A stretch of 64,000 bases of DNA from Octopus sinensis (GCF_006345805.1 NC_043007.1:64170001-64234000); one strand, 5' to 3'; numbered from the stretch's first letter, positions 1 to 64,000 are shown. A program made the numbers and translations. Notes: a model not told the origin generated them from the sequence alone.

Positions 1-198
1 ACTGACCCTTGTGCCAGTTGCACATAAAAGCACCCACTACACTCATAGAGTGGTTGGCGTTAGGAAGGGCATCCAGCTGTAGAAACTCTGTCAGATCAAG
101 ATTGGAGCCTGGTGCAGCCATCTAGTTTACCAGTCCTCAGTCAAATCGTCCAACCCTTGCTAGCATGGAAAACGGACGTTAAATGATGATGATGATGT
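1..198 (+). mobile_element. RTE-tailed SINE or LINE 3' end
   Basis: GGAGTGGTTGGCGTTAGGAAGGGCATCCAGCTGTAGAAAC...GCATGGAAAACGGACGTTAAA followed by a (TGA)n tail; same sequence as the 3' end of the RTE LINEs at 2935 and 43585. Confidence 0.8.
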
Positions 199-761
199 GA
201 TGGTCTATTGCTGAGATTTAAGCAACAAAAAAAAATTTGTAATTTAAATTTTTAACCCCTCACCCTGCACCAATCAAGTTTGTGTGTGTGTGTGTGTGTA
301 AGAAGAATCATATTTACTAACAAAAAAGGATACTATTAAAATTAATTTTCTTTTACAAACCTTTTTTAAGTCACTCTGTCACCTTAATGATCTTCTTTTC
401 ACGTATGCATACACACCACATTGACAAGCACATACACACACAGTGAGAGCAATATATTTTTGTAGAGAGTGACAGAGAGGGAAAAAGTTTACCATGAGAG
501 AAGCAAAAAATGAAAAAGAGATTTTGAAATTTTAAAATGAAGTGAAAATTTTCAAATTTGGTATATTGATGTACTTTTTCATGCTGGTGTTTGTGATTCA
601 TTTATTCTAGAAAAATTTTAGCAAAATGTTACAGAGGTTTAAATTTTATCATTTTACCCAAACAGAAAACAAGATTTGTGTGTAATAGCTGTGATGAAAT
701 GAAAGTAAACATTAGAAGACGAAGTGTTTTAAACAAAATGAAACCAATGCATTAGAGTTAA

Positions 762-915
762 TACATACATACATACATACATACATACATACATACATAC
801 ATACATACACACATACACACACATACACACATACATACATACATATACATACATATACATACATACATATACATACATACACACGCACATACACACACAG
901 AAAGATAGAGAGAGA
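762..915. repeat. compound (TACA)n/(CA)n/(GA)n microsatellite
   Basis: Directly visible; source of the CMYV-type ORFs in the track. Confidence 0.95.
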
Positions 916-1109
916 TACATTCATGGTGACAAATAGAGAGCAGGGGAGTTGTTGGTCTAGAAGTTGAGTTATTTCTCATAGCTATTTATATTTTTTAACT
1001 ATTATTCATGAATGACCTTCACTCTGGGATGCCAACTTAAAAAATCAGATTTGTTTTACTTGAGGACACACCATTTCAGAGCCTTTCAGGGCTAAACACA
1101 CCTACATGA

Positions 1110-1530
1110 CCACAAACACTCACATTTAGGCACAGGCGTACAAAGCATGGTTCCAGGTTCAGTCCCACTGTATGGCACCTAAAGCAATTGTCTTCTACAA
1201 TGGCCTTGAGCCAACCAAAGACTTGTGAGTGGATTTGGTAGGTAGAAACTGAAAGCAACCCATTGTATATGTATGTGTATGTGTATCTGTATCTATATAT
1301 GCGTGTCTTTGTGTATGTGTTTGTCCCTCTCATCACTGCTTGACAACTGGTGTTGGTGTGTTTACATCCCTGTAACTTAACAGTTTGGCAAAAGGGTCCA
1401 ATAAAATAAGTACTAGGCTTAAAAAATAAGTTCTGGGGTCAATTTGTTTGACTGAAATTCTTCAAGATTGTGCTCCAGCATGGCCACAGCCAAATGACTG
1501 AAACGAGTAAAAGAATAAAAGAATATAAAT
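1110..1530 (+). mobile_element. tRNA-derived SINE (family A)
   Basis: Head with GGTTCAGTCCC B-box-like motif, body CCTTGTGAGTGGATTTGGTAG..AAACTGAAAG, internal (TG)n, tail GCTCCAGCATGGCCACAGCCAAATGACTGAAAC(GAGTAAAA)n; many copies in the window. Confidence 0.8.
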
Positions 1531-2729
1531 TGAGTGGGTAAATATATGATGGGCTTCTTTCAGTTTAAATCTAGCAAATCCACTCACCAACTTTGGTTGG
1601 TCTGGGGCTATGGCAGAAGTCACTTGCCTGAGGTGCAACACTGTGGAACTAAGGAGTGAGAGAGAAGTAAAAAAGAAAACTGAACTCCAGTTTGATACAT
1701 TATTTATCAACTCCAAAAGTAATTAAAGGCAAAGTTGGCCTTGGCAGGATTTGAACTCACAGTGAGAAAGCAAGAATAAATGGCACATGACCATTCAATC
1801 CAATACTTTAATGACTGCCTAAGTACTTTTATTTTCAGGAAAAAAATGAGATTTCTCTGTTAATAACATGGTAGTATTTGTACTCCTTTTCTTATGTGTG
1901 CATTTGTGTGTGTATGTGTGTGTGCGTGCGTGGTTATGTTTCAATTGTGGATTCAAACAGAGACACTTCAATAGTACCCCCAACAACCCTATAGGTCATG
2001 AGACATTAGTCTATATTAGTATTTTGTTTTCCAATATTTATGGGTGTAAATGATAGCCATATAATCAGGGTTTAATAGCTATAAAAATTCTACAGCAATT
2101 TTCCGTACATACACATTTTTCTTTTTTCTTTTTTTTTGTTCAGTCTGTCTATATCTGCTCTTCCTACCTGCATGCCTGTCTGTGTGTTTGCCTGTCTGTC
2201 ACTCTGTATGTATATAGGTGTTAAAATAGTAGTAATACAAATCAACCCAGATCAATGGTGAGTCATCTACAAATATATATATCAATACATTGTTAACAAT
2301 GTCACTTTACACTTGTAGATGACTAACATGAAAACTGTGTATATGAAGTAAATAATCTCTGAGAGATATTAGCTAGCTAAACGTGAATATTTTTCATAGC
2401 TAAGATGGCCCACAAATTATAAAGGGGACAAAAAAAAAGGAGCTTCTTATGTTTGTGTCAGTCATGCCATTGCAAGGTCATAGAGTATCATGAGGGAAGT
2501 TGTTACAAGTGAAAACTGAAACAAGGTCACCAACTTGGCTTACTGATAACATCCTTTTATACCATCACATCTGCCACAAGTTGCCTAATAATAATGCAGG
2601 TCGAATATAAAGGACAGATATCTGGTGCAAGCTGAAGAGGAGTATGTTTATAAATTATACATAAAAGTAGTAACGATAATGATGATGATGAAAATGATAA
2701 TGGTTTCAAATTTTGCCACAAAGGCAGCA

Positions 2730-2875
2730 GTTTTGGGGGAGGGGATAAGTTGATTACATTGACCCCAGTGTTCAACAGGTACCTATTTTATCAACCCTGG
2801 AATGATGAAAGGCACAGTTGACCTCAGCAGAATTTGAACTCAGAACATAGAGTTGGAAAAAATAATCCAAGACAT
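2730..2875 (-). mobile_element. tRNA-derived SINE (family B)
   Basis: Reverse complement of TTCTGAGTTCAAATTC.GC.GAGGTC.ACT.TGCCTTTCATC...GGGGTCGATAAAAT; other copies near 1690, 11850, 52270, 57310, 62270 and 63770. Confidence 0.75.
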
Positions 2876-2934
2876 TTTTTTGATGTCTAATAATAATAAT
2901 AATAATGATAATAATAATAACAATGATAATAATA

Positions 2935-5900
2935 ATCATCATCATCGTTTAACATCCGCTTTCCATGCATGGGTTGGACGGTTTGACTGAGGACTGGTAA
3001 GCCAGATGGCTGCACCAGGCTCCAATTTGATCTGGCAGAGTTTCTACAGCTGGATGCCCTTCCAAACGCCAACCACTCCAAGAGTGTAGTGGCTGCTTTT
3101 ATGTGCCACTGGCATGAAGGCCAGTCAGGTAGTAATGGCAACGGCCATGCTCAAATGGTGTTTTTTATGTGCCACCTGCACAGGAGACAGTCCAGCGGCA
3201 CTGGCAACGACCTCACTCGAATATTTTTTTCCCGTGCCTGTAAGGCGATGCTGGTAACAATCATGCCTGAATGGTGCTTTTTATGTGCCACTGGCATGGG
3301 AGCCAGTCAGCTGCCCTGGCAATCATCACAATTGGATGGTGCTCTTAGCGCTCCACTAGCACAGATGTCAGTTATGCGGTGCTGTCATCGAATTTGTTTT
3401 TGATTTCAAATTCACTTGCCTCACCAGGTCTTTGCAAGCAGAATTTAGTGTCCAATGAAGGAAAGGTATGCATAAGTGGGCTGGTTACACCCCTGTTATA
3501 GGCCATGGGTTATGGTCTCACTTAGCTTACTGGGTCTTCTCAAGCACAGCATATTTCCAAAGGTCTCAGTCACTAGTCATTGCCTTGGTGAGGACTAATG
3601 TTCAAAGGTTGTGCTTCACCACCTCATCCCAGGTCTTCCTAGGTCTACCTCTTCCACAAGTTCCCTCAACCGCTAGAGTGTGGCACTTTTTCACACAGCT
3701 ATCCTCATCCATTCTCACCATATGACCATACCAGCACAGTCGTCTCTTGCACACCACATCTGATGCTTCTTAGGTCCAACTTTTCTCTCAAGGTACTTAC
3801 ACTCTGTTGAGTATGCACACTGACATTACACATCCAGTGGAGCATACTGGCTTCATTCCTTGCAAGCTTATGCATGTCCTCAGCAGTCATGACCCATGTT
3901 TCACTGCCATGTAGCATGGTTGTTCGTATACATGCATCATACTGTCTACCTTTTACTCTGAGTGAGAGGCCCTTTGTCACCAGCAGAGGTAGGAGCTCTC
4001 TGAACTTTGCCCAGGCTATTCTTATTCTAGCAGCTACACTTTCAGAGCACCCACCCCCTCTACTGACTTGGTTACCTAGGTAATGGAAGATATCAACTAC
4101 TTTTAGTTTTTCTCCCTGGAATGTAGCAGAAGTTCTCTGCACATTTTCAGTGTTTGTTGCTCCTGAGCATCTGCCACATACAAAAACTATCTTTCCTTCC
4201 TTTGATATTGCTGCACCTCTTATGTGTCCATAGCTTACACTGGGTACAACTTATAGAGTTTCTACCTACACCTTTTCTACAGATTGAGCAGGGCCATCAA
4301 TCTGAAGAGATTTGTGGTTTGTCTGCCTTCATACTTATTAGGACTTAAGTTTTAGCTAGGTTGACTCTAAGGCCCTTTGATTCTAATCCTTACTTCCACA
4401 TCTGAAACTTCTCCTCTAGTTCTGATAGTGACTCAGCAATTAGAGCAAGGTCATTAACATAGAGGACCTTCCAGGGGAATCCTGTTTTGAATTCCTCTGT
4501 TATTGCCTGGAGGACTATGATAAATAGGAGGGAGATGAGGACTGAACCTTGGTGGACCCCTACCTCTACCCGGAATTCTTCACCTTACTGGCAGCATCCC
4601 TGTACATGGCTTGCACGGCTCTCACTAACCATTCATCTATCCCTAGTTTCCTCATTGACCACCAGATAAGGGATCGGGGGACCCTGTTGAAGGCTTTCTC
4701 TATGTCAACAAAAGCCAGGTACAGAGGTTTATCTTTGACTAGGTATTTCTCCTGCAGCTGTCTTACCAGAAATATAGCATCAGTGGTGCTTTTCCCTGGC
4801 ATGAACCCAAACTGCATCTCATCTAAACTGACTCTCTCTGTAATTAGTTGGGCTATGACCCTCTCCGTGGCCTTCATTACCTGATCCAACAACTTGATAC
4901 CTCTGTAATTATTTGTATCTAAAGCGTCAACTTTACCTTTGTAGCAGTTGACTATGGTGCTGCTACACCATTCATTGGGTATGACTCCTTTGTGTATCAC
5001 CTGGTTAAATATACGGGTGACTAGGCTATAGCTGAGACTGCCAGATATTTTGAGCAACTCTGCGGTGATTCCTGATAGGCCAGGGGCTTTCCCTGCCTTC
5101 ATACTCTTCATTGCTTTATCTACCAAGGTACTGTCAATTCAGATAGCTGGTCCCTCTGTTGGGTCAACATTTGGCAGACTCTCTTTCTCCCATTCATTCT
5201 CTTTATTGAAGAACTTTTCATAGTGACATCTCCAAACCTCTCTCTTTTTAGTCTCGTTCAGTGCAAGTGAACCATCATCTATATGGACACATTTCTCTCC
5301 TACAACATCACGATTCTCTCTCACACACTGTATTGCAACACAAAATACCTCAAGTCTTTGGTCCTCACGGTGCAGAACATTGGCAAATTTTTTCTCATCT
5401 GCTTCCCCCCTGATCCTGAAGTCGCTAACTACTAGTCTATGTTGTGGAGTATATTCTTCATCTGGGAAGGTTTTGTTATTGATAAGCAGCCATCTTTCCC
5501 TTTTTCTGGTGAGAGATGTAGTTGGCTAGTGTGTCTGCCAGAACAGTAGGTGACTGGCAGGTTTCCTGAAGTTAGTATTGCAAACCAATTCCAGTAGCCT
5601 GGTTTCCTCCTCATTGTGGGAACCAAAACCATAACCTCCATGTATGCCATGGAAGCCCCCTGTATGTTGTCCAACATGTCCATTGAAGTCACCAGCCACA
5701 AAGAGAATGTCCCTGTCATTCATGAAGGAGATAGTTTGCAAGAGGGTGTCATAAAATCGGTCTTTCTGTCCATCAGCTAGCCTCGGCTGAGGAGCATAGG
5801 CCGAGATAATGGTTGCTAACCCATGATGAAGCACTAACCTAATCTTAAGTATTCTGTTACATACTCTGACTACCTTGATTACCTTATCAACCCATTTCTC

Positions 5901-6175
5901 TGCAAGAAGTATACCCACGCCTCTGACCCCGTCAGTGTTCCTTGCCCAGAATATCTTGTACCTGTGTTCTTTGCCTGTGAGGAACCTAGCAGAACCTCCT
6001 CTCCACCTTACTCCTTGGAGGCAGCACAAATCGACATATCTCCATTCAAGCATTTCAACAATCTCACCAGACCTACCTTTCAGTGTGCTGATGTTGAGAG
6101 TGCCAACCCTGAGGGTGTGGGAGGTGTGGGCCCATGAGACACTGGGATGGGGGACAGCAGCGTCATGTACCTGAA
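2935..6175 (-). mobile_element. RTE-clade LINE, near full length, frameshifted (APE endonuclease, RT, 3' UTR, (GAT)n tail)
   Basis: Endonuclease peptides LRVGTLNISTLKGR, ISAYAPQ, VAGDFNGHVG (5526-6209); RT peptides NYRGIKLL, QFGFMPGKSTTDAIF, LAFVDIEKAFNRVPR (4566-5126); post-RT FHYLG, TMLHGSETW (3705-4142). Confidence 0.95.
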
Positions 6176-6323
6176 AAGAAAGTTTGCATTTGACAGAATT
6201 CATAAACAAACAATAGCCTTCAATTCAACCTACATACACTACACCATCATATTTATACACTATATGATCACTACCTTACATAGGAGATAAACCCTAAGTA
6301 GGGGTGGGGATGTCGTAAAGCCT

Positions 6324-6960
6324 TTGGCTATCTATCTGCGGCTTTATATAGCTATGGTAAGACCTCACCTGGAATTTGCATCACCGGTCTGGAACCCCTA
6401 TCTTGCCCAGGACATCAATCGTCTGGAAGCTATTCAGCGACGTGCAACCAAAAGAATACCCTCCATCAGGCATTTGCCATATCCTGAACGCCTTACTTCC
6501 CTGGGCATGGACACATTGAAACTCCGACGTCTGGCAGCTGACTTGGCAGACACCCATAAAATTATCAACCATCGCACAAACAATAACTCTGAGCACCTCT
6601 TCAAACTCCACCCATCTAACACCTGTGGACATATTTACAAAGTAAGAAAACAGCACAGCTCCCATGACTTCAGGAAACATTTTTTCACGCTGAGAGTTGC
6701 TAAAGCATGGAACAAACTGCCAGCATCGGTTGTTAGTTGTCGGAGCACTGCATCCTTCAAAACTTCCATGCTTCCTGAGATTCGCCAACACTACACTTGA
6801 TTTTCTCCCCTCCATACACACACAAGCATGTATCTGACTCATACATTGTTCGCTTTCCAGACATTTCTACATTACTGCATGTACTTTATATGCACTTTCT
6901 GACAAGTTGTGGTGCACCTGAGCACTGTATACAATAATTTCATTATTATTATTATTATAT
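6324..6960 (+). mobile_element. CR1-clade LINE, 5'-truncated 3' fragment
   Basis: VRPHLEFASPVWNPY...LEAIQRRATK...YPERL..LG...L.LRRL..DL...KI and FF..RV...WN.LP are typical CR1 C-terminal motifs; ends in a (ATT)n tail at about 6942-6958. Confidence 0.9.
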
Positions 6961-7879
6961 AAGTGTTCATGGTAGACAACCAAATGATGACAGAAGATAG
7001 GAATTTCTGGTACAGGTGGAGTGGGTAGGAGGGCGAGCATACCATGAGCTAGCAAATTTAGACAAGAGCAACTTCTGGATTTGTATTCTTTTGGCGGAGG
7101 TATTAAAAATCGAGTAGGGGAATCCGAGTGCATGCGCTAGTTTGGTGGGGGCGGAGGAAGTCTTGGGGAAGCAAGTGGTAATCAAAAGAGAGATAGACAG
7201 ATAGAGTGAGGCCAAGAGAGAGAGACAGAGTGAGGGGGGGGACAGAGTTAGGGTGGTCAGAACGTGAGGGAGAAAAATATTTTGGAATTTTGGGTGACAT
7301 AATTTAACAAAACAGCAAATGCCGATAATAGTAAAATAGAATTGAAAATATCTTAGAATTTTTGATCAGCCAATCTATGACAAAATTAGAGAAATAAGTG
7401 ATGGTGTGATAAACTTGAATAAATGAATATGTGGCAATTAAAGGATATGCGTGAACTTAAGGTTATCTTAAGGCAATAATAATAATAATAATAATAATAA
7501 CAAGAGCATTCAGAGAGTGCAAACCACTGCCAAGGCAACACCAACGTCCTCTCAATGGTTAGCTGAAGATGATTTTTAAAATGAGAATATCTGAAATAAA
7601 CTCGACTGCTCTCAAAAACAAGAATACTAAAAGTGGCGGTGGTGGGTTATAGTTATAATTAAACATAAAATAAAATAAATATAAAATAAAATAAAACCAA
7701 AAGCACAGAATATGAGTTCTGCGAAAAGAAATCTTAGAAGTATTAAAAAATCTATAAAGGAGTTTTCAGAGGTGATAGTTTGCCATCTTTGCTTTATGTG
7801 ATGTGCATACTACTGTTAACATTATTAGTACTACAAATGATAAGGAATATATACTCCTAACCATTCATAGTACCTTCAC

Positions 7880-8720
7880 AGACTGACTACAGCAACTGTT
7901 TAACTGTATTTTCAAAAGTAAATAATTAAATAAATAAATAATAGTAAGGCAGGCTGCATAAAAATCAATCAGTTTCTATTTATGGATAACATGGAGTTGT
8001 TTGTAAAGAACAAAGATCAAATAGAATCTTTGATACAAGTAGTAAATAGGTTTAATGACAATACTAGGATGGAATTTGAGATTAAAAAGACTGGAGATTC
8101 GAAAAGAAAAAAGTTAAATAGTGGAAAGTCACCGCATAAAATTACTAGATAAGGAAGTCATAAAACAAGTAGGAATAGGAGACTATGTAAGTACTTAGAC
8201 ACAAAAGCATTATAAAAAAGGTGAAAGAAAGTAGCAGGAAGGAAATATTTAGAAATGGATATTACAGAAACTGAAATTAGTGCTTAATTGTAAGTCAAAT
8301 GGAAAAATGAAGCTATTAAAACTTGGGCCCCATATCTCTTTTAAACTATAGTGAATGAATTCTGAAGTGGATTCAAGATGAGCAAGTTAATTTAGTTTGG
8401 GATGCTTAAATACTAATAATGATATATAGAACATTATATTCAGAAGTAATGTTAATAAAATTTATATATCTTGTTTAAGAGAAGGCTGAGGCATGATTGG
8501 TAGAAAAAGCAGTCGAAGGGGAGATGAAAATAGTGTAGATGGTTATCTGAGAAATAGTATGGAACTAGTGATAAAAGTAATAAAATAGGTTGGAATAGTC
8601 ATTTTTAGAACTTTTTGTATTAATTAACCAGAAGAAAAGAGGTAGCTTCTGTATTTTTTGTAGACTTTTACAGACTGGTTATAGTAACTGTTTAACTGTA
8701 TTTGCAAAATGAAAATAAAT
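7880..8720 (+). mobile_element. decayed Dong/R4-type LINE fragment (RT region plus 3' end)
   Basis: KINQFLFMDNMELFVKNKDQIESLIQVV..F....GMEF.IKK resembles the HLLFMDDLKL...GMEFG..KC motif; duplicated 3'-end-like motif at about 7880 and 8671. Confidence 0.6.
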
Positions 8721-9069
8721 AAACAAACAACAACAACAACAATAATAAATATAAATTAATAATAAAAAGTATGGGAACATAACCTTAGAAGAGATTTCAT
8801 TAAAAATATGATGGGATGTTCAGTCTGACCACAGGTCTGTTCAATCAAGGCCGAGCTGGAACTATATAGCAAGAACAACAATTTTGCTTAAGAAAAACCT
8901 AAATCTGCTATGCATGCCATCAGAGGCACTTGATTTTGAATTAGAGACATTGGTTGTCATTGTTGAAACCACATAGTTATAATTTAACACAAAAAATTCC
9001 AACCCCAGTTTTAATAGGTAGCACAGGATGGTATTATTCACTTTTGTAGGTCATGGAAGCACTGTGAAA

Positions 9070-9136
9070 TTACCAAGGGTTTTGTTGGTATCCATCACGA
9101 ATTGCAACTTCTCTCATCAGAATAAAGTTCACAGAT
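9070..9136 (-). CDS. candidate terminal coding exon of an unidentified host gene (SVNFILMREVAIRDGYQQNPW*)
   Basis: Strong acceptor TCATTTTCTTTAG| at 9137-9138; only one frame is open past 13 codons, and it ends at TAA 9070-9072. Protein not recognised. Confidence 0.3.
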
Positions 9137-11084
9137 CTAAAGAAAATGATAACAAAAGGAACTGTGTCAGAAAGTTGTTTTGTAATATTGAATCAGGTGA
9201 ATTGTATTCCTCAAGGCTGAATATCTTACTAGATAGCTTATATTATATGAACTAATAACTTATATTATGTTATGATGTACTGCTTGTTAAAAGATTTCCC
9301 ACCTTAATCAAGTATTTAGATTTAGATCTATTTCTATAAAAAAAAATTATATTCAACAGTGGTTAAAAATGTCCTAATCCAACAACTGTTATGCATTTGG
9401 ATCAAACTCTACCAAGATCATTAATGCTGCTGCATATTGCACTTTCACCAAAAGAAAATCATTCATAGATGTTCTCTTAGTGAATAAAGTGAGTCTCTAT
9501 TGATCGTTTTTTCTCCTTTCACGACAATAACAATAATTATTGAGAGGTTTCCATTGCATGTTCTAGGTCAGATTGTTTTACAGCTGGCATCTAATTGACA
9601 CCAGTTCAGAACCTAACATCATAGCTCATCATTTTTATCAATACTAATTAGATTAGAAAGTATATATTAATGATGTCATTGATACAATATGACAAGCACC
9701 TTGGAGAAATGATTGGTAAGCTGAGTTTCTAGTCAGGCTGAGTTTGTAACCCACTTTTGAATCCTGTATCTGAAGTTAGAAGGGCTAATTAATCAGTAGT
9801 ATACTTTGATGGATACCACTGATTACAACTGCATTGTTGGAATAAATGAAACGGCCATCAAGGTAAAGACAAGGGAATTTAATAAAAAGAATGATAGAAT
9901 AGGAACATTAAAAAAAATAATCAAATGACGATATTTTATGTAGTCTATGCTCTGCTCTGTTTAGATGGATGGTTGATAGGTGAAAGTAAGGTCTGGAGAG
10001 GAACAATTTGAGTAAAATAGTTAACTACAACAACAATAACATGAATTACAAAAATAACTACAAAACGCAACAACAACAACAATCCTTCACCACATATCAT
10101 CAACAACAATTCCTTCACCACAGAACAACATCAACAAAAGCATTATCATCAACACCATCACCTACAATAACAATAAACACTAACCATTAGGCATATATTT
10201 CTCCTACTATAATTTCATTAAATTGCTTTTTCTTCCACTCTTTTGTTTCTCTTTCTTTTTTATTTCTTTGTAGTAGTAGTAGTAGTAGTAAGGAAAGGAA
10301 AAAAGAAAGGAGGAAAAGGCAATTCTATAGTTATGGCAAACCAAGTAGATTTGGTTTTAGGATAGGTTACAACAGGTTTTCAGTAATTATTAACATCGAA
10401 TACTAGTTCCATTGGTAGGTTTCAAGATTCTATAATTAGCATTCAGTACTACTTTATCTACTTGACTTGTATTTTGTGTTACTGATGTAACTATTTATTC
10501 TTTTACTTTAATTTTTAACTGGTTTCAGGCATTGGACTGTGACAATGACACTGCCTTAATCCATCATATCGAACCAAGTACTTATTTCTGTTTAGTAACT
10601 TTATTTTATCGATCTATATTTATTGAACTGCAAAGTTATGTTTTTTTTATGTTAAAGGATGCAACACAACATACTGGTTTGCATTTGTGGACAGAAATAC
10701 AGAAATATGGATATAGAAACAAGGACTCACACAATTACACATGCACATACAAATTCAAGAATGTGAGCATGCACACACACACATAATGCATGTGGATGCA
10801 CATACACACACAGACTCACATAAATGCAAGCATATCTGCATGCACACACATACATGAATGCATGTGAATGCATATACACACACAAACACACATACTATTT
10901 GAGAACCCTTTATAAATATTAATAGCTACATGCACAGGAGTGGGGGGGGGTTAAGAAGCTTGCTTTGCAAGCCACATGATTTTAGGTTCAAGTCATCTTG
11001 TGCAGCACCTTGGGCATGTGTCTTCTACTGTAGCTTCAAGCCAACAAAATCCTTGAGAGCAAGCCTGTTGTATGTATGTGTGTG

Positions 11085-11123
<39 letters not shown>

Positions 11124-11148
11124 AATTTTATATATGTATGTATACACA

Positions 11149-11182
<34 letters not shown>

Positions 11183-11184
<2 letters not shown>

Positions 11185-11712
11185 GTGATGAAAACTCAGC
11201 TTATTTTGCTGGGTATGATGGACTGTGTCAGCTGTTCACACCCAGCAGACTAAGGTGACATTTATTTACTGGTCATGCTTTAAGAACCTTACAAAGAATT
11301 CTTGCAGTTCCAAGCAATGTTGATTTTTGTAGGTGTTCTGTCTTCATACTTGTATCAATCTTTTTCAGCCATGTTGATAATTGTGTGCTGTTACTTTACT
11401 TCTAAGTGCACCAATTACTATTGGTATCATATCTACTCTCATTGACCACAACCATCATATTTCCCACTTCAAATCGTCATAGTTGTTTATTTTTTCTTCT
11501 TCTTTCACATTGATCCTGTTCTCATTGGGGCATGCTATGTCAATTATCATGCATGTTCTTTCTTTTTCATTCACCACAACAATGTCTAGTTTCTGATGTC
11601 TGGTCAGGTGATCACACTGAATCATTTCATCCCAAAGGATTTTGCAATTCTCTTCCTTGGTGACTCCTTCTGGGGTTTTCTCATGCCATGTCTTTACTCT
11701 TTGTAAGCTGTG
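11183..11712 (-). mobile_element. Dong/R4-clade LINE 3' fragment encoding a restriction-like endonuclease
   Basis: KILWDEMIQCDHLTRHQKLDIVVVNEKERTCMIIDIACP...EKINNYDDLKWEI, then PIVIGAL...EHLQKSTLLGTARILCKVL; flanked by (TAA)n tracts at both ends. Confidence 0.9.
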
Positions 11713-11761
<49 letters not shown>

Positions 11762-11844
11762 GTTATTATTATCATTAAGGATGTGATTTATTATTATATC
11801 TTGTCATGGTAGAAGAAAGTATTATTATTAATGCTTAGTGATAT

Positions 11845-12005
11845 TTCATCTGTCTTTACGTTCTGAGTTCAAATTCTGCCAAGGTCGACTTTGCCTTTTA
11901 TCCTTTTGGGGTTGATAAATTAAGTACCAGTTGAGTACTGGGATTGATGTAATCAACTATCCCCTTCCCCCAAATTTCAAGCCTTTTTCCTATAGTAGAA
12001 AGGAT
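11845..12005 (+). mobile_element. tRNA-derived SINE (family B)
   Basis: TTTACGTTCTGAGTTCAAATTCTGCCAAGGTCGACTTTGCCTTTTATCCTTTTGGGGTTGATAAATTAAGTACCAG. Confidence 0.8.
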
Positions 12006-12789
12006 TGTCGTTGTTGTTGTTTAAAATAGTTTGATTTGGCCCCATTAAATTAAAAGTTTCATAGGCTTCTTGCAGAAACCTAGCTTTTAAGGCTCAGTTA
12101 GCTGAATGGAGAGATGTATGAATCCAAGATAGCTACCAGAAACTAGGCTGCCATTGGTCAAAGTAGGTCACGTGGTGTTGTTAGAGGTGAGATTGATATC
12201 CAGCAATATCAGATGCATTAAAAAGGAGAATTTCGTGGAGCATGTGGCTGGACCAGAAGCTGGTTGCACCTTGGTGTCTGGCCAGTGTTTGAGGGACTTG
12301 TGGGTGAAGACATGAGCATAGGTGTGTGTGTGTGTGAACATGTACGTGTTAGTGCCTGGTGTATACCCATGTGTCTGCATATCTGTTTAAATAATAATAT
12401 TTGTAACTCCTACTAAATGTTTTGAGTGCCTTTTTTTTCAGTTGTCCACTCACCTGTGTTGTATATATATATATATGTATGTATGAATATATATATATAT
12501 ATAGGTATATATATAGTAAAATAAGGATTCAGATAGAATCAGGTACTAAAAAAATTATGCACCAAGTAGGATTGGGTAAACCTGTGGTTCCAGCCTATGG
12601 TTGGTAAGTATCGAATAGGATTTTCCAATTGCGTACATAGAGAAAACCAACCCTAGGCTGGGGCTGGTCCAAAGCACATGTTATGCTGAATTGTACATTG
12701 TTGGTATATTCTAAGGTGTCTGACAAGTCGTAAGCCCCCTTGGTGTATTATAATCAATTGAATTATAACAGACAATGGATAATCATCAG

Positions 12790-12873
12790 CTCATTACAGC
12801 TGTTTCTTACACATTCTTTAGAAGAAGAATGAGAACATTACTTCATCATAAAAAAACGTAATCATCAGATGAA
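12790..12873 (-). ncRNA. type I hammerhead ribozyme motif with intact core and extended helix II
   Basis: Minus strand: UUCAU-CUGAUGA-UUACG[long hairpin]UGUAA-GAAA-CAGCUG-UA-AUGAG. Helix I UUCAU/AUGAG, helix II base UUACG/UGUAA, palindromic helix III, GUA triplet. Confidence 0.7.
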
Positions 12874-13289
12874 ACGTAATTTTACAAACGAAAGAATATC
12901 CCAAGAATATAGCAGGGACATAGCTGAAGTCTGTTGAGGCTAATTATGAAATGGGAGAATGGCCAACAAGATTGGCTGTTGTAGGCATTAGAAGGTGGGG
13001 TTAGGTTGATAATGTAGTTTGTGAAGGCATGTAATATGATATTTAAGGTTAGCGACATGTGTGAAATAGGGGTCTACTAGACTGGTTCTTTGGTAGGCTA
13101 GAGGTGGGGTGTAGGTTATATTTTATTAAACTAGGCTTAGTATATTATTAAACTAAGCTTCCTCCTCCTCCACCTCGGTACAGTTAACTGAAGAAAGGCT
13201 AGCTACTTTGTTGCTCTGGAAGTCAAGTCATATTTGGTCTTAACAAGGTCGAAACTTTAGCTGTTTCCCCAAATCAGCTTCTATCATCC

Positions 13290-13820
13290 ATTTTGTGCTG
13301 TGAAAATTAGTCCCTTGGTACTGTTCTTGAGTCTTTTCATTGGCCTTTCTTCTTACTTGACAAAAGCTATGCTTGATATACAGAAAAGGGGCTAGAAGGA
13401 ACTCCATACTTTGTACCCAATGTAATGTATGGGTGCACAAAAGGTGAAAGAGAAAAGGAAGAGGAAGAGGGGGGGGACTATATATATAACAGATGTACAG
13501 AAGTAGTTAGCTGAAGGAGAACCCACAAAATACAATATTACAACCATTCATGAAAAGGCTCACTAGAAGTAATTGACAGCTTCTGTTAACTAAGTGACTT
13601 GATTAGTAGAGAATGGAATGTAGTAAAACACTGTAGTCAGAGTTTTGACTGGATGGAAAATGTTCAGGGAACTATTCTTCTATGGACAACAAATAGTTTC
13701 TGTATTGAAATGAGGGACAGGTTATATGACACTGTTGTGTAAAATGCTATGTTGCATAGTAATGAGACATGAGTACTCAATGCAGATGTGTGAATGTAGG
13801 TTAAAAGCAATTAAGTGATG
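13290..13820 (+). mobile_element. old RTE LINE fragment, same family as 2935-6175
   Basis: GARRNSILCTQCNVWVHKR at about 13390-13445, plus degenerate FRELL..L...MRDRLYD...AMLHSNET at about 13660-13770. Confidence 0.65.
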
Positions 13821-14116
13821 AGGCACAAGCAATGAGAAACTTAGCTAAAAGTTTCCCATACCAGACACAATTAACTGCTTTGTTAATATCAACGGAACCA
13901 TTACTTTTGGCCAACTTTCAAGAACAAGAAATCTCTGAAATATACTGAAGGAGAACAAGTCTTTGAAAGATCTGGAACTAAGCAGACTGTACTGAGAAAG
14001 AGAGAGTCAAAGTGATAAAGGTGTTGGTTGTTTATGGTACTTGTATATGTTTTAGATAATGGAAGTGAGAGTCAAGTTACAAACTCAAAGAATTTAATAT
14101 GCTTAATTTTTATTAC

Positions 14117-14196
14117 TTGTACTCCTTCAGTTTTGAATGAACTGCCTTCATTTCCAAGAGGGTTGAATCCCTGTAATTGGACACAGGCCTTCTTAT
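14117..14196 (-). CDS. candidate internal coding exon (IRRPVSNYRDSTLLEMKAVHSKLKEY)
   Basis: Acceptor CTATTCTTATTGAACTAATAG|, donor AA|GTAATA, 80 nt. A second frame (KKACVQLQGFNPLG...) is also open, so the frame is uncertain. Confidence 0.25.
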
Positions 14197-14701
14197 CTAT
14201 TAGTTCAATAAGAATAGTAACAGACACACCATAACTTTATGGATACCATAAAAATAATCTTATAACCCCAATACACCAACATTACTAGTAATAAGTAAAC
14301 TGCATGGTCACACAACTTTTTAGAAATTGTAGCCCAATCTCCTTCAAATCACATCATAAAAGAAAAAAGGACACGCTGAGTATTCTAATCCACTACCTAA
14401 TAAAAAACTGGATGGTCATGAGTGAAACATCTTTGATCATAGATCTGTGCAGTCAGAGTTCCCCTGGGTTAGCATGGATTTTTAATGTCTGCACATTTGG
14501 GGTAGAGCATGGTACATAATTTTATTAACCTTAGATAGATGAAAGGCAAAGTTAACCTGGAGGCATTTTGAAGTCAGAATGTAAAGAATCATAACTAAAT
14601 ATTGCAAGGAATTTGGCCTTGCAGCACTTTGATGATTCTGCCACTTCAAACCCTTTGCCGGTATATCAAATAAATGCCCATCAAACATAACACAAAATTA
14701 C

Positions 14702-14748
14702 TGTGATATTTTGCACATTTGGATCAAACTCTGTACTGCCAATTACTT
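14702..14748 (-). CDS. candidate internal coding exon (VIGSTEFDPNVQNIT)
   Basis: Acceptor ATTTATTTCATTAG|, donor ACA|GTAATT, 47 nt, phase-compatible with the 14117-14196 candidate. Confidence 0.2.
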
Positions 14749-14963
14749 CTAATGAAATAAATTCAAAGAAACAAAGTTCTCATATACTGAACAAGTTGAC
14801 TGCATTTAGCTAAACTACAGATGCAAACAGTTTTCAGGCAGCTTAGGCAAATATCTTCTATCATAACCCTGGGCCACCCAAAGCATTGTAAGTGGATTTG
14901 GGAGATGGAAACTGAAACAAATCTTGTGTATGTGTGTGTGTGTGTGTGCGCGTGTGCACGCAC

Positions 14964-15000
<37 letters not shown>

Positions 15001-15097
15001 CATACACACACATATGCTTTTGAACAAACCATCAGTCAAGTATAGAGCATTTACTAAATTTCTGACAAGAAATTAAAATGACAAAAGAATAAAAAAT

Positions 15098-15260
15098 TGT
15101 CATGAACTTCATTAGCTTACAGCATATTGCATTTTATTTTTGAAGCTATGATGAAGCTATAGGGTAATACACAAGAACTCAACTATAATGCGTTGCACCT
15201 TAAAGCAGAAACAGCTGTAAGCTAATGAAGATCATGACATAATTTCTTATTCCTATTCTT
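15098..15260 (+). mobile_element. short foldback element with a degenerate hammerhead motif (copy A)
   Basis: 26-bp inverted repeat 15098-15123/15214-15239 (25/26 match); AAGCU-AUGAUGA-[helix II]-GAAA-CAGCUG-UA-AGCUA with a C3 to A change. Confidence 0.6.
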
Positions 15261-15439
15261 ATTCTTATGTCAGTTTCATTTCTTATTACTGCTCTGTACT
15301 TGACTGACACTTTGCACAGAGGCATATGTATATAGAATTCTAACACCAAGTTATTAGTATCACAATGCTTAAGCAAAATAATAAAATACAAAAACTCCCT
15401 TCTAGAAGAGTTCTAAAAACTAATAACCCTTTGACATTG

Positions 15440-15600
15440 GAAAATCTTATTTGGGAACTTCTCTAAGGAAAAACTGCACTTCATTTTTGAAGCTCCAATG
15501 AATCTATAGGGTGATACACAAGTATTCAACTTTGATGCATTGCACTGTATAGTAGAAACAGTTGTAACCTAATGTGGTTCACAATATAATTTCTTATCCC
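15440..15600 (+). mobile_element. diverged tandem copy B of the 15098 element
   Basis: CTATAGGGTGATACACAAGTATTCAACTTTGATGCATTGCAC...GAAACAGTTGTAACCTAATG aligns with copy A; GAAA boxes at 15208 and 15555. Confidence 0.6.
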
Positions 15601-15719
15601 CTTGTCATTTTAATTTCTTGTCCCACTGTGTGGAACCTTGGACAAGTGTTAACCAAAGCCTTGTGAGTGGATATGGTAGACAGAAACAGAAAGAAACCCT
15701 TCATATATATATATGACCA

Positions 15720-15925
15720 CATGTGTATCGTTGGCGATTTTTTTTTTTTTTCCTCCGTCTTCCCTTCTCTGGATCTTTCCATTTCCTATGTTTCTGACGA
15801 AGAGCTCTGCTCGAAATGTTAAACCCTCCTTCTTCCCTTCCTTCCTGAGCGTCCAATAATACTATATTTGTTCCACGTCCTCGCGTTGTTGTGTTTTCTC
15901 TTTGTTTTCATGTTTGGATTAACTA
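15720..15925 (+). mobile_element. Penelope-like LTR remnant with a minimal hammerhead (15790-15824)
   Basis: GUUU-CUGACGA-A-GAGC UCU GCUC-GAAA-UGUU-AAAC inside a pyrimidine-rich unit; no Penelope protein sequence seen nearby, so the PLE assignment is inferred. Confidence 0.55.
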
Positions 15926-15949
15926 TGTATATATATATATATATTTGTA

Positions 15950-15980
<31 letters not shown>

Positions 15981-16407
15981 GGTATTTAGAGATAGTAGTC
16001 CCCTTCATCCCACCATATAAAAAATTTTTTATTTAATTTAATAGTAGTAACTCATTTCTCAGCTACACGTGTTTCTTGAGGTTCTTTTACGGTTCTTTAA
16101 GTATGCACTGTTTTTCAGGAACCTTTCTTAAAATGTAACCCCAGTCATCAGGCTTCTAATAACTTTATCATAGTTCGATACCAAATACTATATTTTAATT
16201 TTAACATATAAGTATATGTATGTGTAAATAGGTTCGCTGATGATTGGGGTTACATTTTAAGAAAGGTTCCTGCAAAACACTGTGTGCTTAAGGAACCGTA
16301 AAAGAACCTCAAGAAACACGTGTAGCTGAGAAATGAGTAGTAAGTATTAAATTAAATTAAAATTCTTTTATATGGTGGGATGAAGGGGACTACTCTCTCT
16401 AAATAAC
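15981..16407. mobile_element. 427-bp foldback element (171-bp arms, 85-bp spacer) with a hammerhead motif in each arm
   Basis: Arms 15981-16151 and 16237-16407 are near-perfect reverse complements; each reads CUGAUGA...GAAACACGUGUA outward; embedded in (TA)n. Confidence 0.85.
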
Positions 16408-16479
16408 ATATATATTTCCTCATTGAGAATAATTTGAACCCCTGTGATGGCAGAATTTTTATTCCCTAATAAATAAAAT

Positions 16480-16532
<53 letters not shown>

Positions 16533-16579
16533 ATGTATGTATGTATGTAATGTATGTATGTATTACGTATATGTGTGTG

Positions 16580-16789
16580 TATGTTTGTGTGTGTATGTTT
16601 GTCCCCCACCATTGCTTGACAACCGATGTTGGTGTGATCATGACCCTGCAACCTAACGGTTTGGCAAAAGTGACTGATAGAATAAGTACTAGGCTTATAA
16701 AGAATAAGTCCTGGGATTGATTTGTTCAACTAAAGGCAGTGCTCCAGCATGGCCACAGTCAAATGTCTGAAACAAATAAAAGAATGAAA

Positions 16790-16790
<1 letters not shown>
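16580..16790 (+). mobile_element. SINE family A 3' half
   Basis: TTTGTCCCCCACCATTGCTTGACAACCGATGTTGG...GCTCCAGCATGGCCACAGTCAAATG.CTGAAAC. Confidence 0.75.
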
Positions 16791-16849
<59 letters not shown>

Positions 16850-16850
<1 letters not shown>

Positions 16851-17300
16851 CATCATTTAACATTCATTTTTCCATGCTGGCATGGGTTGAATGGTTTGAC
16901 AGGAGCTACCCAGCTGGAGAGCTGCCTGGGCTCAATATCTGTTTTGGCATGGTTTCTATGGCTAGATGCCCCTCCAAACACCAACTACTTTACAGAATGC
17001 AGCATCAGCATGGGTCCTTTTTACATGGCACTGGCACCCATGAGCCCACAAGATTAGGAATGCAGGGGACATGCCTGTATGCAAGGATGACCACATATCT
17101 ACTTAGCATGATGTGTCTTCTCAAGCATAACAAACTGTCAGATATCTTGTTACCCTGTCATCCTCTCTGTCAGGCCCAACATCTGAAGATCTTTTCTCAC
17201 CACTTCATCCCATATCTTCCTGGATCTACCCCTTCCACAATTAGAGCTCAGCACTTCTTGATGCAATTGTCTTCATTCATACACCACATGACTGTACCAG
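16850..17300 (-). mobile_element. RTE LINE 3' fragment
   Basis: Reverse-complement RTE tail (CATCATTTAACATTCATTTTTCCATGCTGGCATGGG...) followed by sequence resembling the RTE C-terminal region. Confidence 0.65.
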
Positions 17301-17340
17301 CAGAGTCATATATATATATATGCATACATACATATATATA

Positions 17341-18610
17341 CAGGGGTTGGACAAAATAATGGAAACACCTCGCATCATAGCATCATGATTTTGAAATACC
17401 TATAAAACCACCAAAAGCTTGTTTATTTTTATGTTTTGTGATTTATTATTAGTATTGCTTAATATATTTTGCTAAAATTACTGCTTCTTTTCAGATATCA
17501 GGAAAAGGTAATTAAAATTCATTAAAATAACAGATCTATCAGACTTTCAAAGGGGACAAGTTGTTGGTGTTCATATGGCAGGTGCTAGCATAATGAAAAC
17601 AGCCGAAATGTTTTGTGTATCAAGAAGTACTGTCTTGAAAGTAATGACAGCCTTTGCAAAAGAGGGAAAAACCTCCTCATCAATACAAAACTGCAGTAGA
17701 AAACCAAAACTTTCAGATAGGGACCATCAGACTCTTATGTGAATTGTTAGAAAGGATCACAAAAGTACAGCTCCCAAAATTACTGCAGAGCTTAATGACC
17801 ACCTTGAGAACCCAGTTTCCACAAAAGCTGTTTGCCAGCAGCTGCACAAAGCCAGATTTCACAGAAGTGCTGGAATCAGAAAACCACTACTTTAAAAAGC
17901 AAACGTTGCAAAGTGTTTAGAGTGGAGTAAAAACCTACAGAATTGGTCCCTAGAGCAGTGGAAGAATGTTATTTACTCAGATGAATCATCCTTTACCTCA
18001 TTTCCGACCACCGGCCGAGTAAACATGTGGAGACAGCCAAAAGAAGTATTTGACCCAGACTGCTTTCTTCCAACTGTTAATCATGGAGGAAGATCTGTGA
18101 TGATCTGGGTGTCTATACCTTGGAAATCTGCCATCCCAATGGTTTCCCTTCATGGCAGAATTAATAGTCAAGACTATTTAAGCATTTTATCTTATCAATT
18201 TCACCCTATAGTTGTGGAACTGTTTCCAGAGGGAAACACAATCTTTCAGGATGATAATGCATCAATTCACACAGCTAAAGTTGTTACTGAATAGCATGAG
18301 GAACATTCTAGTGAAGTTGAACATCTTATCTGGCCACCACAGTCCCCAGATCTTAATATTATTGAACATTTATGGTGCATTTTAGAAAAACAAGTAAGGA
18401 TTCGATATCCTCCACCATCATCACTACAAGAACTGGAGACTGTTTTAGCTTAAGACTGGACAAAAATTATTTTGGAAACAATTCAAACTTTGTATGACTC
18501 CATATCTCTGAGACTTCAAATTGTAATTACTGCCAAAAGTGGTCCTACCCCACATTAAAATAAATTTGTTTGAAATGTTAAGGTATTTCCATTATTTTGT
18601 CCAACCCCTG
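17341..18610 (+). mobile_element. complete Tc1-family DNA transposon, DD36E spacing (Incomer-like), inactivated
   Basis: About 30-bp TIRs CAGGGGTTGGACAAAATAATGGAAA(C/T)ACCT, TA on both sides, 1270 bp. Colinear 344-codon transposase frame 17527-18558 with ATG changed to ATA and four in-frame stops; motifs YSDES, FQDDNA, SPDLNIIE. Confidence 0.95.
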
Positions 18611-18658
18611 TATATACATACATACATACATACATACATACATACATACATACATACA

Positions 18659-18694
<36 letters not shown>

Positions 18695-18838
18695 TATATA
18701 TACACACACATACATATATATATATATATACACACACATACATATATATATATACATATATATATATACATATATATACATATACATATACATACATACA
18801 TATATATATATATACACACATACATTATACATACATAC

Positions 18839-18888
<50 letters not shown>

Positions 18889-19025
18889 ATCTTCTTTTAT
18901 TCTGTTATATGTTTCAACCTTAAGGTTATGGTCATGCTAGAACACTGCCAGTATATACACACACATGCACACATACATATACATGCATGTGTACGCACAC
19001 ACACACACACACACGTATACATGTG
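18611..19025. repeat. compound (TACA)n/(TA)n/(CA)n microsatellite
   Basis: Directly visible, abutting the right TA of the Tc1 element. Confidence 0.95.
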
Positions 19026-20317
19026 TATGTGTTTGTGTCTCTTTGTCTTGACATCCCTGTTATGCAGTTGGTGTTAATAATTTCCAATCTTCTGTGAAAA
19101 CATATCCAAGCCTGGGGAAACATTACTTTTCTTGGAAACAAGTGACAGGAAAGGTGTCCAGCAGTAGAAAATATGCCTGAAAGAATTTTGTGTGATCCAT
19201 TCACTCATGAAAAAGAGGACATTAAAACAATGACTATGATGATGATGATGATGATAATGACAATGGCAACAATGACGATGATGATGATGATGATGATTGG
19301 GGAAAAACCATATAATGAATAGTTAATACAAAACCTGACATATTCTGTTCATTACACAGTTAACAAGCTAACCTCTGTGTGATCATCTGATCTACTCAAA
19401 AATGTAACCAAATACTCCACAAATCACACTTCATCACCTGAGAAAAGAAAGATAGAATTTACACAACGGCCCAAATGCATTGTTTGAAAAAAACAAGATG
19501 GGATGGTCATGAATAAAATGTTTTGATTATAGGTCTGTTCCATCAGAGCTGACTTGGAGTTAAACAACAGCTACATCAAAGCAACACTGACACAGCTGAA
19601 CACTGCGTGTTAGAATGTGTAAGCATAATTCCAGAAGAGACTTGATTTAACTTTGACATACATCTAGGCTGTGACACCCCTTGTTGCTCTTCAATCATTT
19701 GATTGGCTGTCTATGTGTCTTAGATGTTGAATAAAGCTGACTGAAGCGAAGCCACTCAACAGTGACATTAGCAGGCAACTTCTTGTTAAGTTTGGAGTAA
19801 ATTAAAAGATAAGTTTTCTGTGTAATCTTTGAAGGCTATCATACATATTTATATAAGCTATCATTGCATTTGATTTGAGTTAGGCTTTAAGTAAAACTGA
19901 CTCAGCCAAGAGGGCAAATTCATATATGTTGCAGCTTCTAAAGTTAGCAGCAGCAGCAGTTTGTTTCTAATATCCACACACTAGTACTATTACTACTACT
20001 ACTGTTGTTGCCATTAATACTAATAGTAGTATTGCAGCATCAATATCAGTAGCTGCAGAGACGGCGGTGGTGATGACCGCAGCGGTGGTGGCAGTGGTGT
20101 GTGTGTGTGGCAGTGATAGTGGTGGTAGCAGTAGCAGTAGTAGTTGTAGTAGTAGTAAAGTTTATTATGAAATATTGAAATTCGTCTCAGAAATCTCCAA
20201 CTGCCTCATTGCAGTAACATAACACTTCTTTGTATTATGTTATGTTGCTTAGATGTATGTGTATTTGTATGTATATGTGTAATTCACATGAGTATATTTG
20301 GGGGTGGTATGTTTGTG

Positions 20318-20376
<59 letters not shown>

Positions 20377-21544
20377 TTACATATATACAACACATACATA
20401 CACACAAACACACACACATGCACACAAACATACATACATTTGCCTACATGTGTCTGTCTTTCTTTCTACATATTAACATAAATGTATATATATGGTGCTC
20501 CAGCATGGCTGCACTCAAATGACTGAAACAAGTAAAAGAATAAAAGTATGTATGTGTGTGTGTGTGTGTGTGTGTGTAGGTTTTTATACCCTTATATGAG
20601 CACATGTTTATGTGTTATTTTTATATCTATATTTATCTACACATACATATATAACTGACATACATACACATATACATAAATCATCTCTTATTACTATGCG
20701 CAAGGTCAATTTCATTAACAGGATGGGAGTATAGATTTTTATTTATTTAAATATATATATATATATCTTATTGACTAATTTTGGCCTAAGTATAATACTG
20801 GTGAACTAAAAAGGAAGCATCTGCATTTGTCCTGATAAAAATAAGGGCTAAATCTCTCTGAAATTACTTTCTGCCATCTGAAAGAAAAAAAAGAAAAAAA
20901 AAGGAAAGTAAAAAAATCACATTAGAAAGTTAAGGATGTACCATGTCTGAAAGAAAAGTGGGAATGCTTAGAATGCTTCTGATCATAGGTCTGCTTTTGT
21001 AGAGCTTACTTGAGGCTAAATGACAATTGGTGCTTATTTTATTTACCCTTTCTTTTGACTAGAAATTATAGACCTTTTTATATTGAAAAACAGTGTTTGT
21101 TCGACTGATATGATAATATAACTATGAAGTTCTTTATTAAATGCCAAATGTTTCCCAGTGTACTTAAGACTAGTTGTTAAGATATTAGGGTATGATTTCA
21201 TGTAGATTTAGGCACCATTCCCAACATGTCAAGAATCAAGGAAAAGCAGAATAACTAAATAGTTTGAGATCTGTTCTAGTCTTTAATCACCAACAAACTA
21301 ACCTTTACCTGATTACTTGACCTGCTAAAAGAAGAAAAAGAAAACTAAATTAAACTCCACTCAAATACCACTTTACAATCTTAAAAAGAGAAAGATGCAT
21401 TTTTGATAAAAGTTCTGCTGTATTGTCAGAAAATAAGATTGTATGGTCATTCATTGGGTTGTAAGTTTACGGGACATCATACCTTAATATCTTAATGACT
21501 AGCCTTAAGTACACTGGGAAACATCTTGCATTTAATAAAGAACT

Positions 21545-21840
21545 TCGATACGTAAAAAGCACCATCCGATCGTGGCCGTTGCAAGCCTCGCTTGGCCTCC
21601 GTGCCGGTGGCACGTAAAAAGCACCATCCGATCGTGACTGTTTGCCAGCCTCGTCTGGCACGTAAAAAGTGCCCACTACACTCATGGAGTGGTTGGTGTT
21701 AGGAAGGGCATCCAGCCGTAGAAACATTGCCAGATCAGACTGGGCCTGGTGCAGCCTTCTGGCTTCCCAGACCCCAGTTGAACTGTCCAACCCATGCCAG
21801 CATGGAAAGTGGATGCTAAATGATGATGATGATGATGATT
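21545..21840 (+). mobile_element. RTE 3' UTR-derived element with internal tandem motif
   Basis: Three copies of (GGCA)CGTAAAAAG(C/T)(A/G)CC, then the RTE tail ending in (GAT)n. Confidence 0.75.
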
Positions 21841-21955
21841 ATCATATCAGTCGAGCAAAGTAAGATGTGGATAAAGGCTTGAAAATTTACAGAGCAGAGT
21901 GAAATGATATGATGATCCTGGAATAAAAGGGTGATTGATGATTTTAATGACTTAA

Positions 21956-22170
21956 TCCTTTAGTATTTAAACAGGCCATATCCAGCCCAAATATTCTACT
22001 TGTTTTATGTTCAAACTAGCTAGATCTGGCTTCTCACCTTCCTGACAATGTCATTCTAAAAGTAAAATGCTCATATCATTGAAATCTTGAAGCTACAAGA
22101 AAATGCATGATTAATTCAAAACAATGTGAATAAATAAGTATTTTGACAAAGTAATCTGAATGCGAAAGGG
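21956..22170. mobile_element. piggyBac-type MITE
   Basis: TTAA at 21952-21955, left end (T)CCTTTAG, right end GAAAGGG followed by a degenerate CTAG target; about 215 bp, non-coding. Confidence 0.6.
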
Positions 22171-24742
22171 CTAGACCATTTTATACCAAGTTGGGATTGT
22201 AAAGGTATTATGACCCATGGATGTGCATCTGTGTTGAAGAAAGTAATAAGTCTTTAATTTTACAGATTCATAAGTATACAACTTGTCTTAAACTTCAGTT
22301 TTGATTTTAAGGCTTAAACCATATTTTACATTTTTAATTCTTTGTTCTTTTTTTCTTTTCTTCTTTTTTGTAAGGGTTTTCAGAAAATTTATCAGCAGGC
22401 ATTTTCAAATTTAGATACAGGCAAGGGGTTTCACTTGTATTTCTGTAATGTGTATAATGACATCATAACTAAATACACTTGTTGGACAATATGTTTCTGA
22501 AATGCTTGCAGTTCTTACTCAAGAATACGCATTGAAAAACAAAGATTGACATCATTAACCAAGTGAGCCAAAGAAGGAAACTCTACATGGTTGCACATCT
22601 TGCAAAGAACATGAGCCAAATAATCTTCAAATCACATCCTAACCTCTTATTAGATAATGTGACCCTAGACAGATTATGTCAGGAAAGGAAAAAAACAGGG
22701 TGGTCATGACAAGAACAATTTTGATCATTCATCTGTTCAATTAGAACTAGCTTGGAGCTAAACAACAACTCATATATAAATTAACTTTATTAGCATTAGG
22801 AGGATGTATTTTTATATGACTGATGGAAATTCATAATAAATTAGGAGAATATCTACCTTGTGATAAATATCCTGTGTATGATGAGTAAAATGAGGAAGGG
22901 ACTGTTGCTCATCAGCCATCCTGCGCACACACACACACACACATACACACCACATGCACACAGCTCACATAAAGCAAGATAACTTCCTCATTTCCTCCCT
23001 TCAGTCTCAGAACAACAAAAAGAGGTCATGGCACTGCCCTTCCTTTTCTGACAGAACCATTAAAAAAAAAAATAAATACAAACAGGCAACTCTTGGGTTA
23101 AGCTGAATGCTGGAGTGACTTCTCCAGACTTACAAGAAGAGTTGAATTCAGAATTGAATACCACTTGTTAATAAAGAAATCCTGCCATTTCCCAAAGCAA
23201 GAATTATTCTTTACACTTCAAAATACATTTTCAGCAAGTACAGAGCTATTTGAGAGTTACATGTCTTGGCTAGAGACATAATACCCAACACAGTAATTAG
23301 AATCAGATATGATTCATTGTTCAACCATACTTCCATATCTGTCTAGCTATTTATCTGTTTGTATATCAATTTATTTATCTATCTACATACATAATAGAGT
23401 ACATATGTGCGTGTGCGTGTTTTAATAAAGAAAGCTGCTTATTAATTAGTTTTAAGTATGTAATCTTTTACTTAAAAAAAAACAATTATTAAATTCTACA
23501 GTCTACAAAATTTCAATTCTAATACATTTTTATCAAAATGTGGTTTTCTTATATATTTATTGAAAATTTCAACCACACACTAAGCAGAAAACTAATTTTT
23601 ATTCATTTTGATGTATGTTTTTTTAACATGTTACATTTTATCTCCTTTCTTTTACTGTTTCCTTGCAATGATGTCTGTCTATCTGTCTGTGTCACTTTCT
23701 ATCTCCTCCTTGTTTACTGCCTCTATTCCTATTAGTCTTTCTATTTCTATATAGCTCATTTTCATCTCCATCATTTTCTTTTTTTTAACATCTTTCCTTT
23801 GTCTTTGTCTTTTCTCTCTCATTGGGCTCCTTCCCTTGTTTTTTCATTTGATATTTTTTGTATTTTTCCCTGAACACACTTTCCTTTTCCTTCTTTGTAA
23901 TGCTCTCTCTCTCTCTTTCCCTGTCTGTCTGTCTCTGTCTGTCTGTCTCTATCTCTCTCTCTCTCTTGCTTATATTCAATTATTTTCATTAAAAATAAGT
24001 GATTATGCAAAGTTTTTCTTTACATTATGTATATAATTCCTCATCTCTTAAATATAGAACTGTAAGTTTTTCTTTGATGTACTCGCAGTTATTTGTGAAT
24101 AGTTTTACCTAATATTTCTTTATCGTATAAAAATTGCCTGGAATTTTTTTATTTATGTATTAGCAGACATACTCATCATACCTTCATAGAATTAAATTTT
24201 ATCATGTAGCATTCTTATTAGCAAAAGACAAAACTGTCACAATATAACAATTATACTCAAATCAGACAAGGCAGACCATCTCACAATGATAGTACTTTCA
24301 TAACATATATAAAAACCTAATATATAAATATAACAAATGACATTCATAAACTACTGAGAAACAACACCACATAGAGATGCAGGATTTCAATAAACTTATA
24401 CATGCCACCACCATCCTCACCAACCATTCCTTCAGATTATCTACAGCCATTTCACATACATCTAGCTATCAAACAGTGAACAAGAGAGGTGACCAATAAT
24501 CATTAGAGCCCAATTTCTTTTATATCAACATGCATGCCATCTCCATCTATTTGACAAGCTTCTGTACTATTTAAGTCAACTTAATTTCACCCACAAGTAC
24601 AAAACTACTTGCCCAAGATGCCACACAATAGGATTAAACATGTTGCAACAGAAGTGCAAAGTGTGTGTGTGTGGTTAAGAAGTTCACTTTGCTACCAAAT
24701 GGTTATGAGTTCAGTCCCACTTTGCAGCACTTTCAACATCCA

Positions 24743-26029
24743 TTAGGCTGTCAAGAAAGTTCTTGCGGTTTTTAACCTTTAAATTCAGATGCACATATCT
24801 CGACTCAAACAAAACTTTATTAATCGAAATAAACACCATTAGAATCAACACACTTTTGCCAACGCGAAACAAGTTTATTTATGCCAGTAGCATAAAAGTC
24901 CTGCGTTCTGGTAGTGATGAAGTTGTTGAAGGCATGTTTGGCATCGTCTTGGTTTTTTAAGCATTTCTCACGCAGGAAGTTATTGAGATGCTTGAAAAAG
25001 TGGTAGTCGGTAGGTGAGAGGTCTGGTGAGTATGGCGGATGAGGCAGAGTTTCGTAGCCCAATTCGTTCAACTTCTGCAGGGTCAGTTGTGCGATGTGCG
25101 GCCAAGCGTTGTTGTGGAGAAGAATTGGTCCTTTTCTATTGACCAATGCTGGCTGTTGTTGTCGGAGTTTCTTATGCATTTCATCCATTTTCTGACAGTA
25201 CTTCTCCGCTGTAATGGTTTCGCCTGGATCCAAAAAGCTGTAATAGGTGAGACCGGCTGCAGACCACCAAACAGTCACCATGACCTTCTTTTGGTGCAAC
25301 TTTGATATCAAGAAGTACTGTGGAGCTTCCTCGGCAACCAACCACTGAGCTGAGTGTCACCAGTTGTCGTAAAGAATCCACTTCTCATTGTAAGTCACAA
25401 TCCAGTTGAGAAATGAGTCATTCTTGTTGCATAAAAGAAGGGAAGATGACACTTCAAAATGGTGTTTTTTTTAGTTGTCGTTCAATTCATGCAGCACCCA
25501 TTTCTCAAGTATTTTTATTTTTCCAATCTCTTTCAAGTGGTTGGAAATTGTTGTATACGTTATGTCTAATTCAGAAGCAAGCTCTCGAACAGTTGTGCAT
25601 GGATTGGCTTCCACTAAGGCTCTTAGTTGATTGTTGTCAACATCCGATGACCAACCACTACGTGTATCATCTTCAAGACTCTCGTCACTGCTACAAAATT
25701 TCTTGAACCACCATTGTGCTGTACGTTTATTAGTGGTTCCTGGGCCAAATGCATCATTGATATCGTGAGCTGTTTCAGCAGCTTTACGGCCTAGCTTGAA
25801 CTGGAATAAGAAAATTGTGCGAATTTGCTTTTTGTCCATGTTGTATTCAACGTTGCGGAAAAAATGGCCTAATTATTCAAAAAGTAAAAGACTAACACAA
25901 TTAGATAGAGCAAAAAAACAGGCTTTAAAATGATATATAAAGTCAAAGTAATTCAACGAAAATTAATTTGAAAGTATATCATTTAAAACCAAAATTTAAA
26001 ATTCTGCAAGAACTTTCTTGACAAACTAA
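24743..26029 (-). mobile_element. complete mariner transposon (Hsmar1/cecropia-like), inactivated
   Basis: TIRs TTAG(GC/TT)TGTCAAGAAAGTTCTTGC, 1287 bp. Transposase frame 25839-24820 (340 codons) with two in-frame stops; WVLHEL, YSPDLSPTDY; first and second catalytic Asp read as Asn (TYNEKW, HNNAW). Confidence 0.95.
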
Positions 26030-26169
26030 TACTTGAGCCCTGGGCTGACCAAAGTTTTGAGGAGTGGATTTGGTTGATTGACAGACAATGAAATCCATCT
26101 GTGCATGTGTGTGTGTGTGCTCATGCGTGCGTGTATATAGATAGATAGATATCTTTTATCTTTTACTTG

Positions 26170-26570
26170 TTTCAGTCATTAAACTGCAGCGAAGGTGGAG
26201 TACTGCCTTAAAGAATTTTTAGTCAAATGAATCAACCCCAGGACTTATTTTTTGTGACGCCTGTTACTTATTCTATCAGTCCCTTTTGCCGAACTGCTAG
26301 GTTACAGGGACATAAACACACCAACATTAATTGTCAAGCAGTACTGGGAGATAACCAAGACACAAAGATTTACACACACACACACAGAAGGAGATAGATA
26401 GATAGATATTACAAGTTTCTTTCAGTTTCTGTCTACCAAATCCACTCACAAAGCTTTGGTCAACCCAAGGCTATAGTAGAAGACACTTGCCCAAGGTGCC
26501 ATGCAGTGGGACTGAACCCAGAGCCATATGGTAGGGAAACAAGCTTTGTACCACACGGTCACACCTGCAC
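26170..26570 (-). mobile_element. tRNA-derived SINE (family A)
   Basis: Reverse complement of the same head, body and tail as 1110-1530 and 38686-39090. Confidence 0.8.
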
Positions 26571-28355
26571 CTATACATATACATACATATATGTGTGTGT
26601 GTGTATAAATATATACATATTACAATTTCACTTAGGCAAAGGGATACTAATGACCAGTTGTTAGGACTTAGTATGCTTATGCTTTGTGTGTGTGTGACAT
26701 AGGTAGGTATGGTAGTGAAGTTAATAAGTTCACTTTGCAACCAAAGGTTTTTGGTTTTATGTTTAGTCTCATTGCATGGCATTTTGGGTAAGTTTCCTCT
26801 GCTATAGCCTTGTGAGTGGATGTGGAAACATGAAAATGCTCATCATGTATATATGTGTGTGTGTATGCATGAATATGTTTGAGTCTCCTTGTCTTCATAT
26901 TGTGCAATATGAGCACCTTTGATTTACCAGCAGTGTTGTTTCCATGTAAATATATCTGACCTGTCACCTTGATTGGAAACAGGTGAGGAATAGTATAAGG
27001 AAGAACATCCAGCTTTTGAAAATCTACCACAACAAATCAACAAAATGGAAAGGTGATTGTTAAAATGAAGATAATGACACACACACACATGTATGTGCAT
27101 ATCCCTCTCTCTCTTTCGGAGAGGCACTGAGCAGCTATATGCACACATACACACACGGCAGTAACTTCCGCCTACCGAATTCAATCACAAAGCTCCGGTC
27201 GGCTCGGGGCTATAGCGGAAGACACCTACCCAAAGTGCCACGCAGTGGGACTGAACTGGAAACCATGTAGCTAGGAAGCAAGCTCCCTAACCACACAGCC
27301 ATGCCCGTACACACATACACACACATGTACATACACATGCCTATATAACTATTTGTACTCACACACACCCACACAGGAACACTGACATGTAGTGCTTCAA
27401 TAAAGCTTATAAAATTTCACAAACTGCTACTCTGAATTTCATGTAATCAACCGTCAGAGAGATGTGAATGTTACGAACAATGAAATAGATCTTAAATGGT
27501 ATTAAACAATGTAATAAGCGTTATTTAGCAAATAATCAAACATTCAAGTACCATTTCATCTACCTTCTTTTGCATGTATGTGTTCACATATCTATTCATA
27601 GATAAAGCACCACCACCACCATCATCGTCCTCTTAACATGCACTTTCCCTTGCAGACATAGGTCAGATGTAATTTAAGGCAGATTTTCCATGGCCCAGTG
27701 TTCTTCCTTTCCTGTTTCATCTTCCTTCTTCCCTACTTATCATCCCTCATTCCTTGTTCTTCATTATATTTACCCTCTCATCCATTACCTATCTCTAATT
27801 GACTCTCACTCTCTATACACTCTTGCAAAATCTAATCACCCACACTTTCTGTTCTCCTGTCCCTACTCACTTCTTATCTTGAAGATCCACTCCGACATAT
27901 CATCGCTCCTATTTTTATTTCTTTCCAGCTCTAACTTTGCACCTCCCACACTAGCCCCATAGTATGTGTAACCAGGTAGCTCCTCTATGGCAAGAAACCT
28001 GTTCTATTCTGGCCCCACCTCTCACACAAAACCCCTTCATCCCCTAGCATAAAGCTATCTGCTGTAGTATTGCTCGGTGGATGGAAATTTTAGTCTTGCA
28101 GCCTGCATGGTGACCTCACTAATGCTGGTGCCATGAAAAAAGCACCCACTACATGCTACAACGTAATTGGTGTTAGGAAAGGCACCAAGTGTAGAAACCA
28201 TGCTAATGCAAACACTGAAGCATCATGTAGTCTTTGTACACATCAGACTGGAATGGGTTAGATCATAAATAATGATGATAATAAATACTTAAGGATTCTA
28301 TGCTCTGAATAAATGATAGGAAGAAAAATATTCATTATTTACATTTGATGAATAT

Positions 28356-28610
28356 TTGTTGTTAATACGTTTTGGCTGATATACCCTCCACCCTCAGGTG
28401 TCTTGGGGAAATTTCGAACCTGTGTTCTCATTCCTAAGGTATTTAAATTTTGAACGTAGGTTCAAAATTTCCCCAAGACACCTGAAGAAGGCTGGAGGGT
28501 ATATCAGCCAAAACATTGTGTTAACAACAAACAAGATGAGGACAAATATCCGTTGAATGTAAACAATGTAAATAATGTACATAATTCCTCATCTCTTAAA
28601 TAGAACTGTA
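28356..28610 (+). mobile_element. Penelope-like LTR remnant with inverted partial copy and degenerate minimal hammerhead
   Basis: Inverted arms 28356-28421/28458-28530; ACAC-CUGAAGA-A-GGCUG..CAGCC-AAAA-CAUU-GUGU at 28478-28521. Tail ATAATTCCTCATCTCTTAAAT.GAACTGTAAG also occurs near 24035. Confidence 0.6.
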
Positions 28611-29164
28611 AGAAAAATATTATCATTAATTGAAATGGCCCTTTATTTTCAATTAAGTTGTTATACACAAATTATTTGCTGTTCTGTTATCCAGTCTATA
28701 GGTAGTTAAATCCATATTTTGTTGATGGCTTGAAGACTGATGGAAAGAAGAGAGAGAGAAAGAGTAAAAGTATCTACCTCTCAAGGCTGACAAGTAGATA
28801 GGGTGAAAATTGTATTGATGTGTGATAACAATCCATAAGTGAAGATAGATGCTTTTTAGCTAGGAGCCAAGTGATCAGAGAAATAGAACCGATTTTGGGT
28901 TCTGTATTTATATTTTTTCTAACTAGATTAGGTCAGGCTATCTTTCTAAACACTATTTGACCTAGGAATGTTAACTTAAACAACAGAACTTGACTGTGAC
29001 AGTTGACTCTCATAAATTTTTACTTGCAAAAGCCAAGAACAATTGGAAGAGCGCATGTAGAAAAATGTAGATTGGATCTCAAATTTTGGCTTAGAATCTA
29101 AGCTATTCATTACATATGTGTGTGTGTGTGTTTATATACACACACACACATATATATATATAAG

Positions 29165-29825
29165 GGCCTCCGTTGGTCATGGCTGACCATGGATGATGTC
29201 GTCGGTCTGTTGAGTTGTCTATTCAGTTTTTGTAATGCCTATTGTGGCTGTAGAGAACGATGCAAGAGTGGCAGTCTCATTTGCAGAGGTCACACCTATA
29301 CGTTGAATCCAGTCTGTTGGCTGTCATTTTTTTTCTGCAGGCTTGGTTTTCAGCTGCTGCTACCCTCAAATTCTCTTTGCCGGTCTGCAGTTGTTTGTGA
29401 ATAGTGCCTCTCCAACTGGTTCGGTCAGCTGCGAGATCCTCCCAGGAATTGGTGTTGATGCCAAGTGCCTTCATATCCCTCCTGCACACGTCCCTGTACC
29501 TCAGCTTTGGGTGGCCAATGTTTCTCCGCCCTGCGACAAGCTCTCTGATGAGGACATCCTTTGGGATCCAACCATCCTCCATACGGCGAACATGGACAAG
29601 CCAGTGCAGCCAACATTGTCTTAGCAAGGTGAGCATGGTGGGAAGGTCAACACGAGACAGAACGTCAGTATTGGTTACTTTGTCTTGCCAGTTGATACCG
29701 AGTATGCTTCTGAGGTTTCTGAGGTTGAAGGTGTTAAGCCGTTTCTCCTGGTGGGCGTATGCGGTCCATGTCTCACTGCCGTATAGCAGGGTGCTGAGGA
29801 CGCAAGCACTGTACACAGCCATTTT
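29165..29825 (-). mobile_element. RTE-clade (BovB-like) LINE 3' fragment, distinct family
   Basis: VYSACVLSTLLYGSETW...WQDKVTNTDVL...LHWLVHVRRMEDGWIPKDVL...GRRNIGHPKLRYRD...WEDLAADRTSWR, ending in a YRCDLC..DCHS zinc-finger remnant. Confidence 0.9.
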
Positions 29826-30477
29826 CTTACAAAAAAAAAAAATATATATATATATCTCACGAAAAAAAAAAATATATGTATGTGTGTGTGTAAATGCTAA
29901 TATTGAACAATGAGAATGAGTGCTCAACACTGCCTTGGTAGATAAAGATTCTTTATGTATGGGTTAAGGCTACCATTGGTTTCATACTAATTATCAAGCC
30001 TGTCACATCAGTTTACACCAATGCTCCATGTGACATGGCTGATAATTATTAAGGGATTCCTCTCTTAACCATGGTAGCCTTGACCCATATATATATATAT
30101 ATATATACATACATATATATATGTGTGTGTGTGTGTATGCATACGATATTAGTTGAATGAATCGACCCCAGTACATTTAAAAAAAAATCTCTGGTATTCT
30201 ATCCGTCACTTTTATGTGTGTGAAAACACAGACACACAGAAGTGAATGGATTACATAGAGATCCTGACTTATCGATGTACGATATCTTGTTTGTTGCTTC
30301 ATATACTGAGTTCAAATCACACTGAAGTCAGTAAAGTACTCTAAAGCAAATGATTTGATGCATACACTCACGCCTGCCTGCCTACCTCTCTATCTATCTA
30401 CCTACCTACCTGTCTGTCTGTCTGCCTGTCCGTCCATCCATCCATCCATCCATCTGTCTGTCTGTCTGTCTGCCTGC

Positions 30478-30510
<33 letters not shown>

Positions 30511-31134
30511 AAACTTCTTTTAAGCTATCTATCTATCTATCTATCTATAAAACTTCTTTTAAGCTATCAATAGAATGGCAGCAGCTATTTAATCAATATA
30601 TGGTCAAACCAGTGTCGTATCTGTTGACTTATTAAAAATGGCCATAATCGCTTTAAAAAAAAATAGAACACTAATATACATAACGTGTGAGTCAATGTAT
30701 TTTATATTAGCTATCGAGAATGTAAATAGGATGTCGTTGTAGATTTTTTGTAGCCCTCTCTTTCTCTCAGTGCATATGTATGTAAGCATATATATATATA
30801 TGTATGTATGTATGTACGTATGTATGCATGTATATATATATATGCATGCATGTATATATATATATGCATGTATATATATATGTATAAATGAATTTATATG
30901 GATATATTCACATATACAAATGTGTATATATATTATACACATTTCTATTAAATATATATGTATACACACACACATATAATCACTCTGATAAAGGCGAGCA
31001 AGTCATAACTTCGAAGTCACTTATAACTTTTCCTTGTAAAAATACTGAGTAATCCTTCGGTTTAATGATAAATTATTTCGAGACATAACTTGACATTTAA
31101 TCAAATATTAATACACACGCACACACATATACAT

Positions 31135-31178
<44 letters not shown>

Positions 31179-31458
31179 ATGTATGTATGTGTGTAAGTAC
31201 AGACATATTAAAGACGAATACACTTCCCCTCTCATACGTCCAGAGGTCATATTCTGTTTACCGTAATTTTTTGATAATCTAATTCCACCCGCACAGTAGA
31301 GATCTCAAGTTTAGTTTAGCTCTTTAGTTTATGTTCGATTTGAACTGCTTTGTAAAGGTCACCAACATTCCAAATGTCTATTTCTCTGCTTCATTAGAAT
31401 TCTTTGGTTCCTTATGTAGAAAACTGAATTTTCTTATTTAACGGTATAGCCAACTTAC

Positions 31459-31498
31459 TATCTTCGGTAATCTTTAGGAAATCCTCCATATTAATTCA
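31459..31498 (-). CDS. candidate first coding exon (9-nt UTR + MEDFLKITED)
   Basis: Acceptor CATTAGTTTTTAG|, consensus donor A|GTAAGT, ATG at 31489-31487 with an in-frame TGA just upstream; the other two frames are closed. Confidence 0.35.
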
Positions 31499-31699
31499 CT
31501 AAAAACTAATGATGCCACGAAATAGGACTGAATAGTTATTGACAAATAAGGTTTCATTAAATGTGTTAAAGTATGCAAGGATTTACATACACTTATACAC
31601 GAACACATATATGTAATGTGCACAAATAAACACACACACACAGATATATATATATACACACACACATAGCACATGAGTATGTACATGCACATATAAATA

Positions 31700-34450
31700 A
31701 ATTTATACATACATATGCATATGTGTGCGTGTGTTTATGTTATGTCTTCGTGTGCTCGCGCGTATTACTTCACCATGAAAATGTTTGCATTTAATTGATG
31801 AAAGTCTTATAATTGTGGAAGACTTGTTCTCTTTCAGTTACGGTGAAAATCGAGCAACTGTTTTCGCTTGTGCGTTCTATTCAGCAGTGTAGTTCTTTCC
31901 ACTAATAGCCAGTAGGGCACCATATTTTGGGGTGCGCCTGTTGGTTTCCACGAGACGACAGTTACTTTTAACAAGCACTTCTAAACTGGTTTCGTCTAAT
32001 TATTTCACATTACTTTAAACTATTTATTACTCTCAAATGATCTTTTTTAGATCAATATTTCTTCCTTCACTCTCCCTCTTTCTACCCGACTTCTCACCAA
32101 CACCCACTTATCTAGTATTTCTTTCTAAATTGAAGCACGTCCACCCGTTTATCTCTTTCTCTCTGTTTATAACAGACAACTTGTCTAGCTCTACCTCCAT
32201 TCATGTATCTATTTGGTTTGTTGATCTTATACACACGCATACTTGCGTATATACACACACATAAATACTGTATACATTGCCAAATGCAACAGTCGGCGCG
32301 AAACCGACGGTAACCTAACCAGTTATATGCCGTAACAAGTAATATATTGCTTGGCGTTTTATAAACTGTTACTCATATTGAGTGTCACACATATGTTTAT
32401 ATATACATGTATGCTTATATATATTTATATACACAGTCAACTATATATATATATATATATATATACATTTATATACGTATGTAAATACACGTAGATGCAC
32501 ACACAAATATATATGTATGTATGAAACTCTCAGTCATTGAGTCACTAACTTCTACCGATTATTAATTAAAAGCGTATATATACTCATGCTTTGAGCTCTA
32601 TTTCCGTTTACACCACCAGACCTATATATATATGAAATAATATACAAATATGTGTATATATACACAATATGTCTTTTGCGGTCTTTTGGCGATCTGGGTT
32701 GTCATGAAATATTTCTCTAAACGTCTTTCTCGTTCCTTTCCACCACCGACACCCTAAATAAACATTAACTTCTATTCTTTATCCTTTCGTATATATTTTT
32801 CTCTCTTTCTCTATAATTCCCTCCCAGTATCTTTTATTTCCTGGTCGTCTACTTCACGTTATCTTTCAATTTCCTGCCGCCATTTACATATTTTTTTCTC
32901 TTCTCTTTTACACTTCCCATATTTCTATCAGGTTCTCTTTGCACGTTTTAAAACTAACCGTTTCCTTTCCACTATCTCAATATCAAACCATATACGTATA
33001 TATATATATATATAATTTGCAAAATCTCCTCGTGAAACGACGTTTCATCATTTTTTCTCATAGTTCTACCCATAAACCATAATTACTAGAAATTAGTGTA
33101 TCAATGATTGTAATGACTAAAAAAAAATCTTACGCACACGTATATAAATAAATACACTAAACGTATAAATACATACACAGAGGTATGTATAAAAGTATCT
33201 TTATAATCATTTATATATACTATACACAAATAAATGATTGATGCCATTGATTCTGAATAGAGTGAACAAAATATCCATAGTAGCATAAAATGTCGAATAT
33301 AAAATAAACGACAAATTATAGAAATGATTGTGGGCTAAAAAATCCAACTAGCATGTCTGACGACTAGCGAGTTATCAGTATCTCGTCAGTCCAAAACTAT
33401 GCCGAGTTCGTAAGTGAAGCGAAAGAGCGACTGCTACACAGCTGCTGTGCTGTTTCATTGATGATGTCATATTAGTGCAGCAGCAACCAATCAAAGACGT
33501 TACTTCTCAGATTACACACGAAACTAGCAAGCTAACTTTAGCCGCCATCTTGGCTCGACGCGTTCGCCTTGAGAAAAGATTACCACCGCACGCATACAGA
33601 CACACACTGATACCGCACAAACACATTCATACATACACACATACATACTCACATACATTTACACTGTCGTGCAGAGAAAGTACGACGACAACGTCACATT
33701 CATACATACATATACGTACACACCCGAACTCGCACGCACGCTTACAGAGTCAAGTGCGTTACCGACGTACACACACATAGTTTCCCACACATACACAGAC
33801 GTTCAATTGAAGCGGAGGCTTACGCGGATCGCATCGCATGATGAAGTGGGATTTGCAATTTATTCGCTGACAGATTCCAGGAGTAATGGAGGAAAGGCCG
33901 ACATTTCCCTCTAGATTCTTTGAGAAACGCTGAGATGAAATTCCCCCTACAAACTCCGTGAGGGATTATATATACACACGCAGATAAATAATATACACAC
34001 ATATATATATGCGTCAGCTATATATATGTGTGTGTAATAATAGTAATAATAATTATTATTTTTTCTTGAATCACGGAGAAGGTTGCATTTTCTTTCTAAA
34101 CAGCTAAATGCCTTCCTCTAGCACACTGTACCTCAGTCCACACCTACTGGACCGAGCTTCTTTCACTGACCTATTTCCTTCTCCTCAGAAGGAATATCTA
34201 ACAGAACCACTGGTGATACTATTTGCTGGATAATATAAAATTTACAGAAACCAAACCAGAAAAAAAAAAGTAGAGAAAACCATCTCCATTCAAGAACAAC
34301 AGCAAGAAGGACAAATTTACACCAACACCACGAACCCTTCTCGTTAACGTTTCGGATCATTATCAATTTAATCTATAAAGGCTATATATATATATATACC
34401 GATGTGTATGTCGTATACATACATATATACCGCATGTATTATATGTATAT
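31700..34450. promoter_or_regulatory. CpG-retaining promoter-like region, possibly bidirectional
   Basis: Visibly more CpG than the flanks in mostly non-repetitive sequence (GCTCGCGCG, GTCGGCGCGAAACCGACGG, CTCGACGCGTTCGCC, GCGGATCGCATCGC); contains TGATGTCA 33462, CCAAT 33487 and a YY1 site 33541. Confidence 0.6.
33541..33552 (-). promoter_or_regulatory. YY1 consensus site (CAAGATGGCGGC)
   Basis: Exact match to the known YY1 consensus, typically found just downstream of housekeeping-gene start sites. Confidence 0.65.
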
Positions 34451-35309
34451 AAAACAATAAACAATCCAACCAATTTCCCCCAAAGAAAGGGGAGAAAGAA
34501 AAAAAAAAGAAATAATAATAATAACCATCATCCCTTCCTTTTCCGCCACAAATACCAAGCTTAAAAAAAAGAAAAGGTGGAGGGTTGAGTGTGTGGTTAT
34601 TTATTTTTTTAATTTTTAATATTGTAAACTGGCCATTTATGTGTTGATAAAAGAAAGAGATAGGTGTCTGGTGTGGAAATACCTGATTCTGTTGTGTGTA
34701 AATTTGCTCGCACTCACACAGTGTGTGTGTGTTTGTATGAGTGTATGTGTGTGTGTAATATATTAGCTATTCAACATGTCTACCAGACCCCTTTTACAGA
34801 CGGTACACGAGTCGGTGTCAGTTGATCATCATGTAAGTAATATCTACAATATATATAATAAAATTAGTAATAATAATAATAATGCCATTCAATTATATAC
34901 TCACAATCACAAACAGATTATATATACACACACACATATATATGCACATGTACTTAGACGCACGCAAATACATCTTTTTATATATATTTTTCTACGCATA
35001 CGCTTCCTCATATACACAGATTAACATGAAACTTTTACATACATAAATATCTTTTTACTCCACAGATGCGTGTATCTATGTATAATGCATGGTTGGTGCA
35101 CTTGCTCATTGAGAGATTTTGTTTTATGTAGGTGATTAAACACATATATATGAACACACATACATGCTCTTTTAATGACATAGATTTCAGATTTTATATA
35201 AGTACCGAATATATGATGAAATTATGTACGAATAGCACACAAACGATTTTATATGCTTATAGACAATCGCAAAGAATACACATTCGATTATATATACATA
35301 CAGATATCA

Positions 35310-35358
<49 letters not shown>

Positions 35359-35774
35359 TGCGCACGCATGACGTACACATACATTTTAATACTTAATATT
35401 TCTGATTTCAAGAAACATACACACTCCTATTGATGTATATTTTATAATCTATTTCAAATGATACTCTACGTTTGGAAGTTATTGGTGAAACGAAATATTG
35501 TGTGTGTGTGTGCTATGTACTATCTCTATCTAGTTGATATATATTCTCTGTATTTAGACACGTTTATTTTTTGCATATCTATCACGATCACATAACAGCG
35601 TGTCATATATCTATAATACATATGTATGTATGTATATATATGTGTGTGTGTATATATATATATATTTATATATAAAGATATATGTGAGTGCATACTTGTA
35701 TAGGCGTCTGTAAAAAGATCGGTGTGTGTATCTGTCACATGTGCATATCTATCAGTATATATCTCAATAAGAGG

Positions 35775-36450
35775 TGTATGTATCTGAATATGGATGTGTG
35801 TATCTCATAATATAGATGTCTGCGAATATAGGTGTGTGTATATGTACCTGTGAATATAGGTGTGTGTGTATGTACCTGTGAATATAGGTGTGTGTGTATG
35901 TACCTGTGAATATAGGTGTGTGTGTGTATGTACTTGTGAATAGAGGTGTGTGTATATGCACCTGTGAATATAGTTGCATATGTACCTGTGAATATGGGTG
36001 AGTATGTGTGTGTACCGGTGATTATGGGTGAGTGTGTGTATGTACCTGTGAATATGGATGTGTGTGTGTATGTACGTGTACCTGCGAATATAGGTGAGTG
36101 TGTGTGTGTGTACCTGCGAATATAGGCGAGTGTGTGTGTGTGTACCTGCGAATATAGGCGAGTGTGTGTGTGTACCTGCGAATATAGGCGAGTGCGTGTG
36201 TGTACCTGCGAATATAGGCGAGTGTGTGTGTGTACCTGCGAATATAGGCGAGTGTGTGTGTACCTGCGAATGTAGGTGAGTGTGTGTGTGTGTACCTCTG
36301 AATATAGGTAGTGTGTGTGTGTATACCGGTGAATATACTTGTGTGTATGTACCTGTGAATTTAGTTGTGTATGTGTTTGTGCTCGTGCCTTTGAATGGAG
36401 ATGCATATGTGTGTAACTGAATATGGATGTATATGCACCTGTAAATATTG
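35775..36450. repeat. minisatellite, about 20 units of 23-37 bp, core TACCTG(T/C)GAATATAGG plus a (TG)n spacer
   Basis: Directly visible; translates as LYSQVHTHT/IFTGT repeats on the minus strand. Confidence 0.9.
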
Positions 36451-38350
36451 AAAAGTGTGTGTGTGTATGGGCAGATGAGGAAATGTATGTACATATGTGG
36501 ATGTATCGGCATTTAACGTTCATGCTTCATCCTAACATGGGTTGGATTGGATGGAAGTGAAAGTATGTATAGACATTTGTACTTTTGGAGTAACAATTAA
36601 TGCATTTAAAAAAAAAGGGCTTCAAGAAACTATCAAGAATCACAGAAAGCAAGTCACTACATTTGGTTCAAGGGAAATGAGTTACGTATGAGAATCCTCT
36701 ATCTGTTTAATAAAATCAACAAGCACTGGGATATCACAAAAATATCTGGTTTATGCACTGCATTTGATTCAAAACATTTTGTGTTGTTGTGCAGCAGTAA
36801 CATCAAATTTATTGCTGTGTAACCCATGGGTAGCCTTCTTGGTGCAATAGAAAGGGGCTGAAAGACTTGGCTACATCACTGCCAGGGACTTAGCATGTTT
36901 ACTGGAAACGCGCTCTCGTATGTGTGTGCATGTATATGTATATTTATGTATGTGTACATATATGTATGCATATATGGAAATAGGTGTGTGTATACTTTTT
37001 TCTTTTTGTACATGCATATGCAACTGTGACAAAAAAAAAAAAAAAGAATTATGTTATGTATCATTCAAACATCCACTTTCCATGCTTAAATGGATCAAAT
37101 GCAGTAAAGTGAAGCAGGTTTTTCAAAGCTGAATGGGCTTCCCATTAATCTAACCTCATCAGTTTCCAAGTAAGGTAAAGTTACTCCGAGGCCTGATATA
37201 TCTTCATAGAAAATTGGAAACAAAGTAATGCATATGTGATGGTGAGGCATGTTTATAACACCCATTTCATATCAGGACATGAAGGCAAAATTCTTCACTC
37301 CCACTTCCACAAATTTACACATTTGTATAATACATACAAAACAACTCTTAATATGCTACAAATGGTTTCATGTAGATATATACAAAATATTCAGTGTATT
37401 TTAAATAGTTGGGAATATATGGAAGAGATGTCACTCTGGATCCAAAATGTACTTCTCCAAACATGTAGAATTCAGTTAAATATGATTATATGGCAACTAT
37501 AGCGAGTGTGACTAACTGCTGTGTTGGAGAAACATTCATCACTGCAGATTTCAATGGAAAGTGAAAGAGGCATATATATATATATGCTTACAATTTTATA
37601 CATACATATATAAATGTATACTTATTTAAGTATGTATATATTTATATATGTGCTTGTATATGTATGTATACAAATATATGTATATTTAATTTTTTTCTAT
37701 ATGGTATAATTGAATTATATCATTCTTAAATTGCTACATGATGGTTCTTCTCTACTTTATATACATATGTATATAATAGATATATATATGTATACATATC
37801 TATATATATATATATATAGATGTATATGTGTATGTAGATATATGTATATATACATATATATATGTAAATAAATGCATATATATGTATATATATATGTATA
37901 TATATGTATGTATATGTGTGTATATATATGTATATATCTGTATGTATATATATGTATGTATATGCATGTATATATGTGTATATCTGTGTGTATGTATGTA
38001 TATGTGTGTATATATCTGTGTATGTATGTATATGTGTGTATATATCTGTGTGTATGTATATATATGTGTATATATATACGTATGAAAATATTTGTATGTA
38101 TATATATATGTATATATATATATATATGTATGAAAGTATATGTATGTATATATATGTATGAAAGTATATGTATGTATATATATATATATGTATGAAAGTA
38201 TATGCATATATATATGAAAGTATATGCATATATATATGAAAGTATATGCATATATATATGAAAGTATATATATGTATATATATATGAAAATATATGTATA
38301 TATATGTATGAAAATATATGTATATATATATATATATGTGTAAATATATA

Positions 38351-38450
38351 NNNNNNNNNNNNNNNNNNNNNNNNNNNNNNNNNNNNNNNNNNNNNNNNNN
38401 NNNNNNNNNNNNNNNNNNNNNNNNNNNNNNNNNNNNNNNNNNNNNNNNNN
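38351..38450. other. assembly gap (100 N)
   Basis: Run of exactly 100 N, a typical placeholder for unknown length. Confidence 0.99.
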
Positions 38451-38483
<33 letters not shown>

Positions 38484-38529
38484 ATATATAGATATATATA
38501 TTGTATATATATATGTAGTATATATATAG

Positions 38530-38599
<70 letters not shown>

Positions 38600-38685
38600 T
38601 ATGTATATATATATTATGTATATATATGTATGTATATATATATATGTATATATATATATGTATGTATGTATATATATGTATATAC

Positions 38686-39090
38686 TCTTTACTCTTTTTT
38701 ACTCTTTTACTTGTTTCAGTCATTTGACTGCGGCCATGCTGGAGCACCGCCTTTAATCGAGCAAATCGACCCCAGTACTTATTCTTTTGTAAGCCCAGTA
38801 CTTATTTTATCGGTCTCTTTTGCCGAACCGCTAAGTAACGGGGACATAAACACACCAGCATCGGTTGTCAAACAATGCTAGGGGGACAAACACATACACA
38901 CACACATATATATATATACATATATACGACAGGCTTCTTTCAGTTTCCGTCTACCAAATCCACTCACAAGGCTTTGGTCGGCCCGAGGCTATAGTAGAAG
39001 ACACTTACCCAAGGTGCCACGCAGTGGGACTAACCCGAACCATGTGGTTGGTAAACAAGCTACTTACCACACAACCACTCCTGCGCCTAT
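38686..39090 (-). mobile_element. young tRNA-derived SINE (family A), full length
   Basis: Head GGCGCAGGAGTGGTTGTGTGGTAAG, CpG-rich body, tail (GAGTAAAA)n; nearly identical to 42432-42815. Confidence 0.9.
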
Positions 39091-39333
39091 ATATATATAT
39101 ATGTATACATATATATATATATATATGTATATATATATGTATATATATGTATACATATATATATATATATTATATATGTATATATATAATATATGTATAT
39201 ATATATATGTATATATACATATGTATATATATATATTGTATACATATATATATATGTATTTATATTATATGTATACATATATAATATATATATGTATATA
39301 TATATATATGTATACATAACATATATGTATATG

Positions 39334-39369
<36 letters not shown>

Positions 39370-39436
39370 GGTCTGTATATATATATATTATGTATATATA
39401 TATATTATATATATATATATACATATATATGTATAC

Positions 39437-39478
<42 letters not shown>

Positions 39479-39630
39479 GTATACATATATATATAGGTAT
39501 ATATATATATATGTATACATATATATATATATGTATAATATATATATGTATACATATATATATATATGTATACTACATATATATATATACATATATATAT
39601 ATAGAATATGTATACATATATATATATATC

Positions 39631-39840
39631 GCAATGGCCTAGTGGTTAGGGCAGCGGACTTGCGGTCGGAGGATCGCGGTTTCGACTCCCAGACCGGGCG
39701 TTGTGTGTGTTTATTGAGCGAAAAAAACACCTAAAAGCTCTACGAGGCTCCGGCAGGTGGTGGTGATCCCTGCTGTACTCTTTCACCACTCTAAAAGGCG
39801 GTGCTCCAGCATGGCCGCAGTCAAATGACTGAAACAAGTA
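39631..39840 (+). mobile_element. tRNA-headed SINE joined to the family A tail
   Basis: A box TGGCCTAGTGG and B box GGTTTCGACTCC; from about 39793 it switches to AAAGGCGGTGCTCCAGCATGGCCGCAGTCAAATGACTGAAACAAGTA. Confidence 0.8.
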
Positions 39841-39841
39841 C

Positions 39842-39875
<34 letters not shown>

Positions 39876-39957
39876 TGTATATATTATATATGTATGTATA
39901 TATATAATATATTATATGTATGTATATATATATATATATGTATGTATGTATAATATG

Positions 39958-40030
<73 letters not shown>

Positions 40031-40688
40031 GTATGTGTATATATATATGTATATATATATATGTATGTGTATATATGTATGTATGTATATATATGTATTA
40101 TATATATATATGTATGTGTATATATATATGTATGTATGTATATATATGTATTATATATATATGTATGTGTATATATGTATATATATATATGTATGTATGT
40201 ATATATATGTATTATATATATATGTATGTGTATATATGTATGTTGTATATATATGTATTATATATATATGTATGTGTATATACGTATTATTTTATATGTA
40301 TGTATGTATATATATATATGTATGTATGTATATATATGTATTATATATATATGTGTGATATATGTATTATATATATGTATGTATGTATTATATGTATTAT
40401 AATATATGTATGTATATATATGTATATATATATATGTAGTAGTATATATGTATATATATATATGTATGTATATATATGTATTATATATTATTATGTATGT
40501 ATGTATATGTATGTAGGATATATATGTATGTATGTATATATATTATTTGTATGTATGTATGTATGTATATATGTATGTATGTATGTAATGTATATGGTAT
40601 GTATGTATGTATATATATATATAGTGTGTATGTGTATATGATATAGGTAGTATGTATATATGTATGTATATGTATATATGTATGTATT

Positions 40689-40724
<36 letters not shown>

Positions 40725-40769
40725 GTATGTATGTAGATTATATTTGTATGTATATATATATATGTATGT

Positions 40770-40809
<40 letters not shown>

Positions 40810-40885
40810 CTATGTATGTATATATATATGGTATATATATATGTATGTATATATATATATGTATGTATATATATATATGTGTATG

Positions 40886-40922
<37 letters not shown>

Positions 40923-41392
40923 GTATGTGTATGTATATATATGTATGTATATATATGTATGTGTATGTATATATATGTATGTGTATGTATATATATGTAT
41001 GTGTATGTATATGTATGTATATATATATATATATATGTATGTATATATATATATATGTTTGTATGTATGTATGTATATGTATGTATGTATGTATGTATGT
41101 ATATGTATGTATATATATGTATGTATGTATATGTATGTATGTATGTATATATATATATGTATGTATGTATATATATGTATGTATATATGTATATATATGT
41201 ATGTATGTATATATATATATGTATATATTTGTATGTATGTATATATATACGTATATGTATGTATGTATATATATATGTATGTATGTATGTATGTGTATAT
41301 ATATATATATATGTATGTATGTATATATATATGTATGTATGTATGTGTATATATATATATATATATATGTATACATACCTAAATATATATAT

Positions 41393-41432
<40 letters not shown>

Positions 41433-42431
41433 GTGTATGCATAAATGTGTGTGTGTGTGTATAAACATATGTATTGTAAAGTGGTTGGCATTAGAAAGGG
41501 CATCCAGCTGTAATAAGGATGTCAAAACAGATAGTCCTTCGCTTCGCCACCGCCTTCAAAGTGTCCAGCCCATACCAGCATGGAAAATGAATGTTAAATA
41601 ATGATGACAGTTATATGTGTATATATGTACATTGTATGTGTATATATAAATATGTATTCATGTAAGTATATGATGATGATGATGAATGTGTGTTTATATA
41701 TGTGTGTATGCATGTATACATGCATATATGTATATAAGTATGTGTATATATACATTTCTGCGTGTGTGTATACATATATAATTTTAATTATTATTACCTA
41801 ATATCAGTTAGTTGTGATGTATGATAGGTGTTTTTTATATTGTTGAATATATATGTCCTGATTTGCCTTATATTTTTAACTGTCTATTATATATATATTG
41901 CTCTTGAAATCCATTGACATACAAGACTTACATAATAAAAGCAATGTATGGATATATATAATATACTTTACACACACACATAACTAGTTGATACTAAGAA
42001 AATTGCCATACACCAACCCAATTGCCTGTTTATAAGTATATGTGATGTATATTCTGAACTATGTCACTGTCATTAAAAGAATTGTGTTTTGTTGGTTTTT
42101 TTCATTATACTGTATTGAAACTGGCTGTAATATGTTGAGTAATTGTACTTTATCCAGTGTTATTAATTTGACATAATTTACCTTATAATTGTATTTATTC
42201 TGTTCAGAATTAAGATGTCTTATAGAGGATATTATTTATTATCAATAATTTCAATTCCTACTTCTGTCAGTAAACCAAATAGCAGTCAGGATTTAATCAA
42301 CTGCACCACTCCTCTGCAATACGTAGCTTTGTGACTGTAACAGTTATTAAGTTGTTGAAATTGCTACAAACTGTCAGACTACAAACTATTTTCTCAAATT
42401 TGTAAGATTCTATTTTTTAAAAAATTTTTTT

Positions 42432-42815
42432 TTTTACTTGTTTCAGTCATTTGACTGCGGCCATGCTGGAGCACCACCTTTAGTCGAGCAAATCGACCCC
42501 GGGACTTATTCTTTGTAAGCCCAGTACTTATTCTATCGGTCTCTTTTGCCGAACCGCTAAGTGACGGGGATGTAAACACACCAGCATCGGTTGTCAAGCA
42601 ATGCTAGGGGGACAAACACAGACACACACACATACATATATATACATATATACGACAGGCTTCTTTCAGTTTCCGTCTACCAAATCCACTCACAAGGCAT
42701 TGGTCGGCCCGGGGCTATAGCAGAAGACACTTGCCCAAGATGCCACGCAGTGGGACTGAACCCGGAACCATGTGGTTGGTTAGCAAGCTACTTACCACAC
42801 AGCCACTCCTGCGCC
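42432..42815 (-). mobile_element. young tRNA-derived SINE (family A), full length
   Basis: Same structure as 38686-39090. Confidence 0.9.
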
Positions 42816-43584
42816 TATATATATATATTCTATATATATTCTATATATATTCTATAGAAAAAATTTTTTTTTAAATAAGTACAATTGAAGTTTAGAAAAT
42901 GAGAAAGTAATATCCATTGAGCAGAAATAAGATCCCATCTGAATCTGTAAACCAAGTTTCAATTTCTGTTTCATAGTTGTGATGATGATGCTGTAACATC
43001 AACATCACATTCTTTCATTTCTTTCCTTGTTCGTATCCACTTAAGAAAGATTGCAATGATGGAGATATGGTAAAGATCAACTTGCTGAAAAAATAGTTTA
43101 TATATTTTGAGTAAGGCATAAATCTCTGGAATTCCTTCAATTACTTGAGATTATGTATCTTAAAGGGAGAGAGAGTAAGATTAAGTTTATTGAGTGGCAG
43201 AATTGGTTGTTCACTGAAGTTAATGGTTTAAAATTTTCATTTTCCTTCTACATTCAAATTCCCTTGTGGTTGATATTTCTTTTCATCTACCTGAGTCAAT
43301 AAAATAAGTGCCAGGGATAGTTGACAGAAGTTTATTCAGTTGGCTTTCCCTTCTCTGACACTATGCCAATATAAGAAATCACTTGAATTCAAATTCTGTT
43401 TGGACTGACTTCTGTTAAGTTTTTTTTGTGGATTCAGAAATCTTTTTGTGCTTGTGAAAAGAAATTATTGTTGTCATTTGTCTGTACACAAAGAAATGAC
43501 TAATTTGATAGTGAACTTTCCCTTCCTCACTAAATCCTTAGCCCAGTTGCATCTAAAAGCACTGCTCTCATTTGGCATAGTGTG

Positions 43585-45135
43585 TCATCATCATCATCTA
43601 ATGTCTGCTTTCCATGCTAGCATGGGTTGGACAATTTGACTGAGGTCTGGCGAACCAGATGGCTGCACCAGGCTCCAATCTGATCTAGCAGAGTTTCTAC
43701 AGCTAGATGCCCTTCCTAACGCCAACCACTCCGAGAGTGTAGTGGGTGCTTTTACGTGCCACCGGCATGAGGGCCAGTCAGGCAGTACTGACAGTGGCCA
43801 TGCTCAAATGGTGCTTTTTATGTGGCTCCTGCACAAGAGCCAGTTCAGTGGCACTGGCAACAACCTTGCTCGAATGTTTTTTCACATGCCAGTAGGGCGA
43901 TGCAGGTAACGATCACGCTCGAATGGTGCTTTTTACGTGCCATCAGCATTGAGGCTAGCTTGTTGCTCTGGCAACGATCACTCTCATATGGTACTCTTAG
44001 CGCCCCACTAGCATGGATGCCAGTCATCAGATTTGATTACGATTTCACTTGCCTCAACAGGTCTTGGTAAGCAGAGTTTAGTGTCCTATGAAGGAAAGGT
44101 ACGCATAAGTGGGCTGGTTGCACCCCCTGGCATAGGCCACAAGGTTATGGTCTCTCTTGAGCTTGCCGCGTCTTCTCAAGCACAGCATATTTCCAAAGGT
44201 CCCAGTCACTAGTCATTGCCTCGGTGAGGCCCAATGTTCAAAGGTCATGCTTCACTACCTCATCCCAGGTCTTCCTGGGTCTACCTCTTCCACAGGTTCC
44301 CTCAACCGCTAGGGTGTGGCACTTTTTCACACAGCTGTCTACATCCATTATTGCCATATGACCATACCAGCGCAGTCATCTCTTTTGCACACCACATCTG
44401 ATGCTTCTTAGGTCCAACTTTTCTCTCAAGGTACTAACACTGTCAAGTATGCACACTGACATTACACATCCATCGGAGCATACTGGTTTCATTCCTTGTG
44501 AGCTTACGCATGTCCTCAGCAGTCACGACCCATGTTTCACTGCCATGTAGCATGGCTGTTCGTACACATGCGTCATACAGTCTATCTTTTACTCTGAGTG
44601 AGAGGCCCTTTGTCACCAGCAGAGGTAAGAGCTCTCTGAACTTTGCCCAGGGTATTCTTATTCTAGCGGCTACACTTTCAGCGCACCCTCCCCTGCTACT
44701 GACTTGGTCACCTAGGTAATGGAAGCTATCAACTACTTCTAGTTTTTCTCCCTGGAATGTGGCAGAAGTTGTTCTCTGCACATTTTCAGTGTTTATTGCT
44801 CCTGAGCATCTGCCACATACAAAAGACTATCTTCCCAGTTAGCCTTCCTTTGATATTGCTGCACCTCTTATGTGTCCATTGCTTACACTGGGTACATCTT
44901 ATATAGTTTCTATTTATGCCTTTTCTACAGATTGAGCAGGGCCATCTTCCTGAAGGGATTTGTGGTTTGTCTGCCTTCCTACTTATTAAGACTTTGGTTT
45001 TAGCTAGGTTGACTCTAAGGCCCTTCGATTCTAATCCTTGTTTTCACATTTGAAACTTCTCCTCCAGTTCTGATAGTGACTCAGCATTTAGAGCAAGGTT
45101 GTCAGCATAGAGGAGCTCCCAGGGGCATCCTGTCT
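43585..45135 (-). mobile_element. RTE LINE, 5'-truncated, same family as 2935-6175
   Basis: Starts at GCPWELLYADNLAL; includes the Cys-rich insert, FHYLG...AMLHGSETW (44443-44781), the 3' UTR and the (GAT)n tail. Confidence 0.95.
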
Positions 45136-47581
45136 TAAGACTGTGTGTGTGTGAGAGAGAGAGAGAGAGAAAGAAGAAGACATACTGAATACACTGTTAT
45201 TTCTGGTTCTAGATTTCATTTTCATAAAATATTTTAAGTTCTCAATCTGCTCACAGTTCTGGACTACTCAAATGAGAAAGGTAAAACTGAAAATGAACAT
45301 TTGTGATAGAATTTGAAAACAAGGTACTGAACTAAAAGAAAAATAAAACTGAAGTTAATAGTCCAGCTCACAGCTAAGCAACAGCTCACAGCTCACAGCT
45401 AAGCAAATATTAGTTAAATATATTTATTTTTGCTATTTTGTTCAAGAATTTTGATGCTCAAAAGCTATGTTGAAGTGAGAATATGAGATTGACAATTGAA
45501 AGATAAAGATTTTGATTGTTATTAGATCACCTCTAGTGCTTCACTTAAAGTCTTTCCTCATGAAAATCAAAATTATGATCCACTAATTGTTGAGTTCATT
45601 CCCCTTTTTCAACTTGTCCATTTATGCCAAAGATTCCTTCTCATTGAGGCTAAAAATGTCTATGTATATTTTAAATTGAATACATGTATGGTATATATAT
45701 GGTTTTAGTTAGGTTTTCTAATTACATCAGAAGCTAAGTTAAATGATTAAAATGTGATTATAGGTATTTACTTAAAAGCAAAGCTGTTGGAATTGGTTAT
45801 TGAGTTTCTGGAGTCAGAGCTGGTAAAACTTCACGGTCTTTAACTTTGAAATTTCCTATTCAAGTTACAGATTTGGATGTAATCAAATCAGATTTAAAGG
45901 CCTTGGTAGAAGCAATTCTGTTTCTAAGAACAAGATATTTGTAAACTTTGGACTTGGATTTTTGATTTAAATCCTATTCTACAGAGAGAATGTTTTTTGA
46001 TGAATTTTGTTAAGATATAAACTTGTCAGTCCTTTACAGTGTAATTTTTATATCATGTTACTTTCACTTCAATTTTATATTCAAACAGTGCTTAAATCTC
46101 AAAAGGAAGAGTTATGTATCTAACTGAGTTTATTCCTTTCAATCATCTAGATATGTATATGTGTGGTTGGAAGTAACAGCACATAGGTTAGTAATGTATA
46201 GCAGGAAGATTGTGTGATACATAACCCATCTTTGAACATCTGAATTATAGAATATGGGTTGGAAATAACTCCTCCAGCAATTCAGCAACTTATGCAATGC
46301 AGGAAACTTCCAAGAGATAGGAGACATGTAATTTTGCTGTTTCATACCAAATATGTTTGAAAAATTTGCTGATGGCAAAAGTTCAACTTCTCCAACACAA
46401 GATCAATCACCTACTCCAAAGTAAAAGTATTACTTATCAAATAACTCTAAAGAATATCAAACAATCAACCATCTTATGTTCTAGGGAGGAAGCCTCTATG
46501 CAGTTGCTTGACCTGCTTGAAACAGCAGCCAGATTGCCCTCAAGTTATACTCTACCATCATAAAAAAGAAACAAGAATAGTCCTAAATACACTAAATTTT
46601 AATACATGTTGATATAGTTATGGTTGAACTGTCTTTGATCACAAGTTTTCCTTTTTAGGATTAACTTGGAGCTAAATAACAACCACCACTATTGCAACAA
46701 ACATCCTACATGCAGACATAAATACTAGGAATTTTCTTCAATACCTCTACAACATTCATTACAGTCAGTCTCCAATCTCCTTAAGGAACTACAATGAATA
46801 CAAAGTAGGGCACTTTGCATAATCATAAACTGCAAATGGATCCCAACTTCAGTCTACTTTCACAAGGTAGCACTCAATCTAGACACACAATAGATACCTA
46901 CATATAATAGTACTGATAACCTCATTTGTCTCAAACGTTGTTCAGAACACTACTAGAGTCACATGCAGAGGAACCACAACAATTGTGCTCCAATCCTGTT
47001 CACTTTGTTGTCTCCTCCACTATGGCCAACATCAGAACTTACAGGCTTGCAAGTGAGCAAATGGAAAAAACTTCTACATGGTCACCTGACTTTTCAAGAA
47101 ATAGCCAAATTTTCATCAATTCATACCGTATCATTAAAAAATGAAAAAGCATTTTATATAAATAAAATTCTCAATTTGCCCAAAATAAAAATAAAATACA
47201 AGCTTCACTACTGGAATGCTGGTAGATCATTGGCCTGCTTTATTAGAGCTGATCTAAAGTTAAACAAAAGCAGGTATTCAAGAACACACTATACAGCAGA
47301 GAGGGAAAAGAAACCCTGCCTAGATTGACACACTACTCCATACAATAACTCACTGCATGTTGTCATCAACTAGGTGGAGGCACAGCATATTTGGAGCATA
47401 TCTATGAATCTCACAGTTCTATAGGTCTACTCAGTTTGATTTGGGCTACATTATAATAGCTACAATTTAATTTATGTTTTGAGGTGAGGTATTTATAAAT
47501 TAATTTATTTTTGTTTATATATCTACCTATCTATCTATCTATATATATATATAATCTCAGAACCATAAAAATTCAGGAGGT

Positions 47582-47903
47582 GTGAAAGGTGAATATATTT
47601 ATTAAACCACTTGTCATCCTTAGGATTACAGCTGTTTTGCAGTCTTCGTCATATAATAATTATTTCAGTGTATAATGAATTGAAGCATTGGTGTAACCAT
47701 GATGTTCTAGCATCTGATGAGTAGCTTTCTTTATTTGTATTGATTTGTAAATATACAATTGTATTGGATAATTCATAACATGCATATTAAAGCAAACTGT
47801 AAAATATTTTATCATACACTGAAACTAGTACATAATAAAGTCTGCAAAACAGCTGTAACACTAAGGATTACAAGTGGTTAAGTAAATATAGCCACCTCTC
47901 ACA
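47582..47903 (+). mobile_element. foldback element (~95-bp diverged arms) with a degenerate long-helix-II hammerhead
   Basis: Arms 47582-47680/47806-47903; UAGCAU-CUGAUGA(47714)-GUAG...CUGC-AAAA-CAGCUG-UA(47857). Confidence 0.55.
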
Positions 47904-49479
47904 CGTCCTAGATTTCAGCTGCATAGAACTCTGCATTATATTCCTTCATATTAGATTACTAGGTGGACTGCTAGCTGGATCCACTAGAGAAGCTTTCTGT
48001 GATAGCTACATGATTTTATGAATCCATACATTACACTGTGTGTGCGTGTGCGCGCGTGCAATGTTGCATGTATTAAAAAAATACAAAGATAAATAAAGAA
48101 TAATTGGCTTTTAAATCCTCTTTGTAAGCAGAGGAATGAGGGTATATGTGTTCTTAGTGTTCAGCAAATTGTGACATTTTGTCAAAAGAATCTCCTCCAT
48201 TTTCTGTATACAAATAGGGTTTAACTACATAGTCATGAGGTTGTTAGATCAGATCTTGTTTTCTCTCTAGGTAAGGTTCCTAACTCTGCTTGCTCCAGTT
48301 TGTCTAGTAAATCATTCTGCCTGTTGGAAGCATGTTATTTGCTACATGTACATGCAAACTTCACACAATCACTAACAGGCTTTGGTGGTTAACATGTTAA
48401 TCAAAATATTTTAAACTGAAATTTTATCTTTAATTGCAATTTGTTGACAGGCTAAAATTGTAAGTGAAAGAAAATTTCAGTTTATCTAAACTGCTTAACT
48501 GAATCAATTCTATTATCAAGATAGGGTAAAAAAAAAAAGATGTTGAAAAATATAGAAAATAATTTGAATATAGTCTTTTTTCTTCCTAGTTATAATTCTA
48601 TATCATTTTCATGCTATAGTTGTTGTTACAATGGACATTACTGAATCTATGAAGTTGCTATAGTGATAAACTTTTATAAATTAGTCCAATTATTTCTGGT
48701 TTTCAAAATAAAAACTTTGATTTCTAATAGGTTTCTATGTATGTATGTCTTTGTACAAACCTAATGTTTAGAAGCCATCATATTGAGCTGATGATTAATC
48801 ATTCAGTACTTTTTGTTTAAAAAAAAGATTAAAAATTTACATAGCAGATATTTTGGTACAACAGCTTTACTCTGTTTAGTGTAATAGAATGTGGAGTTTG
48901 GCCCTGGGCCAGATTAAGTCATTGTGTACATCAAGCAGTTGTTTACTTCCAGGCAAACACTTACTTGAGAAAAACATATTATGTGCTGCTTAACAGCAAT
49001 TGTAGGGCAATGTTCCATGTGGTCTCACATCAAACAGGAACATTGTAAAGCTGGCATATAATACTGTTGGGGCTGTATCATAAGTATGCTTCTGTAGATC
49101 CTTTTTCAATACTCTCCTTTATCGGTTACTTTTTAAATACTTGTTTTAGTCATTGAACTGCAGTCATGCTGAGGCACTGTCTTCAAGGTTTTAGTTGATG
49201 AAATTGATCCAATACTTATTCTTAAGTGTGATATTTACTTTATTGGTCTCTCTTTGCTAAACTGCTAAGTTATAGGGGCATAAACCAAGACCAATTATCC
49301 AGAAGTGAGACAAGCATGTATGTGCATAGAGGCTTCTGCATTGTTTCTATCTAGCAAATTTATTTATAATGCATTGATCAGTTAGGGGCTTTTGTAGAAG
49401 ACATTCACCCAAGGTGCCTTGCAAAGGGACTGAAATTGAGTGGAAGCTAAATATCTTAACCACACAGTCATACCAGCAA

Positions 49480-51258
49480 TATCTCAAATAAGGGATTTAT
49501 TCAATTTGATGTACAAATTTTTTAATTAATTTTTTTTAACTAAACACTTTGAAACTTCGGATACTGGTAGAATGTGTCATGTAGAACAGGGTTTACTCTT
49601 AACATTTTGACAAAATTTTGTATTTTAGAAATTATTTCGTGTTAAAGTTGTATTTGGGTAATTTTAACCAATCAATGACATGTATTCAACTGAAGAAAAT
49701 TACTGCTGCTGTTTGCGAACAACTTCTGGGTTCATTGATAAAATGATGAGTCTTTGACAGCAGAAAAATTTAAACTGAAAATCTCCCCTAACAAAACCCT
49801 TCTTTAATGACCAGAGATGATTTTATAGCAACATATATGAGAATGTGTCTGTCTGTCTGTCTATCTATCTATCTTTTTGTCTATCTATCTATCTTTCTGT
49901 CTATCTATCTATCTACCTACCAACTTAACCCCCCCACACACACACATTAATAATAGGCAGAAGTTACAGAATGACAATGGCCAAATTTGTTTCATAGGTG
50001 CCAATAAACAAAACTCTCAGCTTTTGACTTACTCTCTAACTTCTGATGATATATATACATAAGTATATGTGCAAAAAAATCTCATCATGCAATTGAACCA
50101 ATGAAAAAGCCTCTACTTGATCACTTGACACGCTAAAAATAGCAGCCAACTTATCCCCCTACCTAAATCACACACCCATTGTATGTAATGTTGTAGATTA
50201 TCCCTAAAAAGACAGTTTGCTGAAGGCTGGAATGTCTTTGATGATAGGTTTGCTGTATCAGGGTTGATTTGAGGCTAAATAACAACAAAATTATTACTGA
50301 GACAAACCAACGACGGAGCCTGTATGTTGTTGTATGACAACAATATATAATATCCAGTGTTGTACGAGAGTAGTTTCATGGATCTTACAGATTTTTTAAT
50401 TAATTTTTTTTAACTAAACAGTTTGAAACTTTGGATACTGGTTGAATGTGTCAGAGATTTTTCTATTCTGTATATAAAAAAAGTTTAGCTACTTTTTCTA
50501 GCAGGTTATGCAACAACATACAGGCTCCATTGTTGGTCTGTCTCAGTAATAATTTTGTTGTTATTTAGCCTCAAATCAACCCTGATACAGCAAACCTATC
50601 ATCAAAGACATTCCAGCCTTCAGCAAACTATTTTTTGAGGGATAATCTAGGACATTACATACAATGGGCATGTGATTTAGGTAGGAGGATATGTTGGCTG
50701 CTATTTTTAGCATGTCTAGTGACCAAGTAGAGGCTCTTTCATTGGTTCGATTGCATGATGAGATTTTTTTGCACATATATGTATGTGTATATATCATCGG
50801 CAGAAGTTAGAGAGTAAGTCAAAAGCTGAGAGTTTTGTGTATTGGCACTTTGGCCGTTGTCACTCTGTAACTTCTGTCTATTATTAATGTGTGTGTGTAT
50901 GTATATAGATAGATAGACACATTATCATATATGTTGCTATAAAATCATTTCTGGTTATTAAAGAAGGGTTTTGTTAGGGGAGATTTTCAGTTTAAATTTT
51001 TTTATTGAAGACTCGTTTTGTCAGTGGACCTGGAAGTTGTTGTTTGCAAACAGTAGCAGTAATTTTCTTCAGCTGAATATATGTCATTGATTGGTTAAAA
51101 TTACCCATATACGACAACTTTTATATGAAATAACTTCTAAAATACAAAATTGTCAAAAACTACATGACACATTCTACCAGTATCCGAAGTTTCAAAGTGT
51201 TTAGTTAAAAAAAAATTAATTGAAAAATCTGTACGTCAAATTGAATAGATTTGAGATA
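49480..51258. repeat. ~1.8-kb composite inverted repeat (arms about 860 and 755 bp)
   Basis: 49480-50338 is the reverse complement of 50505-51258, including a MITE-like terminus, microsatellites and a SINE tail; the spacer holds a third partial terminus at about 50385-50452. Confidence 0.9.
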
Positions 51259-52870
51259 AGTTAATAAGGTTACATAATTTTTTGAGATTATTAACCTCCT
51301 TTTTTCGAGATGAATACTTTTAAATATTTTCACTTGTTCATTGGCATTTAAAAATTCTTATGTTCTTAAAGATTTGAAATCAGTTTGTTTCAACTTAAGG
51401 AGTGTGGAATAATTATGAAGAAGTTAGTTAATGTTGTGCAAGAAACAATCTAATTTTTATGTATATCGAGGTAATGTCTTCTTAGCTGACTAGATCTGTA
51501 GTAGTCATCTGGCAAGGTTTGGAGTCTTTTGACAGGGTGTTAGTTTTCTTAAAAGTGCTGTGGCTCAAGTGTATTTCAGAGATTGAGTGGGTTTCTGATG
51601 AACTAAAACAATCCAAACTTAGATCTTTGAACAAAGAAATAAATTAGTATTGACATTTAAAGAAAAAAGATGAGAAATTAGTAATTTTATAGTATAAGAT
51701 AGTGATGGGTAGCAATGAGGGTAGATAAATAAATGCAAAGGATATTCTAGAATAAGGTAGTTAAGATTGACCTTTTGAGAAGAGGGAGTAATTGTAGTAG
51801 GAGGTCTTAATGCAATGGTACAAATGGTTGAGTGCCTGCCTAAATACTTCAAATTTATTCTGTTTTGAGTTCACATTGCACTTAAGTCAATTTATTTTTT
51901 TCATTCCTCCATAAAATAATACTAATCATTCTGGGAAGGGGGGTGATTTTATATCAAACTTCCCAACAAATTTGTGATTCTGTCCAATATATATATATAT
52001 ATATATATGAGGGAGGTAGTGGTAGTGATTTGATAGGAACAGTAGAGTAAGTATTGGACTGAATGATTTCAAGTATTTAGTTTTTCCTGTTTCAAGTTAA
52101 AATTCTGCAAAAATTTACTTTATTTTTACAGCTCTCTGAGTTGATAAAATAAATTATTAGTAATGTATTGGAATTAATTTTCTCAACTACTCCCCTCCCT
52201 TATAAATGATCCTTTCAACTATGGGCACAAGACCTGAAATTTTTAAGAAGGTAATAAGTTACAATGGCCCTAGTGCTCCACCTATACTCATTTCATTGAC
52301 CCCAAAAGCGAAAAAGTTGATCTTGGAGGAATTTTAGCTCAGAATGTAAAGATGGATGAAATATTGCTCAGCATTTCATCTTGCATGCTAATGATTCTGC
52401 CAGCTTGCCATCTTCCCTTGTTTTTTTTATGAATAATATTTAATTAGCTATGTCCCTCCTTCAGCTTTGTCTCCTCTTTGTAAATTTTTGGTCATGTGTT
52501 CAAGCAGCTTCATCAAATGTGATGCTGTTATATTCCACAGAAATATGTTATTGAGTTTATGACTTAGAAATGTGGCTAAATGAAATATTCATTGTGTAAC
52601 TTCATGTGAGGTCCTGTTACTATACATCCAACAAAGAAAATTGATTTTAAGATTGTAAAATGCATTTCCAAAAGGCTTTTAAAGGTTAGTACATGTTTAA
52701 TCCTGGTTTGAAGGAGGAAATGAATGAAAAATCTTTTCTTAGATTATATATAACATTGATCAGAAATTTATTCTTGATTGCTAAGTGAAATGATTTAGTG
52801 TGGGATGGATGTTCAACCCAGAAACAATGACATAACTGTAGATTCGAACTTGATTATTTCACCTTTGCAG

Positions 52871-52917
52871 ATTTCAAGATTATAGAAACTGCATAAAATG
52901 TTAGTGAGATGAAAATG
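52871..52917 (+). other. candidate exon of a plus-strand gene (UTR ending in ATG AAA ATG)
   Basis: Acceptor ATTATTTCACCTTTGCAG|, donor ATG|GTATGC; all three frames are closed upstream of the ATG. Confidence 0.3.
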
Positions 52918-54055
52918 GTATGCAACTAAACAATGAAAATAACTTGCTTAAATACTTATGGGTATTCAAAGAAGATTCTGTGCAATATGAAACCCAATCA
53001 GGAAAACTGAATGGAGAGGATTGACTTGATTTGATCTATATTTTTTGTGGGTAGGGAATTTCTTCAGAAAGAATTGAATTGCATGTATGGAGCACATTTC
53101 AGTTTTGGCCATGTGAATGAAGCTGATGTGGATGAGATTTCTGTGGTTTTAGTTGTGTGATAAGAATTGGTGATGCAAATGGCTGGTTATCTGAGATTTG
53201 TGAACTTCCTAAAGAATGTTTAGATTTAAAATAAAAGGGATAAATCAGTTCTGAAAATCTGTTTGACCCATGATAGTGGGGAAAGCAGGCTGAAAATGTG
53301 ATATCAATAAGAAATGTTATCATTTGCTGAATGCATTTTGAAGGCAAATAATCTTCAATTAACACAATATATGTACTTATAAAATAGTTGACACAAATGT
53401 AATAAGAACACAAAAGAGAATCACCAGTTCCTGCTTTTTTTTATTAACTTTTTATACTCTTTAATGTGTCATTTATGAGTCTTCATCAAAATAACATTAC
53501 TTAAGGCTTTGAGAAATATTTTTTTAGACTACTGAAAAAATGATTCTAAAAAAAATAAGTTTTAAATATTTAAGAGGTGTACATCATTTTAGAATTCTTT
53601 CCAACACGCTTGTTAACATTATTTTTTACTCTCTTCTGGGAAAAAATAAAAGTTACTTTTTAGGTCACTGAAATCATGGGAAGTAAATTTTATTTTCACC
53701 TGAGACTTTTAAAGATTTATAAATTGGAAAGTTACAGATAATAGCAGTGTTTACTAAGAGGAGCGTTTGTGTGTATTCTAAATGGGGATTTCTTTGTCTA
53801 TTTGTTGAGGGGGGGGGGTGACCTTTTCTATTAATTAAGCATGATATAATTATTTATTGACTTTTAATTGCCTACTAAAATTGTAATTTTGGAGACTTTA
53901 TGGTCATTAGTTCAGTATATTAATATCACAAGGGAGTGTTACCTTCATTTAAATTGGTTCAGTGTATTACAAATATATTTGCCAGCTGTGGAGGGATGAA
54001 TGACAGTTAACCCTGAATGTAAAAAGATAAATATTGTAAGACTTTGTTCTGGCTG

Positions 54056-54087
<32 letters not shown>

Positions 54088-55544
54088 ACAACAACAACAA
54101 CAATAATACCACTACCATTTAACATTTTAAAACTAGTGCTTTGGCAGTTTTGTGTGTGTCTTTACATTTGTTTTTCCATGATAGCATGAATTTGATGGAA
54201 CTTTTTAAGGCAGTGTAGTTGCCCTTCTTGATGCTAACATTTTTAGTTGCTTCTTATGACACACATTACCTATTCTAGAATCTGGGATAATATATGTTAT
54301 CTTAGTGGTAATAAACATGATATATAGTATATACATGAAGAAAGAGTGTATATAATGTATTAAGCCAACCAGAATCAGAACTCATCTGTTACATTAAAGT
54401 TCCCAATCTCCAAAATTATTTCTTGTGATTCAATATGCCAACACTAATTAAAGAGAAAACTGTAGAAGATGTAGCCGAATTTCACACTGATGTGGTGATA
54501 CTGGTCTAACATTCACTACCTTTGAGATGAAATGTTAGTTTCTTTGGTTAAGCTTAAGTACTAATTTGAAAAGTCATATTAAAAGGTACTTTGATATTAT
54601 CAGTAATGCAGTTGTTCAGTGTATGATACAGGCTTCAATTCCTGAAGGTGGTTCTGTACACTTTTTCTTTTTTTTATATTGTTTTCATAAATGTATAGTT
54701 TACAGTTTATTATATTATAAAAATCTTAAACTGTTTAGATTGCAGGTTATGATATTATTTCAGCCACAAACATAGAACTCCAGTGTGATAGTAGATTGTG
54801 TTAGTGTTGGAGTAATCTGTTTGCTGGTGGTTAAATGTTTACTAAAATACTTAGTCAGCAATATGGTCATCCTCCATACACATTGTTGACTCTTGAAGGC
54901 AGTTCTGTTCACGTTTGTGTCATATTTGTAAGTGTGGTAAATGTAATTATTTGATATATTAATAATAATAGTCCATGGATGGAATTTATAAATATTTTAG
55001 TGCATTGCTACGTGCATTTCCACAAATGACATGTTTCTTATGATCATAGTCCATGTTCCTGGGATAATTACAGTGCCGTTCACAGTATCCATGGACATTG
55101 GGTGAATCATATTCATGTGTTCATCTCCTTGGGCAATATGGCATTAATGTTGGAAGCAGCAAATGTATAACTGAAGGTTGATTATCAAGTTTGACCAATG
55201 TAAAGGTTGATTGGAGTATGTGGGCAATATTGTGGGGAGGAGTAAAAGGTGATGGAAAGAGAAAGGAATGGAAATTATAAAGAAGAGGGAGGTGTGTGTG
55301 TGTGATGATGTTAGACTTATTTTGATATTTGAGTATGCAGATGTCAGAATGGATAGTATAGTTCATTGGTTTGACCTTAGTCACAGTAGGCATCTCCTCA
55401 ATGAAGTGATATGTAGTAGGGTTAGTAAGTACAGCTATTCTGTTGTTGGCATCACTAGGCTGTAGCTGGCATAATAGAATAGGAGCTTTTATATGCATGC
55501 TCAAAAATGTTTCCCTGTAAATGAACTTAAAAGGATATATCATC

Positions 55545-55870
55545 ATTTATTGTGCATTGTCTATATTGGCATGGGTTAGACAGTTTGATCAGAGCTGGCA
55601 AGCTGAGGTGTTGCACCAGACTTCAGTCTGACTTGGCATGGTTTCTATGACTGGATGCCCTTTCTAACGCCAACTACTCTGAGAGTGTAATGGGTGCCAG
55701 TTGTGTGACACCAGTATCTGTCATAACTGCAGTTTCACTTGGCTTGATTGGTCTTCTACTCAAGCATGGCACATTGCCAAAGGTTTCGGTCATTTGTTAT
55801 TGCCTCTGCCTCTGTGAGACCCAACACTCAAAAGGTGCTTTTTACATGCCATTAACATGGGTGCTAGTTA
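55545..55870 (-). mobile_element. RTE 3' UTR-derived element
   Basis: Reverse-complement RTE tail (GGATGCCCTTTCTAACGCCAAC.ACTC.GAGAGTGTA.TGGGTGC) with the GTGCTTTTTAC.TGCCA motif. Confidence 0.65.
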
Positions 55871-58800
55871 CACAACACCTGTGTGTGTATGTGTGTGCAC
55901 ACGCGTACATATATATCATCACCTTCTTTAATGCCTACTTTTCCATACTTGCATGGATCAGTTTGAAGCAGATTTTCTACAGATTAATGCCCTTCCTGTT
56001 GCCAACCCTTACCTATTTCCATGCATGGTAATATGGCCAAACATGTCTTTACTGAATATTGGAAATGAATGACATTCATGATGTCAAGACAAACATACAC
56101 AAACTTGCACACAGTCATATTTACAAGCACACACAAATATGCATATATACAATAGACAACATTCAAAAATCAGAATTAGTATTATATTATTATAATGCCA
56201 AAACTGGTATATCAAATCCATTCTGATTTTTACTCTTTATGCAGGCTCTCACATATTGTATCAGTTATTGGGCATATATGCTACTATGGTTCAAGAAAGA
56301 TTGAAAATAATTTAAACTTGTATGTGAGAAATGTGCCCACATTTTATCAGTCACCACTAGTGTCAATAATAGTCTATTTTACTTGGCTGTTTTGCTGCAG
56401 AATCTCCCTTAAAATCTCCTATCCTGAGTGTTGAGTCCTGATAATGAAATAGCTTGTGTAAGAAAAATGCTTGTTGATATGCCAGTCATGAGAAATTTTG
56501 CGATTTTACTTTTATTTGTGAAAATTATTTTGTTGGTTTACATTTAGGGGAGTATACTAATAATAAACATGGGAATTCCATGAATAAGCTGTCAGTTGGG
56601 TGATAGATTCAATGTTAATTTCAGTGTAGTAGCATAGAGGAATAGTTCTGTTCCTTAAATATATGGAAAAGGTATAACATTTTAAAGCTTTAAATTTGTT
56701 TCTTTTGGGTGTTACTTAGAATCACAAATTGTTTGCTAATATCACTCATTTGAGTATGGTAAGTAAAAAATAATAATAATGGCAAAGTTTTGATATGTTG
56801 GATGGAGGATGAAGAAAATAATAATGATAATAATGGAAATGGTGAAGTTAGCAGTTATATGCAATCAGATTTATCTCAGTCATCTGTAATAACAGCTTCT
56901 GGACTGTGAACAAGACAAAATTCTGACCATTTCTAGTTGTACACAAGTATCCTGTGGATTTGGATACACACATACACGCTATTTTTTATTTTTATCTTCA
57001 TAGTTTAATGAAATGAAAATTGTAAGTGAAGAGAAACGAGAATTGAGACCAAATAGCAAACTTATCTGCGGTGAAGACAACAGTAATGATTGTTTATATA
57101 TATATGTGCTCAGGTATGACAAAATGTGATTGTGTGGCCATCTTAGCTTTTCTGAAAACTCTTAGCAACTTAAGAGGACGAAAGCTGAGCAAGGTTAATA
57201 TATTTCAAGATTAGTAGCATTGATAGTAAAAGCCAGAGACGTGTGTGCATGTGTGGGGATTAGCTGAGTTGTTAGAGCATTGATTAAAATGCCTTGTATT
57301 TATTCTGGCTTTTTATGCTCTAAGTTCAAATCCCATTGAGATAATGTTTGCCTTTCATCCTTCCTTTTATGGTCAGTCAATAAGTGCCAATCCAGAGTAA
57401 TTGATTATCAGAATTGCTAGTGTTTGAGATGCCCTGACATATCTATTCTGGCTCTCTATGTTATGAATTTATTTACAACCTTCGTACCAAGTTGTATTGG
57501 ATCTGCTGTTCGCTTGAACACCAACCATCAGTAGCATAGAGAGGGGCAACTGCTGGTCTTACAAAAACTTTTTCCAGGTATGTATCCTGGAAAGGATCTT
57601 TCCAAGTGCTTTATATAATCAACCCCTACCAGTGGAAGCCTTCATATATGTAAACATACATGTTCAAATATAGAAAGATCATGACAACCAGGAAATTTTC
57701 ATTATATGTCTTCTCTATCATGGCTGGCTTAGGGCTAAATAACAACTATAAATGTATCTGGTTAATGAGAAATTGTCTTCAATAGTGGGTTTTTAGTTTT
57801 TCTTGTCATCTGTCTTACTCTTTTCTGTACAGATGTGTGCACTAAATAATCTTTATATATCAAAACCTATGTCACTGCCAAAATGTTACTTAAGGAGTTG
57901 TGATAGCTCTAATGTAAGAAAAAATATGTTGTTTTGAGTTTTAAGAAAATGTACATTGTCCTAAGATTAAAGAAAAATACAATTATTTGTAGTTAAATTT
58001 AATAACTTAATCACAGCTGTAGTCTTTCTGAATATTCTTTTTCAAGGAACTCATTTTGTAAAACCAAACATGTGAACATTCTAAAATCTTATGTGATCCA
58101 TTTACTACTTCAGTATTTGAGTTTCTGAGTCTTTGTTTTAAAATATGCTTCTCATATCCTTTGTATCTTTGTCCTAATACCTTTTAGGATTTATATAAAA
58201 TATGATCATTGACAAAAATATTCTTCTTTTCAATATATGATCAAATTTCTTGATGTTTTTGCTATTTCCCCTCATGACTTGTATAATCTGTCTAGGGCCA
58301 AGGAATTTTCATGTAAGGGAAATGGAAATGCACTTTGGTTAAGTCATCTTTTCTAAGCCTCTCTCCATGTTGATTAAGCAGTTTTGACTGGGTTACCATA
58401 ATCACACAACCCACTCATCCAGATGTCCTGTATGCAGCATTAGATATGTGGCTTCCAGTGTCATGTTTCACTTATCATTTACCCACCTTTCCTATCATTG
58501 CAGGGCTTGATGAATGGTTGAGAGGGATGATTGTAGTTGTAAGTCTGTCAGTTGGACTGCAAAATGGATTTCTTTAGGTGTTGTGAAGCATTCACAATAC
58601 TGGCCCCACCTTTAGCACTTGGGTTTCATTTTCTGTGGTCTAACCAGCCTTGATAATAATAAGATCCTTGGATTGTAACTAATACCTTAGTTGCATTAGA
58701 GCTTCCTTTTTTAGACAGATAACCTGACAGGATGAATGAGTTATGTCTGCTTAGGTTTTTGAGTCAGTTTCCTTCAGTTGGGTTGTTGAGCTCATCTAGT

Positions 58801-59097
58801 TATATTACCAGATACTCAGTTGCCCTAAGATGTAGTATATTCTCTGGAAATGAGTGCTACTGACATTTCTGATGATTATCCGTCTGTCAAATCAGACAAT
58901 AGCCATGCTGTAGTCATTTTGCTAGGAAAAGAGAGGCAATATGTTATGTGTGCATTTTCCCTGAGTGAGTAGAAGATCAAGCCTGTAAACCTCACCAGCA
59001 ACTTCAGATCTTAAATGTAGTATGATAAGAATTTAATTGAATTTCTGCAGTATAAGTTGGCTGCCATAGTGGATTGTCTCTTCTATGAATAGAAATT

Positions 59098-59661
59098 AAA
59101 CGTTGTGTGTGTTTGTTTCCTCCACAACATTTTCAAAAAAACTTCCTGGTAAAAATAAAAATAGATAGTCCAATGGTTGAGTATTAGGAGATAAATTGTG
59201 TTGTGAACCAGTGTTTTCTGTGAAATCAGGAACAGTGATTGGTGTTGTAATCTTTGACCATGTTGCCAAGTTTTACGATATCCTTTTCATCACTTTCGTT
59301 CTCAAAATCTTCCTCGTCCGACGATTAATCAGTAATATCAGTATCAGATTCACCTGAAGACATCTTGTTTTCATTTAAATTTTCTAGAATCGCTACTTGC
59401 TGACACCATTTCTTAAACAACTAAGGTACACACTTCTCTTCAAATGTTGAAAAAGCCATGTGGTCTAAACAATTTCACAGTATTTATACTTGAATAAAGG
59501 CAAGAAAGGCTTCATCTTGCATTACCTCAAAGCTTCAAGAATTCAATAACGTGATTTGTTTATTTCTTTAGTGATTTCATAGAGCAGTTGGATACGGCTG
59601 GCTTGAACAAATAAAGGAGAATTCATTTTGGCCAGTTATGGCCGGTTTGAACACTAAAGGG
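59098..59661 (-). mobile_element. piggyBac-family transposon 5' remnant
   Basis: End CCCTTTAG at 59661; acidic N-terminus MSSGESDTDITD*SSDEEDFENESDE from 59363; then WSKITTPITVPDFTENTG...QPLDYLFLFL...NVVEETN, the typical piggyBac P..F..G..P..YF.LF...I..ETN segment. Confidence 0.75.
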
Positions 59662-62600
59662 TGTTCTGAAAATTTTTACATGAAATTTTTGATCAAGATT
59701 GTTTATTCAAAAATGTTTACGAAATACAATTGGGTCTTGTGTACTATTGAGAGTTGAAAAATTGATGTTATCTAAGCAATTAGTCAACAATAATACTCAT
59801 TAAATGTACTTAAAACTTGAAAATGATATGCCCGGTATATAACTCCAATGAGATCAAATAGTTGAAATCTTTCAGAAAATATACAAAATGCAATATGAGA
59901 ATGAATCCTACTATTGAAAGCAATGGACAAAAATATTAAAATATTCTGTACATATGAATGCTATCCACTTACACGGTTAAACGTATATCACTTAGAAATA
60001 GGGAAATTGTGTTGAATAAAGAAAATAAATTTAGATACAACAATCATTATTTTAGAAGGATCACATGCATAACAATTTTGCTATTGCAATTCTAACAGGA
60101 AATTGCATAAATTATAGTGAAATTAGATTTTGCTTTTTTGCATTATAATTATTAATGAGAATCAATTTCATGTAGATTATCAGCTTGATATTGATTGTGT
60201 AAAATATTAAATTAAATAATCTTGGAATAATTTAGAAAATTTGAATTCTATGCTACTAATGTCTGGATGTACTTGATGTTTTAAAATGGCTGGTTCAACT
60301 CTTCATGTCTGAATTGAATTTCTGTTGGCAGAGTCGACTTATTTTTCACCTCCATTCCAATAGAGGAAATGAAGATAATATAATGAATGATTTTTTTTTT
60401 ATTACAGACTAGATAGTTCATAAAAAAAGAAAATGGCAGATAATTATTTTACTATATTTAACATTGTAAAAATGGCCCAGCTGGTTGCTTTGAAAGATCT
60501 AGTTTTGTGTTTTGCATGCTTAAGTTTATATTGGATGAATATTGTCTTTCATCTTGTTAGCTGTGAGGATTTTGTGAAAGTATGAATGATATACTTGGAT
60601 AAATCTTTCCATTGCATGTTTTCTTATAATAGATCAAGAGGCGTTGATAATTATTTTCTCTCTGAGCATTTAGGAAACAAAACATTGCAGAAATGACCAT
60701 TAAAACTTCATTTGTCTGCAACAGCAGCTGTAGTAATAGTGTTGTTTAGCACCAGGTCAGTCCCAGTTGAGCAGACCTATAATCAAGGGCATTCCAGCCA
60801 TGACATGCCTCAGCATGGCCACAGCCTTAAGGCTGAAACATGTAAAAGAGTAAAAGAGCAAGGAACTGAGACCCATTATTCATTTCTAAGATGGTAGGGT
60901 GTGGTTTCAAGCAATCACATAGATGCTCCCCCTTTGGTTTATCAATAATTGTATTAGTTCTCTTCAATTATAGTTAGATTGTGTAAACTCTTTTTCTCTT
61001 AGATTTTACTTTCTCCTTTATGCAGTTTAAAATTTTTTTTTTTTTTTTCATCCTTATATTCCAACTGTTGTTGCTAATGGAGAACTGCTTTTAGCTGGCT
61101 TTTGTTCTTGAAATTGATTTGTTATTTAACAAATATCATTGTGTTGTTGATTCACTTCCACTATCTAAGATATTAGGTTCGACCTTCTTTTAATTCTGTT
61201 CTGGTAATTATTTTGCTTTGATAGGTATCTCATATGACAGGAGTTAAATGCTTTTTGAACATTCCTCTTCAGTCAATGAAACTGCATTTTTAATTAGCTG
61301 CAGAATTGGTAGCATTGGAGAATTATCTTTAACACATTGAGTGCCATGTATAAAATATATGTATACACGACACTTTACAAATGCCCCACATATAAGTATA
61401 TTGTAAACATGTTTTGTCATCAAAAAATGAACTGTATACAGCACTGAAATACTTATACGAATTTGAAAAAAAAAAAAAACATGTGTGGTACACGGGACTG
61501 ATTTACACATTCCCCATGGTACTCATTGTGTTAAGAATTGATTACAGTATATCCAGAAAACTGGGGCCTATTTCTGTCAAATGTTATAAAAATATCTTTA
61601 GAAACTGTCTTTGTTTCTGTTGATGACTTTAGGTCAGCCCTGGTTGAGAAGAAAAATATCATCATCATCATTGTTTAATGTCTGCCTCCCATGCTGGCAT
61701 GGATTGGATGGTTTGATCATTGAACTCAGTTGACTGCTAGTGGTTTGCATCTTGACCAGTTATCAACTTACAGATTTTGATGAACTACAAATTGTTGACA
61801 ACAGAATAGTTTGTCAATATCATAGCATTAAATGTGCACATTGAGTTACTTTTAAAGGTGGGCTTTTATTAGTTTCAAAACTTGCTCTGAGGACCCTCTT
61901 CTATGAAACTGGTTGACTAGTGGAGTTTCCCTTTTTTCTCTTAATCTTGTCATACTTAATAATTTCCGCTACGTATTAAATAAATATCAGTATGACAGTT
62001 ATAATGTTTCTTAAGATATTTGCTTTCAACACAATTTAAGTAAAAAATAATTGATCATCTCAAATTTTCCTAATCTTTTTGTTTTAGTTGTATTCACTTC
62101 CCTTTTTTTGTTTTTATTTTATGTATTTGTACCTTTTTCTGAATATTTTCTGTGTTTGTTATCATAAAAATACATTGTCAAATCTGTATATTATTGATTT
62201 CTAACTTAGGTGCAAAGTTACAAATTTTATGGTGAGGGAATATGGTGAATTAAATTGACTCCTGATATATTGATAGTTATTTCATTGACCTTACAAGAAT
62301 CAAAGGCAAATTCAAAGCTTGATTTGAACACAGAATGTAAAAAGTGGAAATATTGCATATATTTGGCTGGTGCTCTACTGATTTTACCACTCTCTGCTCA
62401 TGTATAACAGTGATTGATAAGATTTACTGAAGCAGAAACTTTGAATAGGTTGTTCATAAGATGATATATTGCTTGGGGTTTTGTTTAGTCAGTGAAGCTG
62501 TTTGTATGTAATTTGTATGCTGAATTAGAAATAATCTGTGTCTTGTAATGTGACTGTAAAGGAATGAAAAAGAAAGCTGTTGTAATATTTACATGAATAA

Positions 62601-63764
62601 GATAGTTTTAATTCAGTATGTTAACATTTTATGTAATGTATTAGAAAATGTCTTATTGTGAGAAATTACCTTTTATACTTTTTATTTCTGTGTATAACTT
62701 TGTTGTTAGTACCAAATTGTTTCTACCAGCTCTTATCAAGTGAAAAGGGATTAGAGCAAAAGGGGTTCAGTATTAATGCAAATAGTATCATATCTGATAT
62801 ATAGTCAATGTTTCAAAGAGCTGACATTATACCTGTTTGACACATTTGTTGCATGCAGTCAGTATTGAGGCAAAAAGAAATTCACAGATGTTTGAGTAAG
62901 CCTGTTGTAACTATAATGTGCACTCTTGTCTTTGATGAAAAGACCTATGGCCAGCATACATGTACAGACAATTGTATTGTATACAAATACATGCTCTTAC
63001 ATATATATGAAAATGTGCATTTTGTCCATGTAAGCCTGTGGATCAAGAATTATAGTTGTGTAACATGTGACAGAGATGAGGCCTCCCTATATATAGCTGA
63101 TAGTTTAGTTTCTAAAATCCCTGAAAAGAATTGTGTTTATTTACTAATGGATTGTGGAATGCCTGTCTTTGTATTGGGTGTGTTTGTTGAATGTGTTTCA
63201 AATGCTCTGTGTTCTGTTAGTGATTAGTACTGAGGTGACCCAGTTCTCTGAAGTGTACATTTTAAGTAATTTTCTTAACATATAATCAACCAGAAAGGAA
63301 AGAAAGCAGTTAAATTTGGTGTGCACCAAACTCATGTGCACTGAACTCAGAGACCTAATCTTATTGAATTAGAATGTGTTTTCTACTATGTCCTGCTACT
63401 ACTTCATGTATGCTTCACATTGTCCAACTGCAGCAATAGTTATTCCTTGAATATAAGTATGAAAATCAAGATTTTTAAAGAAGGGAAACTGAGAGGTTGT
63501 ATCATTCATTTTCCCATTTTAAGTTTTGCTACCATGACACTATTCTAGTTGGTAATAAATTCAGTTTTTCAAGACTGGTTGAAATTAACTAATATTTTAT
63601 CAAGTAGGTATGGAGAATAGGAAACAAGTATTTGAGAATCAAAGGTATATCATGGTTTCAAATAGACAGCAACACTGGTAAATTATATTTTTTCTATTTG
63701 TAGATGGAGTTAAAGTTAATTTAACCTCAGCATATAATTAATATTTTATTAACTCTAAGGCTGT

Positions 63765-63920
63765 GAGCTGGCAGAATCATTAGCATGCTGAGCAAAATGT
63801 TTTGCGACATTTTGTCCATTCTTAGGTTCTGGGTTCAAATTCCACCAGTTGAGTACTGGGGTTGATGGACTAACACCCTCCCTCAAAATTACTGGCCTTG
63901 TGCCAAAATTTGAAACCAAT
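63765..63920 (+). mobile_element. tRNA-derived SINE (family B), internally deleted
   Basis: GGCAGAATCATTAGCATGCTGAGCAAAATG...GTTCTGGGTTCAAATTCC.CC joined directly to AGTTGAGTACTGGGGTTGAT. Confidence 0.7.
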
Positions 63921-64000
63921 ATTTTATTAATCCTAGAAGAATGATAAGTTCTTAATTATTCATGTTATATTTCCATTTATGTATTACAGTTTCAGTTGGT

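What the first reader, a model, noticed from the sequence alone, without database searches (positions are those of the whole stretch)
12790..47903. Candidate system: hammerhead-ribozyme foldback mini-elements that look like MITEs
At least six separate loci (12790, 15098/15440, 15790, 15981, 28356, 47582) share no obvious long homology but have the same grammar. Each has helix I strand, CUGANGA, helix II, GAAA, a self-complementary helix III (CAGCUG, CACGUG or CG), a GUA/GUU triplet, and the second helix I strand. Four also carry an inverted partial or complete copy of the ribozyme plus downstream tail immediately upstream. Established: type I hammerheads with short palindromic helix III act as dimers, occur in Penelope-like element LTRs and non-autonomous retrozymes, and Penelope insertions often have inverted truncated LTRs. 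Inference: these 140-430-bp units are non-autonomous ribozyme-processed retroelements rather than DNA MITEs. The 60-125-nt helix II arms are much longer than the minimal PLE motifs I know. Five motifs cluster in 3.6 kb (12.8-16.4 kb).
Basis: partly seen in the sequence, partly recalled or inferred. Interest (0 to 1): 0.88.

Follow-up and report, generated by a model that had tools for sequence, protein, structure and literature searches.

The report
Hammerhead-ribozyme mini-retroelements in an octopus genome
These short repeats in an octopus genome carry real but mostly decayed hammerhead self-cleaving RNA motifs of the kind already known from Penelope-like retroelements, so they are new examples of a known thing, not a new system.

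Summary
The window is octopus DNA, rich in transposons and microsatellites.

Class 1 (D at 15790-15824; F at 28317-28576) is a compact minimal hammerhead with the hallmarks of Penelope-like-element (PLE) min-HHRs: a bulged A after A9, a G10.1-C11.1 pair, and GAAA-CG-U-H. Copies found in Octopus bimaculoides keep the core. The window's F copy is decayed, but its relative is intact. Helix I covaries, and the ribozyme block is the best-conserved part of the D element.

Class 2 (A, B, C, E, G) shares GAAA-CAGCUG/CACGUG-UA. A 6-8 bp helix II closing stem abuts both core boxes, but 53-125 nt separate the boxes and helix I is weak. Only A and E have intact cores.

The "MITE-like" foldbacks B, E, F and G are head-to-head inverted copies of units that have no terminal inverted repeats of their own. 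Several sit in (TA)n tracts. That is the PLE insertion architecture. No PLE ORF lies in the window, and Rfam gives no hammerhead hit.

Verdict: new members of a known kind. The long helix II class may be a variant. The assembly gap lies inside a microsatellite and touches no locus.

The parts
12790..12874 (-). Locus A, a solo class 2 hammerhead-like motif. Helix I 5' strand UUUCAU 12874-12869. CUGAUGA 12868-12862. Helix II 12861-12807 (55 nt, closing stem UUACGU/GUGUAA). GAAA 12806-12803. CAGCUG 12802-12797. U-A 12796-12795 (predicted cleavage after A12795). Helix I 3' strand AUGAG 12794-12790.
   Evidence: It is the only hit of the strict descriptor; the null is 0.017 per window. Fold z-score is -2.55 and helix II forms. 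No Rfam hammerhead hit; weak C/D snoRNA-like hits with E 0.06-1.
15001..15123 (-). Inverted 5'-truncated copy of the B/C unit. It starts inside the CAGCUG palindrome, and its 3' tail points outward toward the (TG)n(TA)n tract at 14925-15004.
   Evidence: nhmmer: B/C profile positions 91-205 match 15123-15001 on the minus strand, E 1e-25. Self-BLAST.
15124..15334 (+). B unit with a decayed class 2 hammerhead. AGCU, then AUGAUGA (15148-15154; C3->A), bulged A, helix II GCUAUAGGGU...ACCUUAAAGC, GAAA 15208-15211, CAGCUG, U-A 15218-15219, AGCU.
   Evidence: With its inverted copy it folds into a 26-bp stem, z-score -6.5.
15472..15625 (+). C unit, a solo copy of the B family (78% identical). Its core reads CCAAUGA (15495-15501), GAAA 15555-15558, CAGUUG, U-A. 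It has no inverted partner. From about 15620 onward the sequence is a different abundant repeat.
15719..15925 (+). D unit with an intact compact min-hammerhead. GUUU 15790-15793. CUGACGA 15794-15800. Bulged A 15801. GAGC-ucu-GCUC 15802-15812. GAAA 15813-15816. UG 15817-15818. U16.1 15819. U17 15820 (predicted cleavage site). AAAC 15821-15824. Flanked by (TA)n on both sides.
   Evidence: A homologous copy in O. bimaculoides (L002 6735-6955) and a diverged copy (L002 6230-6470, minus strand) both keep the motif. Covariation; block conservation.
15971..16236 (-). E, minus-strand copy. The arm is 16151-15971 plus an 85-nt unique stretch (16152-16236) that may be its 5' extension. CUGAUGA 16151-16145. 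Helix II 69 nt. GAAA 16075-16072. CACGUG. U-A 16065-16064. Helix I 3 bp. The 3' end abuts the (TA)n tract at 15924-15980.
16237..16419 (+). E, plus-strand copy, starting exactly at CUGAUGA 16237-16243. Helix II closing stem UUGGGGUU/AACCUCAA. GAAA 16313-16316. CACGUG. U-A 16323-16324. No helix I.
28317..28440 (-). F, left (minus-strand) copy, with a decayed min-hammerhead: CUGAGGG 28397-28391 ... CAGCC AAAA CG U A (28378-28366).
28442..28576 (+). F, right copy. CAC, CUGAAGA 28482-28488, bulged A, GGCUGG-9 nt-CAGCC, AAAA (G12->A) 28510-28513, CA, U-U 28516-28517, GUGUU.
   Evidence: The intact relative at L002 17500-17633 reads CUGAUGA A GGCUGG..CAGCC GAAA UG UU GUG. The MFE fold is the hammerhead helix I plus helix II.
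47567..47661 (-). G, inverted 5'-truncated copy carrying AAAACAGCUGUA (47638-47627) and the tail.
47662..47919 (+). G, longer copy. CUGAUGA 47714-47720. Closing stem GUAG...CUGC. 125 nt between the boxes. AAAA (G12->A) 47846-47849. CAGCUG. U-A 47856-47857. No helix I, and the fold is no more stable than shuffles.

Best explanation
These loci are short (about 150-260 bp) non-autonomous retroelement copies, most of them decayed. Each carries one type I hammerhead ribozyme motif of the minimal kind found in the pseudo-LTRs of Penelope-like elements (PLEs) and in animal non-LTR retrozymes.

Inferred life cycle (none of these steps was observed):
1. A transcript containing two copies pairs them through the palindromic helix III (ACGU in D/F; ACAGCUGU or ACACGUGU in A/B/E/G) into a double hammerhead.
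2. It cleaves after U16.1-H17.
3. The unit RNA is copied into the genome in trans by a PLE reverse transcriptase/GIY-YIG nuclease at nicks in (TA)n tracts.
4. That process typically leaves 5'-truncated copies and a head-to-head inverted partner, which is what makes B, E, F and G look like MITE foldbacks.

Shown here: the motifs, their conservation and covariation in D and F, the inverted-copy architecture, and monomers without terminal inverted repeats.

There are two ribozyme classes. Class 1 (D, F) is compact and canonical for PLE min-HHRs. Class 2 (A, B, C, E, G) has 53-125 nt between the core boxes.
For: Organism: octopus, from LINE RT hits to O. vulgaris and O. bimaculoides and shared DNA repeats with both.

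D family:
- The O. bimaculoides copy keeps CUGAUGA-A-GAGC..GCUC-GAAA-CG-U. A third, diverged copy keeps it with one core change.
- Helix I pair 2.4-1.4 is G-C, A-U and C-G in the three copies.
- The hammerhead block is 78% identical between D and D2, against 40-54% in the flanks.

F family: the O. bimaculoides solo copy has an intact core, whereas the window copy has G12->A.

Structure counts on the five D/F motifs:
- 94% of cells are paired.
- All four helix I pairs change on both sides.
- 0 of 500 shuffles reach the observed value; slid controls give 29-44%.

Chance controls.

Class 2: every family has a 6-8 bp stem directly next to both core boxes, with unrelated sequences. The 12-mer GAAACAGCUGUA is shared. 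CUGANGA lies within 170 nt upstream in 3 of 4 independent families, against about 0.05 expected per site from the counts.

Architecture:
- Head-to-head inverted copies with 3' tails outward in B, E, F and G.
- D, C and the L002 F copy are solo and have no terminal inverted repeats.
- (TA)n flanks D (all copies), both ends of E and the inverted B copy.
- These match the published PLE features: inverted 5'-truncated copies, a (TA)n insertion bias, and dual min-HHRs on opposite strands 100-700 bp apart (PMC8557442, PMC4209133).
Against: - No Rfam hammerhead family matches any locus, even at E<=10 in 121-601-nt searches.
- No PLE RT/GIY-YIG ORF is in the window. The only RT is an APE-type LINE.
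- Four of seven loci have core substitutions that should abolish catalysis. One D copy has G at position 17.
- Class 2 helix I is 0-5 bp. The G fold is no better than shuffles (z +1.4) and E is marginal (z -1.3).
- No second copies of the class 2 families were found in 58 kb of other octopus DNA, so covariation within those families could not be tested.
- Part of the D/F cross-family covariation follows from the descriptor used to find them.
- E has TA next to both termini, which also fits a Tc1/mariner-type MITE.
Confidence: 0.65

Rival explanations
1. Some or all of the foldbacks (above all E and G) are ordinary DNA-transposon MITEs or foldback elements, and their hammerhead-like words are incidental. 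They would move by cut-and-paste using a Tc1/mariner-type transposase.
For: Long inverted arms of 93-179 nt. TA dinucleotides next to both E termini. Tc1-like and mariner transposase remnants in the window. No Rfam hammerhead hit. Helix I is missing in E+ and G. The separate foldback at 50036-50816 shows no hammerhead.
Against: F, D and C exist as single-orientation monomers without terminal inverted repeats. In each foldback the arms are oriented with the hammerhead-sense 3' tails outward. The inverted copies are truncated at different internal points, and G's two copies are of unequal length. E keeps both core boxes, an 8-bp helix II closing stem and a palindromic helix III in both arms. The permuted-core control for that combination is only weakly significant: 2 hits against a mean of 0.35, and 6.7% of controls do as well.
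Confidence: 0.15
2. The class 2 motifs (A, B, C, E, G) are relatives that share a conserved sequence block (AAACAGCTGTAA) for some reason other than catalysis, such as a protein-binding site or plain common descent. The upstream CUGAUGA would then be coincidence. Only D and F would be true hammerheads.
For: B, C and G lack an intact core. Helix I is weak. Hammerheads with 53-125-nt helix II inserts are not in the published PLE descriptors; Naiad cases with boxes 35-50 nt apart were only labelled 'HHR_half_core' (PMC8557442). A has a 10-nt direct repeat, CTGATGATTA, at 12781-12790 and 12859-12868, so its first CUGAUGA could come from flanking DNA.
Against: Stems directly adjacent to both boxes occur in every family with unrelated sequences. 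A meets the full strict descriptor. At each position of the core-1 box at least one of B and C keeps the consensus letter, so an intact CUGAUGA ancestor is parsimonious. A-U and C-G pairs capped by a palindromic tetraloop is the helix III form described for invertebrate type I hammerheads (PMC7229834).
Confidence: 0.15
3. All the matches are chance products of a loose motif in AT-rich, hairpin-rich repetitive DNA.
For: CUGANGA occurs at the chance rate (36 in 128 kb). GAAA is everywhere. Without helix requirements the excess is modest (6 against 1.7).
Against: Permuted-core and simulated controls. Conservation of the motif between species, with compensatory changes.
Confidence: 0.04

Closest known systems
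Minimal hammerhead ribozymes (min-HHRs) of Penelope-like elements (Cervera & De la Pena 2014, PMC4209133)
   Same: Type I topology. Short helix I (3-5 bp). An unpaired nucleotide between A9 and 10.1. A G10.1-C11.1 pair. No real helix III, only a palindromic ACGU that allows dimers. Many dispersed solo copies. Pairs on opposite strands 100-700 bp apart. High sequence heterogeneity between families. D and F match on all of these points.
   Different: D has a 4-bp helix II where 6-8 bp is typical. No full PLE with RT and GIY-YIG was seen next to any copy here. Class 2 has a 2-bp helix III with a tetraloop and 53-125 nt between the core boxes, which lies outside the published descriptor.
Animal non-LTR retrozymes (Cervera & De la Pena 2020, PMC7229834; Li et al. 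2026 preprint, 10.64898/2026.07.22.740005)
   Same: Small (150-450 bp), AT-rich, non-coding units, each with one type I hammerhead that has a weak palindromic helix III. They are proposed to be non-autonomous derivatives of PLE pseudo-LTRs. The class 2 helix III (A-U and C-G pairs capped by a palindromic tetraloop) matches the invertebrate form described there.
   Different: Retrozymes occur as head-to-tail tandem arrays and have canonical helices I and II with loop-loop contacts. Here the copies are solo or head-to-head inverted. Only B and C lie in the same orientation, 347 bp apart, with unrelated sequence between them. No tandem array is present.
PLE insertion architecture (Craig et al. 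2021, PMC8557442)
   Same: 5'-truncated copies. An inverted 5'-truncated copy abutting the 5' end, giving inverted repeats. Insertion bias for microsatellites, (TA)n in Naiads. 'HHR_half_core' cases with core boxes 35-50 nt apart.
   Different: That paper reports that Naiads lack canonical hammerheads and survive in cephalopods only as old remnants. Which PLE clade, if any, mobilised the octopus units is unknown.
MITEs / foldback DNA elements
   Same: Size, AT-richness, long inverted arms and a hairpin-forming potential that even triggers plant-miRNA Rfam models.
   Different: The unit itself has no terminal inverted repeats (solo D, C and the L002 F copy). The arms are whole-unit inverted duplicates of unequal length. 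No matching transposase termini were found.

Membership tests
Hammerhead ribozyme, type I | Conserved catalytic core: C3-U4-G5-A6-N7-G8-A9, G12-A13-A14, A15.1-U16.1, and H17 not G | tested here: met
   Met at A, D and both E arms in the window, and at the F copy in L002. Not met at B, C, G and window F, which carry 1-2 substitutions. The D copy in L002 has G at position 17.
Hammerhead ribozyme, type I | Three helices around the core, supported by covariation | tested here: met
   This holds for D and F only. Helix I has all 4 pairs changing on both sides, 94% of cells paired, and 0 of 500 shuffles as high. Helix II forms in every copy. Helix III exists only as a dimer-forming palindrome. For class 2 the result is inconclusive: helix II is present in all families, but helix I is 0-5 bp and there are no family copies for covariation.
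Hammerhead ribozyme, type I | Match to curated covariance models (Rfam Hammerhead_1, HH9, HH10, II, 3) | tested here: not met
   No hammerhead family appears at gathering score or among the matches listed at E<=10, including 121-nt and 601-nt searches. I attribute this to the missing helix III hairpin and the long helix II, which those models penalise. That is inference, not a test.
Hammerhead ribozyme, type I | Site-specific self-cleavage after H17 | not testable with these tools
   This needs transcription and cleavage assays or RNA-end mapping.
PLE-type minimal hammerhead (min-HHR) | Unpaired nucleotide between A9 and 10.1; G10.1-C11.1; palindromic 15.2-16.2; short helix I; grouped into families with compensatory changes | tested here: met
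   D (3 copies) and F (2-3 copies). In class 2, G has G10.1-C11.1 and B/C have a bulged A, but A and E have U10.1-A11.1.
PLE-type minimal hammerhead (min-HHR) | Location in the pseudo-LTR of an element encoding RT plus a GIY-YIG endonuclease | tested here: not met
   No GIY-YIG domain or PLE-type RT was found in the window. Pfam was run on ORFs and a motif scan covered all six frames of the window, L001 and L002. Most published min-HHRs are also solo, so this lowers the link to a particular PLE, not the motif assignment.
Animal non-LTR retrozyme | Head-to-tail tandem repeats of 150-450 bp, each with one hammerhead | tested here: not met
   No tandem array was found in 12-17 kb apart from microsatellites. 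B and C lie in the same orientation 347 bp apart, but only about 190 nt of them is homologous.
MITE (DNA transposon derivative) | Terminal inverted repeats intrinsic to every copy, with a constant target-site duplication | tested here: not met
   D, C and the L002 F copy are single-orientation units without terminal inverted repeats. For E and G there are no other copies, so the test is inconclusive; E has TA at both ends.

The most novel reading that the evidence does not exclude
Class 2 (A, B/C, E, G) is a distinct octopus lineage of hammerhead ribozymes. A 53-125-nt structured insertion replaces the usual short helix II, helix I is reduced to a few pairs, and the ribozyme is still active as a dimer through the 8-nt palindrome ACAGCUGU/ACACGUGU. 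It would be mobilised mainly as head-to-head foldback dimers. A CUGANGA-like second box 1-5 nt after the cleavage site, seen in every family, would be part of that mechanism.
Probability: 0.2. Interest if true: 0.6.

Novelty: new member of a known kind. Interest (0 to 1): 0.4.

Why it matters
The result shows that many "MITE-like" hairpin repeats in an octopus genome are inverted dimers of ribozyme-bearing retroelement fragments. This matters for repeat annotation, because such foldbacks are easily filed as DNA transposons or as miRNA-like hairpins. It adds cephalopods to the animals with abundant PLE-type minimal hammerheads. I found no paper in the searchable library that reports them for Octopus. 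It also gives concrete families (D, F) on which the unresolved question of what these low-activity ribozymes do for Penelope-like elements could be tested. If the long helix II class proves active, it would widen the accepted hammerhead descriptor, and genome searches with the usual 7-17-nt spacer would be shown to miss a whole class.

Tried and rejected
1. Rfam at gathering score and at E<=10 on the whole window and on three sub-regions gave no hammerhead. It returned only microsatellite and hairpin-driven miRNA-model hits, plus weak C/D snoRNA-like hits at A. I rejected the snoRNA reading of A because E 0.06-1 in a 242-nt search space is not significant window-wide.

2. My first reading was that the loci were unrelated foldbacks with chance words. 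I dropped it after the permuted-core controls and the O. bimaculoides copies.

3. Exact-word scans of metagenome and prokaryote genome collections with a D-family 18-mer returned only chance matches with no extended homology.

4. Loci fetched through LINE RT relatives from two ENA samples and from Argonauta hians share no DNA repeats with the window, so they were useless for copy hunting. Two further protein searches gave no usable octopus loci.

5. A covariance model built from the three D motifs finds only those three. It is too sequence-specific to reach F or class 2. A 12.8-bit hit at L002 4261-4297 has no helix II and was discarded.

6. I read the T14 run at 15740-15752 as a poly(A) tail of a minus-strand SINE. 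I rejected that because homology with the L002 copy runs through and beyond it.

7. I considered B and C as a retrozyme tandem dimer. Only about 190 nt is shared and the spacer is unrelated.

8. I at first took C's distal tail and its (TA)n to be part of the unit. It is a separate abundant repeat.

Full report
**Setting.** The window is animal DNA with about 35% G+C, full of TA/TG microsatellites and transposon remains. A LINE reverse-transcriptase ORF at 4566-5126 finds its closest named relatives in Octopus vulgaris (88% identity over the matched 43% of the query), O. bimaculoides and Argonauta hians. I fetched two loci through those proteins: L001 (O. vulgaris, 20.9 kb) and L002 (O. bimaculoides, 37.5 kb). 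Both share many DNA repeats with the window at 76-90% identity. Loci from two ENA samples and from Argonauta share none. The source is therefore an Octopus species or a close relative.

**The gap.** Positions 38351-38450 are N. Both sides are TA-rich microsatellite, part of a 37.7-41.8 kb low-complexity block. No locus of the finding is nearer than 9 kb, so no claim depends on continuity across the gap.

**Checking the observation.** CUGANGA occurs 36 times on the two strands, roughly the chance number, so the word alone means nothing.

I wrote a strict type I descriptor. It requires helix I of at least 4 bp next to the core, CUGANGA, a helix II closing stem of at least 4 bp with up to 160 nt between the boxes, GAAA, a palindromic insert of 0-8 nt, and U followed by a non-G base.
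- It hits one place only: locus A on the minus strand, 12868->12795.
- The same scan with the letters of the core words permuted gives a mean of 0.017 hits per window.
- 100 first-order Markov simulations give none.

A compact descriptor (boxes no more than 30 nt apart) gives three hits in the 122 kb of octopus DNA: D in the window, and D and F copies in L002. The mean in 539 permuted-core controls is 0.019. Allowing one core mismatch adds the window's F copy and a third D-like copy: 5 hits against 0.9 +/- 0.9.

The 12-mer AAACAGCTGTAA with at most one mismatch occurs six times against 0.55 expected, with 0 of 100 shuffles reaching six. Five of these six lie in loci A, B, C and both arms of G. 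E carries the variant GAAACACGTGTA in both arms.

The grammar is therefore real and above chance, but not every locus has it intact.
- Intact cores: A, D, and both arms of E.
- F in the window reads CUGAAGA...AAAA (right arm) and CUGAGGG...AAAA (left arm).
- G reads CUGAUGA...AAAA.
- B and C read AUGAUGA and CCAAUGA where CUGANGA should be.

Rfam finds no hammerhead at any threshold tried.

**Class 1: D and F are bona fide PLE-type minimal hammerheads.** D reads (15790-15824, plus strand): GUUU CUGACGA A GAGC-ucu-GCUC GAAA UG U U AAAC.

BLAST found a 76%-identical copy in O. bimaculoides, independently of any motif search (L002 6735-6955). It reads AUUU CUGAUGA A GAGC-ucc-GCUC GAAA CG U G AAAU. 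A third, much more diverged copy (L002 6230-6470, minus strand) reads CUUU CUGUGGA A GAGC-guag-GCUC GAAA CG U U AAAG.
- The fourth helix I pair is G-C, A-U and C-G in the three copies, so it shows two fully compensated changes.
- Between D and the diverged copy the hammerhead block is 78% identical, while the flanks are 40-54%.

The window's F locus is a foldback with a decayed core. The family has a solo copy in O. bimaculoides (L002 17500-17633) that reads CAC CUGAUGA A GGCUGG-9 nt-CAGCC GAAA UG U U GUG, which is an intact core. The differences at positions 15.2/16.2 (CG, TG, CA) look like CpG decay of an ancestral ACGU palindrome. That last point is inference.

On an alignment of the five D/F motifs:
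- 94% of cells pair.
- All four helix I pairs change on both sides.
- No shuffle out of 500 reaches the observed values.
- Sliding the partner by 1-3 columns drops pairing to 29-44%.

A caveat applies. The D-versus-F part of that covariation is partly built in by the descriptor. The within-D changes are not.

The MFE folds of three of the five short RNAs are exactly helix I plus helix II around an open core.

**Class 2: A, B, C, E and G.** These share GAAA-CAGCUG-UA (CACGUG in E, CAGUUG in C, AAAA for GAAA in G). That gives A15.1-U16.1 and C15.2-G16.2 capped by a palindromic tetraloop, the helix III form described for invertebrate type I hammerheads (PMC7229834).

In each family a stem sits directly against both core boxes, and its sequence is unrelated between families:
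- A: UUACGU/GUGUAA
- B: GCUAUAGGGU/ACCUUAAAGC
- E: UUGGGGUU/AACCUCAA
- G: GUAG/CUGC followed by CUUUAUU/AAUAAAG

The boxes are 55, 53, 53, 69 and 125 nt apart. CUGANGA lies within 170 nt upstream on the same strand in three of four independent families. From the density, about 0.05 is expected per site, which puts the chance of three out of four near 4e-4. That estimate is post hoc.

At each position of the box at least one of B and C keeps the consensus letter, so an intact ancestral CUGAUGA is parsimonious.

Several points weaken class 2:
- Helix I is 5 bp in A, 4 in B, 3 in E(-), and absent in E(+) and G.
- The G RNA folds no better than shuffles (z +1.4), and E is marginal (z -1.3).
- No further copies of these families turned up in L001 or L002, so within-family covariation could not be tested.
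- A is flanked by a 10-nt direct repeat, CTGATGATTA (12781-12790 and 12859-12868), so its upstream box could be flank-derived.

I rate class 2 as probably hammerhead-derived (about 0.6), with several copies catalytically dead.

**Why they look like MITEs.** The foldbacks are real: E has 179-nt arms at 91% complementarity, G 93-nt arms, F about 125-nt arms, and B about 120 nt. In every case the two arms are whole-unit copies placed head to head, with the hammerhead-sense 3' tails pointing outward.

The inverted copies break off at different internal points, and G's two copies are clearly unequal in length:
- B's inverted copy begins inside CAGCUG (profile positions 91-205).
- G's begins about 14 nt upstream of AAAACAGCUGUA.
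- E's plus arm begins exactly at CUGAUGA.

The same units also exist as single-orientation copies without any terminal inverted repeat: D, C, and F in L002.

This is the structure described for Penelope-like element insertions: 5' truncation, an inverted 5'-truncated copy abutting the 5' end, and an insertion bias for microsatellites, (TA)n in Naiads (PMC8557442). Dual min-HHRs 100-700 bp apart on opposite strands were noted in Schistosoma (PMC4209133).

On microsatellite targets:
- D is flanked by TATATA in both species, and D2 ends in (TA)n.
- Both outer ends of E, and the 3' end of D, lie in one (TA)n tract at 15703-15980. That tract follows a copy of another abundant repeat at 15620-15716.
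- B's inverted copy ends at the (TG)n(TA)n tract at 14925-15004.
- F does not follow this rule.

**What is missing.** No PLE ORF is in the window. Pfam finds only an APE-type LINE (Exo_endo_phos, RVT_1, PHD), a mariner and HTH fragments. A six-frame scan for GIY-YIG and YxDD motifs finds nothing PLE-like. The link to PLEs therefore rests on motif type and insertion architecture, not on physical linkage. Cleavage, circular RNA and transcription cannot be addressed with these tools.

**Mechanism, with status.**
- Shown: the units carry type I hammerhead motifs whose core and helix I are preferentially conserved (D, F), and the foldbacks are inverted duplications of TIR-less units.
- Inferred from the named literature: activity needs two copies that pair through the palindromic helix III. 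Cleavage after U16.1-H17 trims unit RNAs. A PLE RT/GIY-YIG enzyme supplied in trans copies them at nicked (TA)n sites, producing truncated and inverted copies.
- Most copies in this window are relics with core mutations.

**Comparison and novelty.** D and F are new members, in Octopus, of the PLE-type min-HHR kind published in 2014. The idea that such short units are non-autonomous PLE derivatives is also already in print (PMC7229834; 10.64898/2026.07.22.740005). I found no paper in the searchable library reporting hammerheads in Octopus.

Class 2, with 53-125 nt between the core boxes, falls outside the usual descriptors. Craig et al. used a 7-17-nt spacer and labelled cases with boxes 35-50 nt apart 'half core' (PMC8557442). 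It would be a new variant if shown to be active.

The finding is a correct recognition of a known phenomenon rather than a new system.

Noticed in passing
window 12790-12783, 16063-16057 / 16325-16331, 15222-15228, 47860-47866: In every class 2 family a second CUGANGA-like box follows the predicted cleavage site within 1-5 nt: A GUA-AUGAG-CUGAUGA, E GUA-G-CUGAGAA, B GUA-AG-CUAAUGA, C GUA-AC-CUAAUGU, G GUA-ACA-CUAAGGA. It leaves no room for a helix I hairpin, so this is not a permuted hammerhead. I have no explanation.
   Followed up: partly
window 12781-12790 and 12859-12868: A 10-nt direct repeat, TAATCATCAG (CTGATGATTA on the minus strand), brackets 68 nt of locus A and contains both CUGAUGA boxes. 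It could be a target-site duplication or a more-than-unit-length copy. The same stretch gives weak C/D-box snoRNA-like Rfam hits (E 0.06-1).
   Followed up: partly
window 50036-50816: This is the largest foldback in the window: 299-nt arms at 92% complementarity with a 166-nt spacer. Short related pieces lie at 49512-49579 and 51135-51233 (the latter inverted), and weaker ones at 20962, 46622, 57697 and 60730. A CUGAUGA sits at its left end only, and I saw no hammerhead grammar. It is probably a different kind of element.
   Followed up: partly
window 1162-1277, 1539-1654, 14875-14933, 15620-15716, 26399-26512, 26756-26856, 38916-39030, 42642-42756; L001 1212-1326, 20352-20435: An abundant interspersed repeat, about 400 bp judging from the longest matches to L001. 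Two of its copies (14875-14933 and 15620-15716) are followed by TA/TG microsatellite. The (TA)n tract that hosts D and E follows the copy at 15620-15716.
   Followed up: partly
window 3400-6224 and 44030-45130 (minus); 24823-25872 (minus); 17512-18291 (plus): Transposon remains. Two copies of an APE+RT(+PHD) LINE family that is also multi-copy in L001, a Mos1-type mariner transposase split into two ORFs, and a Tc1-like transposase fragment.
   Followed up: partly
L002 6600-6730: A near-perfect 130-bp hairpin (about 60-nt arms) lies between the two head-to-head D-family copies in O. bimaculoides. It is unrelated in sequence to the hammerhead units and looks like a true MITE.
   Followed up: no
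proteins P0002, P0019, P0132: LINE reverse transcriptases 54-74% identical to the octopus ones are deposited as Escherichia coli, Salmonella enterica and Herbaspirillum proteins on contigs of 0.6-1.5 kb. They are most likely animal DNA contaminating bacterial assemblies.
   Followed up: no
window 37700-41800: A 4-kb block of TA/TATG-type microsatellite, about 20% G+C with strong GC skew, contains the assembly gap. It produces dozens of spurious mir-297/mir-466-type Rfam matches.
   Followed up: no
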